Source: Eledone cirrhosa (taxonomy: Eukaryota). From it: a stretch of 64,000 bases of DNA. The translations under genes and the position numbers were made by a program. Below are positions 1 to 64,000 of the stretch, piece after piece (the first letter of the stretch is position 1; each line of letters opens with the position of its first letter). The stretch is taken from contig OZ024743.1 in assembly GCA_964016885.1 (NCBI GenBank), positions 16,802,001 to 16,866,000 on the forward strand, in the 5' to 3' direction. The notes under the pieces are model-generated. The model did not search any database. It was given only the letters and a program-made list of their open reading frames with translations, and was not told where the DNA came from.

Positions 1-786
1 ATTTTTATTTTTATTTTTATTTTTATTAATATATTGAAATCTGTTCTCTATTTCTGCTTGATCGACAATCATGTAGAGTAAAGACAAGAATAGTATTGTT
101 AAACTTAATATAGACTCTATATATGTGTGTATATATACACACATATATGTATACTTGAATTTTTATAGCACAATGAGAATGTTTTCGTGTGAATTGGGAG
201 TTTGTTTATAATTATGATATAAACATATGCATTTTTAAAAACTAGACATAAGATCATTACTTTTCACACATTATAGATACATGTCTCATTCATGAATACT
301 GATATTTACATTATAATGCCTGTTTTATACGAACTAATATTTTCTACGGGATAAAACATAGCGGTTTTAAATTCTGCTTATGTTTCATTTTCTCTTTTTC
401 ATTTTCTCTTTTTTCTCTCTATATAACGGCTATTTTCTCTCTTAACTACATACATCTCTCTTTACATTAATACTAGAGCTAAATAAATAAATAAATAAAT
501 AAATAAATGTATCAACCGATACTCAACTTCCTAGTTTCTCTATCTATCTCTATCTATCTCTTTCTTTTTTCCTCTCTCTATATATATTTCTCTCTGTTTC
601 TTTACATGAAGTTCTTCTCTTTATCTATCTTTCTATATCTCTATTTATTCACATGCATTTCTTCTTTTTCTTCGTTTCTCTTTCTTTCTTTCTTTCTCTC
701 TTTCTTTTTACAACTGTCCACAATATTTTTTACTGCCAAATCAACCTCCCAAATGCAAGGTGATTGAAAGGTATGTCGTATCTATT

Positions 787-893
787 TATTTATAAAACTG
801 TTTATATTGTATTTTGTCTGAAGAAGGCATAACATATTGTTAATATGATATCCCTGAAATATATATAACGAAATAAATATGGTTTTATAAATA
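787..893 (+). ncRNA. Type I hammerhead ribozyme motif in a PLE pLTR remnant
   Basis: CTGAAGA at 818-824, stem II AGG...CCT, GAAA at 856-859, short palindromic TATATA stem III. Extended stem I (ATTTATAAAAC...TTTTGT / ACGAAA...GTTTTATAAAT). Followed by (TA)n. Confidence 0.7.
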
Positions 894-973
894 TAGTTTC
901 CATTTATTTAATATCATAAATATACTCCAAATACTTGTCGAGTGCTTTTATATCAGTTATAAATATTTATATA

Positions 974-1081
<108 letters not shown>

Positions 1082-1272
1082 ATATTTGTTTTGTAGGCAT
1101 GTAAACATGCCAGACAGAAAATATGTCCCATTACTTGCTTGTATGTTGAAAGAACGATAAATATTTTTAATCGTTTTTGTAATTTTACTGAACTTTCACC
1201 ACAAAATGTGTATATAGTCCAATGAACCTCAAAAAATAATTTTCCTCACAAGCCTTTATTATTGTATATATT

Positions 1273-1458
1273 GGGCGGTGGATTGGCAGTATTGGTAGAG
1301 GGTCGGACGCCATGCTTTGACGTATAGAGTTACGGCCCTTGCCATTCCGAGTTCAAATCCCGCCGAGGTTGACTCTGCCTTTCATCCTTACGGGTCGATA
1401 AAATAAAGTACCAGTAATGCACTGGGTATTTGCTGACCTTGTGCCTAACGTAGAAACA
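1273..1458 (+). mobile_element. tRNA-derived SINE, copy 1 (cephalopod-type; central region resembles the Meta/MESC SINE domain)
   Basis: A box TGGCAGTATTGG, B box GAGTTCAAATCC, core GCCTTTCATCCTT..GGGTCGATAAAATAAAGTACCAG. Two further copies in the window. Imperfect target duplication ATTATTGTATATAT / ATTATTTGTACATAT. Confidence 0.9.
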
Positions 1459-4364
1459 ATTATTTGTACATATCAGCATTCGGAAGAAATCAACCCACAC
1501 AACGCGTCTTCGTAATAAGAATTTAGGGATAACATGAGAGAGAATGTGTAACTTTATTTTAATTTTGCTGTTTTTTTTTTTTTTAGAAAGCATTCATACA
1601 CGTGATGAGACAAATTACAAATATTCCTTCAAAGACATGATATTCCCTCGAGTTACTTTGCTAATATAACAATATAAAAAGAGACCTATGTTTTCCTAAC
1701 ATTATGTTCCTTTTTATTAATCAAAGTAAATAAAGCAAAAGACATTTGTATAACACATTGGAACCTATTCAGATTTCGTGTGATACATAATCGTCACACT
1801 CATCAATATACACCTTTGTGTGTATATATTATAACTGGTATTGTTTCAATATGAATTTGGTATGCATGCAAGTGTTATTCGCACAGACCAATTTAATGAA
1901 ATGTACTTGAATGTTATTGACGCAAAATTGCATAAAACGAAGTAATAACATTGGCATTATACGTTAAAGATAACCAACATGTTTAAATCCTATGACATCT
2001 TCAAAATCAACGCAGCAATATTACAGTCTTAAAAGGCAAATACACCTCAGGATCAAAGAGCTAAAACATTCCATTACACTGTTTCTCTAAAAAGACAGCG
2101 TCAAATTATTCACTTTATTCTAATATTATGTGAACAATCTTTCCACACTCTTTGCAATGATGAAACATAAAACTCTTCACAACGTAAACGTCAAACCAAT
2201 TGAAAATAGATACTATAACATTTCGTCCACGAAACAAAAGTCCATACATCAAGAAACATAGGAATTAAACAAATGTACGCACAAATCTATATTAAGCTAC
2301 GTGTAACAATACTGTAAAATTGCAATATTCTTGGAATAAGGTATACCCTCAATTGAATGTGTATCCCTTCCAGTGTTACCAGCCAGTGTACAATTTCAAA
2401 CATCTAAAATATGCTTGTTTGTACTCCATAATGTATACACCCATATAATTCCTATAATCTATGCTCATATGTAGGTCATTTATCAGGAGCATTATACACG
2501 TGCTTATCACAGAGAATAAAATATGGATACATCAACAACATATATCATGTTTGCCTAATTATAACTAAAATGCGCTCAACGCATCTTCTCGTTATCCACT
2601 TATACAAAATCCTTAAATAATTTGAGGAGTATTAACAGGTGTAACGGTGTGGAGATTGTAGAGAAGGTAAGACTTCCTGAATTATTTATATCATAGCAGG
2701 ATTCATTACACGATTCTACTTGTTTGAACATATATACACATAATATTATACACAGTATATTTGGGATGAATATATTTGGGATGAATATATTTTGTATTAG
2801 CCTAGTAATTCGAGTGATGGTAAGCATGCCAGATATTTGCCCATTCAGCACAAACATAGAGTAAGACGCCCCAAAAGATAGATGCAATGAACCATCACTC
2901 AAGTGCATTACATAAGGTACATGAACAGGGTAATATATTTAGTTAAGTGAAATAGTGATTTTTAGCACAGGTACCATTCGATACATTTGGTGGATGATGA
3001 TTGAGTTGATTAGATCATGAATAAGACAGCTAATATCTGAATTACGTAAACCTATATTATGAAGTTTGATTACCATTTGTTTAAAAGCAGACTATTAGGG
3101 TATCAAAGAACTATTGAATGCAGCTACCATTTAATATAATTCTATATAACATTTATTTAGTTGAAAGGGGTAAATAAACTTGAATGTTGCAGCCATTGTA
3201 TTTAAGAATATGTTATAAAGACAATGGAGTGAAATAAGATACATTAGTGACAACATTCGGAAAACAATGTAAGCAAAGATGTAATGCCTGGAGTGACATT
3301 GCTTACATAGATCTCTCCATATTTACTGAAATTATTAAATATATAGAAGCATTATAACAGCGATTATGAATTAGTTCACTCTATATATTAATATTGAATT
3401 GGCATATAGAATTAAATAATCTAAAATATAATGCAAACGTGGAGTCAAACATATTGCGAATATAAAGTATTCAATAAAGTTAAACCAGTAATAAGATATA
3501 CTATCACGACAAAACACCTGATACATCAATTTTGAAAAGTATCACATGCATATTATACTTGTTACCAATTTGTAGTGTTATTGTTTTTCTTATTTTTGTT
3601 GTCCTCGTTTCTCTGCTTCTTCTTCCCATCATCTGTAACCCTTAATTTATGTTTTCTTTATTATGTAGATACTTTCAATTAGTTTTTAATATTCCATATT
3701 TTCTAGCATGAATGTGATGTGCCTGCTATTACATTTTTCTTCGAGCAGCATATATTATAGCCATAGCAAGTACTATCACATTTGTATGCCTATTATTTCC
3801 TTAACCTTTAAAATCAGAATATTCCTAAATATTAATGTCATGCTGAAATTATAAGACATTTTGATTTTTGCATGTGTTGTGTTTTGAATTCTTGATTATT
3901 TTTCAGCAATTATTACACTGTTGTTTGATTATTAACTCCGTTGCCTTATCTACTATATTAATAGATACTTTACTTCAGCTCCCATTGAAGATGTCTATGC
4001 ACCCGTTTCTCATTCGCATTTATTATAAACGAGTATTGCCTGTCCCAGTGCTCTAGCATTTATCATCTTTAACATACAAACTGATAGATGAATGTCACCC
4101 TATACCATCTCTATCCGGAAAGGTGTCTTCAAGGTGCAAGAACAGAATCATATATATATCATAACAGAAAATAAATAACTTTATTCAACAACATACCATT
4201 ATTTATATGTAGAACTATCATTACGTCTTATTCACCATGCAATACGTAAAGGGTATAGTGGGACAAGGTATTATAGTAAATAACTGGATGAATGAACTAA
4301 ATGGAATGAGGACAGCCTATACACAAAAGAAAGTACAATATCTTTTACAATACGTTTCTCTCTC

Positions 4365-4368
<4 letters not shown>

Positions 4369-4457
<89 letters not shown>

Positions 4458-4458
4458 C
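4369..4458. repeat. (CT)n microsatellite
   Basis: Directly visible. Confidence 0.98.
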
Positions 4459-4644
4459 TTCTCCGTCACGTACAGGTGCCAAAGAGGTACACACACTTAT
4501 TTAAATGTATCTGAATGTTTATATATAAGGTACCCATATAAAATACATTATATATACTATGCAAAATGCGCGTAATAGGTCAATCCACGATGAAAATAGA
4601 ATTATATGAAAACGAATTATTGATTTTCTGAATATGTATATATG

Positions 4645-4774
<130 letters not shown>

Positions 4775-5198
4775 AGAAATAGTTGATCGCTCTACAGGGT
4801 TGAACACAATAAATGTAATGTGGGATTTTCGAGTGTTAATAATAATATTCGTTTGCAATTATGCAAACAGCCTCTTTAAAATCATACCAGTAGAATGAGC
4901 CCTTGGTTCTTGCTCATGTGATGGCATGTAAAGAGAACTGGAAACACTAATGTTTCTGGGTGATTACCCTTTGTTCAGTATTGCATACTGCTTACCTGCA
5001 AAATGTCAGAGGTAGTGAAAATACATGATATATTCTAAAAAATACAGTGACTGATCGGCCTGATTTGCATATTAGCTGACCCATTCATCAGCCATATTTG
5101 CAAACGAATCGAATATTATTATTAATATTCGTATTCGAAAAAGTCAGGCTGCATTTATAGATAACGAGGAATCAGTAATGCATCAAAACGTACAGCAA

Positions 5199-5255
<57 letters not shown>

Positions 5256-5372
5256 AGGTAATGAATTCTTTTACAATGTAGTACGGTTATGAGACTAGTT
5301 AGATACTGTAAAGCCATGTGCGTCACACAGTCTTTTAAATTATTTAGAAGTGAAGCATATCAATTTGTCTCT

Positions 5373-5458
5373 GGATGTTTACTGAGGAGAGCGGGACATG
5401 ATATTCCTACACTTATTTAACTCGAAACATATTTGGATCTTAAAGTCTAAACTTATCT
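5373..5458 (+). ncRNA. Type I hammerhead ribozyme motif
   Basis: GTTTA-CTGAGGA(5382-5388)-GAG...CTC-GAAA(5424-5427)-C...G-TC(5445-5447)-TAAAC. Stem I GTTTA/TAAAC. Lies in a segment bounded by (TA)n on both sides. Confidence 0.75.
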
Positions 5459-5786
5459 ACGGAACAGGTTTGATTTTGAAATTTAAATGTGTCTAAACAT
5501 CACGGCCTTTTGGCAATACAGTTCGTCTCCGTTGATTTATTATTTTAAATCGATATGGACAAACTGTAGTATAATAATTAGTATACTTCAATCTGGCTAA
5601 ATTTTTCTTTTGCAATATATATACAGATGTGTTGGTATCTGTGTTTCATCACATACATATTAATTTATATATATATATATATATATATATAATGCAAATG
5701 AGATTACTCAACTCTTTTACGCAGACGAGAAAACTATATATTCTCGATTGTTTTGGTATCCAAGTGTTTTCAGTCACAAGTGTGGG

Positions 5787-5842
5787 AGGGATCATCCTTA
5801 TGAGGACCAGTTAAGTCCGAAATGCATCGACGATTATACCCT
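5787..5842 (+). ncRNA. Minimal hammerhead motif with mutated core (CTTATGA)
   Basis: GATCATC-CTTATGA-GGAC cagttaa GTCC-GAAA-TGCA-TC-GACGATT. Palindromic TGCA stem III is typical of PLE minimal hammerheads. Confidence 0.65.
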
Positions 5843-6012
5843 TTGCCTTTGCTGTACACCGCCAGAGGACGTTACACCCGGTGTATTTGTATAGCTACGG
5901 CTTTCTAAATGTTTACCTCTAAACATACCGTGCTTCTTTAGAAATAGTTAGTTTCTATATATATCTGTCTACAGTTATGATTGAAGTTAATACTAATTCT
6001 TTTATATATACT

Positions 6013-6046
<34 letters not shown>

Positions 6047-6189
6047 TAGCGTTCAAATTTATTATTATTTCTATATATATATATATAAGAATTAAAATAC
6101 TAGAGTGTGTTGGAGTTAAACACCCTTTTCATATTATAGAAATGACAGTAAAGGTATAGCTCAATGTAATTAAACAGAGCCGAAGAAAT

Positions 6190-6411
6190 ATGAAAATAAA
6201 CCAAAGAAGCCTTCAATATGTCAAAAGTCTTTATTAGCCAACAATGTTTCGTCCTATTAAGGACTTATCAGGGCAATTAAAGCTATAAGAAGCACTATTG
6301 ACAGATAGTGCTTCTTATAGCTTTAGTTGCCCTGATGAGTCCTTAATAGGACGAAACATTGTTGGCTAATAAAGACTGTTGATGTATTGAAGGCTTGTTT
6401 GGTTTATTTTC

Positions 6412-6413
<2 letters not shown>
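6190..6413. repeat. Fold-back inverted repeat (about 109-bp arms, 6-nt loop) containing a hammerhead
   Basis: 6190-6298 is the near-perfect reverse complement of 6305-6413. The + arm carries GCC-CTGATGA(6332-6338)-GTCCT taat AGGAC-GAAA-CATTG-TT-GGC. The mirrored arm has CTGATAA. Confidence 0.9.
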
Positions 6414-6467
<54 letters not shown>

Positions 6468-6499
6468 TGTAACTAGGAACAAGAATGACCCCATACTTA

Positions 6500-6596
6500 G
6501 GGTAATACTTGTTACTATTAGCCACTCTACTACCCTAAGTATTGAGTACTTTCCTGCGTTAGGGTCCATCTCGTTCCAACCACATTTCCTTCGTTA
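6500..6596 (+). mobile_element. 3' tail fragment of the 'TTCTGGAC' PLE-pLTR family
   Basis: CCACTCTACTACCCTAAGTATTGAGTACT...CACATTTCCTTCGTTAT matches 60835-60911 and the reverse complement of 17942-18020. Confidence 0.75.
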
Positions 6597-6698
6597 TATA
6601 TATAAATATATATATATGTAAATATATGTATATATATATATATATATATGTGCATATAAATATATATATATATATGCGCATATATATATATATATATG

Positions 6699-6823
<125 letters not shown>

Positions 6824-6845
6824 GAATAAATGCTCTGAAATAGCG

Positions 6846-7087
6846 ATATATATGTGAATATAGACATAGAATATTCGAAAATATTCTGTATGTTTATAAT
6901 AAACATTTTGAAGACCTAATCGCTAAGACCTAAGAATGAAACGCGTAGATTACTTCCCTTGCTTTTATCGAGAATCTAATTGTAATACGTGACGTATTCT
7001 ATTCTATAGCTATTAGGTCTTCAAAATGTTTATTATAAACATACAGAATATTTTCGAATATTCTATGTCTATATTCACATATATATA
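6846..7087. repeat. Inverted repeat (about 80-bp arms, about 80-bp spacer) embedded in (TA)n; spacer holds the 3' half of a hammerhead
   Basis: 6846-6925 is the reverse complement of 7007-7087. The spacer contains GAAA-CGCG-TA. Confidence 0.85.
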
Positions 7088-7091
7088 TATG

Positions 7092-7224
<133 letters not shown>

Positions 7225-7409
7225 AATTAGTATATCTAGTACCATATATATACACACAGATGCATACTTATGCTAGCAAATATATAGGTTTTGTCTTAGT
7301 AACTTTCTCAATGGTTAGGAATTTAGTCGACGCTTTGCTTTTTTCCATCCACTGAATTATTTTTGTATAAGTTCCCAGTGTCCACGTATTGCCTGGAAAC
7401 TTAGCTGAG

Positions 7410-7480
7410 AATAGACTTCGCTGATGACGAAAGGCTTCTCTGTACACTTCTTCGGAAATTATGTTTATTCCGTTTCAGAA
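7410..7480 (+). ncRNA. Possible degenerate hammerhead
   Basis: CTGATGA at 7421-7427, stem II CGAA...TTCG, GAAA at 7455-7458. Stems I and III pair poorly. Confidence 0.4.
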
Positions 7481-7552
7481 ACTAATTAGTTGAGAGTGAA
7501 ATTTTAGTAAGTTAATTTTATAATTTTCTTAATTTACGTCTCTCATATATAT

Positions 7553-7775
<223 letters not shown>

Positions 7776-7794
7776 GACATATATATATATATAC

Positions 7795-7845
7795 AAATAT
7801 AAGTATGTACATGTACATACATATATGTATACAGACGTACAGTAG

Positions 7846-7885
<40 letters not shown>

Positions 7886-8752
7886 CATTCACACATATAT
7901 ATATGTACGTATGGATTCACCGAACATTTATTATAATGCTCAGTGTGTTTGTAAACAAACATCCCGTATTAAGCCGAAGAGTCCAGCAACCATCTTTGCT
8001 CGTTTGTTCAACACTGTCAAAGGAACGCTGTACTAGTTTCAAGCTTATTAGCTATCGTCAGCAACGTATACCTTCCTGCCAGATTGTTCAACGTATATTC
8101 TTACCTTATGCATATCAACGGGAGAGTAGCCCAATTTTCATATCAAGTGGGTTAATCGGCCGGGTGCACCGAAATCCATAAACGGAAAAAATGAAACGAT
8201 ATTTCATTTCCCACTCTTAGTACGGCTGTTACTTAAATATATGTATGTACACGTACATACATATATGTATACAGACGTACAGTAGTATGTATATATATAT
8301 ATATACATACATGCACACATATATATATGTACGTTTGGATTCACCGCACATTTATTATAATGCTCGGTGTGTTTGTAAACCAATATCCCGTATTAAGCCG
8401 TAGTGTCCTGCAACCATCGTTGCTCGTTTATCCAACACTGGCAACGTATACCTTTCTGCCAGATTGTTGAACGTATATACTTACCTTATGCATATCAACG
8501 GGAGAGTAGCCCAATTTGCATATCGAGAGGGTTAATCGGCCGAGTGGACCGAAAACGATAAACAGAAAAAATGAAACGAAATTTCATTTCCCACTCTTAG
8601 TTCCACTGTTACTTAAATATAAGTATGTACACGTACATACATATATGTATACAGACGTACAGTAGTATGTATATATATATACATACATGCACAAATATAT
8701 ATATGTACGTATGGATTCACCGAACATTTATTATAATGCTCGGTATGTTTGT
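7795..8752 (-). repeat. About 2.3 tandem units of 380-440 bp, pLTR- or retrozyme-like
   Basis: Units start at about 7795, 8235 and 8615 (AAATAT.AGTATGTAC-like...GGATTCACCG...CCCACTCTTAG). Unit 1 has a hammerhead on the - strand. Confidence 0.85.
8025..8067 (-). ncRNA. Minimal type I hammerhead ribozyme with intact consensus
   Basis: - strand reads ACGTTG-CTGACGA-T-AGCT aata AGCT-T-GAAA-CTAG-TA-CAGCGT: 6-bp stem I, palindromic CTAG stem III, GUA cleavage triplet. Confidence 0.85.
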
Positions 8753-8789
8753 ATATATATATATATATACATATTACTGTACGTTTATT

Positions 8790-9580
8790 TTATTAACCTC
8801 ATTGCTAGTTCTTTCTATTCTATTCCTAAATGTGATCCTATACAAGGGGCAGATCTCATTTATATCATTATTTACAAATTTTCCAATTTGGTTCTGGCTC
8901 CTCTATATACTCTGATATTGTCTCTCTGATTGTAGCCAGAGAACTGCATACGGTGGATGAAGTGTTGTATGTGTCTCTCTAATACTTTGGTGTTGCACAT
9001 GCGGGACACTTTCCTCATTACCCTTACTAAATCCGCAATCAGTATTTGGTTTGTTCTGAAACAGCTGAGTTTCTGTGGATCTGGTATTTGGAATTCATGG
9101 GTTTGGCATAATGGGAATGGAGGATTTGTTTTTTGTTATTAATTGTTTCTAGCAAGAGCGCCGTGTCTAGTACAGGTAATCGATGGTTGGGGTCTTTGCT
9201 TAGGTAGTCTATAGTAACTTTGATACTCTGGTGGATGGAGTGAGCCATTTGTTTGATGCGTCCATGGTGTTTTTCTCTAATTCCTGACTGTTCTCTCTTG
9301 GGGGCTTTTTTACTACGATGTTGATATCATCAACGTAGCGGGAGTACATAAGCAGAGTTAAGAGATTGTTGTCTTCTAATTGTACTTAAGTCTTGTGTCC
9401 CATCATACCATAAATATGTTAGCTATGTCGCCTGCATTGCTAACGCCAATGGCTGCTCCCTCCTCTTGGGCATATGTTTTTCCATTAAATGTTAACGTAT
9501 GTTCCTTAAGGGTTCGTTTTATACTGGCCCCCACAGCATGCGCAATCATTTTCTTTAGTTCAGCATGGTTTTCGGGGGTC
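8790..9580 (-). pseudogene. Decayed Penelope-like reverse transcriptase fragment
   Basis: - strand peptides TFNGKTYAQEEGAAIGVSNAGDIANIFM, YSRYVDDIN, RLPVLDT, HYAKPMNSKYQIHRNSA, interrupted by stops and frameshifts. Confidence 0.85.
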
Positions 9581-9729
9581 CTTATGGCTCTGGTCCACCT
9601 GTTCCATCTTTCTGTGTGGGTTTTGTTGGCCATTGAGGTTAGCCCACAACACACACAACACACACAACAACAAGATGGCGTAGGACAGAACAAAGGAGAG
9701 GCACAAAATAACAAATAAAGAAAATAATC

Positions 9730-9775
9730 CCCAGCTACTGAAGAGGTCACAGCCTGTGTGACGAAAGAACTTTGA
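9730..9775 (+). ncRNA. Partial hammerhead core
   Basis: CTGAAGA(9738-9744)-G-GTCACA...TGTGAC-GAAA(9763-9766). No clear stem III or stem I partner downstream. Confidence 0.35.
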
Positions 9776-9962
9776 CAATATGTGAACAACCATCCGGTTA
9801 TAGAACTAACGAACCGACCAACCGCAAATTTATAATACATTGAAGTGAATCAAATGGTGCGTATGTTTCTTATTTGCAACATGACCCTCCCAAAGTATAA
9901 CAATATCAGTTTGAACACACGTTTTCGATAAGGAATCTTGCAAAACAAATTCAAAAACGAAA

Positions 9963-9993
<31 letters not shown>

Positions 9994-9994
<1 letters not shown>

Positions 9995-10215
9995 CGTAGG
10001 TCCCGGGTTGAGTCGGGGATAACCACAGTAAGTAAGGTACTCAATACATGGCAGAGTAAACATTTTTTTTATTTTATAGAAGGAGCTTCTACAGGACTAG
10101 TACTGTTTCATTCAGATGAAATCTTCAGGAAGCAGTTAATAAATCTTTAGCTTCCTGAAGATTTCATCTGAATGAAACAGTACTAGTCCTGTAGAAGCTC
10201 CTTCTATAAAATAAA
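9994..10215. mobile_element. Fold-back PLE-pLTR remnant with a perfect 66-bp inverted repeat and a hammerhead on each strand
   Basis: 10068-10133 is the exact reverse complement of 10150-10215. The + arm reads AGCTTC-CTGAAGA-TTTCATCTGAAT-GAAA-CAG tactagtc CTG-TA-GAAGCT. The left arm continues as an unpaired tail to (TA)n. Confidence 0.88.
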
Positions 10216-10234
10216 TATATATATATATATATAT

Positions 10235-10660
10235 GGTAAATTTATTTAAGTCGTTTGGAAGCATCGACAATGCAGATGGGTAAATCTCCGGGTAACAAGA
10301 TATTCAAAACAACGGACAGCCGCGGACACGTTCCGCACCTTTCCGACAGACCGAGAAAAAACCCCAGTTGATGGATGTGAATCCGAAATAAATAGGGACA
10401 ATTAAATCTCTCCCAAGGTAACTCTATCTCGTGTTGTTATTTTTATTTTTATCCTTTACGCTCTTTCCTACATTCTTCTACACGTTACAGTCGTCTACAC
10501 GCCACGCATCTCAACGTACACCCGCTTACATCTCTCTCTCCACCACCGGATCATGTTAGCCGGAATTCTACCCATCTGACTTGTCGAGGCTACCAAACGA
10601 CTTGAAGAAATTTACCTTATTATTCCACAATGCTTCAAGCAAACTTCAATACTCTCTTAT
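10235..10660 (+). mobile_element. PLE-pLTR remnant with a diverged inverted terminal copy and degenerate hammerhead
   Basis: 10235-10300 resembles the reverse complement of about 10550-10617. Internal CCC-CAGTTGA-T-GGAT gtga ATCC-GAAA-TAAA-TA-GGG. Flanked by (TA)n. Confidence 0.65.
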
Positions 10661-10661
10661 A

Positions 10662-10704
<43 letters not shown>

Positions 10705-10708
<4 letters not shown>

Positions 10709-12531
10709 TAAAAGAGAAAACACAGGTAAGCATTAAGTGAAGGATTTTTCCAGGTATATACGACCGTTTCACTAGTAAGTGCAACCTTATATTGCTATAC
10801 TGCAAATAGCAGTCACTCAATTATAATTGTTGTTCACGTCCAAATTTTCAAAATAGTGAGTAATATACTCGTGAAATAGTTTTAATATATAGAGAAAAAC
10901 ATTTTTTGGAATTGTATTTACTAGTATAGAGAGATAGGAAGAGGAATTAGAAGGTGAGGGGACAAACGTAATAGTATAGAGAGAGAGGAAGGGGGAGAAG
11001 AGTTAGGAAGAAGAGTGACAAACTGAGATGGGGGAGGTGTATAGGTGGAAGGATTCCTTGATCAGTTTTGATACGTAGACTTCATGTCGTCGGTTGTAGT
11101 GAGTGAAAGCGAATTAAATTGATCATAGTGGGAGGGATGGAGAGAGAGAGAGAGAAATAACTTGGGTGAGATATAAAGAGATAAATATATATATATATAA
11201 AATAATGATAAAGATAATAATGACAAAAATAAAAACAAAGAAGAGGGGAGAAAGAAGAAAAGAAAAGATAGCCAAAATAGGGAGTGAAGAAAGGAAGAAA
11301 ACGAAGAAATAGAAGAGGAATGAAGGAGAAGGGAGGGATATAGTTATTGTTTTTTGTGGGTAATTAAAGGGGTTAGATACAAAAAGAGGGTATAAAGTCT
11401 AAGTATATGCAGTGTTTCAGTTGGTAGTAAGAGGTTAAAGGTTCGATTTGCACTTGTAGTGCGAAAACTTTCTTTGAGCCTATGGTTACAATAAATTGAT
11501 CTTTCGATTTTATTGTTGAGTAACTTATTCTTCGAACTCAAAATGTGGAACAGCTCATGAATCGAGAGCTTATCATACCACTCCGATATGGGGCGTGTTC
11601 GATAATGTTTTCCACTTCAGGGTGTATTGATGGTTACTTTCCCTCAGTTGCCAGATCTTGTTTGCAAGGATAGTTACATAACGATGCTAGGAATCTTTCA
11701 TTGCGTATCGGTGTGTATAGCAACGGGCTTTAAATGTATTCCCAGTCGTCCGTTGTAATACCATTTCTGGTTGTCTGATTCCACTGTGCATTGGTAAACC
11801 AGGTTAGACTGAATACATTCATTATGTAATGGACAGGTTTCAGGTAGGTGACAGTTACAAATGTTGTCATGAGCAACTTTGGCATTATTGGTGGGCTGCG
11901 ATGCCTGTACAAGTGTGTTACGTTTTGTTTGCCTATTAGTGGGTGGTTGTGTATTAAATATTCTGTTGTGTTCAATGGTGATTGTATTGTTATTATTATA
12001 AATTTGTGTTCTTGGGTTGTTTTGTATCTTTTTAGCGTTAAGTATCTTGATGTGTGCCTCTATATTTGGTGCCGTGGAGTAAGATAGTCTAATAGATTTA
12101 GTGTTAAGGATTTTGCTGTATCTATGTGAATCTGGAAAGTGCTTATTTATTATTCTAAATAAGGTAGATGGTAGGTTAGTACTAATAAAGGTGTTAAATA
12201 TGGGGTTATACCAAATATATATTCTACTGCGTGACTTGTTTGATTTCGATGTATTTTTATTTACCGTATAATTTGTAGTTCTATGCGTAAATGCGTGTAT
12301 GTGTGTTTCCGGAGTTGTGTTATGCGTGTTTGTGTGCGCTTTGCGGAGGCTTTCATCTATATATTCTACTCTATCTAAATGGCCTGCTTTTTCTAATGCC
12401 GTATTGTAGCATTATGCATGTTCCTCCAATATTTGTCGGTTAGACGAGAGGCGGGTGATCCTAAAGGATATGCTGCGTGGAATGGATTTAATTATGGATA
12501 GTGGGTGGTTTGAGTTACATTTGATGTATGC
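10705..12531 (-). mobile_element. Penelope-like element (Naiad-like), inverted 5'-truncated arm
   Basis: Reverse complement of 12994-14803 with scattered substitutions. Encodes decayed RT C-terminus, linker (IWYNP...KHFPDSHRYSKILN) and GIY-YIG domain. Confidence 0.9.
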
Positions 12532-14934
12532 TCTATATCCCCCACATTGGATAAAGCCTTAGCATTCGCCAAAGCCAATTCTGACCTAACAGACGACGAG
12601 ATAAAAATCATGCTAGCTGCTAGGAAAACAATAATTTAATTTGAAAACGCCTATTGGGAACGTAAGGATAGATTAAATAACTTTGACAGCACGATGGGGG
12701 CTAACGACTCGGCTCAAGTCACAGATTTAGTAGGTATTTACATAGCCCATAGTTTACAGAGTGAGTTTAGCGCCCTTCACGGTGGGATCTACAGAGACAA
12801 CGCCCTTCTTCTAGTTAAGAACCTAAATAACCAGAGCATATAAAGACTACGTAAGAATATTAGATGGACTCTCGGGAAACTAGGCCTTATCATAATGTAT
12901 GAGTATAGAATTAAAACAGTTAACTTTCTAGACGCGACGCTTAACCTAAATACGGGACTTATAAGACCTTTTCACAAGATTAATGAAAACTTCGCATACA
13001 TCAACTGTAACTGAAACCACCCACTATCGATAATTAAATCCATTCCACGCAGCGTATACCTTAGGATCTCCCGCCTCTCGTCTAACCGACAAATCTTCGA
13101 GGAACATGCAGAATACTACAATACCGCATTAGACAAGGCAGGATACTTAGATAGAGTAGAATATATAGATGAAAGCCTCCGCAAAGCGCACACGAACACG
13201 CATAACACAAACTTCGGAAACACACGCACACACGCATTTACGCATAGCACTACACATTATACGGTAAATAGAAATACAACATCGAAATAAAACATGTCAT
13301 GCAGTAGAAAATATATTAGTACTAACCTACCCTCTACCTTCTTTAGAATAATAAATAAGCACTTTCCAGATTCACATAGATACAGCAAAATCCTTAACAC
13401 TAAATCTATTAGACTATCTTACTCCACGGCACCAAATATAGAGGCACACATCAAGATGCTTAACGCTAAAAAGATACAAAAGAACACCAGAACACAAATG
13501 TATAACAATAACAATACAATCACCATTGGACACAACAGAATATCTAATAGACAACCACCCATTAATAGGCAAACAAAATAGAACACACTTGTACAGGTAT
13601 CGCAGCCCACCAATAATGCCAAAGTTGCCCATGACAAGAATTGTAAATGTCACCTACCTGAAACCTGGCCATTACATAATGAATGTATGCAGTCTAACCT
13701 GGTTTACCAATGCACAGTGGTATCAGACAACCAGAAATGGTATTACATCGGAGCGACTGGGAATACATTTAAAGCCCGTTGGTATACACACCGTTACGCA
13801 ATTAAACATTCCCACCATCGTTATGTAATTACCCTTGCAAACAAGACCTGGCAACTGAGGGAAAGTAACCATCAATACACCCTGAAGTGGAAAAAATTAT
13901 CGAACGCGCCCCCATATCGGAGTGGTATGAGACGATCTCGATTATGTGACCTTGAGCTGTTCCACATTTTGAGTTCGAAGAATAAGTTACTCAACAATAA
14001 AATCGAAAGATCATTTTATTATAACCATAGGCTCAAATAAAAGTTTTCGCACTACAAGTGCAAATCGAACCCTTAAACTCTTACTACCAACTGACAAACT
14101 GCATATAATTAGACATTATACCCTCTTATTGTATCTAACCCCTTTAATTACCCACAAAACCAATAACTATATCCCTCCCTTCTCCTTCATTCCTCTTCTA
14201 TTTCTTCGTTTTCTTCCTTTCTTCCCCTCCCCATTTTGGCTATCTTTTCTTTTCTTCTTTTTCCCGCCTTCTTTGCTTTTATTTTTGTAATTATTATCTT
14301 TATCTTTATTTTTTATATATATATTATTCTCTTTATATCTCCCTCCTCTCTTTCTCTCTCTCTCTCCATCCCTCCTACTATGATGAATTTAATTCTCTTT
14401 AACTCACTACAACCGACGACATGAAGTCTACGTATCAAAACTGATCAAGGAATCCTTCCACCTATACCCCTCCCTCCATCTCAGTTTGTCCCTCTACTTC
14501 CTAACTCTTCTACCATTTCCTCTCTCTATATACTATTACGTTTGTCCCCTCACCTTCTAATTCCTCTTCCTCTCTCTCTATACTAGTAAATACAATTCCA
14601 AAAGATGTTTTTCTCTATATATTAAAACTATTTCACGAGTAACTTACTCACTATTTTGAAAACTTGGACGTGAACAACAATTATAATTGAGTGGCTGCTA
14701 TTTGCAGTATAGCAATATAAGGTTTCACTTACCAATGAAACGGTCGTAAAAACCTGGATAAAATCCTTCTCTTAATGCTTACCTGTGTTTTCTCTTTTAT
14801 ACTTTATACTCCAAGATTGAACGGAATTCTTACAAACTTGTGGAGTTACCCCTAACCGTACGTTGAAACCGTCCACGAAACTGTCTTTCTTAACCTCGAA
14901 CTGGACCACAATGAGCAATTTTCTGCTTTCCTAA
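12532..14934 (+). mobile_element. Penelope-like element (Naiad-like), 5'-truncated RT plus C-terminal GIY-YIG endonuclease plus pLTR; pseudogenised
   Basis: FDSTMGANDSAQVTDLVGIY, GGIYRDNAL, VNFLDATLNL, NHPLSIIKSIP, LVYQCTV...YYIGATGNTFKARWYTH (ORF 13687-14040), then a pyrimidine-rich 3' region. The PLE call is strong; the Naiad subclade is from remembered motifs and is less certain. Confidence 0.88.
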
Positions 14935-15301
<367 letters not shown>

Positions 15302-15493
15302 GACACCTCAGGGCCGGGACCTTCCTCAAGCTATAGGGACAGTAGCCTTGGCACACCGAGCTCAAGGTAAACCACTCCTACACACTCACCACCCCTACTC
15401 TGGCCTCGATCGACTCATACTTATAAATATGCCCATGCATAGATACTATTGTTTTAAATTATACATACATAGATACTTGCATGTATATGTACG

Positions 15494-15548
<55 letters not shown>

Positions 15549-15556
15549 TTATATAA

Positions 15557-15607
<51 letters not shown>

Positions 15608-15644
15608 CATGTGTGTGTGTGTGTATGTATATATAGTGTATGTA

Positions 15645-15681
<37 letters not shown>

Positions 15682-16357
15682 GGAATGCACCTGAGCCTGT
15701 GTTTGTGCGTTGACATACACACATATGTACTTTATGCCGATATAGGAATTGTAGTCCTTTGCATTTGTAGATTTTGACACTCAGGTTTTTGGTGTTTTAC
15801 ATCCACTTTTGTCTCATGTGCTCTTACAACGCCCCACCCGATAATCGCGTAAGAATTGTAATTCTTTATACTTCTGACACACAGGTTTCCTACTTCAGTT
15901 AATATTGTTCAAATCTCTCAAATTTTGATATTGGTAGTAACACACACGCATTTTTTTTTTTTATTTGTTTGGCACCCCCACCACTTTAAATGGTGGCAGG
16001 ATAGATGCCAACCCACACACACATTCTTCTTAAACATTGCAGCAGCACACTAAAACTGACCTACAGCCTGACCCCTTAACACCACTACCACTACCAACAC
16101 AATGGAGGAGGTCAACTGTACCTAAACAAAATCTACTACAACAGAATGTCTTGCCTCACAAAACTTTCTATAAACTCTTCACTAAAGAATGTTCTCACAA
16201 CTGACTAATGGGAGGCCGAAATTCGTTTGCTCTAAACCATATGATTCCAGTTCCCAAGAGAAATAACAACACTACGAGGAGATGGCCATATCGAGAGATT
16301 GACGGAGTAAAACACACTTCAACAACATGTGTTCCTGTCCTTCCCACACCAATTCGG

Positions 16358-16412
16358 ACTGCCTAAAGAGGTCACAGCGAATGATGGCTGTCACCGAAAT
16401 ATATATAGCAGT
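16358..16412 (+). ncRNA. Minimal hammerhead motif with mutated core (CTAAAGA)
   Basis: ACTGC-CTAAAGA-GGTCACAGC...GCTGTCACC-GAAA-TATATA-TA-GCAGT. Confidence 0.7.
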
Positions 16413-16590
16413 ATATCTATAATTTGTAATAGACGAAGTCAAATTTTACATATTAGACTTAATTATTTTACATTACTCCGGAGTAAACAAACCAACTAGC
16501 GTACTACGTCGAGTACTCCAATCTGCATACTAAGGTAAACAACAAACATATACTCAAGATATATATATATATGAATGTGTTGTGTATTCT

Positions 16591-16593
<3 letters not shown>

Positions 16594-16650
<57 letters not shown>

Positions 16651-16651
16651 C

Positions 16652-16686
<35 letters not shown>

Positions 16687-16690
16687 GAGA
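16594..16690. repeat. (GA)n microsatellite
   Basis: Directly visible. Confidence 0.97.
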
Positions 16691-17089
16691 GTTGATAAAC
16701 AAATATTAATGGGATATGTTGATAACAATTTCGACAGTAAATTTTTTTCTCATAATATAGAGGAGAGAAAAAGAAAAATCATTTTTTTGAAATTGGGGAT
16801 GGTTTTATTGACGCAAAAAATATCTAGATGCAAGCAGATTAATTTCTCTAAAAAGTGCTATGCGTAAGATAACGGTTTGTTCAGGTGAGATATTTACTGT
16901 GATGAGGTACACATTTGAATTCCTTATTGAAATAGGATATTATGTTTCACAATGCTAGGCAAATATAATAGATAAATAATGTATGTATAATGCCCCTGAA
17001 TGAAAAAAAAAAGGATAGGCAAATATTTGGTTTGCCGGAACAACGCGTTACCGTTACTCCTACTTAATTCCATATATATAGCCATAGCA

Positions 17090-17155
<66 letters not shown>

Positions 17156-17326
17156 AATACATAATCGGAGAAAGCTAATAGCGATAGTCCGGCCAAATTC
17201 CACTCACTCAACAAACATTAGGAAATACCTGAGTATATTCCTAATTAAACGTTCGGGGTTCTAACTAATTGTATTGTGAGGAAAATTGGCTGTATCATTT
17301 CATATGAGGTATATCAAATATATCTC

Positions 17327-17456
17327 TTCCCAGACGGACGACTCGTTTCACTATGAGATTTCCACAAGTTGGGTGAAATTATACCAATTTATGTAGAAGT
17401 TTGTATAAAATCAACAGATACTTATTCAAGTGGGCTCTTATAATTCTTCAGTGGGT
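17327..17456 (-). ncRNA. Hammerhead motif with a long (about 95-nt) stem II region
   Basis: - strand: CCCA-CTGAAGA-ATTATAAGAG...CTCATAGT-GAAA-C gagtcgtcc G-TC-TGGG. Confidence 0.6.
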
Positions 17457-17941
17457 GCCCAATAATATTATTATTGATAACCAAATAAACATCAATATTT
17501 AGCGATAATCACCATCAGTGCTTGAGGGAGCTGCTAGGTTGTTAATCCAGCAGCTCTAAAGAAAATCTCACACTGTCTCGAAAATAGGAGGAAGGAGATT
17601 ACCGCCAAAAAACAATACATGCACAGGTCAATGAATTCTGAAAAGAATTCAAGCCACGTGCTATAACTCAATTGGATATGAAAAAATAACCATATGTGCA
17701 CCACGCTTGATGACACACAGATATTTTCTCGGGCAAAATAACAGAATGAGATACAAGAACAAACAATCAATATTGATATATAAAAATAAACAAAGATATA
17801 TATATATATATATATATATAACCACCACCCCACTCTCATGAGCGTGATATTAATAAATATTTGTTTGTACTGCCTCTCTGTTTTGTTCCCGTTCAATTTT
17901 TCATTATATATATATATATATGTATATAAATATATACCTAT

Positions 17942-18137
17942 ATAACGAAGGATATGTGGTAAGAAACCAGATGGACCATGAGGCAGCAGAGTACTCAATA
18001 CTTGGGGTAGTAGAGTGGGTAATAGGAGAAAGTATGACCCCGACGGCAGAGCTCAAGCCGTCTCGACGGCTATTTCTGGACTAAAATAGCCGACGAAACG
18101 ATTTGAGCTCTACCGTCGGGGTCATACTTTTTCCTAT
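17942..18137 (-). mobile_element. 'TTCTGGAC' family pLTR remnant with fold-back
   Basis: 18022-18075 and 18083-18137 are inverted copies. Homologous to 60711-60911. Contains the GAAA/stem III/GTC half of a hammerhead. Confidence 0.8.
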
Positions 18138-18142
18138 ATACC

Positions 18143-18175
<33 letters not shown>

Positions 18176-18189
18176 ATTTATATATATAT

Positions 18190-18242
<53 letters not shown>

Positions 18243-18245
<3 letters not shown>

Positions 18246-18378
18246 GGATTTGTGATAAGGAACCAGATGGACTATGACGCACCAGAGTACTCAATACTTA
18301 GGGTAGTAGAGTTGGTAATAGGAGAAAGTATGACCCAGACGGCAGAGTTCAAGCCGTTTCGACGGCTATTTCTGGACA
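18243..18378 (-). mobile_element. 'TTCTGGAC' family pLTR remnant without fold-back
   Basis: Direct repeat of 17945-18081, ending at the same TTCTGGAC. Confidence 0.8.
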
Positions 18379-18950
18379 TATTGGCACATATATTGCCACA
18401 ACATTCTCTAAATGGGTATAAAAAAATTCCAAAATACGGGCACGGAATTGAATGTACTTGTTGACGTGACAGTCATAATTTCAGTTATAACCGATCATAT
18501 TACATTTATAAAACAAAAGCCTTCGTGAGCCACTTGTGTTTTAAGTAAAAATAAATTCAAACACAAACTGGCGCAAAAGCTGATGTATTTATTCACGTGA
18601 CTGCTTCAACCAACCAAACTTCACTTATATATGGAAAAAACAACCTGACCCCCCCCCCCCCCCCCCTGGCTTGAAGAACTTTTAACCCGAACTAGCGCTA
18701 AATTTATTATACTTATTCACCAACCAACCAAATTACTTCTCTAAAAAACCTGGCATTTCGAGCCACTTATTTCCATATACAACATAAATAACATTCAAAG
18801 ACCAACCAGATGTGAGAAAAACCACAGACTCTCTATCACAACTCTACTTTTGAAAAGCAGAAGAACCGCGAAACCGATAAAGGAACCAAATAAATATATA
18901 TTTAAAAAAAAAAAGGCTCCAGTTGCATTTTCGACTTCATCTTTTTTCCT

Positions 18951-19002
<52 letters not shown>

Positions 19003-19111
19003 TAAAACGAATTCCAGCTTTGTCTGATTTACTCGTTTTATCTGATTTATTCCTTTAAAATTATATTATAATGAAATATGATGGTAGAATATTAAATGTT
19101 AAATGTTAATT

Positions 19112-19155
19112 GAACAAAGTACTTTCATGCTTTCGCAATCTTCAGGTTATATTCA
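19112..19155 (-). ncRNA. Minimal hammerhead motif in PLE pLTR
   Basis: - strand: TAAC-CTGAAGA-T-TGC gaaa GCA-T-GAAA-GTAC-TT-TGTT. Palindromic GTAC stem III. Confidence 0.7.
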
Positions 19156-19569
19156 GTGGTGACAGTCGAGTTTGTAATTTTCAACTGTAATGTGAAGGCT
19201 AAAATCTGTGCCTTATATACAGTAACAAGGGGCTACAGAATGATAAGTTTTGCAAACTGTATTTCGATCAATCGGTGTGTGGTTTTACTAGATTACGAAA
19301 GCTGATTGGTTTAGGCGTAACGGTTGGCTGAGCATGTCTAACGACTTCTATTTGACCCTATCCAAAGCATCAAATGTTTGCTATTTTTGGAAATGATGAA
19401 AATAGCGTTTTCTAGGGTTTTTATGAAAAAATATTCAGTAATCATCAACATCAACATCACGTTTATTATTATTGTTATTGTTGTTGTTGTTATTAGCGGT
19501 TGTAGTCGACATGGTCGTAGGCGTAGTCATAGTAGAAGTAATACCCCTAAGCATTATTATTGTTCATTT

Positions 19570-19756
19570 GGGCGGTGGATTGGCAGTATCGGTAGAGGGT
19601 CGTACGTCATGCTTTGACGCATAGAGTTACGGCCCTTTCCATTCTGAGTTCAAATCCCGCCGAGGCCAACTTTGCCTTTCATCCTAACGGTGTCGATAAA
19701 ATAAAGTACCAGTAATGTACTGAATCATTGCTGACCTTGTGCCAAAAGTAGAATCA
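19570..19756 (+). mobile_element. tRNA-derived SINE, copy 2
   Basis: Same family as 1273-1458. Perfect 17-bp target duplication ATTATTATTGTTCATTT at 19553-19569 and 19757-19773. Confidence 0.92.
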
Positions 19757-20687
19757 ATTATTATTGTTCATTTAGCTTGGGTTGGAATTTATCAATAACA
19801 TTCTTTTCTTAAATTTTTTTTTTGATTTCACTTGGGTTGTGTAGTTTGTAGAATGGAAATATTATAAATATTTTCTGACCACATGTAGCTTGATGGTTAG
19901 TCAGGGGTATCTGACGGACATTTGGGTCTCTGATTTGTTGTCGGTGCACCCGCGCACGTTCCGATAGTGCATTTCCAGTTTGACCGACATATAGTTCTTC
20001 ACAATTCGGTCATTTAATGCAGTAAATTAGATTTCTGCTTTTGCAGTTCATATTTGCATTTGGGAATATTTTTCCAGTTTTTTGTGTTCATATATTGAGC
20101 AGTATGTATGAAGTGACATGTGCCACATCGACTATCATTGCATTTAGATTCAGTGAATGATTGGTATTTGTTGTTAAGTTCAAACTTTGCCTTTGTTAGT
20201 AATTGATTCACATTTTTCGGCTGTCTTTTACTAAGAATCAAAGCTCGGTCTTTGATTAAACCTTTTAATTCATTACTTTGAGCAATGATCGGTAGGTTTG
20301 CTTTGGCAGTGTTGATGATATTCTGGTGACATCGGTTGTGTGTCATTATAAATGGTATGACCAGTTCTTGGTTTCTTCTTCTTTAGGTTGTCCTAAGTTG
20401 TTGTATAGGTATTTTTATAGCCCGCTGTATGCCATTTTCTATAAGTAGAGATGGGTATTTTTGTTTGAGCAAAAATTCTCAGTTCTGTCTAGGCGTTTGT
20501 TCCTGGTATTCGTATCTTCTAGAATGGTGCAAATTCTTCTGGCTAGGCAGTATGGGATGTTGCGTTTTGTATGAGGTGGATGGCACGACTTTAGATTCAG
20601 ATATTGATGGGTGTCTGTGTGTTTATAGTATATATTCGTGGTAATGGTGGTGTCGTTTTTTATTACAATTATATCTAGGAATAGTAA

Positions 20688-20748
20688 TTTGGTACTACTC
20701 ATCTCTTTTGTAAAATTCTATTATACAAAAGAGATGAGTATTACCAAA
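20688..20748. repeat. Short fold-back hairpin at the 5' truncation point of the PLE
   Basis: TTGGTACTACTCATCTCTTTTGTA / TACAAAAGAGATGAGTATTACCAA, 11-nt spacer. Confidence 0.85.
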
Positions 20749-23045
20749 AGGTTAATATCGTGCGAAAGTGGTTAGTGGTGTTGTGGGTACGTGGCTACTG
20801 GGGGGAAGTTCATTCATTAGCTAGGGTCCAATTGCGTTCTTCTCCACGATTCCTTAAGGATAACTTCTGGAGATTTCAGTAAACGTGCAAAATATGAAAA
20901 GCAATGAAAACTATACGCTTTTTACCGTCACCTCTTAAGGGGCAAATGCATTTGTTGATGTAAAGACTCTAAACGACTGCAGAGGTATTGGTGACATTAG
21001 TTAAGAATTCTGCCATAATGTAATCGTGTACGGTGAAGCTTAAATGAAGGACATATCCTTCAATATCGTTCCGTTTTATGTAAAGTAACTTTCTATGATA
21101 GACTAATAACACTTTACATTGCGGACACATATATAAGATCTATGAGATTAGAAGCAGAATAAAACTAAAACCGTTATTAAACGTGGAAATACACCGGTAC
21201 TTATTTATTTAGCATATATATCATTTTCAAACGCGTATAATTTAAAAATAAGGGATATATATTCTATACACTAAATGGTATGCCAATTTCAAATCCAACA
21301 TCAACAACAATTAAATGTGCACTTTTAAGTCTTATATAGATATGTGCTACTTATAAGAACATCTCCATATACCCTCAAACGCACACAGTACACAGTTATC
21401 TAGTCTATAATGTGCTGGCAGTCTATAATGCTTTAGCAAACTATGCAAATAACAAAACAATGAAAAGTTCCCTAGAACACCTGTTCCGCCAAAACGGACA
21501 CATTGTTTTCTTTCGTCTAACCATGCAATACGTATTCATAAATAATAATATTCTGCTTCTATATAAAAAAAATAAACATACGCTTCCGGTTATTTTGGCA
21601 ATGACCGATTGAATTTTCTATGAATACTTACTGGTATAGGATGGAATATGTAACAACCTGTCTCTTTTCAAATGCATCGTATTAATTTTAGTGATCGAAT
21701 ACACTGTTGTTGTTATCGGCCTAATATTAGATTTTTATATTCATTTTGATGTTATTTCCCTCACAAGATCACTAAAGGCTGTTTCAGTTATTTGTGATTT
21801 GCATCATTAGTTTTTTTCATACTATCGTAAAGCACAGAGCATACTCAAATATTGATGAATGCTATATCTGACTAACGAGTGCCAACATTAACAAAAACAA
21901 AATGAAATATATATAAAAGGTAAAATATATATACGACATTGACGACGACAATGACGATGACCATGATGACTATGATGATGATAATATTGATAAATACTTT
22001 AATGATAAATATGTAGGTACCCAGAAAAAGATGTATCAGGAGGATAATGCCAATGAACTGAATTTCTCTATTTTATTAGATTCCATTTGTTTTTAATGAG
22101 CACAGCTGCGTTAACTCTACTAACATTCAAATCAGACATTTCACATTTTGGATTGTTTTTCTTTGTTGCTTTATTTTTACTAGATTGTTGAAACTAAGAA
22201 GAGTACAAAATAAAATATGTGGAACAGAAAGAAAGCATTGTGAGCATGTAAATAGGCTGTAAAAATATATGGCAACTTTCGCTTAAATATTCATAACTTG
22301 AAAATTATACAACATAAATAGAAATATTTTGTGGTGAATGAAGATTGCATATGTATTGATAAAGTTTGTAGAGTCAATGACTATTTACTTTAATGCTGAG
22401 AGCAAACTTGTATATAAGTCCAATCAAAGACTTCCAAAACAACTAAAACAAACAATTGCTCCAAACAAAGATTCGCAGGTAACATTGAATTACATAACAA
22501 AACACGTTAAATACCTATAGGAATCATATCACACTCGCTAATCGTGCTTTGAAAAAAGAATATCATCTATGCTGTCATTCAATCTGACAGATTAGGATGC
22601 AAAATATTTCAAGTGAGATCCTCAGGTTTTACAAAGGGTATGAATCAATGGATAAAGCCCATGACAAATTGTCTGAACATCTGATGGTTTGATCATAGAG
22701 ATCGTGAATTTTGATGCAAATGATCCCCACTTGTTTTTATGTACGTCTAAACAATAATAACAATATTATCTTTTCGAAAGTAGCAACAGGAATAGCAAAA
22801 TCATACTTCTATACTGTGAATGAATGAAGCAGACACATTTAATTGTCTGACTTGTCTCCTTCATGAAATTTCGGCTATGGCAAGTAGCCAGAGGTGATTT
22901 AAACTGCTGTCTTGTTTTTGACGAATGAGACGCAATTTTGTATACAATTGTGTTGAAAACACAAATTTCAGGCCGGTTGATTAGATTTATGCGGAGTTTA
23001 TGCGTAAGTCTAATGTTGTTTTGTTTGTGTACTCAGTGCTGATTT

Positions 23046-23102
23046 AATAATAATAATAATAATAATAATAATATTAATAATAATAATAATAATAATAATA
23101 AT
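23046..23102. repeat. (AAT)n tract, left boundary of the retrotransposon cluster
   Basis: Directly visible. Further tracts at 29090-29115, 30913-30989, 34628-34662, 34962-35017, 39532-39616, 44169-44201, 50223-50264 and 56303-56337. Confidence 0.98.
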
Positions 23103-23352
23103 GATTTCTTTATTAACCACAAGGGTTTACATAAAGTAGACATTAAGGACAGTGCAGGACAATGCAGGACGGTACAAATGGGCATTTCTGCGTGTAAAAA
23201 ACAAAAACAGAGGATGTAACAAAAAATAACAATGAAAAATTCCCCAATAGGGGGCAGACTTCGGAAGGACATTTGTGGAGAAAGCCCAGTAAAAAGCCAC
23301 AATGACCCTGACCACCAAGGCAAGTGCCCTCTCCCAGTTTTCCACCTTTAAT

Positions 23353-26300
23353 TTACAGATATAGAGTAGGCCCATTCACTCGGGCCATTCTTGCTTCTCT
23401 CACCCATCTTTCAACAAAATGGTGGGAAGAGAGCACTTCCCTCTCTACTCTGATTTTCCTTTTCAAATGAAATTTGAAAAAGTCAATCAGAGCATCAGCG
23501 AAGAGGTAAGTGCTCGTCTTCAGCCCTTTCAAACGTGTCCACCATACTATATCTTTCGCCATGGCCACCAGACAGATAAAAACTGCCTGCCCTTCCCGGC
23601 TAAAGGAGGAGGGCGGGGCAATCCTCACGATGGACTCAGATGATAGCCGGATCCGTCCTAAACGCGACAGCAGGTGTTCGAGATAAACCCACAAGTCAGC
23701 AGTTTTCGGACACTGGACGAGTTCGTGCAGGACGGTTTCGTCGCCCTGCGCGCATCTCGGACATGTCCGGCTGACGGTACCACAATGCCTGTAGAGTTTA
23801 TCCCGAACTGGCAAGGCTCCTCGGTAGCACTGCCAGGCCAGAGATTTCTGGAAGTTGTCCATAGGCCCTGGCCCGAAAGTTCTTCCGAAGAGATTGGCGT
23901 TGATTTTCGTCGACGCCTAGAGTTTCCCCAAGTACGACGTCGCTCTTCCCCTCCACTAATCCTCTATAGAACGCCGAGGTGGAGTTTCCACCGATCACAT
24001 TGCCCGATTGGTCGAGGGCTGTGAGCGCCTGAAGAAATTCCAGTCTCCAGGCGCTTCCACTCGGTCTTCGCTTGACCAAGGACTGCAGCTCCGTCAAGGA
24101 AACGAGCTGGGGAAATACGTGTCTAACAAACGGCGACCACACCTGATCACCGTCGAGGAAGAGGTGGAGATGTCGTAGCCTGAGCGCGTGCCTGCGCATC
24201 AACAGCCACGGCATGCCCAGCCCTCCACGTAGCGGGTGTTGACAACAGATGGACCGCCTGACCATCGGAGCGCGTCCCTTCCACAAAAAGCGAAAGAGAA
24301 AACGCTCCAGCGCAGTCAGGCGAGGCTTAGGACAAGGTACGACGGTCAGGCGGTAGCAGATGACAGACGCGATGTACGCGTTAGCCACCTCCGCTCGACC
24401 TTTCAGGGATAGCTTCCTCTTCGCCCATTTCTGGGTGAGAGAAGCCACCCTGCTCTTCACCTCGTCCCAATGTTTTGTCCGTCTGGAGGTCCGGACCGAA
24501 CCAGACCCCTAGCAATTTAACCGGTCCGACCGTGCAGCGTCCGACGACGCAGTTGGACTGCATGGATCTGACTCTCCAGGTGCCGAGCTGCAGGCCCACT
24601 GACTTTTCCTGGTTGATCATTGCTACTGTCACCGCTTCGTATTCTCTTAGTGTAGTTCCGATCGCCTCGATGTGTTTGGCGTTCGACACCGCAACGTTGA
24701 CATCATCCGCATATGCTGACACGGATCTTCCGCATCCTAGTTCGGGCAGGACACCCCTCAACGTCTCCAGTTTGTGCAGTAATGGCTCGAGAGTCAATAC
24801 GTACAAGAGGGAGGAGAGGGGACATCCTTGGAGGACCGAGCGCATGATGTCGAACGGTTCCGAAAGGTGACCGTTCACTCTCACCACAGAGCAGATGTCG
24901 CTGTGCCTGGCAGCGATCCAGCCTCTGAAGACGGGCCCAAAGCCAGCTGCCCTCAGGACTGCCGCTAGGTAACGATGGTCGATCCTATCGAAGGCTTTCG
25001 ACTGATCTAAATTGATCAAGGACTCACCCGTGCCAGGTTCCCTAGCTACCCTCTCTACGATGTATCGCATGGGGTGGAGGTTATCGTGGATGGATCTGTC
25101 GGGAATGGCGCATGTCTGCGCCTCTCCCACCAGACCACCAACGACAAGCGCCAAACTCTTTGCTAGCACCTTGGCCAACATCTTGAACTCCGTGTTTAGC
25201 AGAGTTATGGGCTGGAAATTATCTATGTTATCCCCCTTGTTCGGATCCTTTCTCAGCAGTGCCACCGCTCCTCGGCTCACAGAACTGGGAATTCTCCCGT
25301 GCTGTTGCCAGTTGCAGTAGACGTCCGCTAAGAGGCCTCCGAACAAGTCTGGCATCTGTACGTAAAGTTCATAGGGCAGACCATCCAAACCAGGCGATTT
25401 ACCCCTTGTACAGCCAGTCATTGCCTCCCTTACTTCAGCGGCTGTTATCAGCTTTTCGCAACACTTCGCCTCAGTGGCCGAGAGCCGCGGCAGTCCGTCG
25501 TGGTAGACATTAAAGTCCATCCCTCGACCCGGCCCACCGCTGCCCCCTAACAGCTGAGCGAAGTGTCGCTGAAAAGCTTCACACATTTGCCCGGGATCGA
25601 GTAGAATGCACCCTTCGTGGTCCACCAAAGACCGTATCGTGGCTTTGTTGCCACGACGCGCCTCCGCCACTCGGGCCCATTGAACGGCTTTCGTCCCCTC
25701 GTGTCTGAGAGCACGCACCCTAGCTCTGACTACGCAGCCTTCGTGCTTTGCATTGAAGAATTGGTCATGGGCCAATTTCGCCGCAAGCACGTCGGTCGCA
25801 ATGCCTTTGCTAAGCGCCTCGTCTAATTTTCTAACTAGTTCTCCCTCTGCTCTATTTTTCTCTATTGCTAAAGCCTTACTAAAGCTAATGTACTCTATTC
25901 TAATCGCTCTTTTCAGAGCAAATCACCACTTGTGGTTGACGATGGCCCCCGTCAATGCCCGCTTAACTAGTTCGCTAATCCGGTCTCTGTAGGCCTTACG
26001 CGCTGGTAAGGACGCGTTTAGCTTCCAGTAGCCGGGTCCTCGTCTATGAAGCCTATCTAAGTCAAGCACACAGATCACGAATTTGTGGTCCGTGTAGCTG
26101 ACTATCTTGAATTGTGGACAGCCTATGCTAGACCTATCTATTTCCCTACAAAATACTCTATCTAGCTATGATCTGGATGACCTTATGCGAATTGTCCAAG
26201 TCCACATTGGCACATTCGGAAAATCCAATCGGTACCTGTCAGACAGTTCAAAACGCCTGAGCAGGTTGGTGAGGCTTTTGCACCCCCCACCCTTCTCCGC

Positions 26301-26766
26301 TAATCCCCACAATCCCAGCGTGCATCTAAGGTCCAGTTCCAGTCGCCCACTAACACTAAAGAGCGGGACGTTCCAAGAAAGGTCTCCAGACGCCGGAAGA
26401 AATCAGGCCGCCCTGCCTTTGTCGAGGCATAGCTGGCCACTAGCCTGATAGCTTGCCCGTCTGCGCTGGTCACGTCCAGCACCACCACCTTACCCTCTGG
26501 GTCCAGGAAGATGGCCCGTATGGCGAGATCCAAACCTCTCCGAAAAAGCACAGTAACTCCCCCCCACCCGATCCAGGTCGGCTGGGAGATGCGTACACAT
26601 CGTAGCCGCCGATGATCGGTGCGAAGGCCCGTGCTTCGGAGATTCTGGTCTCGCTGATGGCCACTACATCTATGTTTAGTGACCTGAGGTCGTTGAGCAG
26701 GTGACCCTGCTTCCATGACGACCCCAAGCCACGCGCATTTATGCTGCCTATTCTGAGTGAGGTCAT
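23353..26766 (-). pseudogene. ORF2 (APE endonuclease-RT-zinc finger) of copy A, broken
   Basis: Fragments 26470-26766, 24381-25790 (QGCPLS, YADD), 23798-24460 and 23353-23862 match the intact ORF2 with frameshifts and stops. Confidence 0.92.
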
Positions 26767-26801
26767 GTTTAAAATAGAGTGGAAAAGATGGGAAAGACCA
26801 C

Positions 26802-28874
26802 TTACCGTACTTTTCGTAGAGGAGGGATGGTTTTTACATCCCTTTTCCCTTGATCGTCTGGTGAAGGGACCGTTGAATCGTCCCTTCGGCTGGTCGTCGG
26901 CTCTTCTATGAGTATGTCTGAATATACTCTTCGATTGATAGTTCCTCCTAGGTCCCTGAAATCACCAACTGCGTTGGGGAATTTCGTTTTAATGTTTGTG
27001 TATTGTTTCTGTGATATTTTTAGCAGTCTTATGTTAGTTGGCGTTTTGATTGGTGCTGGTATTATGTAGTCGTGTTGTGAAATGTCTGTGTGTTCAATTA
27101 TGTAAGTCATTAGTTTCTTGTTGTGTGTATTTATTGCCGTGCATTTGTTTTTCTGGGGGTGGGGTGTGGTTCTGCTATTTTCTTGTCGTTGTTGCTGGGT
27201 GTGTGTGTTTTGTTGTTGTGTTTGCGATGTTGGTGCTTGTGGTGGTGGTGTTGAAGGTGTTGTTGGCGGTGGGGTTGTCGCCGGTGGTGATGGTGGTGAT
27301 GGTGGTGCTGGTGTGGGTGGTGATGGTGTTGGTGGTGTTGCTGCTGTGAGTCTCTTTGCAGTAGACTTTACCCTTTTCTCATTTCTTTCCTCCCTTTTCA
27401 AAGGCGACGATGCGCTGCTTCTGCGTTTGTGCCTTCTTACGACCTTTTGCCATCTCTCTCCCACCTCACACTCCATGTCTGATTCTGTGAGGTCGGGGAG
27501 GGGTACCAGCTCCACTCTTTCACTTGTTGTTGTTGGTGATGTTTGCACTGGAGTCTCTGTTGCAGCTACATTTGGTATTGCTGTTGTTGTTGTTAATATT
27601 TCCACTGCTGCTGCTGTTTTTGATTTCCGTGGCGTGGGTATGGGTGCCACGGAGCTATCGTTCCTGGTTGCCGCTTGTCCTGTTGCTGGTAGCCGTGGAG
27701 CCGGTTTCGGAAGGAGGGGAGTTTTCTCCTTTCTCAGGATCTTCTCGTTGCAGATGGCCATGAGGTGAGTCTTCGATCCACAGCGAAAGCATTTCGGGAG
27801 TTTTCCCTCAACACTTATGGGCAGTTGAGTGCCGTTATCGACGTCTATCACACCCGGGAAAGATTCGATACACTCCTGGTTGGTTTGGATTAGCATCTCA
27901 ATGGAGGTGCCGACACAATCTTCTCTTACTTCTTTCTGTACTTGAAGTACAGTTGTTTTGTCCTTGATTCAGACGAGGACAGACGCGGCCAGCCAAGAAG
28001 GGGCCATCCCGGGGGGGACGTGGGTCAGTTTGACCCTCACAATTTTTTGCCCGCAGTATGAGGGCACCAACACCATTTCCTCGCTCCTTAGGCTCACTAC
28101 AGATTGAGCCTTTGCCTCCTGGGGTGTGGCAAAAAGTACGTCTACGGTGGCATATTTTTTGCCTCGGGTGATGTGCGTTTTCCGCTGCCACACAGACCCC
28201 AAGGCTTTTTGTATTTGAGCCTCTGTGGCTCTTTCAACCCTACGGGATTTTGTACTTACTGTACGGTACGTGACCGTACAGTGCTGTTGGGTTTCGAAAA
28301 CATTTTCCGGTGCCTTGCAGACTGCTTGGTGTCCAGTCTTTGTCACCATCTTCTTCGCTTCCTCTAATTCCTCATTTGTTATGAGGATTGTTTCCAGGTT
28401 CTTCGCAATACCTGCAAATGAGATTGGTTTTTCTTTGCTGCTGTTGTTGATATTGTCGTCAGAGCTGCTGTTACTTTTGTTGTTGCGGCTGCTGCTGTTG
28501 TTGTTGCTGCTAATACTGTTGTTGTTTATGCTGCTGCTGATGCTGTTGCGGCTGCTCCTGTTCTTTTCATTGTCACTGTTGCTGCTGTTATTACGGCTGC
28601 TACTGCTAATATTCCTGACGTCAGACGAGTGAAATGGGTTTTCGTATTTCCCGCACACCTTTTTCGTATTTGTCGTCGTCGTCGTGGAGAAATCTTGCTC
28701 GCTTTGCACGTGATTTTTCTTTTCTAGCGTCGCTTGCGAAATAGAAGGGAGGGAGAGAGACACATTTAGAGAAGGGAGGGAGAGAGACAATCTTCTCTCT
28801 GCTGTAGTGACGATTGAGGAAGTAGAAGACGGAATAAGTGGGAGTGACCTATGAAAATTATCTTCCGTAGCCAT
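26802..28874 (-). pseudogene. ORF1 (gag-like, CCHC knuckle) of copy A, premature stop at 27969
   Basis: MATEDNFH start, CFRCGSKTHLMAIC knuckle. TGA where copies B and C have GGA. Confidence 0.88.
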
Positions 28875-29115
28875 GTTGTTTTTTTGTTTAAAATATATAT
28901 TGGGCACAAAACCCCAATAGGCGGTTATTTAACCCCGAAGGGCCAAATAACGGGAAGAAAGACCCCACTCACGAGGAGGAGGGTGTTTTTGTTTACAAGT
29001 TCGTTAAAGTTTTAAACAATTTACAATTGTTATAGCGGTCAAAATGTACAATATTTTACAGAGCCGGACCTCCGTCAACCATAGCATTCAATAATAATAA
29101 TAATAATAATAATAA

Positions 29116-30912
29116 TTGACATGGTGCCTCATTCTTGGATCACCAAAAGCCTGGAGATCTTCAGGGTGGCAGATAACATCAGACAGTTGCTAGGCAGGAG
29201 TATGGGGTCCTGGGAGACAGAGTTGACATCAACTGGAGTATCCTTGGGAAGCGTGAAGATCAAGAGAGGTATCTTCCAGGGAGATAGCCTGTCCCCTCTG
29301 TTGTTTGTCCTTGCCCTGATGCCCTTGACCATTATGCTGCGAAATGTGAGAGCAGGATACAAGTTGGGAAAGGGAGAGCTTACCATCAATCACCTCCTCT
29401 TCATGGACGATCTTAAGCTCTTCGAGAAAAGTGAGAAGGAGTTGGATGTGCTTGTTGACACTGTCCGTATATTTAGCAGTGATATATGTATGCAGTTTGG
29501 TATTAGTAAATGTGGAGTCATTGTGATGAGGAGGGGTAGGTTGAGCAGAAGTAACGGTATCCAGATACCAACAGGTGAGATGATAAAGGAAATTGACTCT
29601 GAGGAAGGATACAAGTATTTGGGCGTTCTGGATGCTGATGGCATAAAGAACAAAAAAATGAAGGAATTGTTAAGAACTGAATACATTCGGAGAGTAAGGA
29701 GCGTATTGAAGTCACATCTGAACAGCAGAAATGCCATAAGCGCAGTAAATTCCCGAGCTGTGTCTATTATTAGGTACAGTGCGGGAATTCTGAGATGGAA
29801 TGTTGCTGAACAAAAAGAAATGGATAGGAAGACTAGGAAGCTATTGACTATCTACAACATGTTCCACAAGAGGAGTGATGTCGATAGACTCTACCTAAGG
29901 AGATCTGAGGGTGGAAGAGGTCTTATCAGCATAGAGGACTGTGTTCAGATGGAGAAAAACAACCTATACAAATACGTGACCTATAGTAAGGAGCCAATGC
30001 TCAGAACTGTACTGAAGGAGGGGACAGTAGGCCAGGGGATGTCCAATGAGGAAATAACATCAAGGAGGAAGAGCAGCCTTAAGGGAAAATCCCTTCATAG
30101 TACCTTCTTTGAGAAAACTGAATTTAGAGATCCACAGACATGGAACTGGTTCAGAAGAGGAGACCTCAAAAAGGCTACAGAAGGAATGCTAATGGCCGCG
30201 CAGGAGCAGGCCCTCAAAACGAAGTGGTTGAAGCACCATATTTACAAGGAGGAGGCTAGCCCACTGTGCAGGATCTGTGGAGAGAGAGAGGAGACTGTGG
30301 CTCACATTGTGTCCGAGTGTAAACACCTAGCCCAGACCCACTCTAAGGGCTGGAGACACGATGTGATGGGAGGGTGATCCACTGGCACCTGTGCAAAGTA
30401 AACAATTTACCACATTCTTAGAAATGGTATGAGCATAGGCCAGAGGCAGTGATGGAGAACAATCAGGTGAAGGTGCTGTGGGATTTTAGGATACAGACGG
30501 ACAAAAAACTGGAACACAATAGACCTGACCTGGTGGTTGTGGACAAAGAAAAAAGATCGTGTCTGATTGTGGATGTGGCCTGCCCTTTCGACACGAGAGT
30601 GCAAGAGAAGGAGAGGGAGAAAATTAACCGATACCAGGACCTAAAGTGGGAGGTGAAAAGGATTTGGAACTGCCATGAAGTCAAAGTGATCCCGATTGTC
30701 ATAGGCGCACTGGGGACTATCTCCAAAAGTTTCCAGGGATGGTTAAAGAAAATCGGCCCCTTCACGCTTTTTGGAACGCTTCAAAAGGCATGCTTGCTTG
30801 GAACAGCAAGAACCCTCCGATACGTCCTGAATATCTGAGGCTGCTGGTAGTGGCTTGATATTCATTCCAACGGACTTTCCAGTTAACCAACATCAATGAC
30901 TGAGATTCAAGG
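29116..30912 (+). mobile_element. R4/Dong-clade element family B, 5'-truncated copy
   Basis: [50 protein letters not shown] (restriction-like endonuclease). Frameshift near 30370. Starts inside RT directly after (AAT)n. Confidence 0.93.
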
Positions 30913-30924
30913 AATAACAACAAC

Positions 30925-30989
<65 letters not shown>

Positions 30990-30990
<1 letters not shown>

Positions 30991-33900
30991 CGGAATACTC
31001 CTACTGTTGGCCCTCCATGCTCTCCACCAAGAAATCCAAAGAAAAAGGGAGAAAAATGGTCAAGGGAAGATAATAAAGAAGTCCTTGAGGCTTTCTACAC
31101 TGCCATGTACTACCCATCAAATACATCGAATACAGAACAAACATATATCAACTGGAAAAAGAAACATCCCGAAAACAGAGGCTATATTGATAGTAACAAA
31201 CTAGCCAATATACGAAGAAATATTGTAAGAAAAAAGTTACTAACTGATATAGAAATTGATCACATCAAGCTAGTAGCACAAAGTCAGCGAAGGGAAAATG
31301 AAGCATGTGTCAGTGAAAACGAGGTAAACTGTAACACTTCGAATCCCAGGGTTGGGGCGGAATCACTGGCAACAGAACAAATTAAAGAAAGGAGCGAAAA
31401 AGTGGAGGGAGTGCATGCTCAGGATGAAACTCCAAATGAAAATAATGAGATCGTAAATGATAAAGAAATGAAAGAGAATGAACTTGCTAACTTGAAGGAT
31501 GAAATTATGATCGAATGGATGAAAATGAAAGAATCTGACATGGGGGAACGAGACACCCTCCCTAAGATTCAGAACTCCAAACAGAACCAAAAGATAATAC
31601 ACAAGACTAACCTAATTCTCAAAAACATTACCATCACAAACAAACTAAACATTACTGACTTAAATCATCTCTATTATGCATCGGCTAAAGTCACCACTCA
31701 CTTATGTGGAGTGAAGATGAAAAAACAAAGGAATTCCCACAAGAAATCTACTTGGCAAGATAACATCAATCGCCAAATAAACCTTCTCCGATCTGACATA
31801 GAAATTTTAACAAACTATAAAGTAGGTGAACATGTTAAACAAACTAAACTTAGAAAATTGAAAAAAAAGTACAGTATAAGATCAACATGTGACATAGACA
31901 TGCTGATAGAAACAATCATGCAAAAAGTGTCGGCCAAAGCTGCTCGTATAAGGCGCTTTGAAAAACGATCTAGATTCTATAAGGACAATAATATGTTCAA
32001 AAACAACCAAAGAAACTTCTACAGAAAAATTGGTAAGTCAACAATAACTGCTAAATCAATACCACCCAAGGAGGAAGTGCAAGAATTCTGGGAAAAGATC
32101 TGGGCCGAAGAAAAAGTTCATAACATACATGCCCCATGGATAGACAGACAAATGAAAGAAACAGCTCACCTTGAAGAACAAACATGGGAAATATTGAACA
32201 GCTGCGCTTGGCTCTAAGAAAAACCAGCAAATGGAAATCCCCAGGAAAAGACAAAATACAAAACTTTTGGATAAATGCCTTCACAGAGTCTCATGAGCTG
32301 TTAGCCCAACTTTACAATGAAATAGTTAAGGAGCCAGAAAAGATACCATCATGGCTAGTTAACGGCATTACATTCCTGCTACCGAAGAATGATGAGACAA
32401 ACAATCCCAAAAATTACAGACCGATAACCTGCTTGACCACAATGTATAAAATTTTAACATCAGTCCTAACTGAATACACATATGACCACCTGATAACAAA
32501 TGACCTATTTCCCATTGAGCAGAAAGGGTGTAAACGAGGCTCATATGGCTGTAAGGATCAGCTTCTGGTTAACAAAATGATACTGGAAGATTGTCATAAT
32601 AGACACAAAAATCTATCGATTGCTTGGATAGATTATAAAAAAGCATTTGATAGTTTGCCACACAGTTGGATTAAAAAATGTTTAGAGATTTTCAAAATAT
32701 CCCCCGTTGTCAGGAGGTTTTTGTCATTCAGTATGAGGACATGGAGAACGACACTCCTTTTGAATAGTGAAACAAAATCACTGGAAGCTGGAGAAGTTAA
32801 CATTAATTGTGGAATTTTTCAGGGTGACTCTTTATCACCGCTTTTATTCTGCATCGCACTTATAACATTAAGTAAAATGCTCAATGAAACAAAACATGGA
32901 TATAGAGTCTATGACAAAACCATTAATCACCTGTTCTGCATGGATGACCTGAAACTATTTGCAAAAAATGATGAACAATTGCAAGGGCTATTATCCACTG
33001 TGAAGCAGTTCAGTGATGACATTAAAATGGAGTTTGGACTGGATAAATGTGCCAAAGCAACGTTCACCAGAGGAAAGCTGCTGAAGAGTTCAGACATTAA
33101 TCTTGATCGGGGGAACGTGATAAGAGAGCTTGATCAAGAACAAACTTACAAATATCTAGGTGTTTGTGAAGGAGACGGAATCAAGCACTCGACAATGAGG
33201 GAAAGGATAAGGAAGGAATGTTACCGCAGAGTCAGAGCAATCTTAAGAACGGAATTGAATGCAAGGAATAGGATCGATGCCATAAACACGCTTGCCATAC
33301 CAGTAGTAACCTACAGTTACAATGTCATCAACTGGTCAAGCACAGAGATCCGTAGGCTCGATACAAAAATCCGAAAATTCTTAACCATGCACAGAATGCA
33401 TCACCCTAAGGCAGACATAGATAGAATATATCTCCCTAGGAAAGAAGGAGGACGTGGGTTAATCCAGTTAGACATTGCGTTGAAAACTGCAACAATTGGA
33501 TTATCCACATATCTAAGGGAATCACATGATTGGATGATCAAACTCGTTTTCAAACACGAAAGCACCAAAAGATCATATTCCATTACAAAAGATGCACAAA
33601 GATACAGTAATGGACTACAAATTTCAGAAGTCCCATTTACTGCTGAAATGGAAAACACAGAAAAAGCAAAGCAGGTAAAAGTAACTGCAAAGAAAGAACT
33701 GCTACAGAAACTGGCTAAGAAATGGCAAGAAAAGCCTCTGTATGGAAAATACCCAGAGCGAGCTAACAATCCTGATGTTGACAAAACTTTAACCCATCAG
33801 TGGTTGGCATCCTCTGGACTGAAATCGGAGACTGAAGGACTGATTATATCCGCACAAGATCAGTGTCTGCCAACAAAAAATTACCAAGCCAACATAATAA

Positions 33901-34627
33901 AAAATGGGTGCAGCCCATTATGCCGTGTATGCAAAAAACCACCAGAGACCATTGACCATATAATTTCAATGTGCAGTCCTATAGCTCCAACCGAATACCT
34001 AAACAGGCATGACAGAGCTGCACAATACATACATTGGATAATGTGTAAGCATTTTGACCTGCCCCATCAAAAGAATTGGTGGGAACATCAACCACCTCCC
34101 ATACTTGAAAAAGATCACATCTCAATCTTGTGGAACTTTAGCATCCAAACAGACCGAAAAAAAGATGCAAATAGACCTGATATAATATTGAAGGACTTTC
34201 AAAGGAGGGTATGCCTGCTAATTGATATGTCTGTTCCAATAGACAAGAATGTATCTATAAAAACATTTGAAAAATTGATCAAGTATAAGGACCTGGAGAT
34301 AGAAATTGGAAAAATGTGGAAATTGAGAACTAAAACAATACCAGTGGTTGTAGGCGCTCTGGGAATGATACCTAAGGGGTCTAACGACTACTTATCGCAA
34401 ATCCCAGGAAACCCGCGTATAGGAGAAATACAAAAGATAGTACTAATGGGAACTGCCCATATACTAAGGAAGATCCTGTCAATATAAGTACATCACAAGT
34501 CTAAACACTAAGGATGCATGTGTGAATATGTATGTTCTTTCTTGAACATGGCGGACCTTGTTGTCTCTTGAGGTCACTGGTTGTGACTTGGTGATAACTC
34601 GTATAAACATAAAGCAAGATAAATGCA
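30990..34627 (+). mobile_element. R4/Dong-clade element family A, near full-length, frameshifted
   Basis: ORFs 31105-32217 and 32184-34487 form one R4-type protein. Flanked by (AAT)n. Confidence 0.93.
31105..34487 (+). pseudogene. Family A polyprotein (N-terminal domain, RT, CCHC, PD-(D/E)xK endonuclease), frameshift near 32190
   Basis: [79 protein letters not shown]. Confidence 0.9.
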
Positions 34628-34660
<33 letters not shown>

Positions 34661-34663
<3 letters not shown>

Positions 34664-34960
34664 CTATAACAATACCAGTGGTTGTAGGCGCTCTGGGAAT
34701 GATACCTAAGGGGTCTAACGACTACTTATCGCAAATCCCAGGAAACCCGCGTATAGGAGAAATACAAAAGATAGTACTAATGGGAACTGCCCATATACTA
34801 AGGAAGATCCTGTCAATATAAATACATCACAAGTCTAAACACTAAGGATGCATGTGTGAATATGTATGTTCTTTCTTGAACATGGCGGACCTTGTTGTCT
34901 CTTGAGGTCACTGGTTGTGACTTGGTGATAACTCGTATAAACATAAAGCAAGATAAATGT
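34661..34960 (+). mobile_element. Family A 3'-terminal 300-bp copy
   Basis: Near-identical to 34328-34626, flanked by (AAT)n. Confidence 0.93.
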
Positions 34961-34961
34961 A

Positions 34962-35017
<56 letters not shown>

Positions 35018-38000
35018 GGGAAGAAGAGGCACGAGGTGACGGAGGTCATGAAATCGCCCCCGTAAGTTTTGAATTTTTAACATATTTAAATCATTTGTGA
35101 AATAACAACTCTTAGTACAAATGCTACGTAAAGCACCCGGCTTGAGCCCCAAAAAGTTCGGACCCAAAATATATTGTTATAAGGCTCAAATATTCAAATA
35201 TTCAACTTTGTATTGTACACTGTATATCCAAAAAAGAAAATGGCTATAAATGGAAGAAGAACCCCCCCCCCCCATCCTCCTCTGTCTACACTATATAGAA
35301 CAGCCAAACTCACCAACACCAGAAACTAGATACACCACCCACCTCATCACCTGTGTACACTAAACCACCACCGCTCACTACGGCCATCATTACAACAATA
35401 ATCCCATCACCGCCGCCACCACCCCTTCACTCCTTCACTTCTACCACCGCTACAGCACCATCACTACAGTAATACGGTCACATCACCGCCACCACTGCCT
35501 CGGTATCGACATCACCACCACCACTGTCTCAGTATCGCTACCGCCGCCTGTCTCCCACTTAATCTAGCTGGCTGCTGCCACCACATTATAGAATCCCTAC
35601 TGCTAAAAAAGAGGAAGGCATCAAAATATATAGATAGACTCAAAAGAAAAAAGAAAAAACAAACAACAAAACCAAAGCAGCACAGCAACAACAGCAAAAA
35701 ACGAGAAAAACAAACATAGAAAAAAAAAAAAAAAAAAAAAACCCCTAAAAACGTAAAGAAAATAAGAATGAAGAGAGAAGCAGGTGGACGGACAGAGAAG
35801 AGGGGGAAAAACTAAAGCTTAAAAAACAAAAGCTAAGTCAGACATTCGAACACTACATTACAATGAAACTTATGCTTATTCATTTTTGGGGAACTTTCTG
35901 CCTGTGTGTTTGTTTGTTTATGTGTGTTAGTATACAGCGTGGTGATAATGCCACACAAGGGCCAAGTGGGATGGCGGATCCACAGATGGCTATGTAACTA
36001 TACATTCGCCAATCCTCGATAAGAGTGTTTAAATATCGAACATAAACAGTTCGAATAACGGTGAAATGGAGACTAGAACGTCATGTGACAGACTCTCACC
36101 CAACAGGTGCCCCCTGGCTCAGCAGCAGGAACATGACTGTCAACCAAATACTGCTGATGTTGGAGGAAGAAGAAGAAGGAAAGGGGCCAGAACCAACTGG
36201 ACGAAAGAATTGAATAGAACTGTTATGCAATGCTACCTGAAAAGTAACCCCAAGGAGAGGGGCTACAGGAGACGGATGCATAACATCTGGAACGAGATTG
36301 GTTTATTTAAATTAGATGAACAAAAATTGGCCGGGCAGGCTCGGGTGATAAGAACTAATGGGTGGATAAGCGAGCTGGAACTGGAGGAACTGAGCAGAGA
36401 GAATGGCTTGGAGATGGCGGGTGTAGTATGCCAGACAAGCGAGCCGGTGGGAAATGAAGGTGAGGAGGTCCTGAGAACGGAGGAACCACCCGAAGCAGAC
36501 AATGATCTGAATACTGAGATAAATAATACCTGGAACAGAGATACGGCCACTGAGGAGATGAATGCTGACGGGCTAGGACAAGATTCGGTTGACATCCTAA
36601 ATTTAGTGGTAGATGAATTGAACAATGATAGTGGGAGACCTATGAACCTAAGATTTGTAGACAGGAAAAAGTTAAAAGAAACAACAGCTAAGGTAAACAA
36701 AGTCATCCCATACCTTGAGGCGAGGAGCCTTCACCAGTGCAACAATATCCTCAAAGCAACAGCAAATACGGTGAGGAAACTACTTGGTATAAAAGCGAGA
36801 GGAAACAACAGACAAGAAAGAGCAGAGCCATGGTGGAAGAAGCGACTGAGTGGGCAAATCGGGGAAATGAGAAATGACATAGGAAAGCTTGAGTCACTAC
36901 TGAATGGGACACTAAAAAACATAGGCACTAAAAATAGACTGGAAATAAAATACAAAACTAGGAGTAAAAAGCTAAATATTAACATGGAGGAATTGAAGCA
37001 ACGCATTGTAGCAAAGAGTGCAAAAATCAGGCGATACGAGAACAGAGTCAGTCAGTATAAACAGAACCGCATGTTCGACAACAACCAGAAGATGCTGTTT
37101 GGACAGCTTGAGGGGAAAGAAAGAGGCAACGACTTGATCCCTGGGGCGGAACAAACTAAAACATTCTGGAGAGGAATATGGGAGCAGGATGTTAGACACA
37201 ATGCCCAGGCAGGGTGGATTGAGGCAGTACAGAGGGAGATCGGTGAGCAGGCACAACAACAGACTGATTTGAGTATCACAGTTGAAACTCTTAAGGGGCA
37301 AGCCAAAAAACTAACCAACTGGAAATCACCAGGCCCAGATGGTGTGCAGGGGTATTGGATTAAACATTTAACATCCCTCCACCCGAAGCTGACGGCCATG
37401 TTCAATGACTGCTTGGTGTCGGGTGAGGTGCCAGAGTGGTTGACAAAAGGTACCACAGTTCTGATAATGAAAGACCGAATCAAGGGTAATGATGTTACCA
37501 ACTATAGATATATCACATGTCTGCCCGTAATGTGGAAACTGTTGACGAGCATTGTGTCTGAGGAAATCTACCATCACCTCCACACAAACAACTTGTTCCG
37601 GACGAACAGAAAGGATGCCGAAAGAAGTCACGTGGTACAAAGGACCAGTTGCTTATTGATAATATGGTAATGGGGAATTGCAGGAGGAGACACACTGATC
37701 TTGCCATGGGATGGATAGACTACAGAAAGGCATTTGACATGGTGCCTCATTCCTGGATCACCAAAAGCCTGCAGAACTTCAGGGTGGCAGATAACATCAG
37801 ACAGTTGCTAGGCAGGAGTATGGGGTCCTGGGAGACAGAGCTGACATCAACTGGAGTATCCTTGGGAAGCGTGAAGATCAAGAGAGGTATCTTCCAGGGA
37901 GATAGCCTGTCCCCTCTGTTGTTTGTCCTTGCCCTGATGCCCTTGACCATTATGCTGCGAAAAGTGAGAGCAGGATACAAGTTGGGAAGGGGAGAGCTTA

Positions 38001-39531
38001 CCATCAATCACCTCCTCTTCATGGACGACCTTAAGCTCTTCGGGAAAAGTGAGAAGGAGTTGGATGTGCTTGTTGACACTGTCCGTATTTTCAGCAGTGA
38101 TATATGTATGCAGTTTGGTATTGGTAAATGTGGAGTCATTGTGATGAAGAGGGGTAGGTTGAGCAGAAGTAACGGGATCCAGATACCAACAGGTGAGATG
38201 ATAAAGGAAATTGACTCTGAGGAAGGATACAAGTATTTGGGCGTTCTGGAGGCTGATGGCATAAAGAACAAAAAAATGAAGGAATTGTTAAGAACTGAAT
38301 ACATTCGGAGAGTAAGGAGCGTATTGAAGTCACATCTGAACAGCAGAAATGCCATAAGCGCAGTAAATTCCCGAGCTGTGTCTATTATTAGGTACAGTGC
38401 GGGAATTCTGAGATGGAATGTTGCTGAACAAAAAGAAATGGATAGGAAGACTAGGAAGCTATTGACTATCTACAACATGTTCCACAAGAGGAGTGATGTC
38501 GATAGACTCTACCTAAGGAGATCTGAGGGTGGAAGAGGTCTTATCAGCATAGAGGACTGTGTTCAGATGGAGAAAAACAACCTATACAAATACGTGACCT
38601 ATAGTAAGGAGCCAATGCTCAGAACTGCACTGAAGGAGGGGACAGTAGGCCAGGGGATGTCCAAGGAGGAAATAACATCAAGGAGGAAGAGCAGCCTTAA
38701 GGGAAAATCCCTTCATAGTACCTTCTTTGAGAAAACTGAATTTAGAGATCCACAGACATGGAACTGGTTGAGAAGAGGAGACCTCAAAAAGGCTACAGAA
38801 GGAATGTTAATGGCTGCGCAGGAGCAGGCCCTCAAAACGAAGTGGTTGAAGCACCATATCTACAAGGAGGAGGCTAGCCCACTGTGCAGGATCTGTGGAG
38901 AGAGAGAGGAGACTGTGGCTCACATTGTGTCCGAGTGTAAACACCTAGCCCAGACCCACTATAAGGGCTGGAGACACGATGTGATGGGCAGGGTGATCCA
39001 CTGGCACCTGTGCAAAGTAAACAATCTACCACATTCTGAGAAATGGTATGAGCATAGGCCAGAGGCGGTGATGGAGAACAATCAGGTGAAGGTGCTGTGG
39101 GATTTTAGGATACAGACGGACAAAAAACTGGAACACAATAGACCTGACCTGGTGGTTGTGGACAAAGAAAAAAGATCGTGCCTGATTGTGGATGTGGCCT
39201 GCCCGTTCGACACGAGAGTGCAAGAGAAGGAGAGGGAGAAAATTAACCGATACCAGGACCTAAAGTGGGAGGTGAAAAGAATTTGGAACTGCCATGAAGT
39301 CAAAGTGATCCCCATTGTCATAGGCGCACTGGGGACTATCTCCAAAAGCTTCCAGGGATGGTTAAAGAAAATCGGCCTCTTCACGCTTTTTGGAACGCTT
39401 CAAAAGGCATGCTTGCTTGGAACAGCAAGAACCCTCCGATACGTCCTGAATATCTGAGGCTGCAGGTAGTGGCTTGATATTCAATCCAACGGACTTTCCA
39501 GTTAACCAACATCAATGACTGAGATTCAAGG
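35018..39531 (+). mobile_element. R4/Dong-clade element family B, full-length copy 1
   Basis: Starts GGGAAGAAG after (AAT)n, about 1.05-kb leader, ORF 36066-39457, 3' end GAGATTCAAGG then AATAACAAC(AAT)n. Confidence 0.94.
36066..39457 (+). pseudogene. Family B polyprotein (RT plus restriction-like endonuclease), single frameshift at about 37597
   Basis: ORFs 36066-37670 and 37649-39457 join as LF[P][20 protein letters not shown] if one C is added. Confidence 0.9.
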
Positions 39532-39546
39532 AATAACAACAACAAC

Positions 39547-39616
<70 letters not shown>

Positions 39617-42600
39617 GGGAAGAAGACGCACGAGGTGACGGAGGTCATGAAATCGCTCCCGTAAGTTTTGAATTTTTAACATATTTAAATCATTTGTGAA
39701 ATAACAACTCTTAGTACAAATGCTACGTAAAGCACCCGGCTTAAGCCCAAAAAAATTCGGACCCAAAATATATTGTTATAAGGCTCAAATATTCAAATAT
39801 TCAACTTTGTATTGTACACTGTATATCCAAAAAAGAAAATGGCTATAAACGGAAGAAGAAGAACCCCCCCCCCCCTCCTCTCCTCTGGCTACACTATATA
39901 GGACAGCTAAACTCACCAACACCAGAAACTAGATACACCACCCACCCCATCATCTGTGTACACTAAACACAACAGCCAGATAACGACATTTTCACCTTCA
40001 CCGCCACCGCTCACTGCGGCCATCATTACCACCACTGTCCCATCACCGCCGCCGCCACCCCTTGACTCCTTCACTACTGCCGCCGCTACAGCACCAATAC
40101 TACAGTAATACGGTCACATCACCGCCACCACTGCCTCGGTAGCGACATCACCACCACCACTGTCTCAGTATCGCTACCGCCGCCAGTCTCCCACTTCCCC
40201 CTGCTGGCTGCTACTTCCACATTATAGAATTCCTACTACTAACAAAGAGGAAGACATCAAAATATATAGATAGACTCAAAAGAAAAAAGAAAAAACAAAC
40301 AACAAAACCAAAGCAGCACAGCAACAACAGCAAAAAACGAGAAAAACAAACAGAGAAAAACAAAAACAAAAAAAGAAACCCCAAAAACGTAAAGAAAATA
40401 AGAATGAAGAGAGAAGCAGGCGGACGGACAGAGAAGAGGGGGGAAAAAGTAAAAATTAAAAAACAAAAACTAAGTCAGACATTCGAACACTACATTACAA
40501 TGAAACTTATGCTTATTCATTTTTGGGGCCCTTTCTGCCTGTGTGTTTGTTTGTTTATGTGTGTTAGTATACAGCGTGGTGATAATGCCACACAAGGGCC
40601 AAGTGGGATGGCGGATCCACAGATGGCTATGTAACTATACATTCGCCAATCCTCGATAAGAGTGTTTAAATATCGAACATAAACAGTTCGAATAACGGTG
40701 AAATGGAGACTAGAACGTCATGTGACAGACTCTCACCCAACAGGTGCCCCCTGGCTCAGCAGCAGGAACATGACTGTCAACCAAATACTGCTGATGTTGG
40801 AGGAAGAAGAAGAAGGAAAGGGGCCAGAACCAACTGGACGAAAGAATTGAATAGAACTGTTATGCAATGCTACCTGAAAAGTAACCCCAAGGAGAGGGGC
40901 TACAGGAGACGGATGCATAACATCTGGAACGAGATTGGTTTATTTAAATTAGATGAACAAAAATTGGCCGGGCAGGCTCGGGTGATAAGAACTAATGGGT
41001 GGATAAGCGAGCTGGAACTGGAGGAACTGAGCAGAGAGAATGGCTTGGAGATGGCGGGTGTAGTATGCCAGACAAGCGAGCCGGTGGGAAATGAAGGTGA
41101 GGAGGTCCTGAGAACGGAGGAACCACCCGAAGCAGACAATGATCTGAATACTGAGATAAATAATACCTGGAACAGAGATACGGCCACTGAGGAGATGAAT
41201 GCTGACGGGCTAGGACAAGATTCGGTTGACATCCTAAATTTAGTGGTAGATGAATTGAACAATGATAGTGGGAGACCTATGAACCTAAGATTTGTAGACA
41301 GGAAAAAGTTAAAAGAAACAACAGCTAAGGTAAACAAAGTCATCCCATACCTTGAGGCGAGGAGCCTTCACCAGTGCAACAATATCCTCAAAGCAACAGC
41401 AAATACGGTGAGGAAACTACTTGGTATAAAAGCGAGAGGAAACAACAGACAAGAAAGAGCAGAGCCATGGTGGAAGAAGCGACTGAGTGGGCAAATCGGG
41501 GAAATGAGAAATGACATAGGAAAGCTTGAGTCACTACTGAATGGGACACTAAAAAACATAGGCACTAAAAATAGACTGGAAATAAAATACAAAACTAGGA
41601 GTAAAAAGCTAAATATTAACATGGAGGAATTGAAGCAACGCATTGTAGCAAAGAGTGCAAAAATCAGGCGATACGAGAACAGAGTCAGTCAGTATAAACA
41701 GAACCGCATGTTCGACAACAACCAGAAGATGCTGTTTGGACAGCTTGAGGGGAAAGAAAGAGGCAACGACTTGATCCCTGGGGCGGAACAAACTAAAACA
41801 TTCTGGAGAGGAATATGGGAGCAGGATGTTAGACACAATGCCCAGGCAGGGTGGATTGAGGCAGTACAGAGGGAGATCGGTGAGCAGGCACAACAACAGA
41901 CTGATTTGAGTATCACAGTTGAAACTCTTAAGGGGCAAGCCAAAAAACTAACCAACTGGAAATCACCAGGCCCAGATGGTGTGCAGGGGTATTGGATTAA
42001 ACATTTAACATCCCTCCACCCGAAGCTGACGGCCATGTTCAATGACTGCTTGGTGTCGGGTGAGGTGCCAGAGTGGTTGACAAAAGGTACCACAGTTCTG
42101 ATAATGAAAGACCGAATCAAGGGTAATGATGTTACCAACTATAGATATATCACATGTCTGCCCGTAATGTGGAAACTGTTGACGAGCATTGTGTCTGAGG
42201 AAAACTACCATCACCTCCACACAAACAACTTGTTCCGGACGAACAGAAAGGATGCCGAAAGAAGTCACGTGGTACAAAGGACCAGTTGCTTATTGATAAT
42301 ATGGTAATGGGGAATTGCAGGAGGAGACACACTGATCTTGCCATGGGATGGATAGACTACAGAAAGGCATTTGACATGGTGCCTCATTCCTGGATCACCA
42401 AAAGCCTGCAGAACTTCAGGGTGGCAGATAACATCAGACAGTTGCTAGGCAGGAGTATGGGGTCCTGGGAGACAGAGCTGACATCAACTGGAGTATCCTT
42501 GGGAAGCGTGAAGATCAAGAGAGGTATCTTCCAGGGAGATAGCCTGTCCCCTCTGTTGTTTGTCCTTGCCCTGATGCCCTTGACCATTATGCTGCGAAAA

Positions 42601-44168
42601 GTGAGAGCAGGATACAAGTTGGGAAGGGGAGAGCTTACCATCAATCACCTCCCCTTCATGGACGACCTTAAGCTCTTCGGGAAAAGTGAGAAGGAGTTGG
42701 ATGTGCTTGTTGACACTGTCCGTATTTTCAGCAGTGATATATGTATGCAGTTTGGTATTGGTAAATGTGGAGTCATTGTGATGAAGAGGGGTAGGTTGAG
42801 CAGAAGTAACGGGATCCAGATACCAACAGGTGAGATGATAAAGGAAATTGACTCTGAGGAAGGATACAAGTATTTGGGCGTTCTGGAGGCTGATGGCATA
42901 AAGAACAAAAAAATGAAGGAATTGTTAAGAACTGAATACATTCGGAGAGTAAGGAGCGTATTGAAGTCACATCTGAACAGCAGAAATGCCATAAGCGCAG
43001 TAAATTCCCGAGCTGTGTCTATTATTAGGTACAGTGCGGGAATTCTGAGATGGAATGTTGCTGAACAAAAAGAAATGGATAGGAAGACTAGGAAGCTATT
43101 GACTATCTACAACATGTTCCACAAGAGGAGTGATGTCGATAGACTCTACCTAAGGAGATCTGAGGGTGGAAGAGGTCTTATCAGCATAGAGGACTGTGTT
43201 CAGATGGAGAAAAACAACCTATACAAATACGTGACCTATAGTAAGGAGCCAATGCTCAGAACTGTACTGAAGGAGGGGACAGTAGGCCAGGGGATGTCCA
43301 AGGAGGAAATAACATCAAGGAGGAAGAGCAGCCTTAAGGGAAAATCCCTTCATAGTACCTTCTTTGAGAAAACTGAATTTAGAGATCCACAGACATGGAA
43401 CTGGTTGAGAAGAGGAGACCTCAAAAAGGCTACAGAAGGAATGTTAATGGCTGCGCAGGAGCAGGCCCTCAAAACGAAGTGGTTGAAGCACCATATCTAC
43501 AAGGAGGAGGCTAGCCCACTGTGCAGGATCTGTGGAGAGAGAGAGGAGACTGTGGCTCACATTGTGTCCGAGTGTAAACACCTAGCCCAGACCCACTATA
43601 AGGGCTGGAGACACGATGTGATGGGCAGGGTGATCCACTGGCACCTGTGCAAAGTAAACAATCTACCACATTCTGAGAAATGGTATGAGCATAGGCCAGA
43701 GGCGGTGATGGAGAACAATCAGGTGAAGGTGCTGTGGGATTTTAGGATACAGACGGACAAAAAACTGGAACACAATAGACCTGACCTGGTGGTTGTGGAC
43801 AAAGAAAAAAGATCGTGCCTGATTGTGGATGTGGCCTGCCCGTTCGACACGAGAGTGCAAGAGAAGGAGAGGGAGAAAATTAACCGATACCAGGACCTAA
43901 AGTGGGAGGTGAAAAGAATTTGGAACTGCCATGAAGTCAAAGTGATCCCCATTGTCATAGGCGCACTGGGGACTATCTCCAAAAGTTTCCAGGGATGGTT
44001 AAAGAAAATCGGCCCCTTCACGCTTTTTGGAACGCTTCAAAAGGCATGCTTGCTTGGAACAGCAAGAACCCTCCGATACGTCCTGAATATCTGAGGCTGC
44101 AGGTAGTGGCTTGATATTCAATCCAACGGACTTTCCAGTTAACTAACATCAATGACTGTGATTCAAGG
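39617..44168 (+). mobile_element. R4/Dong-clade element family B, full-length copy 2
   Basis: Tandem with copy 1, coding offset 4637 bp. Same termini. Confidence 0.94.
40703..44094 (+). pseudogene. Family B polyprotein, same frameshift at about 42234
   Basis: ORFs 40703-42307 and 42286-44094. Only about four amino-acid differences from copy 1 in the supplied translations. Confidence 0.9.
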
Positions 44169-44451
44169 AATAACAATAACAATAATAATAATAATAATAA
44201 TGTTTTCTTTATTAACCACAAGGGTTCACATAAAGTAGACATTAAGGACAGTGCAGGACAATGCAGGACGGTACAAATGGGCATTTCTGCGTGTAAAAAA
44301 CAAAAACAGAGGATGTAACAAAAAATAACAATGAAAAATTCCCCAATAGGGGGCAGACTTCGGAGGGACATTTGTGGTGAAAGCCCAGTAAAATGCCACA
44401 ATGACCCTGACCACCAAGTCAAGTGCCCTCTCCCAGTTTTCCAACTTTAAT

Positions 44452-47400
44452 TTACAGATATATACTCAGTGTAGGCCCATTCACTCGGGCCATTCTTGCT
44501 TCTCTCACCCATCTTTCAACAAAATGCTGGGAAGAGAGCACTTCCCTCTCTACTCTGATTTTCCTTTTCAAATGAAATTTGAAAAAGTCAATCAGAGCAT
44601 CACCGAAGAGGTAAGTGCTCGTCTTCAGTCCTTTCAAACGTGTCCACCATACTATCTCTTTCACCATGGCCACCAGGCAGATAAAAACTGCCTGCCCTTC
44701 CCGGCTAAAGGAGGGGGGCGGGGCAATCCTCACGATGGACTCAGATGATAGCCGGATCCGTCCTAAACGCGACAGCAGGTGTTCGACATAAACCCACAAG
44801 TCAGCAATTTTCGGACACTGGACGAGTGCGTGCAGGACGGTTTCGTCGCCCTGCGCGCATCTCGGACATGCCCGGCTGACGGCACCTCCATGCCTGCAGA
44901 GTTTATCCCGAACTGGCAAGGCTCCTCGGTAGCACTGCCAGGCCAGAGATTTCTGGAAGTTGTCCATAGGCCCTGGCCCGAAAGTTCTTCCGAAGAGATT
45001 GGCTAGTTGATATTCGTCGACGCCTAGAGTTTCCCCAAGTACGTCGTCGCTCTTCCCCTCCACTAATCCTATATAGAACGCCGAGGTGGAGTTTCCACCG
45101 ATCACATTGCCCGATTGTTCGAGGGCTGTGAGCGCCTGAAGACATTCCAGTCTCCAGGCGCTCCCTCTCGGTCTTCGCTTGACCCAGGACTGCAGCTCCT
45201 TCAAGGAAACGAGCTGGGGAAAAACGCGTCTAGCAAACGGCGACCACACCTGATCACCGTCGAGGAAGAGGTGGAGATGTCGTAGCCTGAGCGCGTGCCT
45301 GCGCATCATCAGCCACGGCATGCCCAGCCCTCCACGTAGCGGGTGTTGACAACAGATGGACCGCCTGACCATCGGAGCACGTCCCTTCCACAAAAAGCGA
45401 AAGAGCAAACGCTCCAGCGCAGTCAGGCGAGGCTTAGGACAAGGTACGACGGTCAGGCGGTAGCAGATGACAGACGCGATGTACGCGTTAGCCACCTTCG
45501 CTCGACCTTTCAGGGATAGATTCCTCTCCGCCCATTTCTGGGTGAGAGAAGCCACCCTGCTCGTCACCTTGTCCCAGTTTTTGTCCGTCTGGAGGTCCGG
45601 ACCGAACCAGACCCCTAGCAATTTAACCGGTCCGTCCGTCCAGCGCCCGACGACGATGTTGGACGGCATTGACCTGCCTCTCCAGGTGCCGAGCTGCAGG
45701 CCCACTGACTTTTCCTGGTTGATCATTGCTCCTGTCACCGCTTCGTATTCTCTTAGTGTAGAGCCGATCGCCTCGATGTGTTTGGCGTTCGACACCACTA
45801 CGGTGACATCGTCCGCATATGCTGACACGGATCTTCCGCATCCTAGTTCGCGCGGGACTCCCCTCAACGTCTCCAGTTTGTGCAGTAATGGCTCGAGAGT
45901 CAATACGTACAAGAGGGACGAGAGGGGACATCCTTGGCGGACCGAGCGCATGAAGTTGAACGGTTCCGACAGGTGACCGTTCACTCTCACCACAGAGCAG
46001 ATGTCGCTGTGCATGGCAGCGATCCAGCCTCTGAAGACGGGCCCAAAGCCAGCCGCCCTCAGGACTGCCGCTAGGTAACGATGGTCGACCCTATCGAAAG
46101 CTTTCGACTGATCTAAATTGATCGAGGACCCACCCGTGCCAGGTTCCCTAGCTACCCTCTCTACGATGTATCGCATGAGGTGGAGGTTGTCGTGGATGGA
46201 TCTGTCGGGAATGGCGCATGTCTGCGCCTCTCCCACCAGACCACCAACGACAAGCGCCAACCTCTTTGCTAGCACCTTGGCCAAAATCTTAAACTCTGTG
46301 TTTAGCAGAGTTATGGGCCGGAAATTGTCTATGTTATCCCCCTTGTTCGGATCCTTTCTCAGCAGTGCCACCGCTCCTCGGCTCACAGAACTGGGAATTC
46401 TCCCATTCTGTTGCCAGTTGCAGTAGACGTCCGCCAAGAGGCCTCCGAACAAGTCTGGCATCTGTACGTAAAGTTCATAGGGCAGACCATCCAAACCAGG
46501 CGATTCACCCCTTGTGCAGCCAGTCATTGCCTCCCTTACTTCAGCGGCTGTTATCGGCTTTTCGCAACACTTCGCCTCAGTGGCCGAGAGCCGCGGCAGT
46601 CCGTCGAGGTAGACACTAAAGTCCATCCCTCTACCCGGCCCACCGCTGCCCCCGAACAGCTGAGCGAAGTGTCGCTGAAAAGCTTCACACATTTGCCCGG
46701 GATCGAGTAGCATGCGCCCGTCGTGGTCCACCAAAGACCGGATCGTGGCTTTGTTGCCACGACGCGCCTCCGCCACTCGGGCCCATTGAACGGCTTTCGT
46801 CCCCTCGTGTCTGAGAGCACGCACCCTTGCTCTGACAACGCAGCCTTCGTGCTTTGCATTGAAAAATTGGTCATGGGCCAATTTCGCCGCAAGCACGTCG
46901 GTCGCAATGCCTTTGCTAAGCGCCTCGTCTAATTTTCTAACTAGTTCTCCCTCTGCTCTATTTTTCTCTATTGCTAAAGCCTTACTAAACCTAATCGATT
47001 CTATTCTAATCGCTCTTTTCAGAGCAAACCACCACTTGTTGTTGACGATGGCCCCCGTCAACGCCCGCTTAACTAGTTCGCTAATCCGGTCTCTGTAGGC
47101 CTTGCGCGCTGGTAAGGACGCGTTTAGCTTCCAGTAGCCGGATCCTCGTCTATGAAGCCTATCTAAGTCAAGCACACAGATCACGAATTTGTGGTCCGTG
47201 TAGCTGACTATCTTGAATTGTGGACAGCCTATGCTAGACCTATCTATTTCCCTACAAAATACTCTATCTAGATATGATCTGGATGACCCTATGCGGTTTG
47301 TCCAAGTCCACATTGGCACATTAGGGAAATCCAATCGGTACCTGTCAGACAGTTCAAAACGCCTGAGCAGGTTGGTGAGGCTCTTGCACCCTCCACCCCT

Positions 47401-47871
47401 ATCCGCTAATCCCACACAGTCCCAGCGTGCATCTAAGATCCCGTTCCAGTCGCCCACTAACACTAAAGAGCGGGACGTTCCAAGAAAGGTCTCCAGACGC
47501 CGGAAGAAATCAGGCCGCCCTGCTCCTGTCGGGGCATAGACGGCGACTAGCCTGCAAGCTTGCCCGTCTCCGCTGGTCACGTCCTGCACCACCAGCTTAC
47601 CCTCTGGGTCCAAGAAGATGGCCCGTATGGCGAGATCCAAACCTCTCCGAAAAAGCACAGCAACTCCTCCACCGGATCCAGGACGGCTGGGAGATGCGTA
47701 CACATCGTAGCCGCCGAAGATCGGTGCGAAGGCCCGTGCTTCGGAGATTCTGGTCTCGCTGATGGCCACTACATCTATGTTTAGTGACCTGAGGTCGTTG
47801 AGCAGGTGACCCTGCTTCCATGACAACCCCAAGCCACGCGCATTTATGCTGCCTATTCTGAGTGAGGTCAT
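44452..47871 (-). CDS. Intact ORF2: APE endonuclease, reverse transcriptase and C-terminal zinc finger (1139 aa)
   Basis: SINARGL, AISETR, LVGDWN, SYLDRVF, TDHK (APE). NFRPITLLN, LDQSKAFDRV, VRQGCPLS, YADD (RT). CPRC..ETVLHALVQC. Confidence 0.95.
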   Translation of the reverse strand: MTSLRIGSINARGLGLSWKQGHLLNDLRSLNIDVVAISETRISEARAFAPIFGGYDVYASPSRPGSGGGVAVLFRRGLDLAIRAIFLDPEGKLVVQDVTSGDGQACRLVAVYAPTGAGRPDFFRRLETFLGTSRSLVLVGDWNGILDARWDCVGLADRGGGCKSLTNLLRRFELSDRYRLDFPNVPMWTWTNRIGSSRSYLDRVFCREIDRSSIGCPQFKIVSYTDHKFVICVLDLDRLHRRGSGYWKLNASLPARKAYRDRISELVKRALTGAIVNNKWWFALKRAIRIESIRFSKALAIEKNRAEGELVRKLDEALSKGIATDVLAAKLAHDQFFNAKHEGCVVRARVRALRHEGTKAVQWARVAEARRGNKATIRSLVDHDGRMLLDPGQMCEAFQRHFAQLFGGSGGPGRGMDFSVYLDGLPRLSATEAKCCEKPITAAEVREAMTGCTRGESPGLDGLPYELYVQMPDLFGGLLADVYCNWQQNGRIPSSVSRGAVALLRKDPNKGDNIDNFRPITLLNTEFKILAKVLAKRLALVVGGLVGEAQTCAIPDRSIHDNLHLMRYIVERVAREPGTGGSSINLDQSKAFDRVDHRYLAAVLRAAGFGPVFRGWIAAMHSDICSVVRVNGHLSEPFNFMRSVRQGCPLSSLLYVLTLEPLLHKLETLRGVPRELGCGRSVSAYADDVTVVVSNAKHIEAIGSTLREYEAVTGAMINQEKSVGLQLGTWRGRSMPSNIVVGRWTDGPVKLLGVWFGPDLQTDKNWDKVTSRVASLTQKWAERNLSLKGRAKVANAYIASVICYRLTVVPCPKPRLTALERLLFRFLWKGRAPMVRRSICCQHPLRGGLGMPWLMMRRHALRLRHLHLFLDGDQVWSPFARRVFPQLVSLKELQSWVKRRPRGSAWRLECLQALTALEQSGNVIGGNSTSAFYIGLVEGKSDDVLGETLGVDEYQLANLFGRTFGPGPMDNFQKSLAWQCYRGALPVRDKLCRHGGAVSRACPRCAQGDETVLHALVQCPKIADLWVYVEHLLSRLGRIRLSSESIVRIAPPPSFSREGQAVFICLVAMVKEIVWWTRLKGLKTSTYLFGDALIDFFKFHLKRKIRVEREVLSSQHFVERWVREARMARVNGPTLSIYL

Positions 47872-47906
47872 GTTTAAAATAGAGTGGAAAAGATGGGAAA
47901 GACCAC

Positions 47907-50008
47907 TTACCGTACTTTTGGTAGAGGAGGGATGGTTTTTACATCCCTTTTCACTTGATCGTCTGGTGAAGGGACCGTTGAATCGTACCTTCGGCTGGTC
48001 GTCGGTTCTTCTAAGAGAATGTCTGAGTATACTCTTCGATTGATGGTTCCTCCTAGGTCCCTGAAATCACCAACTGCGTTGGGGAATTTCGTTTTAATAT
48101 TTGTGTATTGTTTCTGTGCTATTTTTAGCAGTCTTATGTTAGTTGGCGTTTTGATTGGTGCTGGTATTATGTAGTCCTGTTGTGAAATGTCTGTGTGTTC
48201 AATTATGTAAGTCATTAGTTTCTTGTTGTGTGTATTTATTGCCGTGCATTTGTTTTTCTGGGGGTGGGGTGTGGTTCTGCTATTTTCTTGTCGTTGTTGC
48301 TGGGTGTGTGTGTTTTGTTGTTGTGTTTGCGATGTTGGTGCTTGTGGTGGTGGTGTTGAAGGTGTTGTTGGCGGTGGGGTTGTCGCCGGTGGTGATGGTG
48401 GCGCTAGTGTGGGTGGTGATGGTGTTGGTGTTGTTGCTGCTGTGGGTCTCTTTGCAGTAGACTTTACCCTTTTCTCATTTCTTTCCTCCCTTTTCAAAGG
48501 CGACGATGCGCTGCTTCTGCGTTTGTGCCTTCTTACGACCTTTTGCCATCTCTCTCCCACCTCACACTCCATGTCTGATTCTGTGAGGTCGGGGAGGGGT
48601 ACCAGCTCCACTCTTTCACTTGTTGTTGTTGATGATGTTTGCACTGGAGTCTCTGTTGCAGCTGCATTTGGTATTGCTGTTGTTGTTGTTAGTATTTCCA
48701 CTGCTGCTGCTGTTTTTGATTTCCGTGGAGTGGGTATGGGTGCCACGGGCCTATCGTTCCTGGTTGCCGCTTGTCCTGTTGCTGGTAGCCGTGGAGCCGG
48801 ATTCGGAAGGAGGGGGGTTTTCTCCTTTCTCAGGGTCTTCTCGTTGCAGAAGGCCCTGAGGTGAGTCTTCGATCCACAGCGAAAGCATTTCGGGCGTTTG
48901 CCCTCAACACTTATGGGCAGTTGAGTGCCGTTATCGAAGTCTATCACATCCGGGATAGCTTCGATGCACTCCTGGTTGGTTTGGATTAGCATCTCAATGG
49001 AGGAGCCGACCCAATCTTCTCTTACTTTTTTCTGTACTTGCAGTACAGTTGTTTTGTCCTCGATTCCGACGAGGACAGACGCGGCCAGCCAAGAAGCGGT
49101 CATTCCGGGGGGGGGGGGACGTGGGTCAGTTTGACCCTCACAATTTTTTGCCCACAGTAGGAGGGCACCAACACCATTTCCTCGCTCCTTAGGGTCACTA
49201 CTGATTGGGCCTTTGGCTCCTGGGGTGTGGCAAAAAGTACGTCTACGGTGGCATATTTTTTGCCTCGGGTGATGTGCGTTTTCCGCTGCCACACAGACCC
49301 CAAGGCTTTTTGTATTTGGGCCTCTGTGGCTCTTTCCACCCTACGGGATTTTGTACTTACTGTACGGTACGTGACCGTACAGTGCTCTTGGGTTTCGAAA
49401 AATTTTTCCGCTGTCTTGCAGATTGCTCGGTGTCCGTTCTGTGTCACCATCTTCTTCGCTTCCTCTAATTCCTCATTTGTTATGAGGATTGTTTCCAAGT
49501 TTTTCGCAATACCTGCAAATGAGATTGGTTTTTCTCTGGTGTTGTTGTTGTCGTCAGAGCTGCTGGTACTTTTGTTGTTGCTGCAGGTACTACGACTACT
49601 GCCTCCGCCGCTGTTGCTGTGGTTGTTGTTGGTGTTGCTGCTGCTAATGCTGTTGTTGTTTATGCTGCTGGTGATGCTGTTGCGGCTGCTACTGTTGTTT
49701 TCATTGTCACTGTTGCTGTTGTTATTACGGCTGCTACTGCTATTATTCCTGACGTCAGACGAATGAACTGGGTTTTCGTATTTCCCGCACACCTGTTTCG
49801 TCGCTGTCGTCGTCGTCGTGGAGAAACCTTGCACGCTTTGCACGAGACTTTTCTTTTCTTTCGTCACTTGCGAAAGAGAAGGGAGGGAGAGAGACACATT
49901 TAAAGAAGGGAGGGAGAGAGACAATCTTCTCTCTGCTGTAGTGATGATTGAGGAAGAAGAAGACGGAATGAGTGGGAGTGACGTATGAAATTTCTTTTTC
50001 GTAGCCAT
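47907..50008 (-). CDS. ORF1 (gag-like nucleic-acid-binding protein), apparent frameshift in a C12 run
   Basis: ORFs 49100-50008 and 47907-49292 join at the homopolymer 49107-49118. CFRCGSKTHLRAFC knuckle, Ser/Asn-rich and Pro/Thr-rich low-complexity segments. Confidence 0.85.
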
Positions 50009-50222
50009 GTTGTTTTTTGTTTAAAATGAATATTGGGTACAAAACCCCAATAACTGGTTATTTAACCCCGAAGGGCCAAATAACGGACAGAAAGACCCCT
50101 CTCACGAGGAGGAGGGTGTCTTTATCAACAATTTGGTTCAAGTTTTAAACAATTTACAATTGTTTTAACGGTTAAAAATTACTATACCTTACAGAGCCGA
50201 GCCTCCGTCAACCATGGCATTC

Positions 50223-50266
<44 letters not shown>

Positions 50267-50525
50267 TTTCTTTATTAACCACAAGGGTTTACATAAAGTA
50301 GACATTAAGGACAGTGCAGGACAATGCAGGACGGTACAAATGGGCATTTCTGCGTATAAAAAACAAAAACAGAGGATGTAACAAAAATAACAATGAAAAT
50401 AACAATGAAAAATTCCCCAATAGTGGGGAGACTTCGGAGGGACATTTGTGGTGAAAGCCCAGTAAAAAGCCACAATGACCCTGACCACCAAGGCAAGTGC
50501 CCTCTCCCAGTTTTCCACCTTTAAT

Positions 50526-53500
50526 TTACAGATATATACACAGAGTAGGCCCATTCACTCGGGCCATTCTTGCTTCTCTCACCCATCTTTCAACAAAATG
50601 CTGGGAAGAGAGCACTTCCCTCTCTACTCTGATTTTCCTTTTCAAATGAAATTTGAAAAAGTCAATCAGAGCATCACCGAAGAGGTAAGTGCTCGTCTTC
50701 AGCCCTTTCAAACGTGTCCACCATACTATCTCTTTCACCATGGCCACCAGGCAGATAAAAACTGCCTGCCCTTCCCGGCTAAAGGAGGAGGGCGGGGCAA
50801 TCCTCACGATGGACTCAGATGATAGCCGGATCCGTCCTAAACGCGACAGCAGGTGTTCGACATAAACCCACAAGTCAGCAATTTTCGGACACTGGACGAG
50901 TGCGTGCAGGACGGTTTCGTCGCCCTGCGCGCATCTCGGACATGCCCGGCTGACGGCACCTCCATGCCTGTAGAGTTTATCCGGAACTGGCAAGGCTCCT
51001 CGGTAGCACTGCCAGGCCAGAGATTTCTGGAAGTTGTCCATAGGCCCTGGCCCGAAAGTTCTTCCGAAGAGATTGGCTAGTTGATTTTCGTCGACGCCTA
51101 GAGTTTCCCCAAGTACGTCGTCGCTCTTCCCCTCCACTAATCCTCTATAGAACGCCGAGGTGGAGTTTCCACCGATCACATTGCCCGATTGGTCGAGGGC
51201 TGTGAGCGCCTGAAGACATTCCAGTCTCCAGGCGCTCCCTCTCGGTCTTCGCTTGACCCAGGACTGCAGCTCCGTCAAGGAAACGAGCTGGGGAAAAACG
51301 CGTCTAGCAAACGGCGACCACACCTGATCACCGTCGAGGAAGAGGTAGAGATGTCGTAGCCTGAGCGCGTGCCTGCGCATCATCAGCCACGGCATGCCCA
51401 GCCCTCCACGTAGCGGGTGTTGACAACAGATGGACCGCCTGACCATCGAAGCACGTCCCTTCCACAAAAAGCGAAAGAGCAAACGCTCCAGCGCAGTCAG
51501 GCGAGGCTTAGGACAAGGTACGACGGTTAGGCGGTAGCAGATGACAGACGCGATGTACGCGTTAGCCACCTCCGCTCGACCTTTCAGGGATAGCTTCCTC
51601 TCCGCCCATTTCTGGGTGAGAGAAGCCACCCTGCTCGTCACCTCGTCCCAGTTTTTGTCCGTCTGGAGGTCCGGACCGAACCAGACCCCTAGCAGTTTAA
51701 CCGGTCCGTCCGTCCAGCGCCCGACGACGCTGTTGGACGGCATGGACCTGCCTCTCCAGGTGCCGAGCTGCAGGCCCACTGACTTTTCCTGGTTGATCAT
51801 TGCTCCTGTCACCGCTTCGTATTCTCTTAGTGTAGTGCCGATCGCCTCGATGTGTTTGGCGTTCGACACCACTACGGTGACATCGTCCGCATATGCTGAC
51901 ACGGATCTTCCGCATCCTAGTTCGCGCGGGACTCCCCTCAACGTCTCCAGTTTGTGCAGTAATGGCTCGAGCGTCAATACGTACAAGAGGGACGAGAGGG
52001 GACATCCTTGGCGGACCGAGCGCATGATGTTGAACGGTTCCGACAGGTGACCGTTCACTCTCACCACAGAGCAGATGTCGCTGTGCATGGCAGCGATCCA
52101 GCCTCTGAAGACGGGCCCAAAGCCAGCCGCCCTCAGGACTGCCGCTAGGTAACGATGGTCGACCCTATCGAAAGCTTTCGACTGATCTAAATTGATCAAG
52201 GACCCACCCGTGCCAGGTTCCCTAGCTACCCTCTCTACGATGTATCGCATGAGGTGGAGGTTGTCGTGGATGGATCTGTCGGGAATGGCGCATGTCTGCG
52301 CCTCTCCCACCAGACCACCAACGACAAGCGCCAACCTCTTTGCTAGCACCTTGGCCAAAATCTTAAACTCTGTGTTTAGCAGAGTTATGGGCCGGAAATT
52401 GTCTATGTTATCCCCCTTGTTCGGATCCTTTCTCAGCAGTGCCACCGCTCCTCGGCTCACAGAACTGGGAATTCTCCCGTTGTGTTGCCAGTTGCAGTAG
52501 ACGTCCGCCAAGAGGCCTCCGAACAAGTCTGGCATCTGTACGTAAAGTTCATAGGGCAGACAATCCAAACCAGGCGATTTACCCCTTGTGCAGCCAGTCA
52601 TTGCCTCCCTTACTTCAGCGGCTGTTATCGGCTTTTCGCAACACTTCGCCTCAGTGGCCGAGAGCCGCGGCAGTCCGTCGAGGTAGACACTAAAGTCCAT
52701 CCCTCTACCCGGCCCCCCGCTGCCCCCGAACAGCTGAGCGAAGTGTCGCTGAAAAGCTTCACACATTTGCCCGGGATCGAGTAGCATGCGCCCGTCGTGG
52801 TCCACCAAAGACCGGATCGTGGCTTTGTTGCCACGACGCGCCTCCGCCACTCGGGCCCATTGAACGGCTTTCGTCCCCTCGTGTCTGAGAGCACGCACCC
52901 TAGCTCTGACAACGCAGCCTTCGTGCTTTGCATTGAAGAATTGGTCAAGGGCCAATTTCGCCGCAAGCACGTCGGTCGCAATGCCTTTGCTAAGCGCCTC
53001 GTCTAATTTTCTAACTAGTTCTCCCTCTGCTCTATTTTTCTCTATTGCTAAAGCCTTACTAAACCTAATCGATTCTATTCTAATCGCTCTTTTCAGAGCA
53101 AACCACCACTTGTTGTTGACGATGGCCCCCGTCAACGCCCGCTTAACTAGTTCGCTAATCCGGTCTCTGTAGGCCTTGCGCGCTGGTAAGGACGCGTTTA
53201 GCTTCCAGTAGCCGGGTCCTCGTCTATGAAGCCTATCTAGGTCAAGCACACAGATCACGAATTTGTGGTCCGTGTAGCTGACTATCTTGAATTGTGGACA
53301 GCCTATGCTAGACCTATCTATTTCCCTACAAAATACTCTATCTAGATATGATCTGGATGACCCTATGCGGTTTGTCCAAGTCTACATTGGCACATTCGGG
53401 AAATCCAATCGGTACCTGTCAGACAGTTCAAAACGCCTGAGCAGGTTGGTGAGGCTCTTGCACCCTCCACCCCTATCCGCTAATCCCACACAGTCCCAGC

Positions 53501-53945
53501 GTGCATCTAAGATCCCGTTCCAGTCGCCCACTAACACTAAAGAGCGGGACGTTCCAAGAAAGGTCTCCAGACGCCGGAAGAAATCAGGCCGCCCTGCTCC
53601 TGTCGGGGCATAGACGGCCACTAGCCTGAAAACTTGCCCGTCTCCGCTGGTCACGTCCAGCACCACCAGCTTACCCTCTGGGTCCAGGAAGATGGCCCGT
53701 ATGGCGAGATCCAAACCTCTCCGAAAAAGCACAGCAACTCCTCCACCCGATCCAGGACGGCTGGGAGATGCGTACACATCGTAGCCGCCGAAGATCGGTA
53801 CGAAGGCCCGTGCTTCGGAGATTCTGGTCTCGCTGATGGCCACTACATCTATGTTTAGTGACCTGAGGTCGTTGAGCAGGTGACCCTGCTTCCATGACGA
53901 CCCCAAGCCACGCGCATTTATGCTGCCTATTCTGAGTGAGGTCAT
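50526..53945 (-). pseudogene. ORF2 of copy C with one premature stop (TGG>TAG at 53382-53384)
   Basis: ORFs 53382-53945 and 50526-53258 are in frame and match copy B. Confidence 0.92.
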
Positions 53946-53980
53946 GTTTAAAATAGAGTGGAAAAGATGGGAAAGACCAC

Positions 53981-56088
53981 TTACCGTACTTTTGGTAGAG
54001 GAGGGATGGTTTTTACATCCCTTTTCACTTGATCGTCTGGTGAAGGGACCGTTGAATCGTCCCTTCGGCTGGTCGTCGGCTCTTCTAAGAGAATGTCTGA
54101 GTATACTCTTCGATTGATGGTTCCTCCTAGGTCCCTGAAATCACCAACTGCGTTGGGGAATTTCGTTTTAATGTTTGTGTATTGTTTCTGTGCTATTTTT
54201 AGCAGTCTTATGTTAGTTGGCGTTTTGATTGGTGCTGGTATTATGTAGTCCTGTTGTGAAATGTCTGTGTGTTCAATTATGTAAGTCATTAGTTTCTTGT
54301 TGTGTGTATTTATTGCCGTGCATTTGTTTTTCTGGGGGTGGGGTGTGGTTCTGCTATTTTTCTTGTCGTTGTTGCTGGGTGTGTGTGTTTTGTTGTTGTG
54401 TTTGCGATGTTGGTGCTTGTGGTGGTGGTGTTGAAGGTGTTGTTGGCGGTGGGGTTGTCGCCGGTGGTGATGGTGGCGCTAGTGTGTGTGGTGATGGTGT
54501 TGGTGTTGTTGCTGCTGTGGGTCTCTTTGCAGTAGACTTTACCCTTTTCTCATTTCTTTCCTCCCTTTTCAAAGGCGACGATGCGCTGCTTCTGCGTTTG
54601 TGCCTTCTTACGACCTTTTGCCATCTCTCTCCCACCTCACACTCCATGTCTGATTCTGTGAGGTCGGGGAGGGGTACCAGCTCCACTCTTTCACTTGTTG
54701 TTGTTGATGATGTTTGCACTGGAGTCTCTATTGCAGCTGCATTTGGTATTGCTGTTGTTGTTGTTAGTATTTCCACTGCTGCTGCTGTTTTTGATTTCCG
54801 TGGAGTGGGTATGGGTGCCACGGGCCTATCGTTCCTGGTTGCCGCTTGTCCTGTTGCTGGTAGCCGTGGAGCCGGATTCGGAAGGAGGGGGGTTTTCTCC
54901 TTTCTCAGGGTCTTCTCGTTGCAGAAGGCCCTGAGGTGAGTCTTCGATCCACAGCGAAAGCATTTCGGGCGTTTGCCCTCAACACTTATGGGCAGTTGAG
55001 TGCCGTTATCGAAGTCTATCACATCCGGGATAGCTTCGATGCACTCCTGGTTGGTTTGGATTAGCATCTCAATGGAGGAGCCGACCCAATCTTCTCTTAC
55101 TTTTTTCTGTACTTGCAGTACAGTTGTTTTGTCCTCGATTCCGACGAGGACAGACGCGGCCAGCCAAGAAGGGGTCATTCCGGGGGGGGGGGGGGGGGAC
55201 GTGGGTCAGTTTGACCCTCACAATTTTTTGCCCACAGTAGGAGGGCACCAACACCATTTCCTCGCTCCTTAGGGTCACTACTGATTGGGCCTTTGGCTCC
55301 TGGGGTGTGGCAAAAAGTACGTCTACGGTGGCATATTTTTTGCCTCGGGTGATGTGCGTTTTCCGCTGCCACACAGACCCCAAGGCTTTTTGTATTTGGG
55401 CCTCTGTGGCTCTTTCCACCCTACGGGATTTTGTACTTACTGTACGGTACGTGACCGTACAGTGCTCTTGGGTTTCGAAAAATTTTTCCGCTGTCTTGCA
55501 GATTGCTCGGTGTCCGTTCTGTGTCACCATCTTCTTCGCTTCCTCTAATTCCTCATTTGTTATGAGGATTGTTTCCAAGTTTTTCGCAATACCTGCAAAT
55601 GAGATTGTTTTTTCTCTGCTGTTGTTGTTGTCGTCAGAGCTGCTGGTACTTTTGTTGTTGCTGCAGGTACTACGACTACTGCCTCCGCCGCTGTTGCTGT
55701 GGTTGTTGTTGGTGTTGCTGCTGCTAATGCTGTTGTTGTTTATGCTGCTGGTGATGCTGTTGCGGCTGCTACTGTTGTTTTCATTGTCACTGTTGCTGTT
55801 GTTATTACGGCTGCTACTGCTATTATTCCTGACGTCAGACGAATGAACTGGGTTTTCGTATTTCCCGCACACCTGTTTCGTCGCTGTCGTCGTCGTCGTG
55901 GAGAAACCTTGCACGCTTTGCACGAGACTTTTCTTTTCTTTCGTCACTTGCGAAAGAGAAGGGAGGGAGAGAGACACATTTAAAGAAGGGAGGGAGAGAG
56001 ACAATCTTCTCTCTGCTGTAGTGATGATTGAGGAAGAAGAAGACGGAATGAGTGGGAGTGACGTATGAAATTTCTTTTTCGTAGCCAT
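53981..56088 (-). pseudogene. ORF1 of copy C with two homopolymer frameshifts
   Basis: C17 run at 55182-55198 and an extra A at about 54356-54361 split the ORF. Confidence 0.85.
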
Positions 56089-56302
56089 GTTGTTTTTTGT
56101 TTAAAATGAATATTGGGTACAAAACCCCAATAACTGGTTATTTAACCCCGAAGGGCCAAATAACGGACAGAAAGACCCCTCTCACGAGGAGGAGGGTGTC
56201 TTTATCAACAATTTGGTTCAAGTTTTAAACAATTTACAATTGTTTTAACGGTTAAAAATTACTATACCTTACAGAGCCGAGCCTCCGTCAACCATGGCAT
56301 TC

Positions 56303-56365
<63 letters not shown>

Positions 56366-56378
56366 AAGAAGAAGAAGA
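56303..56378. repeat. (AAT)n(GAA)n compound microsatellite, right boundary of the cluster
   Basis: Directly visible. Confidence 0.97.
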
Positions 56379-57829
56379 GATATATAGAGTATATCGTCAT
56401 TTCGCCTTCTTCTTGTCGAAACATCTATTTTACTAAGTAGAATGTTTTATTTCTTATTTGAATAAATCAAATGTTAAACATCAATAATAGTTCTGCATAT
56501 ATATGTGTATTGATTGCTTAATAGTTTAATACGAGAATTTATTGTCACCCTATTACTCGTTTCACTTTACGTAAGTATATTTTGGTTCATTGAATCAGTA
56601 GATAATCTATAACAGTTATATTCTTTAAGTATAGATAACGTTGATACAGAAATCATTATCACATTGCCAAAACTGGTACACAAAATTTAAGAACGCTATA
56701 AGCACCAATGATACCTAATAATTGAATAGAATTGGTGAAAATGTTTATTAACGTTTCCTCATCTTTTTCGATTGTTTTAAAATTTCCTTTTCTGAAATGT
56801 AACTTATGGTACTATTATGGTACTATGGTACTATTTCAGTGACCTTCAGGATTGAAGATTATAGCGTAAATATAAGTACCGCTGGAATCCCTCCACAGAT
56901 CAATATCTAGTGAATTTTTGCCTTTGTTTTCCATGAGGTCAGCGACACATTTTTCAGTTCACTTTTAGAGGACTAAAAAATGATATTGATTTGTGATCAG
57001 CGTGGAAGTACACCTCAACATCAAAGCAGAAAATATGGAGAAAATCTCTGTCCTTATACGCTTGATTGATAGCGAATAACTCCACATTATGCTGGACTGA
57101 ATTGGCAGATGAGCCACTTGCGAATTTTCAGCCCTCAACACAATTTCACTATACTACTGCCGACGCCAGAGCTCAAAAGCAACAACAACATCATCGACAA
57201 TAACAACTATAACAAATGTTGCACCTACGACACCAGCAGCCGGAGCAACGACGGCAAAATCAAGAACAATATCACCAGCAGCAGCAGCTGAAATACCTCC
57301 AACAACGGAATCTAACTAATCAAGCCACTGGGTCTGCAAAGGAATCCCTCCCCCATCCTCTTTTTATCCTATTCTCTCTCCACACTCTTTAAAATCACAC
57401 ACCCTCTACACACAAATGCACAAACATACTTGCACCGCCACCGTTATCAGAGTGATGCACCTCCATTTCTCCCTCTAAAGAAGTGGAAACACACACATTT
57501 AAAAGCTAAAGCAAGACATACACACGCAAATAGTTAGAATAACTCTCCCTGACCGATACAATCCTCCCTCTCCAGAAAACCTAAAACACACACCAACGGC
57601 AGACACAAACATCAGAAATCACATTTCTTTCATAGTAACCATTGAAATTTAAGTAAAATTAATACACCCTTCAACTATATGCTGGATATTCTCAGCATGC
57701 TCTCCACACAATCTATACCTGTTAGGCACCTCTATTCTATAAATATCTCTTTTGGTTCAATTCTATTACCAGGTATGTTCTTTAACAATGATCATTAGTC
57801 TTTCTCTCTCTCTCTCACTTCAATTCCAC

Positions 57830-58850
57830 TTACTCAGCCAGTAGGTGTTTAGATCTTGAAGTAGGTGATTAGTTGTTGTAATGTGATATTGAACACTTTT
57901 GTCTAATATTACTCTTAAGCACAGTATAATTTGTTATCTTTATCAATATGTGTATGGTGATTATATTATTCTTTGGATTATTTCTTCCATAATCTGACAA
58001 ATTTTATTTTATTTCTGTGCATCCCTACTATATCAGTACTGTTTTCCTCAGTTCGAAGTGCCGTTTCTGTAGTGAATTTTTAGATTATTTAGATTAGTCT
58101 CTGCCAACACGGACACGTTCTTAGACATGCTGGTACAACATATTGCTGACTTATTATTAATGTTTTATCCATTGAATATGTATGCAACCCTGTTCATGTT
58201 AGCATAGACGCATGCTTTGAATTAACTCTGTTGCACACAACCAATATGTGGATGACTGCATTAACTCCACACAGACTGCATTTCACATTTTCTGAAATAT
58301 GTAGATTGTTCTTCTTTTCGTATCTTTGAAGCATGTGGTTATAGGACAGTTCCCATTTCTTTATACAGCCCTTTGCATTATTATTAAATTCTGCGAGATA
58401 TTTTAAGCTGCACTGGTTGGGGAGTATAGGGCAAACAAGGCAGTCTGTATCGTATGGACCTCCTCTCCGCATTCACAGATGGTTGGGCCGGTCTTGTAGC
58501 CCCATCTGAGATAGGGTAGATGATGTAGTAAGAGACAATCTTTAATTCGGATGTTTATTTTTTAAATTGCACATGTAGTGCCTTTCCAGATAGTGCTTCT
58601 ATTTTCTCCGTTAACATGTCTCTAAATATCGTATTTACTAGGTATATTTCGCTTTACATGGCCCATTACTGCCGATATATACTGTAAAGGATCTATTTAC
58701 TTCACTGTACATCATCTTGTAAGCGATGGTTCGCTAAACATTAGCGCTATATTGTATAACATTTAGCAGTCGTCTTCTTGTAACTGGGCTTTCATGTGCA
58801 GCCAATTTTCACTTGATGCTTTTACAAGTTTCGTCGGGTTATTGTTGTCA
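57830..58850 (-). pseudogene. Highly decayed R4/Dong-like 3' fragment with a nested LINE 3' fragment
   Basis: - strand remnants SGKALHVQF, VKCSLCG..VIHILVVC, FTTET..RTEENSTDIV. The insert at about 58340-58520 reads WGY..TICECGEE..CPILPNQCSL..FN..AKGCIKKW across frameshifts. Confidence 0.4.
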
Positions 58851-59320
58851 GATATTTCCACTCATTCTGTTGTATCAATTGTGAGTGTGTACATGCATAT
58901 ATGAATGTGTGTAGGCATGTGGGTCAGTGTGTTGAGAATCAGGAACATATGTGTCTCAGCAAATGTATGTGTAGGTACATAGAACATTCTTCTTTATTTT
59001 TATAAGTTTGTGGTTGCCATTACTACAAGAATGTATTGAGGTAAGAAAAATGACCAAATATATCGGGTGTGAATAAGAGTGGCCTCTGCGGAAATACCGT
59101 CTGCAGGTATTTCTATAGGTTTAAGGATTATAAAATTCACGGTTATGTGCGCGTAACAGGTAATTTGCAGACGTTAGATGGAAGCAATCTTACACTATTA
59201 ATAAATCCAATTTGAATCCTACCATGTATGGATTACTACTCTGATTCTCGCTTGTCTCAGTCTTCACCCCACCGACACCTCCGGCTCTCTTCCCCCTCTC
59301 TCTATTTCTGTCTATTTCTG

Positions 59321-59399
<79 letters not shown>

Positions 59400-59409
59400 A
59401 TGTATATAT

Positions 59410-60330
59410 TTAGGACAACATTTCACAGTTAAACACAACTTTACATGTTCATCTGAAAACCTAATCTATGTCTTGACCTGCTCAGGTTGTCAAGAGCACT
59501 ATATAGGACAGCCAAAAAACAGACTCCATCAACGTATGACCGTCCATAAATCACAAATTAAAATACAGGAATACAGAAAGATTGTATGTAGTTAACATAT
59601 CGCCAAATGTGCACACAACCAACGTCTAAACTTTCAAATGTTCCCCATTTACAAATTCATAGACAACGCTATTTTCACCCATCGTACCAATAAGGAAACA
59701 TAGTTCATTAACAAATTCCAACCCCTACTTAATGCACTAAACTTCGGACCAAACTAAAGCTGGAACAAACCATCAAACATTTACAAGAGTTACCTCCCTC
59801 ACACCGTACCTAATCCTTTTTCTTAAATAAAATAAATATCATCCAGCATGAATTGCCTCCCCCTGCATATTAATTCTCTAAAAAGAGAAATCATATCAAA
59901 CCCCAGTCCACCATTTGACTCCATCATGGAATCATGGATCAACTAAGCACCCTTGCTATATTAACACATTTTGATCTGCTTAACTTCAAGAACTATGCGT
60001 GTAAATAACATTATTTTTTCTTTCACATTGAATTTTAATGCCCTACTTTACGCTCCTTTTTTTCTTTTTTCTTTTTTTTCTTTTCACTTCATAAACCTTC
60101 TTTGTAAATAACATTATTTTTTCTGCACCATTTCTTTAACATGTGCAACACCACCATTCTACACCAATACATACCACTATCATTTGATAATGCATAAAAA
60201 TGCTGAAACCGGTAATAGACAATTATTAAATATACAAATAGATACATAAATGCCATTGTTAATTAATAAATAAATCAACTAGTACCTTAACACTTCACAC
60301 AAAGTAAAACATTTCGTTTTAATCATTTTC
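59410..60330 (+). mobile_element. 5'-truncated Penelope-like fragment (GIY-YIG plus pLTR)
   Basis: NFTCSSENLIYVLTCSGCQEHYIGQ..LHQRMTVH..FINKFQPLLN. Degenerate hammerhead CTAT..TTGATAA-TGCAT aaaa ATGC-T-GAAA-CCGG-TA-ATAG at about 60176-60218. Confidence 0.85.
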
Positions 60331-60477
60331 TAACCCAGAAAAGAGAGAGAGAGAGATAAAAAAGGAAAAAAAAAATATTTTTCTTCCCAATAGACGTCTC
60401 TTTCTCCCAGTTTTCATATATATTTATATCTTAACTCGTGTGCTTCCTCTCCATATTTTATTATTTATATATATATA

Positions 60478-60659
60478 GCGGTGGATTGGCAGTATCGGTA
60501 GAGGGTCGGACGCCATGCTTTCCAGCATAGTTACGTCCCTTTACCATCTGAGTTCAAATCCCGCCGAGGTTGACTTTGCCTTTCATCCTTACGGGGTCGA
60601 TAAAATAAAGTACCAGTAATGCACTGGTAATTGCTGGCCTTGTGCCTAAAGTAGAAACA
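60478..60659 (+). mobile_element. tRNA-derived SINE, copy 3
   Basis: Same family. Target duplication ATTATTTATATATATATA at 60460-60477 and 60660-60677. Confidence 0.92.
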
Positions 60660-60660
60660 A

Positions 60661-60710
<50 letters not shown>

Positions 60711-60713
<3 letters not shown>

Positions 60714-60908
60714 AACTAGGAGGACCCCGACGGCTCAGCTCAAGCCGTTCCGACGGCTAATTCTGGACTCCAGTCCAGAATTAGCCGTCGAAACGGCTTG
60801 AGCTCAGCCGTCGGGGTCCTACTCGTTCCTATTACCCACTCTACTACCCTAAGTATTGAGTACTTTGGTGCGTTATGGTCCACCTGGTTCCTTACCACAT
60901 TTCCTTCG

Positions 60909-60911
<3 letters not shown>
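60711..60911 (+). mobile_element. 'TTCTGGAC' family pLTR remnant with fold-back, embedded in (TA)n
   Basis: 60711-60768 is the reverse complement of 60773-60831 (loop TCCA). GAAA(60790)-CGGCT tgagctc AGCCG-TC-GGGGTC. Confidence 0.85.
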
Positions 60912-60949
<38 letters not shown>

Positions 60950-61686
60950 GCTTCTTTTCTTTCATCTAATATTTCTCCATCTAGTTAAGTGGGACATAAA
61001 ATTCATCGTCACTATTGAGTATTATCTTTATTATTGCTATTAACTAAAATATCCGTTCCATCTTACTTGTATTTATTATTTATGGGTTATGTAAGTTATA
61101 TGTGATACGAACATATATGGAATTCTGTCATCAAATGTTTCATATATATAATGTAAATAAGATAAATCAAAGATTTAATCTCCCTCCCATCATGAGAAAT
61201 ACATAAAAAATAGTTTATCTTTCTCTTATTGTTATCGGTCTTCTTTCTGATCTCTGATTACTGCGTTTATACATTTCCCTGGCTCAACTTGTCATCTCAT
61301 TCCGCCACTTTTTCCATCACCTTCCTTATTATTGCGGGATTTCTAATTATTGTTATAGTTCCTCAGTTAGCTTATGTATATGGTGCAAGTGTGTATGACT
61401 ATTTGTCTTTACAATGTTATGCTAGTTGATATATTAACTCATTCATAATACGTTGTTCCACCAAATACTAGAGCCACATATAAACTTTAAATAGATGGTT
61501 GATTAATATAATCGATATTATATTTTTTATTCATTCATATACATATAGTTTCAAATATGTGATTAAAAGTATTTGTTAGAATAGTGAAACAATTTTAATA
61601 ATGAATAACATTAATTGGGATTATTTGCCTACAGCCGCATGCTCAGACTAGACCCTTTCACACGGGCCATTCTCGTCCCATTCACA

Positions 61687-63378
61687 CCCTCTTGTTCCCC
61701 TTATATGTACTGGCCCTCTAGCCGTTACTGCACAAATATGAGACGATGAGGGGGTGCCACGCGAACTGGGATGCGGGAGATCCGTGTCAGCTTACGCCGA
61801 CGACGTCAACGTGGTAGTGTCAAGCAGCAAACACGTCCAGATGTTCAGCACCGCTCTCAAGGAATACGAAGCGGTGACAGGAGCAAAGATAAACCAGGAA
61901 AGTTGGTGTGCTTGCAACACGGCACTTGGAGAGGCAAGACCATGCTGTTCGACAGCGTCGTGGGGCGCTGGACGGAAGGACAGGTTAAATTGGTCGGTGT
62001 CTGGTACGGTCCGGATCTCCAGATGGAGAAAAACTGGAGCGAGGTGACGAGCAGGCTGGCCTCTCTAACCCAGATATGGGCCGAGGAGAGGCTGTCTCCG
62101 AAAGGACGGGCGGAAGTGGCGAATCTGTACATAGCGTCCGTCATCTGCTACCGCCTAACTCTCGTACCTCGCCCCCGCCAAACTCTGACCAAAATGGAGC
62201 ACCATCTCTTCCACTGTTTGTGGAAGCGACGTGCTCCCATGGTCAGAAGATCCATTTGCTGTCAACACGCGTTGCGTGGAGACTAGGCCTATCGTGGCTG
62301 ATTATGCGCAATCATCCGGTGAGGTTGCGACATCTCTGGTGCATCCTTGACGGTGAACAGGTGTGGTCGCCGTTTGCCAGACGCGCTTTTCCCTAGGTCG
62401 TCTCCTTGACGGAGCTGCAGTCCTGGATCAGGTAAAGACCGAGGGATAGCGCTTGGAAGCTGGGATATCACCAAGTGGTCACCGCCCTCTACCAGCTGGA
62501 CACTAATATCGGTGGAACATCCACCTCGGCGTTCTATAGAAGGCTAGTGGAGGGAAAGAGCAACGATGTTCTCGGGGAGACCCTGGGCATCGAGACGCTC
62601 AGCTGTTCCCTCTCTTCAAGAGAACTCTCAGACCGGGGCCTATGGACAACTTCCAGGTTCCCTGGCCTGGTAGTGCCACCGGGAAGCGTTGCCTGTTTAG
62701 TATAAGCTCTACAGGCACCGAGGTGCTGTCAGCCGAGCCTGGCCGAGATGCGCGCACAGCGACGAAACCGTCCTGCACGCACTCGTTCAGTGCCCGAGGA
62801 TAGCTGACTTGTGGTCTATGTCTAATGGCTGCTGTCGCGTGTAGGACGGATCCGGTTATCGACTGAGTCCATTGTGCAGATAGCCCCGCCATTCTCCTTT
62901 AAAGATGAGGAAGGGCAGGTAGTTTTCATCTGCCTGGTGGCCATGGCGAAATAGATTGTGTGGTGGGCAAGGTTGAAAGGGTTGAAGACGGACACTTTCC
63001 TCTGCGGACAATCCCTGATTAACTTTTTCAAGTCTCACTTGAAGAAGAAAATCAGGGTGGAGAAGCAGGTGTTGAAAGGTGGGTGAAAGTGGCGAGTCTG
63101 CCTGCCATGAGTATATGCTTGTAGACTGAGGAGTGGGAACACTGAGAGAGGGCGCTTACCCTGGTGGTCAGGATGGACGTTGTCTTTTGTGTGGTTTATG
63201 CCACGAGTAACCCACGTAGGTTTCCCCCTTTTGGGGATTTTTTGTTGTTTGAAATTTTATTTCTATCCCGATTTCAATCTTGTTATAACGACGAAAAACC
63301 ACTTTATAACGGCCTGTACTGTTCTGTGCCCCCTCTAATGTTTTTCTTCATGTTAACCCTTGTGGCCAATAAAGAAAA
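61687..63378 (+). mobile_element. Older, diverged L1/Tx1-clade relative, 5'-truncated within RT
   Basis: PRELGCGRSVSAYADD, GVWYGPDLQ, PMVRRSICCQH match ORF2 of copy B, with many stops. Ends AATAAAGAAAAT(ATT)n. Confidence 0.9.
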
Positions 63379-63398
63379 TATTATTATTATTATTATAG

Positions 63399-63892
63399 TT
63401 GCATTTATATTGCTTTATGTTCATACGAGTTATCACCAAGTCACAACCAGTGACCTCAAGAGACAACAAGGTCCGCCATGTTCAAGAAAGAACACATACA
63501 CACACATGCATCCTTAGGTGTTTAGACTTGTGATGTACTTATATTGACAGTATCTTCCTTAGTATAAGGGCAGTTCGGATTAGTACTATCTTTTGTATTT
63601 CTCCTATACGCGGGTTTTCTGGGATTTGCGATAAGTAATCATTAGATACCTTAGGTATCATTCCTAGAGCGCCTACAACCACTGGTATTGTTTTAGTTCT
63701 CAATTTCCACATTTTTCCGATTGCTATCTCCAGGTCCTTATACTTGCTCAGTTTCTCAAGTATTTTTATAGATACATTCTTGTCTATTGGAACGGACATA
63801 TCAATTAGCAGGCATACACTCTTTTTAAAGTCCTTCAGTATTATATCAGGTGTATTTGCATCTATTTTTCGGTCTGTTTGGATGCTAAAGTT
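63399..63892 (-). mobile_element. R4/Dong family A 3' fragment
   Basis: Reverse complement of about 34134-34627 (MSVPIDKNVSIK...ILRKILSI plus 3' UTR). Flanked by (TTA)n. Confidence 0.92.
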
Positions 63893-63910
63893 ATTATTAT
63901 TATTATTGTT

Positions 63911-64000
63911 CTTTGAGTCTCAGTCACTGATGTTATTTTACTTGAAAGTTTGTTGAAATGAATATCAAGCCACTACCTGCAGCCTAAGAGATTCAGGGCG
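63911..64000 (-). mobile_element. 3' end of a diverged R4/Dong family B relative (runs off the window)
   Basis: - strand AGGCTGCAGGTAGTGGCTTGATATTCA...TGACTGAGACTCAAAGAAC(AAT)n matches 39457-39531. Confidence 0.85.

Follow-up and report, generated by a model that had tools for sequence, protein, structure and literature searches.

LINEs with a specific target normally show a fixed polarity within it. TRAS1 and SART1 are members of the R1 clade, and the repeat units of Kibi, Koshi, and crocodilian Tx1 elements are written in sense orientation. Targeting of (TAA)n by Dong elements is described for most insects, molluscs, and cnidarians (PMC7998251). In published accounts of Dong of Bombyx mori, DongAg and DongBg of the snail Biomphalaria, and ostracod Dong1 and Dong2, a single open reading frame (ORF) encodes RT, CCHC, and restriction-like endonuclease (RLE) domains, sense-strand (TAA)n lies on both sides, and the 5′ junction follows TAA, all as here (PMC3812793, PMC3774820, PMC7998251). 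Kibi at (TC)n, Koshi at (TTC)n, and crocodilian Tx1 at (TTCC)n or (TTTC)n are described as two-ORF LINEs of the AP-endonuclease (APE) type in T-rich microsatellites, again as here (PMC4494074). Two LINE lineages that enter one tandem repeat in opposite directions are exemplified by TRAS1 and SART1 in the telomeric (TTAGG)n of Bombyx (PMC7265360), and convergence of an APE and an RLE element on one target is exemplified, in U2 snRNA genes, by Keno, an APE element of the Tx1 clade, and Utopia, an RLE element (PMC4640811). For Octopus vulgaris, recent activity is listed for both Dong-R4 and L1-Tx1 (PMC13282606).

The window, the whole 64,000-nucleotide stretch of Eledone cirrhosa DNA that was analyzed, holds seven copies of Dong/R4-type elements in two families, whose sense strand reads (TAA)n, and four Tx1-type copies, whose sense strand reads (TTA)n. 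Our main reading, to which we assign a probability of roughly 0.7, is that the two Dong/R4-type families and the one Tx1-type family are nested in AAT/ATT microsatellites with opposite fixed polarity, each being sequence specific and primed on a different strand. This is no new kind of system, since all its parts have been seen before: Dong is known to target sense-(TAA)n, molluscs included; TRAS and SART insert in opposite directions into one repeat; and APE and RLE elements share a site in the case of Keno and Utopia. What appears to be new is a cephalopod (TTA)n-targeting Tx1-type lineage that forms mixed arrays of 33 kb with Dong. In the papers searched, we found no Tx1 element with a TTA, ATT, or TAA target, although Repbase, Kojima & Fujiwara 2004, or the supplement or figure labels of PMC4494074 may list one, and we found no report of Dong-Tx1 mixed arrays.

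Both Dong families carry a non-LTR RT (PF00078) in a single ORF whose halves are split by a frameshift, followed by a C-terminal CCHC and an RPD..D..K RLE motif in a stretch that aligns to R2 protein. The best solved relatives of the Dong-type proteins are R2 proteins, and none of the 120 homologs listed bears a Dong or R4 name. Five copies lie on the + strand of the main array (23045 to 56378): DongA_t (29117 to 30912), 5′ truncated, with the 3′ part of RT, CCHC, and RLE; DongB_1 (30990 to 34627), of the second family, with one frameshift and a probably truncated 5′ end; DongB_2 (34663 to 34961), a 299-bp 3′ end 99% identical to the end of DongB_1; and the full-length DongA_1 (35018 to 39531) and DongA_2 (39617 to 44168), which share the frameshift that splits their ORF. 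Two more lie on the − strand in a second cluster, namely, DongB_3 (63399 to 63889), a 491-bp 3′ end 94% identical to DongB_1, and DongA_3 (63909 to 64000), the 3′ end of a DongA-related copy, 83 to 85% identical to DongA, that extends past the window. Unlike known Dong elements, those described here form two families in one array, with 40% protein identity over the RT-RLE half, and have a ∼1-kb 5′ UTR. The R4/Dong clade lacks an N-terminal zinc finger and has a divergent SANT/Myb-like domain in its place. The N-terminal half of DongA yielded no C2H2-like pattern and no Pfam hit; in the Atlas, a Myb_Rap1 cluster matched it at 0.83, which gives no more than a lead, and clusters without a name from arthropods, molluscs, and cnidarians matched it at 0.90 to 0.92. 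B. mori Dong and R4 bear an HDV-like ribozyme at the 5′ end, whereas none was found at the Dong 5′ end here with Rfam or with a custom pattern that had no positive control.

The Tx1-type elements have the architecture of the Tx1 clade, with a zinc knuckle in ORF1 and APE, RT, and C-terminal CCHC in ORF2, and the − strand copies show APE, RT, and zinc knuckle domains with catalytic motifs present. Tx1_c1 (23103 to 29089, −; 5,987 bp) is full length, has stops and frameshifts in ORF2, and is 95.5 to 95.8% identical to Tx1_c2 and Tx1_c3. Tx1_c2 (44202 to 50222, −) is full length, with a frameshifted ORF1 that retains its CCHC knuckle and an intact ORF2 (44455 to 47871; 1,139 amino acids spanning APE, RT, and CCHC), and Tx1_c3 (50265 to 56302, −), also full length and 99.0% identical to Tx1_c2, has a single stop in ORF2. 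The second cluster holds Tx1_c4 (61687 to 63380, +), an old, 5′-truncated copy 75% identical to Tx1_c2 whose 5′ end is bare of repeat; either loose targeting or loss of that end may account for this. An AATAAA lies 12 to 13 nucleotides from the element end in all four copies, and none has poly(A). In quick RT trees with locus flanks assigned by Rfam and without a named Tx1 or L1 reference, the Tx1-type elements form their own lineage and group with U2-flanked (Keno-like) and 5S-flanked loci (SH-aLRT of 85 with 118 rows and of 91 with 39 rows hand-chosen from these plus an outgroup). This RT lineage, the target unit TTA, and the cephalopod host would set them apart from Kibi and Koshi; their junctions lie in (TTA)n rather than in the (TC)n of Kibi or the (TTC)n of Koshi. 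Tx1_c3 does have a (TTC)14 tract 35 bp beyond its 5′ end, but no junction falls within it.

In the main array, all five Dong-type copies are + and all three Tx1-type copies are −, and 9/9 spacers read (AAT)n on the + strand. In the second cluster, Tx1 is + and DongB and DongA are −, and both spacers read (TTA)n on the + strand. The sequence-only reading had proposed a strict partition of strands by element class, with microsatellite and elements reversed together in the second cluster, and all 11 orientations in the two clusters bear out both statements. An AAT-class repeat of the expected polarity adjoins the 3′ end of every copy (7/7 Dong, 4/4 Tx1). The 5′ flank could be scored in nine copies (6/6 visible Dong 5′ ends and 3/4 Tx1 5′ ends), the exceptions being Tx1_c4, with no repeat at 61687, and DongA_3, whose 5′ end lies outside the window; all nine agree with the rule, and, as that reading implied, none of these copies in the window is reversed relative to its 5′-flanking microsatellite. 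Its count of 11 of 11 therefore holds for orientation, shrinks to 9 for 5′-flank scoring, and does not hold for independence. Because Tx1_c2/c3, DongA_1/2, and DongB_1/2 are near-identical pairs, the copies are not all independent, and we rejected their treatment as 11 independent tests; by sequence kinship, they represent about eight independent insertion events. If orientation were random and each lineage were free to take one polarity, the partition would arise with a probability of 0.002 for 11 copies and of 0.016 to 0.03 for 8. The sample comprises one window with two loci and three full-length Tx1 5′ ends, two of them 99% identical, and the rule holds across clusters of opposite repeat polarity and copies 75 to 99% alike. 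The tandem pairs also bear on the possibility that the assembly of collapsed or duplicated long reads produced part of the array as an artefact. Their identity is mosaic, as such an artefact could leave it (DongA_1 and DongA_2 differ by 56 substitutions in the first 876 nucleotides and by 7 in the remaining 3.6 kb), but 59 and 63 substitutions separate the members of the two pairs, spacer lengths differ as well, and the rule extends to diverged copies and to the second cluster, so we give this explanation next to no credence.

Every AAT array of at least 15 bp in the window (11/11) abuts a Dong- or Tx1-type element, compared with 0/43 other microsatellites (30 AT, 8 AG, 2 AC, and 1 each of AAG, AAAT, and AAAG). 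The main array opens with (TAA)n at 23045 to 23102, the 3′ flank of Tx1_c1. Two spacers (30913 to 30989 and 39532 to 39616) begin as a DongA tail with AAC and continue as (AAT)n; AAC units lie beside the 3′ end of each of the four DongA copies, and the other spacers lack them; hence, part of the 3′ repeat is element templated. Further (AAT)n spacers lie at 34628 to 34662, 34962 to 35017, and 50223 to 50264, the last being (AAT)14, and (TTA)5 spacers lie at 63381 to 63398, tail to tail, and at 63890 to 63908. Short-repeat tails occur in many LINEs, and Tx1 might not be specific for the repeat at all: its own (TTA)n tail would attract Dong in reverse, its 5′ ends would adjoin repeat here only because copies were duplicated locally in tandem and because a hot spot is shared, and the partition would be largely tautological. 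That 9/11 spacers touch a 3′ end, that the Tx1_c2/c3 and DongA_1/2 copies are near-identical neighbors, and that the two Dong copies behind Tx1_c4, itself without a 5′ repeat, sit in its tail would all fit. We nevertheless consider this unlikely. The remaining two spacers, (AAT)9 at 29090 to 29116 between two head-to-head 5′ ends and the (AAT)11 at 56303 to 56337 in the Tx1_c3 5′ flank at the right array edge (56303 to 56378), follow the rule and are flanked by 5′ ends only, and thus, neither is an element tail. Both outer flanks of the main array are AAT, and the 5′ junction of the 4.5% diverged Tx1_c1 matches those of the other full-length copies to the base. The last AAT spacer is directly adjoined by an (AAG)14 array.

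The full-length Tx1 5′ junction, (TTA)nTT/GAATG with the slash at the boundary, is identical in 3/3 copies. Dong 5′ junctions are compatible with a boundary after TAA in 5/6 cases, DongA_2 being off phase. On the Tx1 sense strand, the repeat ends in TT at the 5′ junction and resumes with ATT at the 3′ junction, which would place the cut at the T-A step of either strand. This step is also cut by the L1 endonuclease. TRAS1 endonuclease is described as nicking at T^A (PMC7265360), and the junction primer of B. mori Dong has the same TAA phase (PMC3774820). In the mechanism that we favor, the Dong RLE would nick the TTA strand, probably guided by the putative N-terminal Myb-like domain, and Dong RNA ending in AAC/AAT units would pair with the nicked TTA-strand primer. 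Tx1 APE would nick at T^A steps, and 3′ processing within the downstream repeat, directed by the AATAAA near the element end, would give the RNA a (UUA)k stretch able to pair solely with the TAA strand; this would explain both the polarity of Tx1 and its lack of poly(A) in 4/4 copies. Precedents include L1, whose priming requires primer-RNA pairing (PMC3649969), and SART1 and R1Bm, which are described as using target-like 3′ sequence (PMC7265360). With repeat left on both sides of each insertion, a new copy would replenish the landing sites of all three families, and serial insertion, plus some local duplication or conversion, would extend the arrays.

The claim that the RLE primes on the TTA strand and the APE on the TAA strand stands as geometry under target-primed reverse transcription, with both enzyme types confirmed. 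Sequence alone does not show that the nucleases choose the strand, however, because pairing between RNA 3′ end and primer predicts an identical pattern. In the extreme case, both endonucleases would nick either AAT strand, and only the way in which each RNA's 3′ repeat pairs with the primer would fix polarity, as a frozen accident kept by read-through tails. The T^A cuts implied on both strands and the missing poly(A) would suit this case, as would the pairing rules of L1 (PMC3649969). Exchange of endonucleases between SART1 and TRAS1 changes the target, and the domain is called its primary determinant in the same account (PMC7265360), which makes polarity from pairing alone very doubtful.

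The sequence-only reading had further proposed that read-through at the junctions yields antisense RNA against the other lineage. This is plausible at 44169 to 44201, the only junction that joins two full-length copies (DongA_2 and Tx1_c2) tail to tail. It is weak at 63381 to 63398, where both neighbors are 5′ truncated, and was rejected for the head-to-head spacer at 29090 to 29116, from which the elements diverge and where the Dong copy is 5′ truncated. At the 44169 to 44201 junction, no AATAAA or ATTAAA was found in the last 150 nucleotides of DongA or thereafter on the + strand through 50300. Since DongA thus has no such signal there and Tx1 has AATAAA 12 to 13 nucleotides from its end, read-through is more likely to be one-way, from Dong into anti-Tx1, as judged from the signals encoded. 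This pair, whose + strand is free of poly(A) signals over 6 kb, is also what could be cited for orientation set after insertion by selection or silencing, for example, if convergent pairs yielding antisense RNA were retained. We regard that as extremely unlikely: the promoterless truncated fragments DongA_t, DongB_2, and DongB_3 obey the rule too, base-exact junction phases indicate mechanism, and Dong polarity is the same as in B. mori. A shared head motif, TGACGGAGG, lies no more than 20 nucleotides from the start in both DongA and Tx1. A wider scenario, in which an RLE and an APE lineage each take one strand of a microsatellite and supply landing sites for one another, giving self-extending mixed arrays across octopod genomes, co-regulated via TGACGGAGG and with Dong read-through antisense to Tx1 acting as small-RNA traps, seems to us quite improbable.

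Beyond the window, two contig runs gave deep coverage of both elements, and two raw-read runs, with 1 and 2 matching reads per 12.8 million, were uninformative. One contig of run X1 has a very short Tx1 3′ fragment head to head with a truncated DongA, with ∼3.7 AAT units between them and both predicted phases kept; this is a single record, and diverged Tx1 3′ UTR may make up part of its repeat. Among the 15 joints listed of 636, 2 are Dong-Tx1 joints, both in opposite orientation; no AAT repeat was found at the 12 loose ends listed of 3,556, which lie inside elements; the method skips repeat ends. The protein collection contains close relatives at 65 to 82% identity. A metagenome scan returned at least 80 distant relatives (23 to 41% identity); among those listed, the only AAT/ATT repeat of at least 15 bp is a 15-bp ATT run in L077 that lies well away from the match, so they do not inform on the lineage described here. 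Viral contig scans gave no match, and a lone 30-residue match in the prokaryote scan was treated as chance. A search for in-frame poly-L/Y/I or poly-N starts (241, then 149 proteins) found only a poly-I run in the distant Dong-type protein P0212; both repeat polarities permit such a run.

Set against the known pairs, the Dong-Tx1 pair would work like TRAS/SART without being a member, as one partner is RLE type and the repeat is AAT: TRAS1 and SART1 are both APE type and telomeric, whereas here RLE and APE elements meet at dispersed trinucleotide microsatellites. Keno and Utopia share one site in a gene with identical 3′ flanks, and hence the same orientation, whereas the elements described here use opposite repeat strands. 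If the rule holds genome-wide, (TTA)n would join the list of Tx1 targets, and the pair would be a natural case of unrelated endonucleases reading one three-base duplex from opposite sides. It would then offer a single substrate on which to ask the long-standing question of whether LINE polarity comes from the nuclease or from RNA-primer pairing, for which the intact Tx1 ORF2 (44455 to 47871) is usable. AAT microsatellites would, in that case, be sinks for two recently active octopod LINE groups, which would bear on repeat annotation and marker design.

The main array (23045-56378; 33.3 kb) contains eight non-LTR retrotransposon copies (32.8 kb), with nine (AAT)n spacers between them and at the edges. 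A second cluster, in which the spacers read (TTA)n on the + strand, runs from 61687 past the window edge. One APE-type group takes in Tx1_c1 (23103-29089), Tx1_c2 (44202-50222), and Tx1_c3 (50265-56302), all on the − strand of the main array, and a + strand copy, Tx1_c4 (61687-63380); it has a CCHC knuckle in ORF1 and endonuclease, RT, and zinc domains in an ORF2 whose alignment with human L1 ORF2p spans 850 residues. ORF2 of Tx1_c2 is intact (1139 residues), with endonuclease and RT motifs all in place; that of Tx1_c3 has one stop, and those of Tx1_c1 and Tx1_c4 are broken. For the APE-type protein, relatives with a named source occur in Argonauta hians (78% over part), Octopus sinensis, O. 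bimaculoides, and a cuttlefish, which makes an octopod the likely host. A 68 to 70% relative of ORF2 recorded as a Herbaspirillum sp. protein (P0244/P0365; 1.8-kb contig) probably reflects contamination of a bacterial bin with animal DNA. In quick RT trees, which held no named Tx1 or L1 reference sequence, the Tx1-type elements and unnamed relatives formed a strongly supported lineage that clustered with U2 snRNA- or 5S rRNA-flanked metagenome loci at moderate support (85 and 91). Known Tx1-clade elements are flanked by U2 snRNA or 5S rRNA genes. Distant relatives on metagenome contigs have such flanks (L012:4675-4885; L013:1-123 and 5806-5947; L020:5815-5977; L016:5495-5618; L026:5892-6010), and L003, L006, and L013 carry an additional internal U2-like stretch 5′ of ORF2.

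The remaining seven copies comprise two families, DongA and DongB, 40% alike. Judged from their RT, CCHC, and restriction-like endonuclease motif, and from a search of the DongA N-terminal region that found no zinc finger, both families are R4/Dong-type. DongA_1 (35018-39531) and DongA_2 (39617-44168) have one frameshift in common and differ unevenly: their first 876 nt hold 56 substitutions, the next 1.67 kb hold 0, and the entire last 3.6 kb hold 7. This mosaic points to conversion or recombination of the tandem copies. The mosaic is less marked between Tx1_c2 and Tx1_c3, with 5 substitutions over the first 2 kb and 54 over the other 4 kb. At the frameshift site, the window is matched neither by about half of the depth of sequencing run X1 nor by the contig of run X6; the two DongA copies thus owe their common defect to duplication, conversion, or a single defective source.

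The sequence-only reading held that Dong-type copies read (TAA)n and Tx1-type copies (TTA)n on the sense strand in 11 of 11 cases, and this strict strand partition is real. The 3′ repeats are (TAA)n in 7/7 Dong-type and (TTA)n in 4/4 Tx1-type copies, and the predicted repeat adjoins nine 5′ ends; Tx1_c4 has no repeat there, and the 5′ end of DongA_3 lies past the window edge. Every one of the 11 AAT arrays of at least 15 bp in the window touches an element, versus 0 of 43 other arrays. Orientation holds for every copy, but independence does not: Tx1_c2/c3, DongA_1/2, and DongB_1/2 (30990-34627 and 34663-34961) are near-identical neighbors, leaving about eight events. The chance of the observed orientations, if random, is 0.002 for 11 copies and 0.016 to 0.03 for about eight events.

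The main rival explanation is that Tx1 is not targeted and merely carries a TTA tail. Nine spacers adjoin a 3′ end and could be element tail, and AAC units lie beside the element end in 4/4 DongA copies and are absent from all other spacers, indicating that tails are partly element-templated. The spacers at 29090-29116 and 56303-56337 adjoin 5′ ends only and are the cleanest evidence for a preexisting target; we regard an untargeted Tx1 as unlikely. Immediately outside the last AAT spacer lies (AAG)14 (56336-56378), which in the Tx1 sense is (TTC)n, the target unit of Koshi; a compound microsatellite may have been the original insertion site of the array.

Under TPRT, the strand complementary to the element sense is nicked and then primes cDNA, so that the TTA strand would serve as primer for Dong and the TAA strand for Tx1; the priming geometry proposed from sequence agrees with TPRT applied to the observed sense repeats. 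All three full-length Tx1 copies begin (TTA)nTT/GAATG (slash, junction), and the 3′ junction is readable as /ATT in 4/4 copies, phases that imply cleavage at the T-A step of each strand. Cut sites are given as TTTT/A for the L1 endonuclease (PMC3649969) and TT^AGG for that of TRAS1 (PMC7265360). TAA/ fits five of six Dong 5′ junctions, of which three show microhomology of 1 to 2 nt; the sixth, that of DongA_2, is out of phase. The Bombyx mori Dong junction primer is described as (TAA)7 followed by the element, alike in polarity and junction phase to the copies here (PMC3774820).

The mechanism we favor, with a probability of about 0.7, is specific nicking reinforced by RNA-primer pairing, with renewal of the repeat after each insertion. 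Nicking specificity would set strand choice, and pairing would strengthen it. AATAAA lies 12 to 13 nt before the element end in 4/4 Tx1 copies and no Tx1 junction has poly(A), which would put 3′ processing within the downstream repeat; the RNA would thereby gain UUA units and pair solely with the TAA strand. DongA has an AAC/AAT tail of its own. Each insertion would leave repeat on both sides, renewing the target for all three families. This order fits the second cluster, where an old Tx1 copy has two younger Dong copies beyond its tail (DongB_3, 63399-63889; the DongA-related 3′ end DongA_3, 63909-64000).

Antisense RNA had also been suggested at element junctions. The head-to-head junction at 29090-29116 drops out as a source, since divergent elements do not read into each other and DongA_t (29117-30912) lacks a 5′ end; both neighbors of junction 63381-63398 are truncated. 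At 44169-44201, no poly(A) signal was found in DongA_2 or in the next 6 kb on the + strand, so read-through antisense to Tx1_c2 would be possible; the reverse, Tx1_c2 into DongA_2, would be less likely because of the Tx1 AATAAA. Two unrelated lineages, DongA and Tx1, both contain TGACGGAGG in their heads, 13 to 20 nt from the element start (DongA, 35037-35047 and 39636-39646, +; Tx1, 29067-29077, 50202-50210, and 56282-56290, −). The match is 9 to 11 bp long (11 bp between DongA and Tx1_c1); for this motif, picked post hoc, shuffles reached 11 bp in 1/5000 and 9 bp in 49/5000. It is possibly a common internal promoter motif.

The window is animal DNA with abundant (TA)n and (AG)n repeats. An inverted repeat (10700-14808) has 1.85-kb arms of 90.6% identity, and a Pfam search of its ORFs gave no match of weight. 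An ∼120-bp near-perfect hairpin (60709-60832) inside (TA)n tracts occurs in several copies, with related ones at 17902-18377 and 6500-6708, and may be a miniature element associated with (TA)n; matches to miRNA families in Rfam fell under threshold. Three copies of an ∼230-bp interspersed repeat (1242-1473, 19554-19762, and 60444-60674), 87 to 89% alike, are presumably SINE-like, judging by appearance.

Contigs of X1 and X6 cover both elements, and their depth rises toward the 3′ halves, a trend that numerous truncated copies would produce. Among the 12 of 169 rows listed, one X1 contig has a short Tx1 end head-to-head with a truncated DongA, with ∼3.7 AAT units between them in both predicted phases; some of this repeat may be diverged Tx1 3′ UTR. 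Among 15 of 636 joints listed, both Dong-Tx1 joints are in opposite orientation. The 12 of 3556 loose ends listed, from a listing that excludes repeat ends, all lie within elements, and none has an AAT repeat.

Dong is reported to target (TAA)n across the majority of insects, molluscs, and cnidarians (PMC7998251; PMC3812793), and the Tx1-clade Kibi, Koshi, and crocodilian families (TC)n, (TTC)n, (TTCC)n, and (TTTC)n (PMC4494074). TRAS1 and SART1 occupy one repeat in opposite directions (PMC7265360), and Keno (APE) and Utopia (RLE) share one site (PMC4640811). Dong-R4 and L1-Tx1 are described as recently active in O. vulgaris, with targets unmentioned in the accessible text (PMC13282606), and a Dong consensus receives mention only in that of another study (PMC9115989); PMC8869645 contributes nothing further. 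Neither a TTA-targeting Tx1 nor a mixed Dong-Tx1 array was found in the literature searched, which excludes Repbase and most subscription papers. The pattern is real, mechanistically coherent, and mostly made up of known parts; likely new are a (TTA)n-targeting Tx1-type lineage and the sharing of one microsatellite between an RLE element and an APE element on opposite strands.

Follow-up and report, generated by a model that had tools for sequence, protein, structure and literature searches.

Dong-like and Tx1-like retrotransposons share interstitial (AAT)n tracts in Eledone cirrhosa and form trains in which neighbours were probably partly overwritten

In the assembly of E. cirrhosa, eight non-LTR retrotransposon units of two unrelated kinds, Dong-like (RLE-type) and Tx1-like (APE-type), are stacked in one array on AAT repeats. 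The array lies in a 64-kb stretch of DNA, referred to as the window, which is located 16.8 Mb into a 379-Mb contig and contains no N. We consider it probable that targeted insertion on (AAT)n, accompanied by gain of AAT, built this train and that gene conversion between neighbours followed. New here is that the units (U1–U8) are likely not all independent of each other, neighbouring copies having been partly overwritten.

Re-analysis recovered all eight units in the order, strands, and places given in a preliminary description of this DNA. A left (AAT)n tract of 57 bp with one interruption (23045..23101, + strand), preceded by a flank that is single-copy in the genome, leads into U1 (23102..29089, − strand), an older, full-length Tx1-like copy with 94.5% identity to U7/U8 and with both ORFs broken. 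It is followed by U2 (29117..30912, +), a 5′-truncated DongB copy equivalent to positions 2755–4552 of U6; U3 (30990..34627, +), a DongA copy with RT, CCHC knuckle, PD..D..K nuclease motif, and a split ORF; U4 (34663..34961, +), a 299-bp DongA 3′ stub; two full-length DongB copies, U5 (35018..39531, +) and U6 (39617..44168, +); and two full-length Tx1-like copies, U7 (44202..50222, −) and U8 (50265..56302, −). U3, for which no truncation had been reported, also lacks 1,293 bp of its 5′ end compared with full-length DongA. The AAT at the right end runs on into another repeat [(AAT)11 followed by (AAG)14; 56303..56378, +], beyond which the flank is again single-copy. Seven inner tracts of AAT/AAC repeat (starts at 29090, 30913, 34628, 34962, 39532, 44169, and 50223; span 29090..50264, +) measured, from left to right, 27, 77, 35, 56, 85, 33, and 42 bp. 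In agreement with the preliminary description, these short repeats were all that parted the units; there was no host DNA between them and none of U1–U8 was nested in another. An intact coding set was found in none of the eight units. U7 kept ORF2 open (44452–48066; 1,204 aa from stop to stop, with APE, RT, and zinc finger), its ORF1 being split; the ORFs of U8 were broken and that of U6 was split by a frameshift shared with U5. U3 and U4 belong to the same subfamily, for which a control 25-mer occurred 862 times in the genome. In a similarity comparison of DongA copies, U3 was closer to an unlinked copy, and the results neither favoured nor opposed a duplication of U3 to yield U4.

DongA and DongB proteins were 40% alike, and a motif search identified RT followed by a CCHC knuckle and a PD..D..K restriction-like nuclease in both. 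Pfam RVT_1 was present and Exo_endo_phos absent, while the best relatives among solved structures were R2 proteins, with the nuclease within the alignment. Named Dong or R4 references were absent from the sequence-search matches, and the R4/Dong label is a provisional one, based on architecture and (TAA)n target rather than on an RT tree. A confident four-helix model was obtained for N-terminal residues 47–112; in a limited fold search, this region gave no match, to a Myb fold or otherwise, at E ≤ 0.001. None of 19 relatives had a CCHH pattern within its N-terminal 300 aa. 5′ UTR types were common to DongA and DongB. The Tx1-like elements showed an ORF1 + ORF2 layout, Pfam domains Exo_endo_phos, RVT_1, and zf-RVT, and the catalytic motifs. 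Their ORF2 had L1 ORF2 as its top match in PDB (E = 3e-50), and the best named relative was a coral protein labelled TX1 149 kDa (E = 5e-84). The Tx1 label is also putative, resting on architecture and sequence-specific insertion instead of an RT tree dividing Tx1 from L1. Tx1a and Tx1b had ORF2 in common and ORF1 not. A hairpin in the Tx1a 5′ UTR, CTCCTCGT, was considered as an HDV-like ribozyme and rejected, since Rfam returned no ribozyme; an HDV descriptor gave no hits in any of six 5′ ends.

Polarity relative to the repeat was nearly invariant. In 1.66 Mb, all 97 Dong-like ends ran with the AAT strand, and 75 of 76 Tx1-like ends ran against it. AAT tracts flanked 30/30 full-length Tx1 5′ ends, 28/30 full-length Dong 5′ ends, and 29/30 DongB 3′ ends, and were also observed at many truncated Dong 5′ ends. 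These counts agreed with the earlier proposal that APE- and RLE-type lineages share (AAT)n, keep target on both sides, and stack. DongB tails interrupted by AAC were found again at many loci. On the Tx1 side, (ATT)3 followed 6,736 of 10,963 forward 3′ motifs, and the ATT tail was missing at 8 of 30 3′ motifs. The 5′ joint had a single phase in Tx1b (10/10) and was exact in 7 of 11 cases in Tx1a. Judged from this fixed junction phase, the AAT strand would receive the first Tx1 nick, at AAT|AAT. Target-primed reverse transcription is established for these clades and would be the mode of insertion here, with Dong-like and Tx1-like nucleases nicking opposite strands of the repeat and so producing the two opposite fixed directions.

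Tracts between two elements had a median length of 36 bp (n = 63), versus 12 bp (n = 60; maximum 66 bp) for tracts without an adjoining element (P = 1e-14). The nine tracts of the array total 399 bp, as compared with at most 66 bp for an element-free tract; therefore, judged from these sequence lengths, AAT is likely gained with each insertion. Such net gain could arise when the 3′ tail is copied, when the cut is staggered, or through slippage at a later time, and the new AAT would attract the next element. Tract length showed no difference across junction types (P 0.31 and 0.78) and thus did not point to the side that adds AAT. An empty allele was not found, and no contig of a relative was seen across the single-copy flanks.

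The locus is not unique but has many counterparts. Exact DongB-AAT-Tx1 junctions numbered at least 1,027 genome-wide, and a random megabase contained two trains of 25–33 kb, the system making up 6.7% of its sequence. Trains were dispersed, and their target was AAT, not a telomeric repeat at chromosome ends. The claim that stacking is non-destructive holds for U1–U8, but nested insertions occurred at three other loci (L125, L127, and L132). Occupancy of sites in the random megabase was inconsistent with independent hits (P ~1e-5). With tracts of at least 15 bp as targets, it came near a self-amplifying model (P ~0.03); with tracts of at least 12 bp, simple self-amplification was rejected too (P ~1e-4) and another bias is therefore needed. 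Such arrays may also serve as piRNA sources, as raised in the preliminary description. In RAD data from another sample, 11,256 molecules ended 58 bp inside the Dong 5′ end with the first mate upstream, an indirect but suggestive fit to the expectation for Dong-to-Dong joints. DongB-Tx1 junction fragments accounted for ~1% of first mates, versus 11% (3/27) predicted without size bias; this signal was only 2–3-fold above the reverse-direction background, and chimeric fragments were common.

Two pairs of neighbours in the array share long tracts. U5 (35894..39313, +) and U6 (40531..43950, +) have 3 differences over ~3.4 kb, of which the initial 1,673 bp are identical, and both carry a frameshift near 37597 (U5 position); gene conversion is the likely cause, with U6 as the likely donor. 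At 17 sites checked, the pair had 15 common alleles that were missing from all 12–45 other copies per site. A 24-mer covering the frameshift and a 21-mer covering a SNP pair each occurred exactly twice in the 3-Gb genome. Both U5 and U6 have since acquired three private changes, and each retains private changes inside the tract. In their first 900 bp the two units differ by ~6%, whereas the remaining body of U5 is near-identical to U6. Similarly, the 5′ 2.1 kb of U7 (48101..50222, −) and U8 (54175–56302) differ by 5 substitutions, versus 1.4% over the other 3.9 kb, and a 35-mer of this pair occurred twice in the genome. Since both pairs carry common genome-unique alleles, the eight independent insertions originally described were not supported. 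A third pair (T5) contained an internal identical run of 1,006 bp; an identical run of 400 bp was lacking in 5 of 8 adjacent same-family pairs, and one far pair had a run of 1,027 bp. Overwriting of same-family neighbours could occur by gene conversion or template switching, for which the AAT tract would provide return homology.

An unlikely, though the strongest, alternative is that the train is real and the sharing an assembly effect, in which a collapsed repeat or haplotype switch copied one unit into another. No unit was spanned by a read, the runs used containing no long reads; both window pairs have their right-hand parts in common, and the residual divergence of 0.1–0.25% is allele-like. 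Against this, both copies keep private changes within the tract, whose ~0.5% private alleles would correspond to the load of one young copy, with no obvious blend of two. Moreover, a contig from run X1, possibly from the source sample, matched 2.35 kb of left flank without difference, and other adjacent pairs of similar identity stay separate (B8 pair). A model in which insertion only seeds trains, most of their growth being due to tandem duplication or unequal crossover, is improbable. It would explain the long tracts within U5/U6, U7/U8, and the T5 pair, and R1 and MoTeR arrays do expand in this way according to the available portions of PMC5932611 and 10.1101/845669. However, families, truncation points, and ages vary within trains; tracts in common are partial, with differing 5′ or 3′ parts and tract lengths; and copies from one train did not, on average, resemble each other more than random copies did (P 0.19–0.92), so most units are separate insertions. 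Still less credible are eight independent insertions with U5/U6 and U7/U8 each derived from one rare source element. A common subfamily does account for the likeness of U3 and U4, but the genome-unique alleles, which for U5/U6 include a frameshift, leave no source or sister copy in the assembly and largely refute this reading, and the divergent start of U5 and U6 also speaks against it; an RNA-to-RNA template jump within one event is conceivable. Finally, a mis-join of the whole train through AAT tracts, or AAT as mere 3′ tail, is very hard to credit: tracts are repeat junctions and no long read spans them, but the array is free of gaps, its flanks are single-copy, tracts occur at 5′ ends including truncated ones, and the 11,256 RAD molecules, albeit indirectly, behaved as expected for Dong-to-Dong joints.

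Targeted insertion followed by exchange between neighbours may, by analogy, be related to the array behaviour of known Dong, SART/TRAS, R1, and MoTeR elements. SART1 and TRAS1 belong to the R1 clade. In the accessible parts of PMC7265360, these two LINEs occupy one repeat, Bombyx (TTAGG)n, in opposite directions, as also seen here; theirs is telomeric and both are APE-type, whereas the present repeat is interstitial AAT, used by two nuclease classes. Dong (R4 clade) combines RT and a restriction-like nuclease with a (TAA)n target in insects, molluscs, and cnidarians (PMC7998251 and PMC3812793, in part), and the former source describes, in the portion available, a diverged N-terminal Myb/SANT domain without zinc fingers. 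Bombyx Dong, DongAg, DongBg, and Darwinula Dong resemble the present elements in nuclease type and target; here, an APE element uses the target of DongA and DongB as well, and the trains are dispersed and multi-kilobase in length. Bombyx Dong carries a 5′ HDV-like ribozyme (excerpts of PMC3774820), whereas none was detected here. Among the recently active LINE groups of Octopus vulgaris, Dong-R4 accounts for the most bases (PMC13282606, Table 1). Microsatellite-specific Tx1 elements (Kibi, Koshi, and crocodilian TTCC/TTTC families) likewise have ORF1 plus an APE-RT-zinc finger ORF2 and insert precisely into simple repeats; the consulted part of PMC4494074 does not mention (ATT)n as a target, although it may be listed elsewhere. 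In TE tandems formed by double insertion, the R1 tandem array, and MoTeR arrays, site preference yields tandems, followed by out-of-register recombination (PMC5932611; 10.1101/845669, both in part). In contrast, the present trains are mixed in family and occupy very many interstitial sites, and exchange is seen as partial tracts between neighbours instead of clean copy-number expansion. A paper on Dong/Tx1 trains sharing AAT was not found in the freely accessible literature.

Tentatively, and with considerable doubt, thousands of dispersed AAT trains might together make up several percent of the genome as a self-renewing compartment in which two nuclease classes make each other's targets and neighbours recombine, spreading dead alleles locally and shuffling 5′ ends between families: an interstitial, multi-family counterpart of rDNA and telomere element arrays with its own concerted evolution. 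If targeted insertion with later conversion did build these trains, one targeting rule would account for a considerable share of a large genome of cephalopod type, with opposite strands of one repeat acted on by an APE specific for (ATT)n and an RLE specific for (AAT)n, and would offer a natural system in which to test whether site-specific LINEs renew their own targets. Where neighbours are converted, the dating and counting of copies would be biased, and 5′ ends could pass from one family to another. Long perfect AAT tracts here are mostly junctions between elements, a point of relevance to microsatellite markers.

Eight units occupied positions 23102 to 56302 of the window, which spans 16802001–16866000 of contig C4 in this 3.0-Gb genome, and their order and strands were as claimed in the preliminary description: a minus-strand Tx1-like unit (U1), then, on the plus strand, DongB (U2), two DongA (U3, U4) and two further DongB units (U5, U6), followed by two minus-strand Tx1-like units (U7, U8). 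AAT repeat filled all seven inner gaps (27–85 bp each), with AAC units in the gaps after DongB. The array in the assembly is real; zero N occurred across the window and both array flanks were single-copy genome-wide. U3 was 5′-truncated (1,293 bp missing), and no intact coding set was found among the eight units; U7 retained an ORF2 of 1,204 aa. At 60716–60825, a near-perfect 110-nt inverted repeat was seen, with a miRNA-model score below threshold.

The minus-strand units code for APE, RT and a zinc finger. L1 ORF2 was their closest solved structure, their best named relative carries the TX1 label, and an Octopus sinensis protein showed a 64% match to a short piece of ORF2. The plus-strand units code for RT, a CCHC knuckle and a PD..D..K nuclease, with R2 as closest relative among solved structures; DongA and DongB proteins shared 40% identity, and their bodies showed no match at the DNA level. 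The names Dong and Tx1 were assigned from architecture and target. Recent activity of Dong-R4 and L1-Tx1 has been recorded in O. vulgaris (PMC13282606); together with the O. sinensis match, this makes an octopod host probable. 5′ UTR types were common to DongA and DongB (76–86%), with both pairings found (5′ end at 39617), while Tx1a and Tx1b shared ORF2 (94%) and not the 5′ UTR and ORF1; this pattern suggests that 5′ ends may have been swapped. By eye, a splice-donor-like motif was seen 44–46 nt from the 5′ end (39617–39760 in the window, Tx1b, Tx1c, DongA), with a GGGC..GCCC hairpin approximately 100 nt beyond it; the pair was present in both unrelated lineages. When reads of run X4 (organism B) were placed on 20000–39900, depth was 1e4–1e5 or more for Tx1 and DongA and at most 158 for DongB at 95% likeness, and DongB therefore seems younger or lineage-specific.

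The array is typical rather than singular. A random megabase (ten 100-kb blocks drawn from the four largest contigs) contained two trains of elements stacked on AAT repeats, of approximately 25 kb with 7 elements and 33 kb with 9. These families matched 66,830 of its bases at ≥85%, a figure in which four library copies derive from the same blocks and two blocks hold most bases, and 17 of 28 AAT tracts of at least 15 bp touched a Dong or Tx1 end. More clusters lay 33 kb upstream and 5 kb downstream of the array. The downstream cluster (L061–L063), whose gaps were mapped in part, faces in reverse (Tx1 plus; DongA and a DongB variant minus; more) and runs from 61687 through 64000 to approximately 93830.

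Polarity was scored in 1.66 Mb, comprising 1 Mb chosen at random, 264 kb surrounding the window and 400 kb that were picked at Tx1 clusters and are therefore biased: 97 of 97 Dong ends adjoining tracts were oriented with the AAT strand and 75 of 76 Tx1 ends against it, the single exception being an ATT tract abutted by an AAT tract. The claim that copies have AAT at both ends was borne out, with tracts at 22–30 of 30 ends per class (Tx1a 5′ ends, 30/30; Tx1 3′ motifs, 22/30; DongB 3′ ends, 29/30; Dong 5′ ends, 28/30) and another LINE within 150 bp at 21, 14, 21 and 21, respectively, in sets that are not independent, some loci lying in the same train. The Tx1a set was picked by identity to U8 and included U7; the others were the first 30 on one contig (C1). 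Since truncated Dong copies also bear 5′ tracts, AAT is a target and not a tail alone. Genome-wide, 21,684 Tx1 3′ motifs (control, 98), 8,294 DongB 3′ motifs, 1,160 full-length Dong 5′ motifs and at least 1,027 exact DongB-AAT-Tx1 tail-to-tail joints were counted. (ATT)3 followed 6,736 of 10,963 forward Tx1 3′ motifs; some of the remainder, in a sample, ran into TA or CTAT repeats. Nested insertions did occur (L125, L127, L132, L101).

Compound (AAT)n(AAG)n targets were frequent (L002, L008, L028, L134 and 56336–56378 in the window), and one truncated DongB began at its own internal AGA-rich run, next to the AAG part. Older Tx1 relatives (approximately 70% alike; L036, L040, L045, L052) terminated in TA or CTAT repeats or lacked a terminal repeat, so that targets within the Tx1 lineage may have shifted. 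A short, ATT-ended SINE-like element (96170–96282 of a 100-kb block, B1; 79 matches in the random megabase) had the orientation of Tx1 at 11 of the 13 ends that adjoined a tract, and it was a member of some trains.

RAD run X17 yielded 11,256 molecules whose first mate lay upstream and whose other end fell at a site 58 bp into the Dong 5′ end, a layout consistent with DongB-to-Dong joints. In three other samples, candidate molecules for the DongB-Tx1 joint numbered 1,357–1,586, versus 453–633 in the reverse direction, and chimeras were common. These candidates made up approximately 1% of first mates, versus 3 of 27 loci predicted by in-silico digestion; a fragment-length effect may explain this gap, and at one site a short and a 319-bp fragment differed seven-fold.

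The nine array tracts totaled 399 bp. The median length was 36 bp for element-to-element tracts (n = 63) and 12 bp for element-free tracts (maximum 66; n = 60), the latter counted from 12 bp up. An empty allele was not found; gain of AAT as trains grow is likely, because splitting one tract eight times would not yield such lengths. AAC-interrupted DongB tails recurred at many loci, indicating that part of the tail is copied along with the element. When sites in the random megabase were tallied by hand, the counts were 2, 7, 1, 1, 1, and 9 elements and, depending on threshold, 10–11 or 40–41 empty tracts. A geometric self-amplifying model was marginal at a 15 bp threshold (P 0.03–0.04) and rejected at 12 bp (P about 1e-4), and independent hits were rejected (P about 1e-5 or less). 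Insertion probably favours longer tracts or existing trains.

Independent insertion did not account for all eight units: U5/U6 and U7/U8 carry genome-unique shared alleles. U5 and U6 differed at approximately 6% of sites over the first 914 bp, at none over the next 1,673 bp and at 3 up to 4369. At 15 of 17 candidate sites, they shared an allele that no other sampled copy carried, and their frameshift was absent from 14 of 15 other copies, the fifteenth being a diverged variant. A 24-mer across this frameshift and a 21-mer across two shared SNPs each occurred twice genome-wide, in U5 and U6 themselves. U7 and U8 differed by 1.4% over 3.9 kb but at 5 sites over the 5′ 2.1 kb, and a 35-mer across two of their shared SNPs was present in the genome in these units only. 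In contrast, an allele shared by U3 and U4 marked 862 copies. Because the 5′ end of U6, and not that of U5, matched a young subfamily, U6 was the likely donor. Copies from one train did not, on average, resemble each other more than copies from other places did (four tests, 17–33 copies; P 0.19, 0.92, 0.23, 0.92). Among adjacent same-family pairs with 900 bp overlap, identical runs reached ≥400 bp in 3 of 8 and ≥800 bp in 2 of 8, versus 19 and 1 of 1,193 far pairs, the latter counted twice in part. These counts indicated that exchange between neighbours is recurrent but not the rule; an origin of the sharing in the assembly is improbable.

Target-primed reverse transcription is established for the Dong and Tx1 clades. 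Fixed joints at Tx1 ends suggest that the first Tx1 nick would fall between two AAT units, on the AAT strand. Dong would prime from the strand opposite to that used by Tx1, and nicks on opposite strands would thus give opposite polarity. Each event would leave and add AAT and, once same-family copies adjoin, conversion or template switching would likely copy part of one over the other.

Dong elements of insects, molluscs and cnidarians have (TAA)n as their target (PMC7998251, PMC3812793), Tx1 families target TC, TTC, TTCC and TTTC (PMC4494074), and TTAGG repeats receive SART and TRAS in opposite orientations (PMC7265360). Double insertion with subsequent unequal exchange is on record for R1, among other elements (PMC5932611), and for MoTeR arrays (10.1101/845669). 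The literature covered also included PMC4640811, PMC3774820, PMC9115989, and PMC4758252. The literature searched, outside which lay Repbase, Kojima and Fujiwara (2004), figures and supplements, contained no account of ATT-specific Tx1 or mixed AAT trains. Each ingredient is precedented, and the combination, its scale and the exchange between neighbours are a variant of known behaviour that merits specialist attention.

Follow-up and report, generated by a model that had tools for sequence, protein, structure and literature searches.

According to PMC4494074, target specificity is common among Tx1 elements, some of which specialise in microsatellites. Kibi (TC), Koshi (TTC) and the crocodilian TTCC and TTTC families treated there are Tx1-group APE-RT LINEs with the microsatellite on both sides, in line with what the original prediction states of Kibi and Koshi, and the same text takes an identical repeat on both flanks in >20% of copies as the criterion for microsatellite specificity. 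Dong has TAA repeats as its reported target in the section of PMC3812793 used here. For human L1, nicking of the T-rich strand, a poly(A) tail and a role of the APE hairpin loop in shaping target choice are given in the excerpted part of PMC1950540. In Octopus vulgaris, the annotation counts 80 L1-Tx1 families (13 called recently active, 421 insertions) and abundant Dong-R4 elements, and the word "target" is absent from the searched text and supplement of that report (PMC13282606). The family described below may be one of these L1-Tx1 families. No paper on a Tx1 target with an ATT/AAT unit was found in a search that left aside the target lists in the figure and supplement of PMC4494074.

The window, i.e., the whole 64,000-nucleotide stretch of Eledone cirrhosa DNA analysed here, contains a Tx1-group LINE copy (c2) of 6021 nt at 44202-50222 on the minus strand. 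Its 5' UTR (50009-50222) begins with GAATGC and folds better than shuffled sequences (z -3.5). ORF1 precedes ORF2 and lies in two pieces, one N-terminal of 302 aa (49100-50008) and one C-terminal of 398 aa with a CCHC zinc knuckle (47907-49103). They align with residues 58-203 and 211-282, respectively, of the single ORF1 of the sister element L023 and thus map onto it in order. The intact ORF2 of 1139 aa that had been predicted is an open frame at 47871-44452, with an APE endonuclease, an RT (YADD) and a C-terminal zinc finger. Pfam matches are PF03372, PF00078 and PF13966 (N-terminal APE plus RT), and by sequence comparison the catalytic residues of the APE are kept (N10, E39, Y112, D141, N143, D202, H227). 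In the 3' UTR (44202-44451), folding does not exceed that of shuffled sequences (z 0.48); AATAAA lies at 44213-44208, six bases before the element end, and there is no poly(A) tail.

ORF2 of c2 aligns end to end with that of the U2-inserted Keno-type L001 at 460 bits and 30% identity, versus 174 bits for human L1 ORF2, with one anchor each for Keno-type and L1. These comparisons support the predicted L1/Tx1 affinity and place the element closer to Tx1 than to vertebrate L1. It shares with L001, whose 3' end joins U2, two ORFs with an ORF2 of similar size (~1,145 aa in L001), the CCHC knuckle in ORF1 and AATAAA near the 3' end; it differs in that Keno has U2 as its target, a short poly(A) is present in L001 and the two occupy separate branches in both RT trees. 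In the RT trees (FastTree for the later one; no named L1, Tx1L, Kibi or Koshi rows), the c2 lineage is a clade of its own with support 1.0, apart from Keno, and deep nodes are weak (0.39-0.50). Homology to human L1 extends over the APE and RT (residues 5-855), with the same catalytic residues and equal hairpin-loop length, and L1 ORF2 structures are matched at E 3e-50. Among named relatives, proteins of Argonauta come closest. Atlas searches placed ORF2 in generic LINE clusters only, and the ORF1 piece gave matches <0.9. Three other identities were considered and rejected: R4/Dong, because an N-terminal APE is present; Keno, because there is no U2 insertion and no Rfam family match anywhere in the window; and a Koshi-type TTC target, because the flanks are ATT and the 15 AG arrays of the window are empty.

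Two further full-length copies lie on the same strand: c1 (23103-29089), which is 95.5% identical to c2 and has several ORF2 frameshifts, and c3 (50265-56302), which is 99.0% identical and has a stop at ORF2 codon 188 and a frameshifted ORF1. As predicted, all three share the same terminal bases, starting with GAATGC and ending with AATAAAGAAA(T/A)C. An older, 5'-truncated copy with many indels, c4 (61687-63378, plus strand), is ~76% identical to c2.

All three full-length copies are bounded by (AAT)n. An interrupted array at 23045-23102 is the 3' flank of c1 and the left edge of the cluster, and (AAT)9 at 29090-29116 is its 5' flank. The array at 44169-44201 is common to the 3' ends of c2 and of a Dong-like element, which meet tail to tail. 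(AAT)14 at 50223-50264 is both the 5' flank of c2 and the 3' flank of c3, and (AAT)11 followed by (AAG)14 at 56303-56378 is the 5' flank of c3 and the right cluster edge; the (TTC)14 next to c3 thus lies 11 units away from the junction. Read along the elements, the 5' flanks of c1, c2 and c3 have 9, 14 and 11 ATT units with ATT as the last unit, and the 3' flanks have 9, 7 and 14 perfect units with ATT as the first. One register therefore holds throughout, each junction reading ATT-element-ATT. The 3' end of c4 also lies in (ATT)n, tail to tail with a Dong-like piece, so that the repeat is present at 3/3 full-length 5' junctions and 4/4 3' junctions. The 5' end of c4 is rearranged, with a short inverted piece at 61639-61673, and has no repeat. 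Hence, three of the four copies in the window, at one locus, have the same repeat on both flanks. The 3' repeat is found again under another organism label: in sequencing run X4, a 1137-nt contig continues from the 3' UTR across each of the 15 flanking bases supplied.

Between c1 and c2, at 29117-44170 on the plus strand, are four R4/Dong-like LINEs of two families separated by (AAT)n: ~29117-30930 (truncated), 30990-34630, 35018-39560 and 39617-44170, with a short 3' piece at 34662-34964. Two more Dong-like 3' pieces with (TAA)5 between them occupy 63399-64000 on the minus strand. These neighbours carry a PD..D..K motif (RLE-type C-terminus), which we take to be the mark of R4/Dong. The label is based on this motif, the TAA flanks and PMC3812793, not on a tree. 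The repeat reported for Dong is also the one that flanks the c2 family, and in the cluster the R4/Dong-like LINEs use the same arrays as the Tx1-group copies; unlike c2, they have a restriction-like endonuclease, insert on the opposite strand and are 21% alike in ORF2 over the RT.

The original prediction held that the 5' repeats are more than a tail can explain. This applies to c1 and c3 and not to c2, since the 5' array of c2 is the 3' array of c3 and could be its tail. Upstream of c1 and c3, there is no element of the family, so the repeat there is not the family's own tail; these are the two independent 5' junctions in repeat, both at a single locus. Moreover, the array at the 5' end of c1 is followed at once by the 5'-truncated Dong-like copy; given TAA repeats as the reported target of Dong (PMC3812793), this array was likely a genuine target. 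Outside the elements (28,352 bases), 75 arrays of at least four units were counted (53 AT, 15 AG, 0 AAT). None of these 75 non-AAT arrays holds an insertion of the family, and the absence of AAT from them indicates that the flank pattern is not due to chance.

A preference for (ATT)n/(AAT)n at this locus is thus supported, and with it the local part of the predicted (TTA)n specificity: the two independent 5' junctions, the single register and the 75 empty arrays speak for it, and c4, one of four copies, speaks against it with its repeat-free 5' end. The sample is a single locus. We consider it probable that c2 belongs to an abundant Tx1-group family whose insertions favour (AAT)n and lie on the opposite strand from the R4/Dong-like LINEs, and that pairing of a read-through (AUU)n RNA with the nicked strand likely helps.

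The same arrays could instead be the family's own 3' tail, generated by slippage, with AT-rich DNA as a loose target and stacking at a hot spot as the source of the 5' repeats. All AAT arrays of the window touch an element and none is free, as expected if they are element tails; c4 has the repeat at its 3' end only, and the 5' repeat of c2 is the 3' repeat of c3. The family is also very abundant and mostly 5'-truncated, features more typical of loosely targeted LINEs. Copies would have landed in one another's tails and in those of Dong, with short RNA-DNA pairing of the kind proposed for RTE elements; that RTE tails correlate with target sites (PMC6007223) was counted for the slippage explanation. 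This explanation nevertheless appears unlikely. Both c1 and c3 presuppose an AAT array already there on the 5' side, in one register, whereas the 75 arrays made of other units received no copy, and repeated landing in AAT already amounts to a preference.

Most of the cluster could have arisen by gene conversion or by unequal exchange among (AAT)n arrays, in which case the three copies would not be independent. c2 and c3 are adjacent, a C-run in ORF1 is lengthened in both, and the c2 letter is also found in c3 at 9 of the 11 listed ORF1-region sites, so the pair may go back to a duplication shortly after insertion; likewise, two full-length Dong-like copies lie side by side, 98.6% alike and with one frameshift in common. 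However, c3 lacks 24 of the 25 listed differences that c2 has in ORF2, which excludes a late duplication, c1 lies 15 kb off with four other elements in between, and even a duplication would presuppose an initial copy flanked by repeat at either end. We regard exchange as the main builder of the cluster as improbable. It is more improbable still that (TTA)n belongs to the element's own 5' end through upstream transcript starts, both repeats having been carried to non-repeat sites. The same start base after the repeat in 3/3 full-length copies would fit, but repeat lengths vary among copies, and no duplicated unique sequence brackets the cluster, whose right edge is the compound (AAT)(AAG) array.

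The c2 family is young. Beyond the window, it reaches very high abundance in one sequencing run, and its copies in the sequencing-run contigs are mostly 5'-truncated. The runs listed as carrying the family include no RNA run, which has no bearing on its expression. Among the X1 contigs, 516/49,233 extend past an element end (both ends pooled), with 1,945 further loose ends. Runs with a share <0.2 were left out of the read overlay, as were the Hi-C runs X22 and X23 (1 and 2 matching reads). Neither viral contigs nor prokaryote genome contigs contained the 3'-end motif (0 matches each), and a scan of viral contigs at the protein level found none. Of the 22 distant loci from a metagenome scan, none has an ATT/AAT array of at least 5 units.

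The sister lineage ends in AATAAAG and has no ATT repeat at 16 of the 17 junction stretches scanned for repeats, with no ATT array in any of the 17; the repeat is hence specific to c2's family. It forms head-to-tail arrays without repeat between copies, so a microsatellite is not needed for tandem copies; a target gene was sought in these arrays and not found. In the APE, the hairpin loop is 9 residues long in the c2 clade and 11-14 in the sister clade. The c2 loop has the length of L1's and not of Tx1L's, which counts against strict target specificity. An octopod Tx1 branch with an altered APE loop that is a true (AAT)n specialist is a tentative proposal; such a branch would owe its very high copy number, which is unusual for a site-specific LINE, to arrays targeted and extended by Dong and entered on the opposite strand, two unrelated endonucleases having converged on one microsatellite and supplying each other with targets.

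For the preferred reading, insertion into (AAT)n with the help of pairing, the following steps are proposed. The strand nicked by the APE would be that of (AAT)n and the site probably a T-A step, as every junction reads ATT-element-ATT. Since only six bases separate AATAAA from the element end, cleavage of the transcript would fall within the repeat that follows, and the RNA would retain a few units of AUU. By base pairing with the nicked (AAT)n at its 3' end, these units would start reverse transcription; this would account for the lack of a poly(A) and strengthen the choice of target. Joining of the second strand in phase would hide any target duplication as extra repeat units. The same pattern could result from APE specificity or from RNA-target pairing. 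The scheme would differ from L1, where the T-rich strand is nicked and a poly(A) tail is made (PMC1950540), as c2 would use (AAT)n as its primer strand and shows no poly(A). It would also differ from Kibi, Koshi and the crocodilian families in the unit, ATT/AAT rather than the pyrimidine-rich TC, TTC, TTCC and TTTC (PMC4494074, same portions).

If the preference holds genome-wide, it would add a new repeat unit to the Tx1 targets and help to explain octopod LINE hot spots. It would also be another APE/RLE convergence on one target, with opposite strands used in the same arrays; Keno and Utopia are a case of such convergence on U2. A young, abundant family, close relatives whose sequences are known and a sister lineage without the repeat offer a direct test of loop versus RNA-target pairing. 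The value as an insertion tool is modest because AAT repeats are common and c2 is damaged.

The prediction that c2 is potentially active is not supported. Among the three full-length copies, ORF2 is open in c2 alone, but ORF1 is frameshifted by a C12 run (49107-49118). Compared with the family majority, ORF2 has 18 non-synonymous and 7 synonymous differences, and its residues at 456, 333, 583, 96 and 106 occur in 0/64-71 homologues. With ORF1 broken and private changes at conserved ORF2 sites, we rejected retrotransposition competence; judged from its sequence, c2 is probably a decaying full-length copy that is no longer active. The run is C7 in c1 and C17 in c3, and it is 5 bases shorter than that of c2 in run X4 and in 3 X1 contigs.

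Self-comparison of the window gave three full-length copies of a 6.0-kb Tx1-type LINE, all on the minus strand: c1 (23103-29089), c2 (44202-50222), the copy flagged originally, and c3 (50265-56302). c2 is 99.0% identical to c3 and 95.5% to c1. All three begin with GAATGC and end with AATAAAGAAA(T/A)C. The 5' flanks hold 9 (c1), 14 (c2), and 11 (c3) ATT units and each ends with ATT, and the 3' flanks open with 9, 7, and 14 perfect ATT units, respectively. Of these copies, c2 alone has an ORF2 open over 1139 aa; the ORF2 of c3 is interrupted by a stop at codon 188, and that of c1 by frameshifts. The original description of three copies with a common start and end, ATT on both sides, and an open ORF2 in c2 was accurate on recheck. 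It had also been argued that a tail cannot explain the 5' repeats. As c2 and c3 are arranged head to tail, the 5' repeat of c2 is the 3' repeat of c3; hence, this argument holds for c1 and c3 only.

The interval from c1 to c2 is occupied by four plus-strand LINEs of a different type, which belong to two families and are each bounded by (AAT)n; two further pieces are located at the end of the window. These LINEs contain a reverse transcriptase (RT) and, towards the C terminus, a PD..D..K motif, which we take to be of the R4/Dong type. TAA repeats are the reported Dong target and, in the accessible part of PMC3812793, are listed for Dong only; Dong-R4 elements are abundant in octopus (accessible part of PMC13282606). 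From the motif, the TAA flanks, and both sources, the neighbours are labelled R4/Dong-like. Two adjacent copies (35018-39560 and 39617-44170) are 98.6% alike with the same frameshift before the RT, which suggests a local duplication or a shared defective source. At 34328-34996, the 3' end of the second family forms a 334-base tandem duplication, both units ending in (AAT)n. A short degenerate AAT/AAC stretch (19466-19494, minus strand) resembles a Dong-like 3' tail without an element body. An inverted repeat pair (10700-12531 and 12994-14808; 1.85 kb) is 90.7% alike.

The proposed (TTA)n specificity stood as a local preference. Two independent 5' junctions share one register, a known TAA-targeting type occupies the same arrays, and the 3' repeat was seen in a second run too. 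Outside the elements, 28,352 bases of the window contain 75 arrays of at least 4 units (53 AT, 15 AG, 3 AC, 4 others, 0 AAT), and none holds an element copy. Against targeting stand the single locus, the lack of a free AAT array in the window, and c4, an older copy (61687-63378; ~76% alike, many indels). On its 3' side, (ATT)n abuts the 3' end of a Dong-like element. On its 5' side, in contrast, a small inverted segment gives way to unique AT-rich sequence, and c4 therefore counts against strict targeting. The inverted segment (61639-61673) derives from the 3' part of ORF2, with a geometry unlike usual twin-priming. The c2/c3 pair possibly arose by an early duplication, as c2 has its letter in common with c3 at 9 of the 11 listed ORF1-region variants. 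The case for (AAT)n targeting is moderate. Overall, this is a genuine LINE of the Tx1 group, for which we consider an (AAT)n preference fairly probable; its arrays also hold Dong-like elements, inserted on the other strand.

The c2 ORF2 comprises an endonuclease domain (APE) with its catalytic residues kept, an RT, and a zinc finger. It matches human L1 ORF2 with 174 bits (residues 5-855) and the best full-length metagenome locus with 460 bits over the whole length. The 3' end of this locus is joined to U2 snRNA, an insertion which defines Keno (accessible part of PMC4494074). Hence, with one anchor each, c2 falls on the Tx1 side, as originally proposed. At 5815-5977 of the Keno-type locus, the element and U2 snRNA stand in one metagenome contig; a U2-like piece also lies near the 5' end. 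In RT trees that lack named rows for Tx1L, Kibi, and Koshi, c2 groups with the homologous proteins P0001, P0207, and P0225 (support 1.0), and the wider clade (support 1.0) is separate from Keno; deeper nodes are weak. Among named proteins, those of Argonauta hians are nearest (59-66% identity), which makes an octopod the likely host. In Patella caerulea, eleven related ORF2 proteins (P0054, P0215-P0224) carry nearly consecutive locus tags on a single chromosome, which suggests another tandem Tx1 array.

The junction register is ATT-element-ATT, none of the four copies has poly(A), and AATAAA sits six bases before the element end. If insertion follows the usual course of target-primed reverse transcription, the (AAT)n strand would be nicked first, probably at a T-A step, to which the register points. 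RNA is cleaved 10-30 bases past AAUAAA. Transcript cleavage would thus land within the repeat downstream, leaving the RNA with AUU units able to pair with the nicked strand. The Dong-like elements run the other way, so each type would prime on a different strand of a shared array. The APE hairpin loop of c2 (anchors T189-S199) has 9 residues, equal to L1, whereas Tx1L has 11 and the sister clade 11-14. This loop influences target choice but does not set it alone (accessible part of PMC1950540). The 5' UTR (50005-50222) folds into stable hairpins (z -3.5).

Tx1 families are known in TC, TTC, TTCC, and TTTC repeats (accessible part of PMC4494074). A full-text literature search, the figures and supplements of that paper and repeat libraries aside, gave none with an ATT/AAT target, nor did the accessible parts of PMC4640811, PMC8869645, PMC3747384, PMC8967140, PMC13282606, and PMC6007223; prior annotation of the family is quite possible. 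If the preference holds, this is a known kind of microsatellite-targeting Tx1 LINE with ATT/AAT as a further unit.

The stretch or part of it was found in 20 listed sequencing runs from 16 studies, with at least half its words in 8. In run X1, 49,233 contigs match, and the summed depth over ORF2 is ~5x that over the 5' part; this profile, which is no copy number, is consistent with a family that is very abundant and mostly 5'-truncated. The contig overlay on c2 included 15 flank bases per side, and 516 X1 contigs run over an element end, a total that pools the two ends. None of the ten listed X1 loose ends lies at a junction; 1,945 others exist.

The claim that c2 is potentially active was not supported. 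Its ORF1 is in two pieces, mapping in order to an ORF1 that is undivided in a sister element, and the break lies at a C-run of 12 bases (7 in c1, 17 in c3). Sequencing run X4 and 3 X1 contigs carry a C-run shorter by 5 bases, and the c2 length may be a homopolymer error in assembly. From the 40 differences of c2 listed among 419, we used 39 and dropped 46291 (other letter in the minority). ORF2 holds 25 of them, 24 absent from c3; 18 change a residue and 7 are silent, near the 3:1 site ratio. The c2 residue is absent from homologues at ORF2 positions 456 (0/71), 333 (0/69), 583 (0/71), 96 (0/66), and 106 (0/64); at several others, it is common among them. Judged by sequence, the differences are taken as post-insertion decay, amounting to 0.7% or more in ORF2, and as evidence against activity independent of the ORF1 break; c2 is probably inactive. 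As this decay is within the 'recently active' bound of 2% or less (accessible part of PMC13282606), the family may be active though c2 probably is not. Copy-to-copy pN/pS is 0.60 (c1, c3) and 0.42 (c4).

A sister lineage (40-42% identity) is present as animal DNA within a bacterial MAG (G001, contigs C3-C19; loci L023 and L025-L047), which is a contamination flag for that genome. Its 85 matches there (41-42% identity), over 50 of them full-length, are intact LINEs of several subfamilies in head-to-tail arrays with a period of 6.4-6.85 kb. Of the 8 junctions read, 7 have AATAAAG directly abutting the following copy. No microsatellite, tRNA, or Rfam target was found between these copies, and 17 stretches scanned held no ATT array; hence, the ATT association is specific to the c1-c4 family. 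The sister LINE arrays may be self-targeted, or they may be telomere/centromere-like. By eye, hairpin-like CCCCTC...GAGGGG motifs resembling those of the c2 5' UTR are seen in sister-lineage 5' UTRs.
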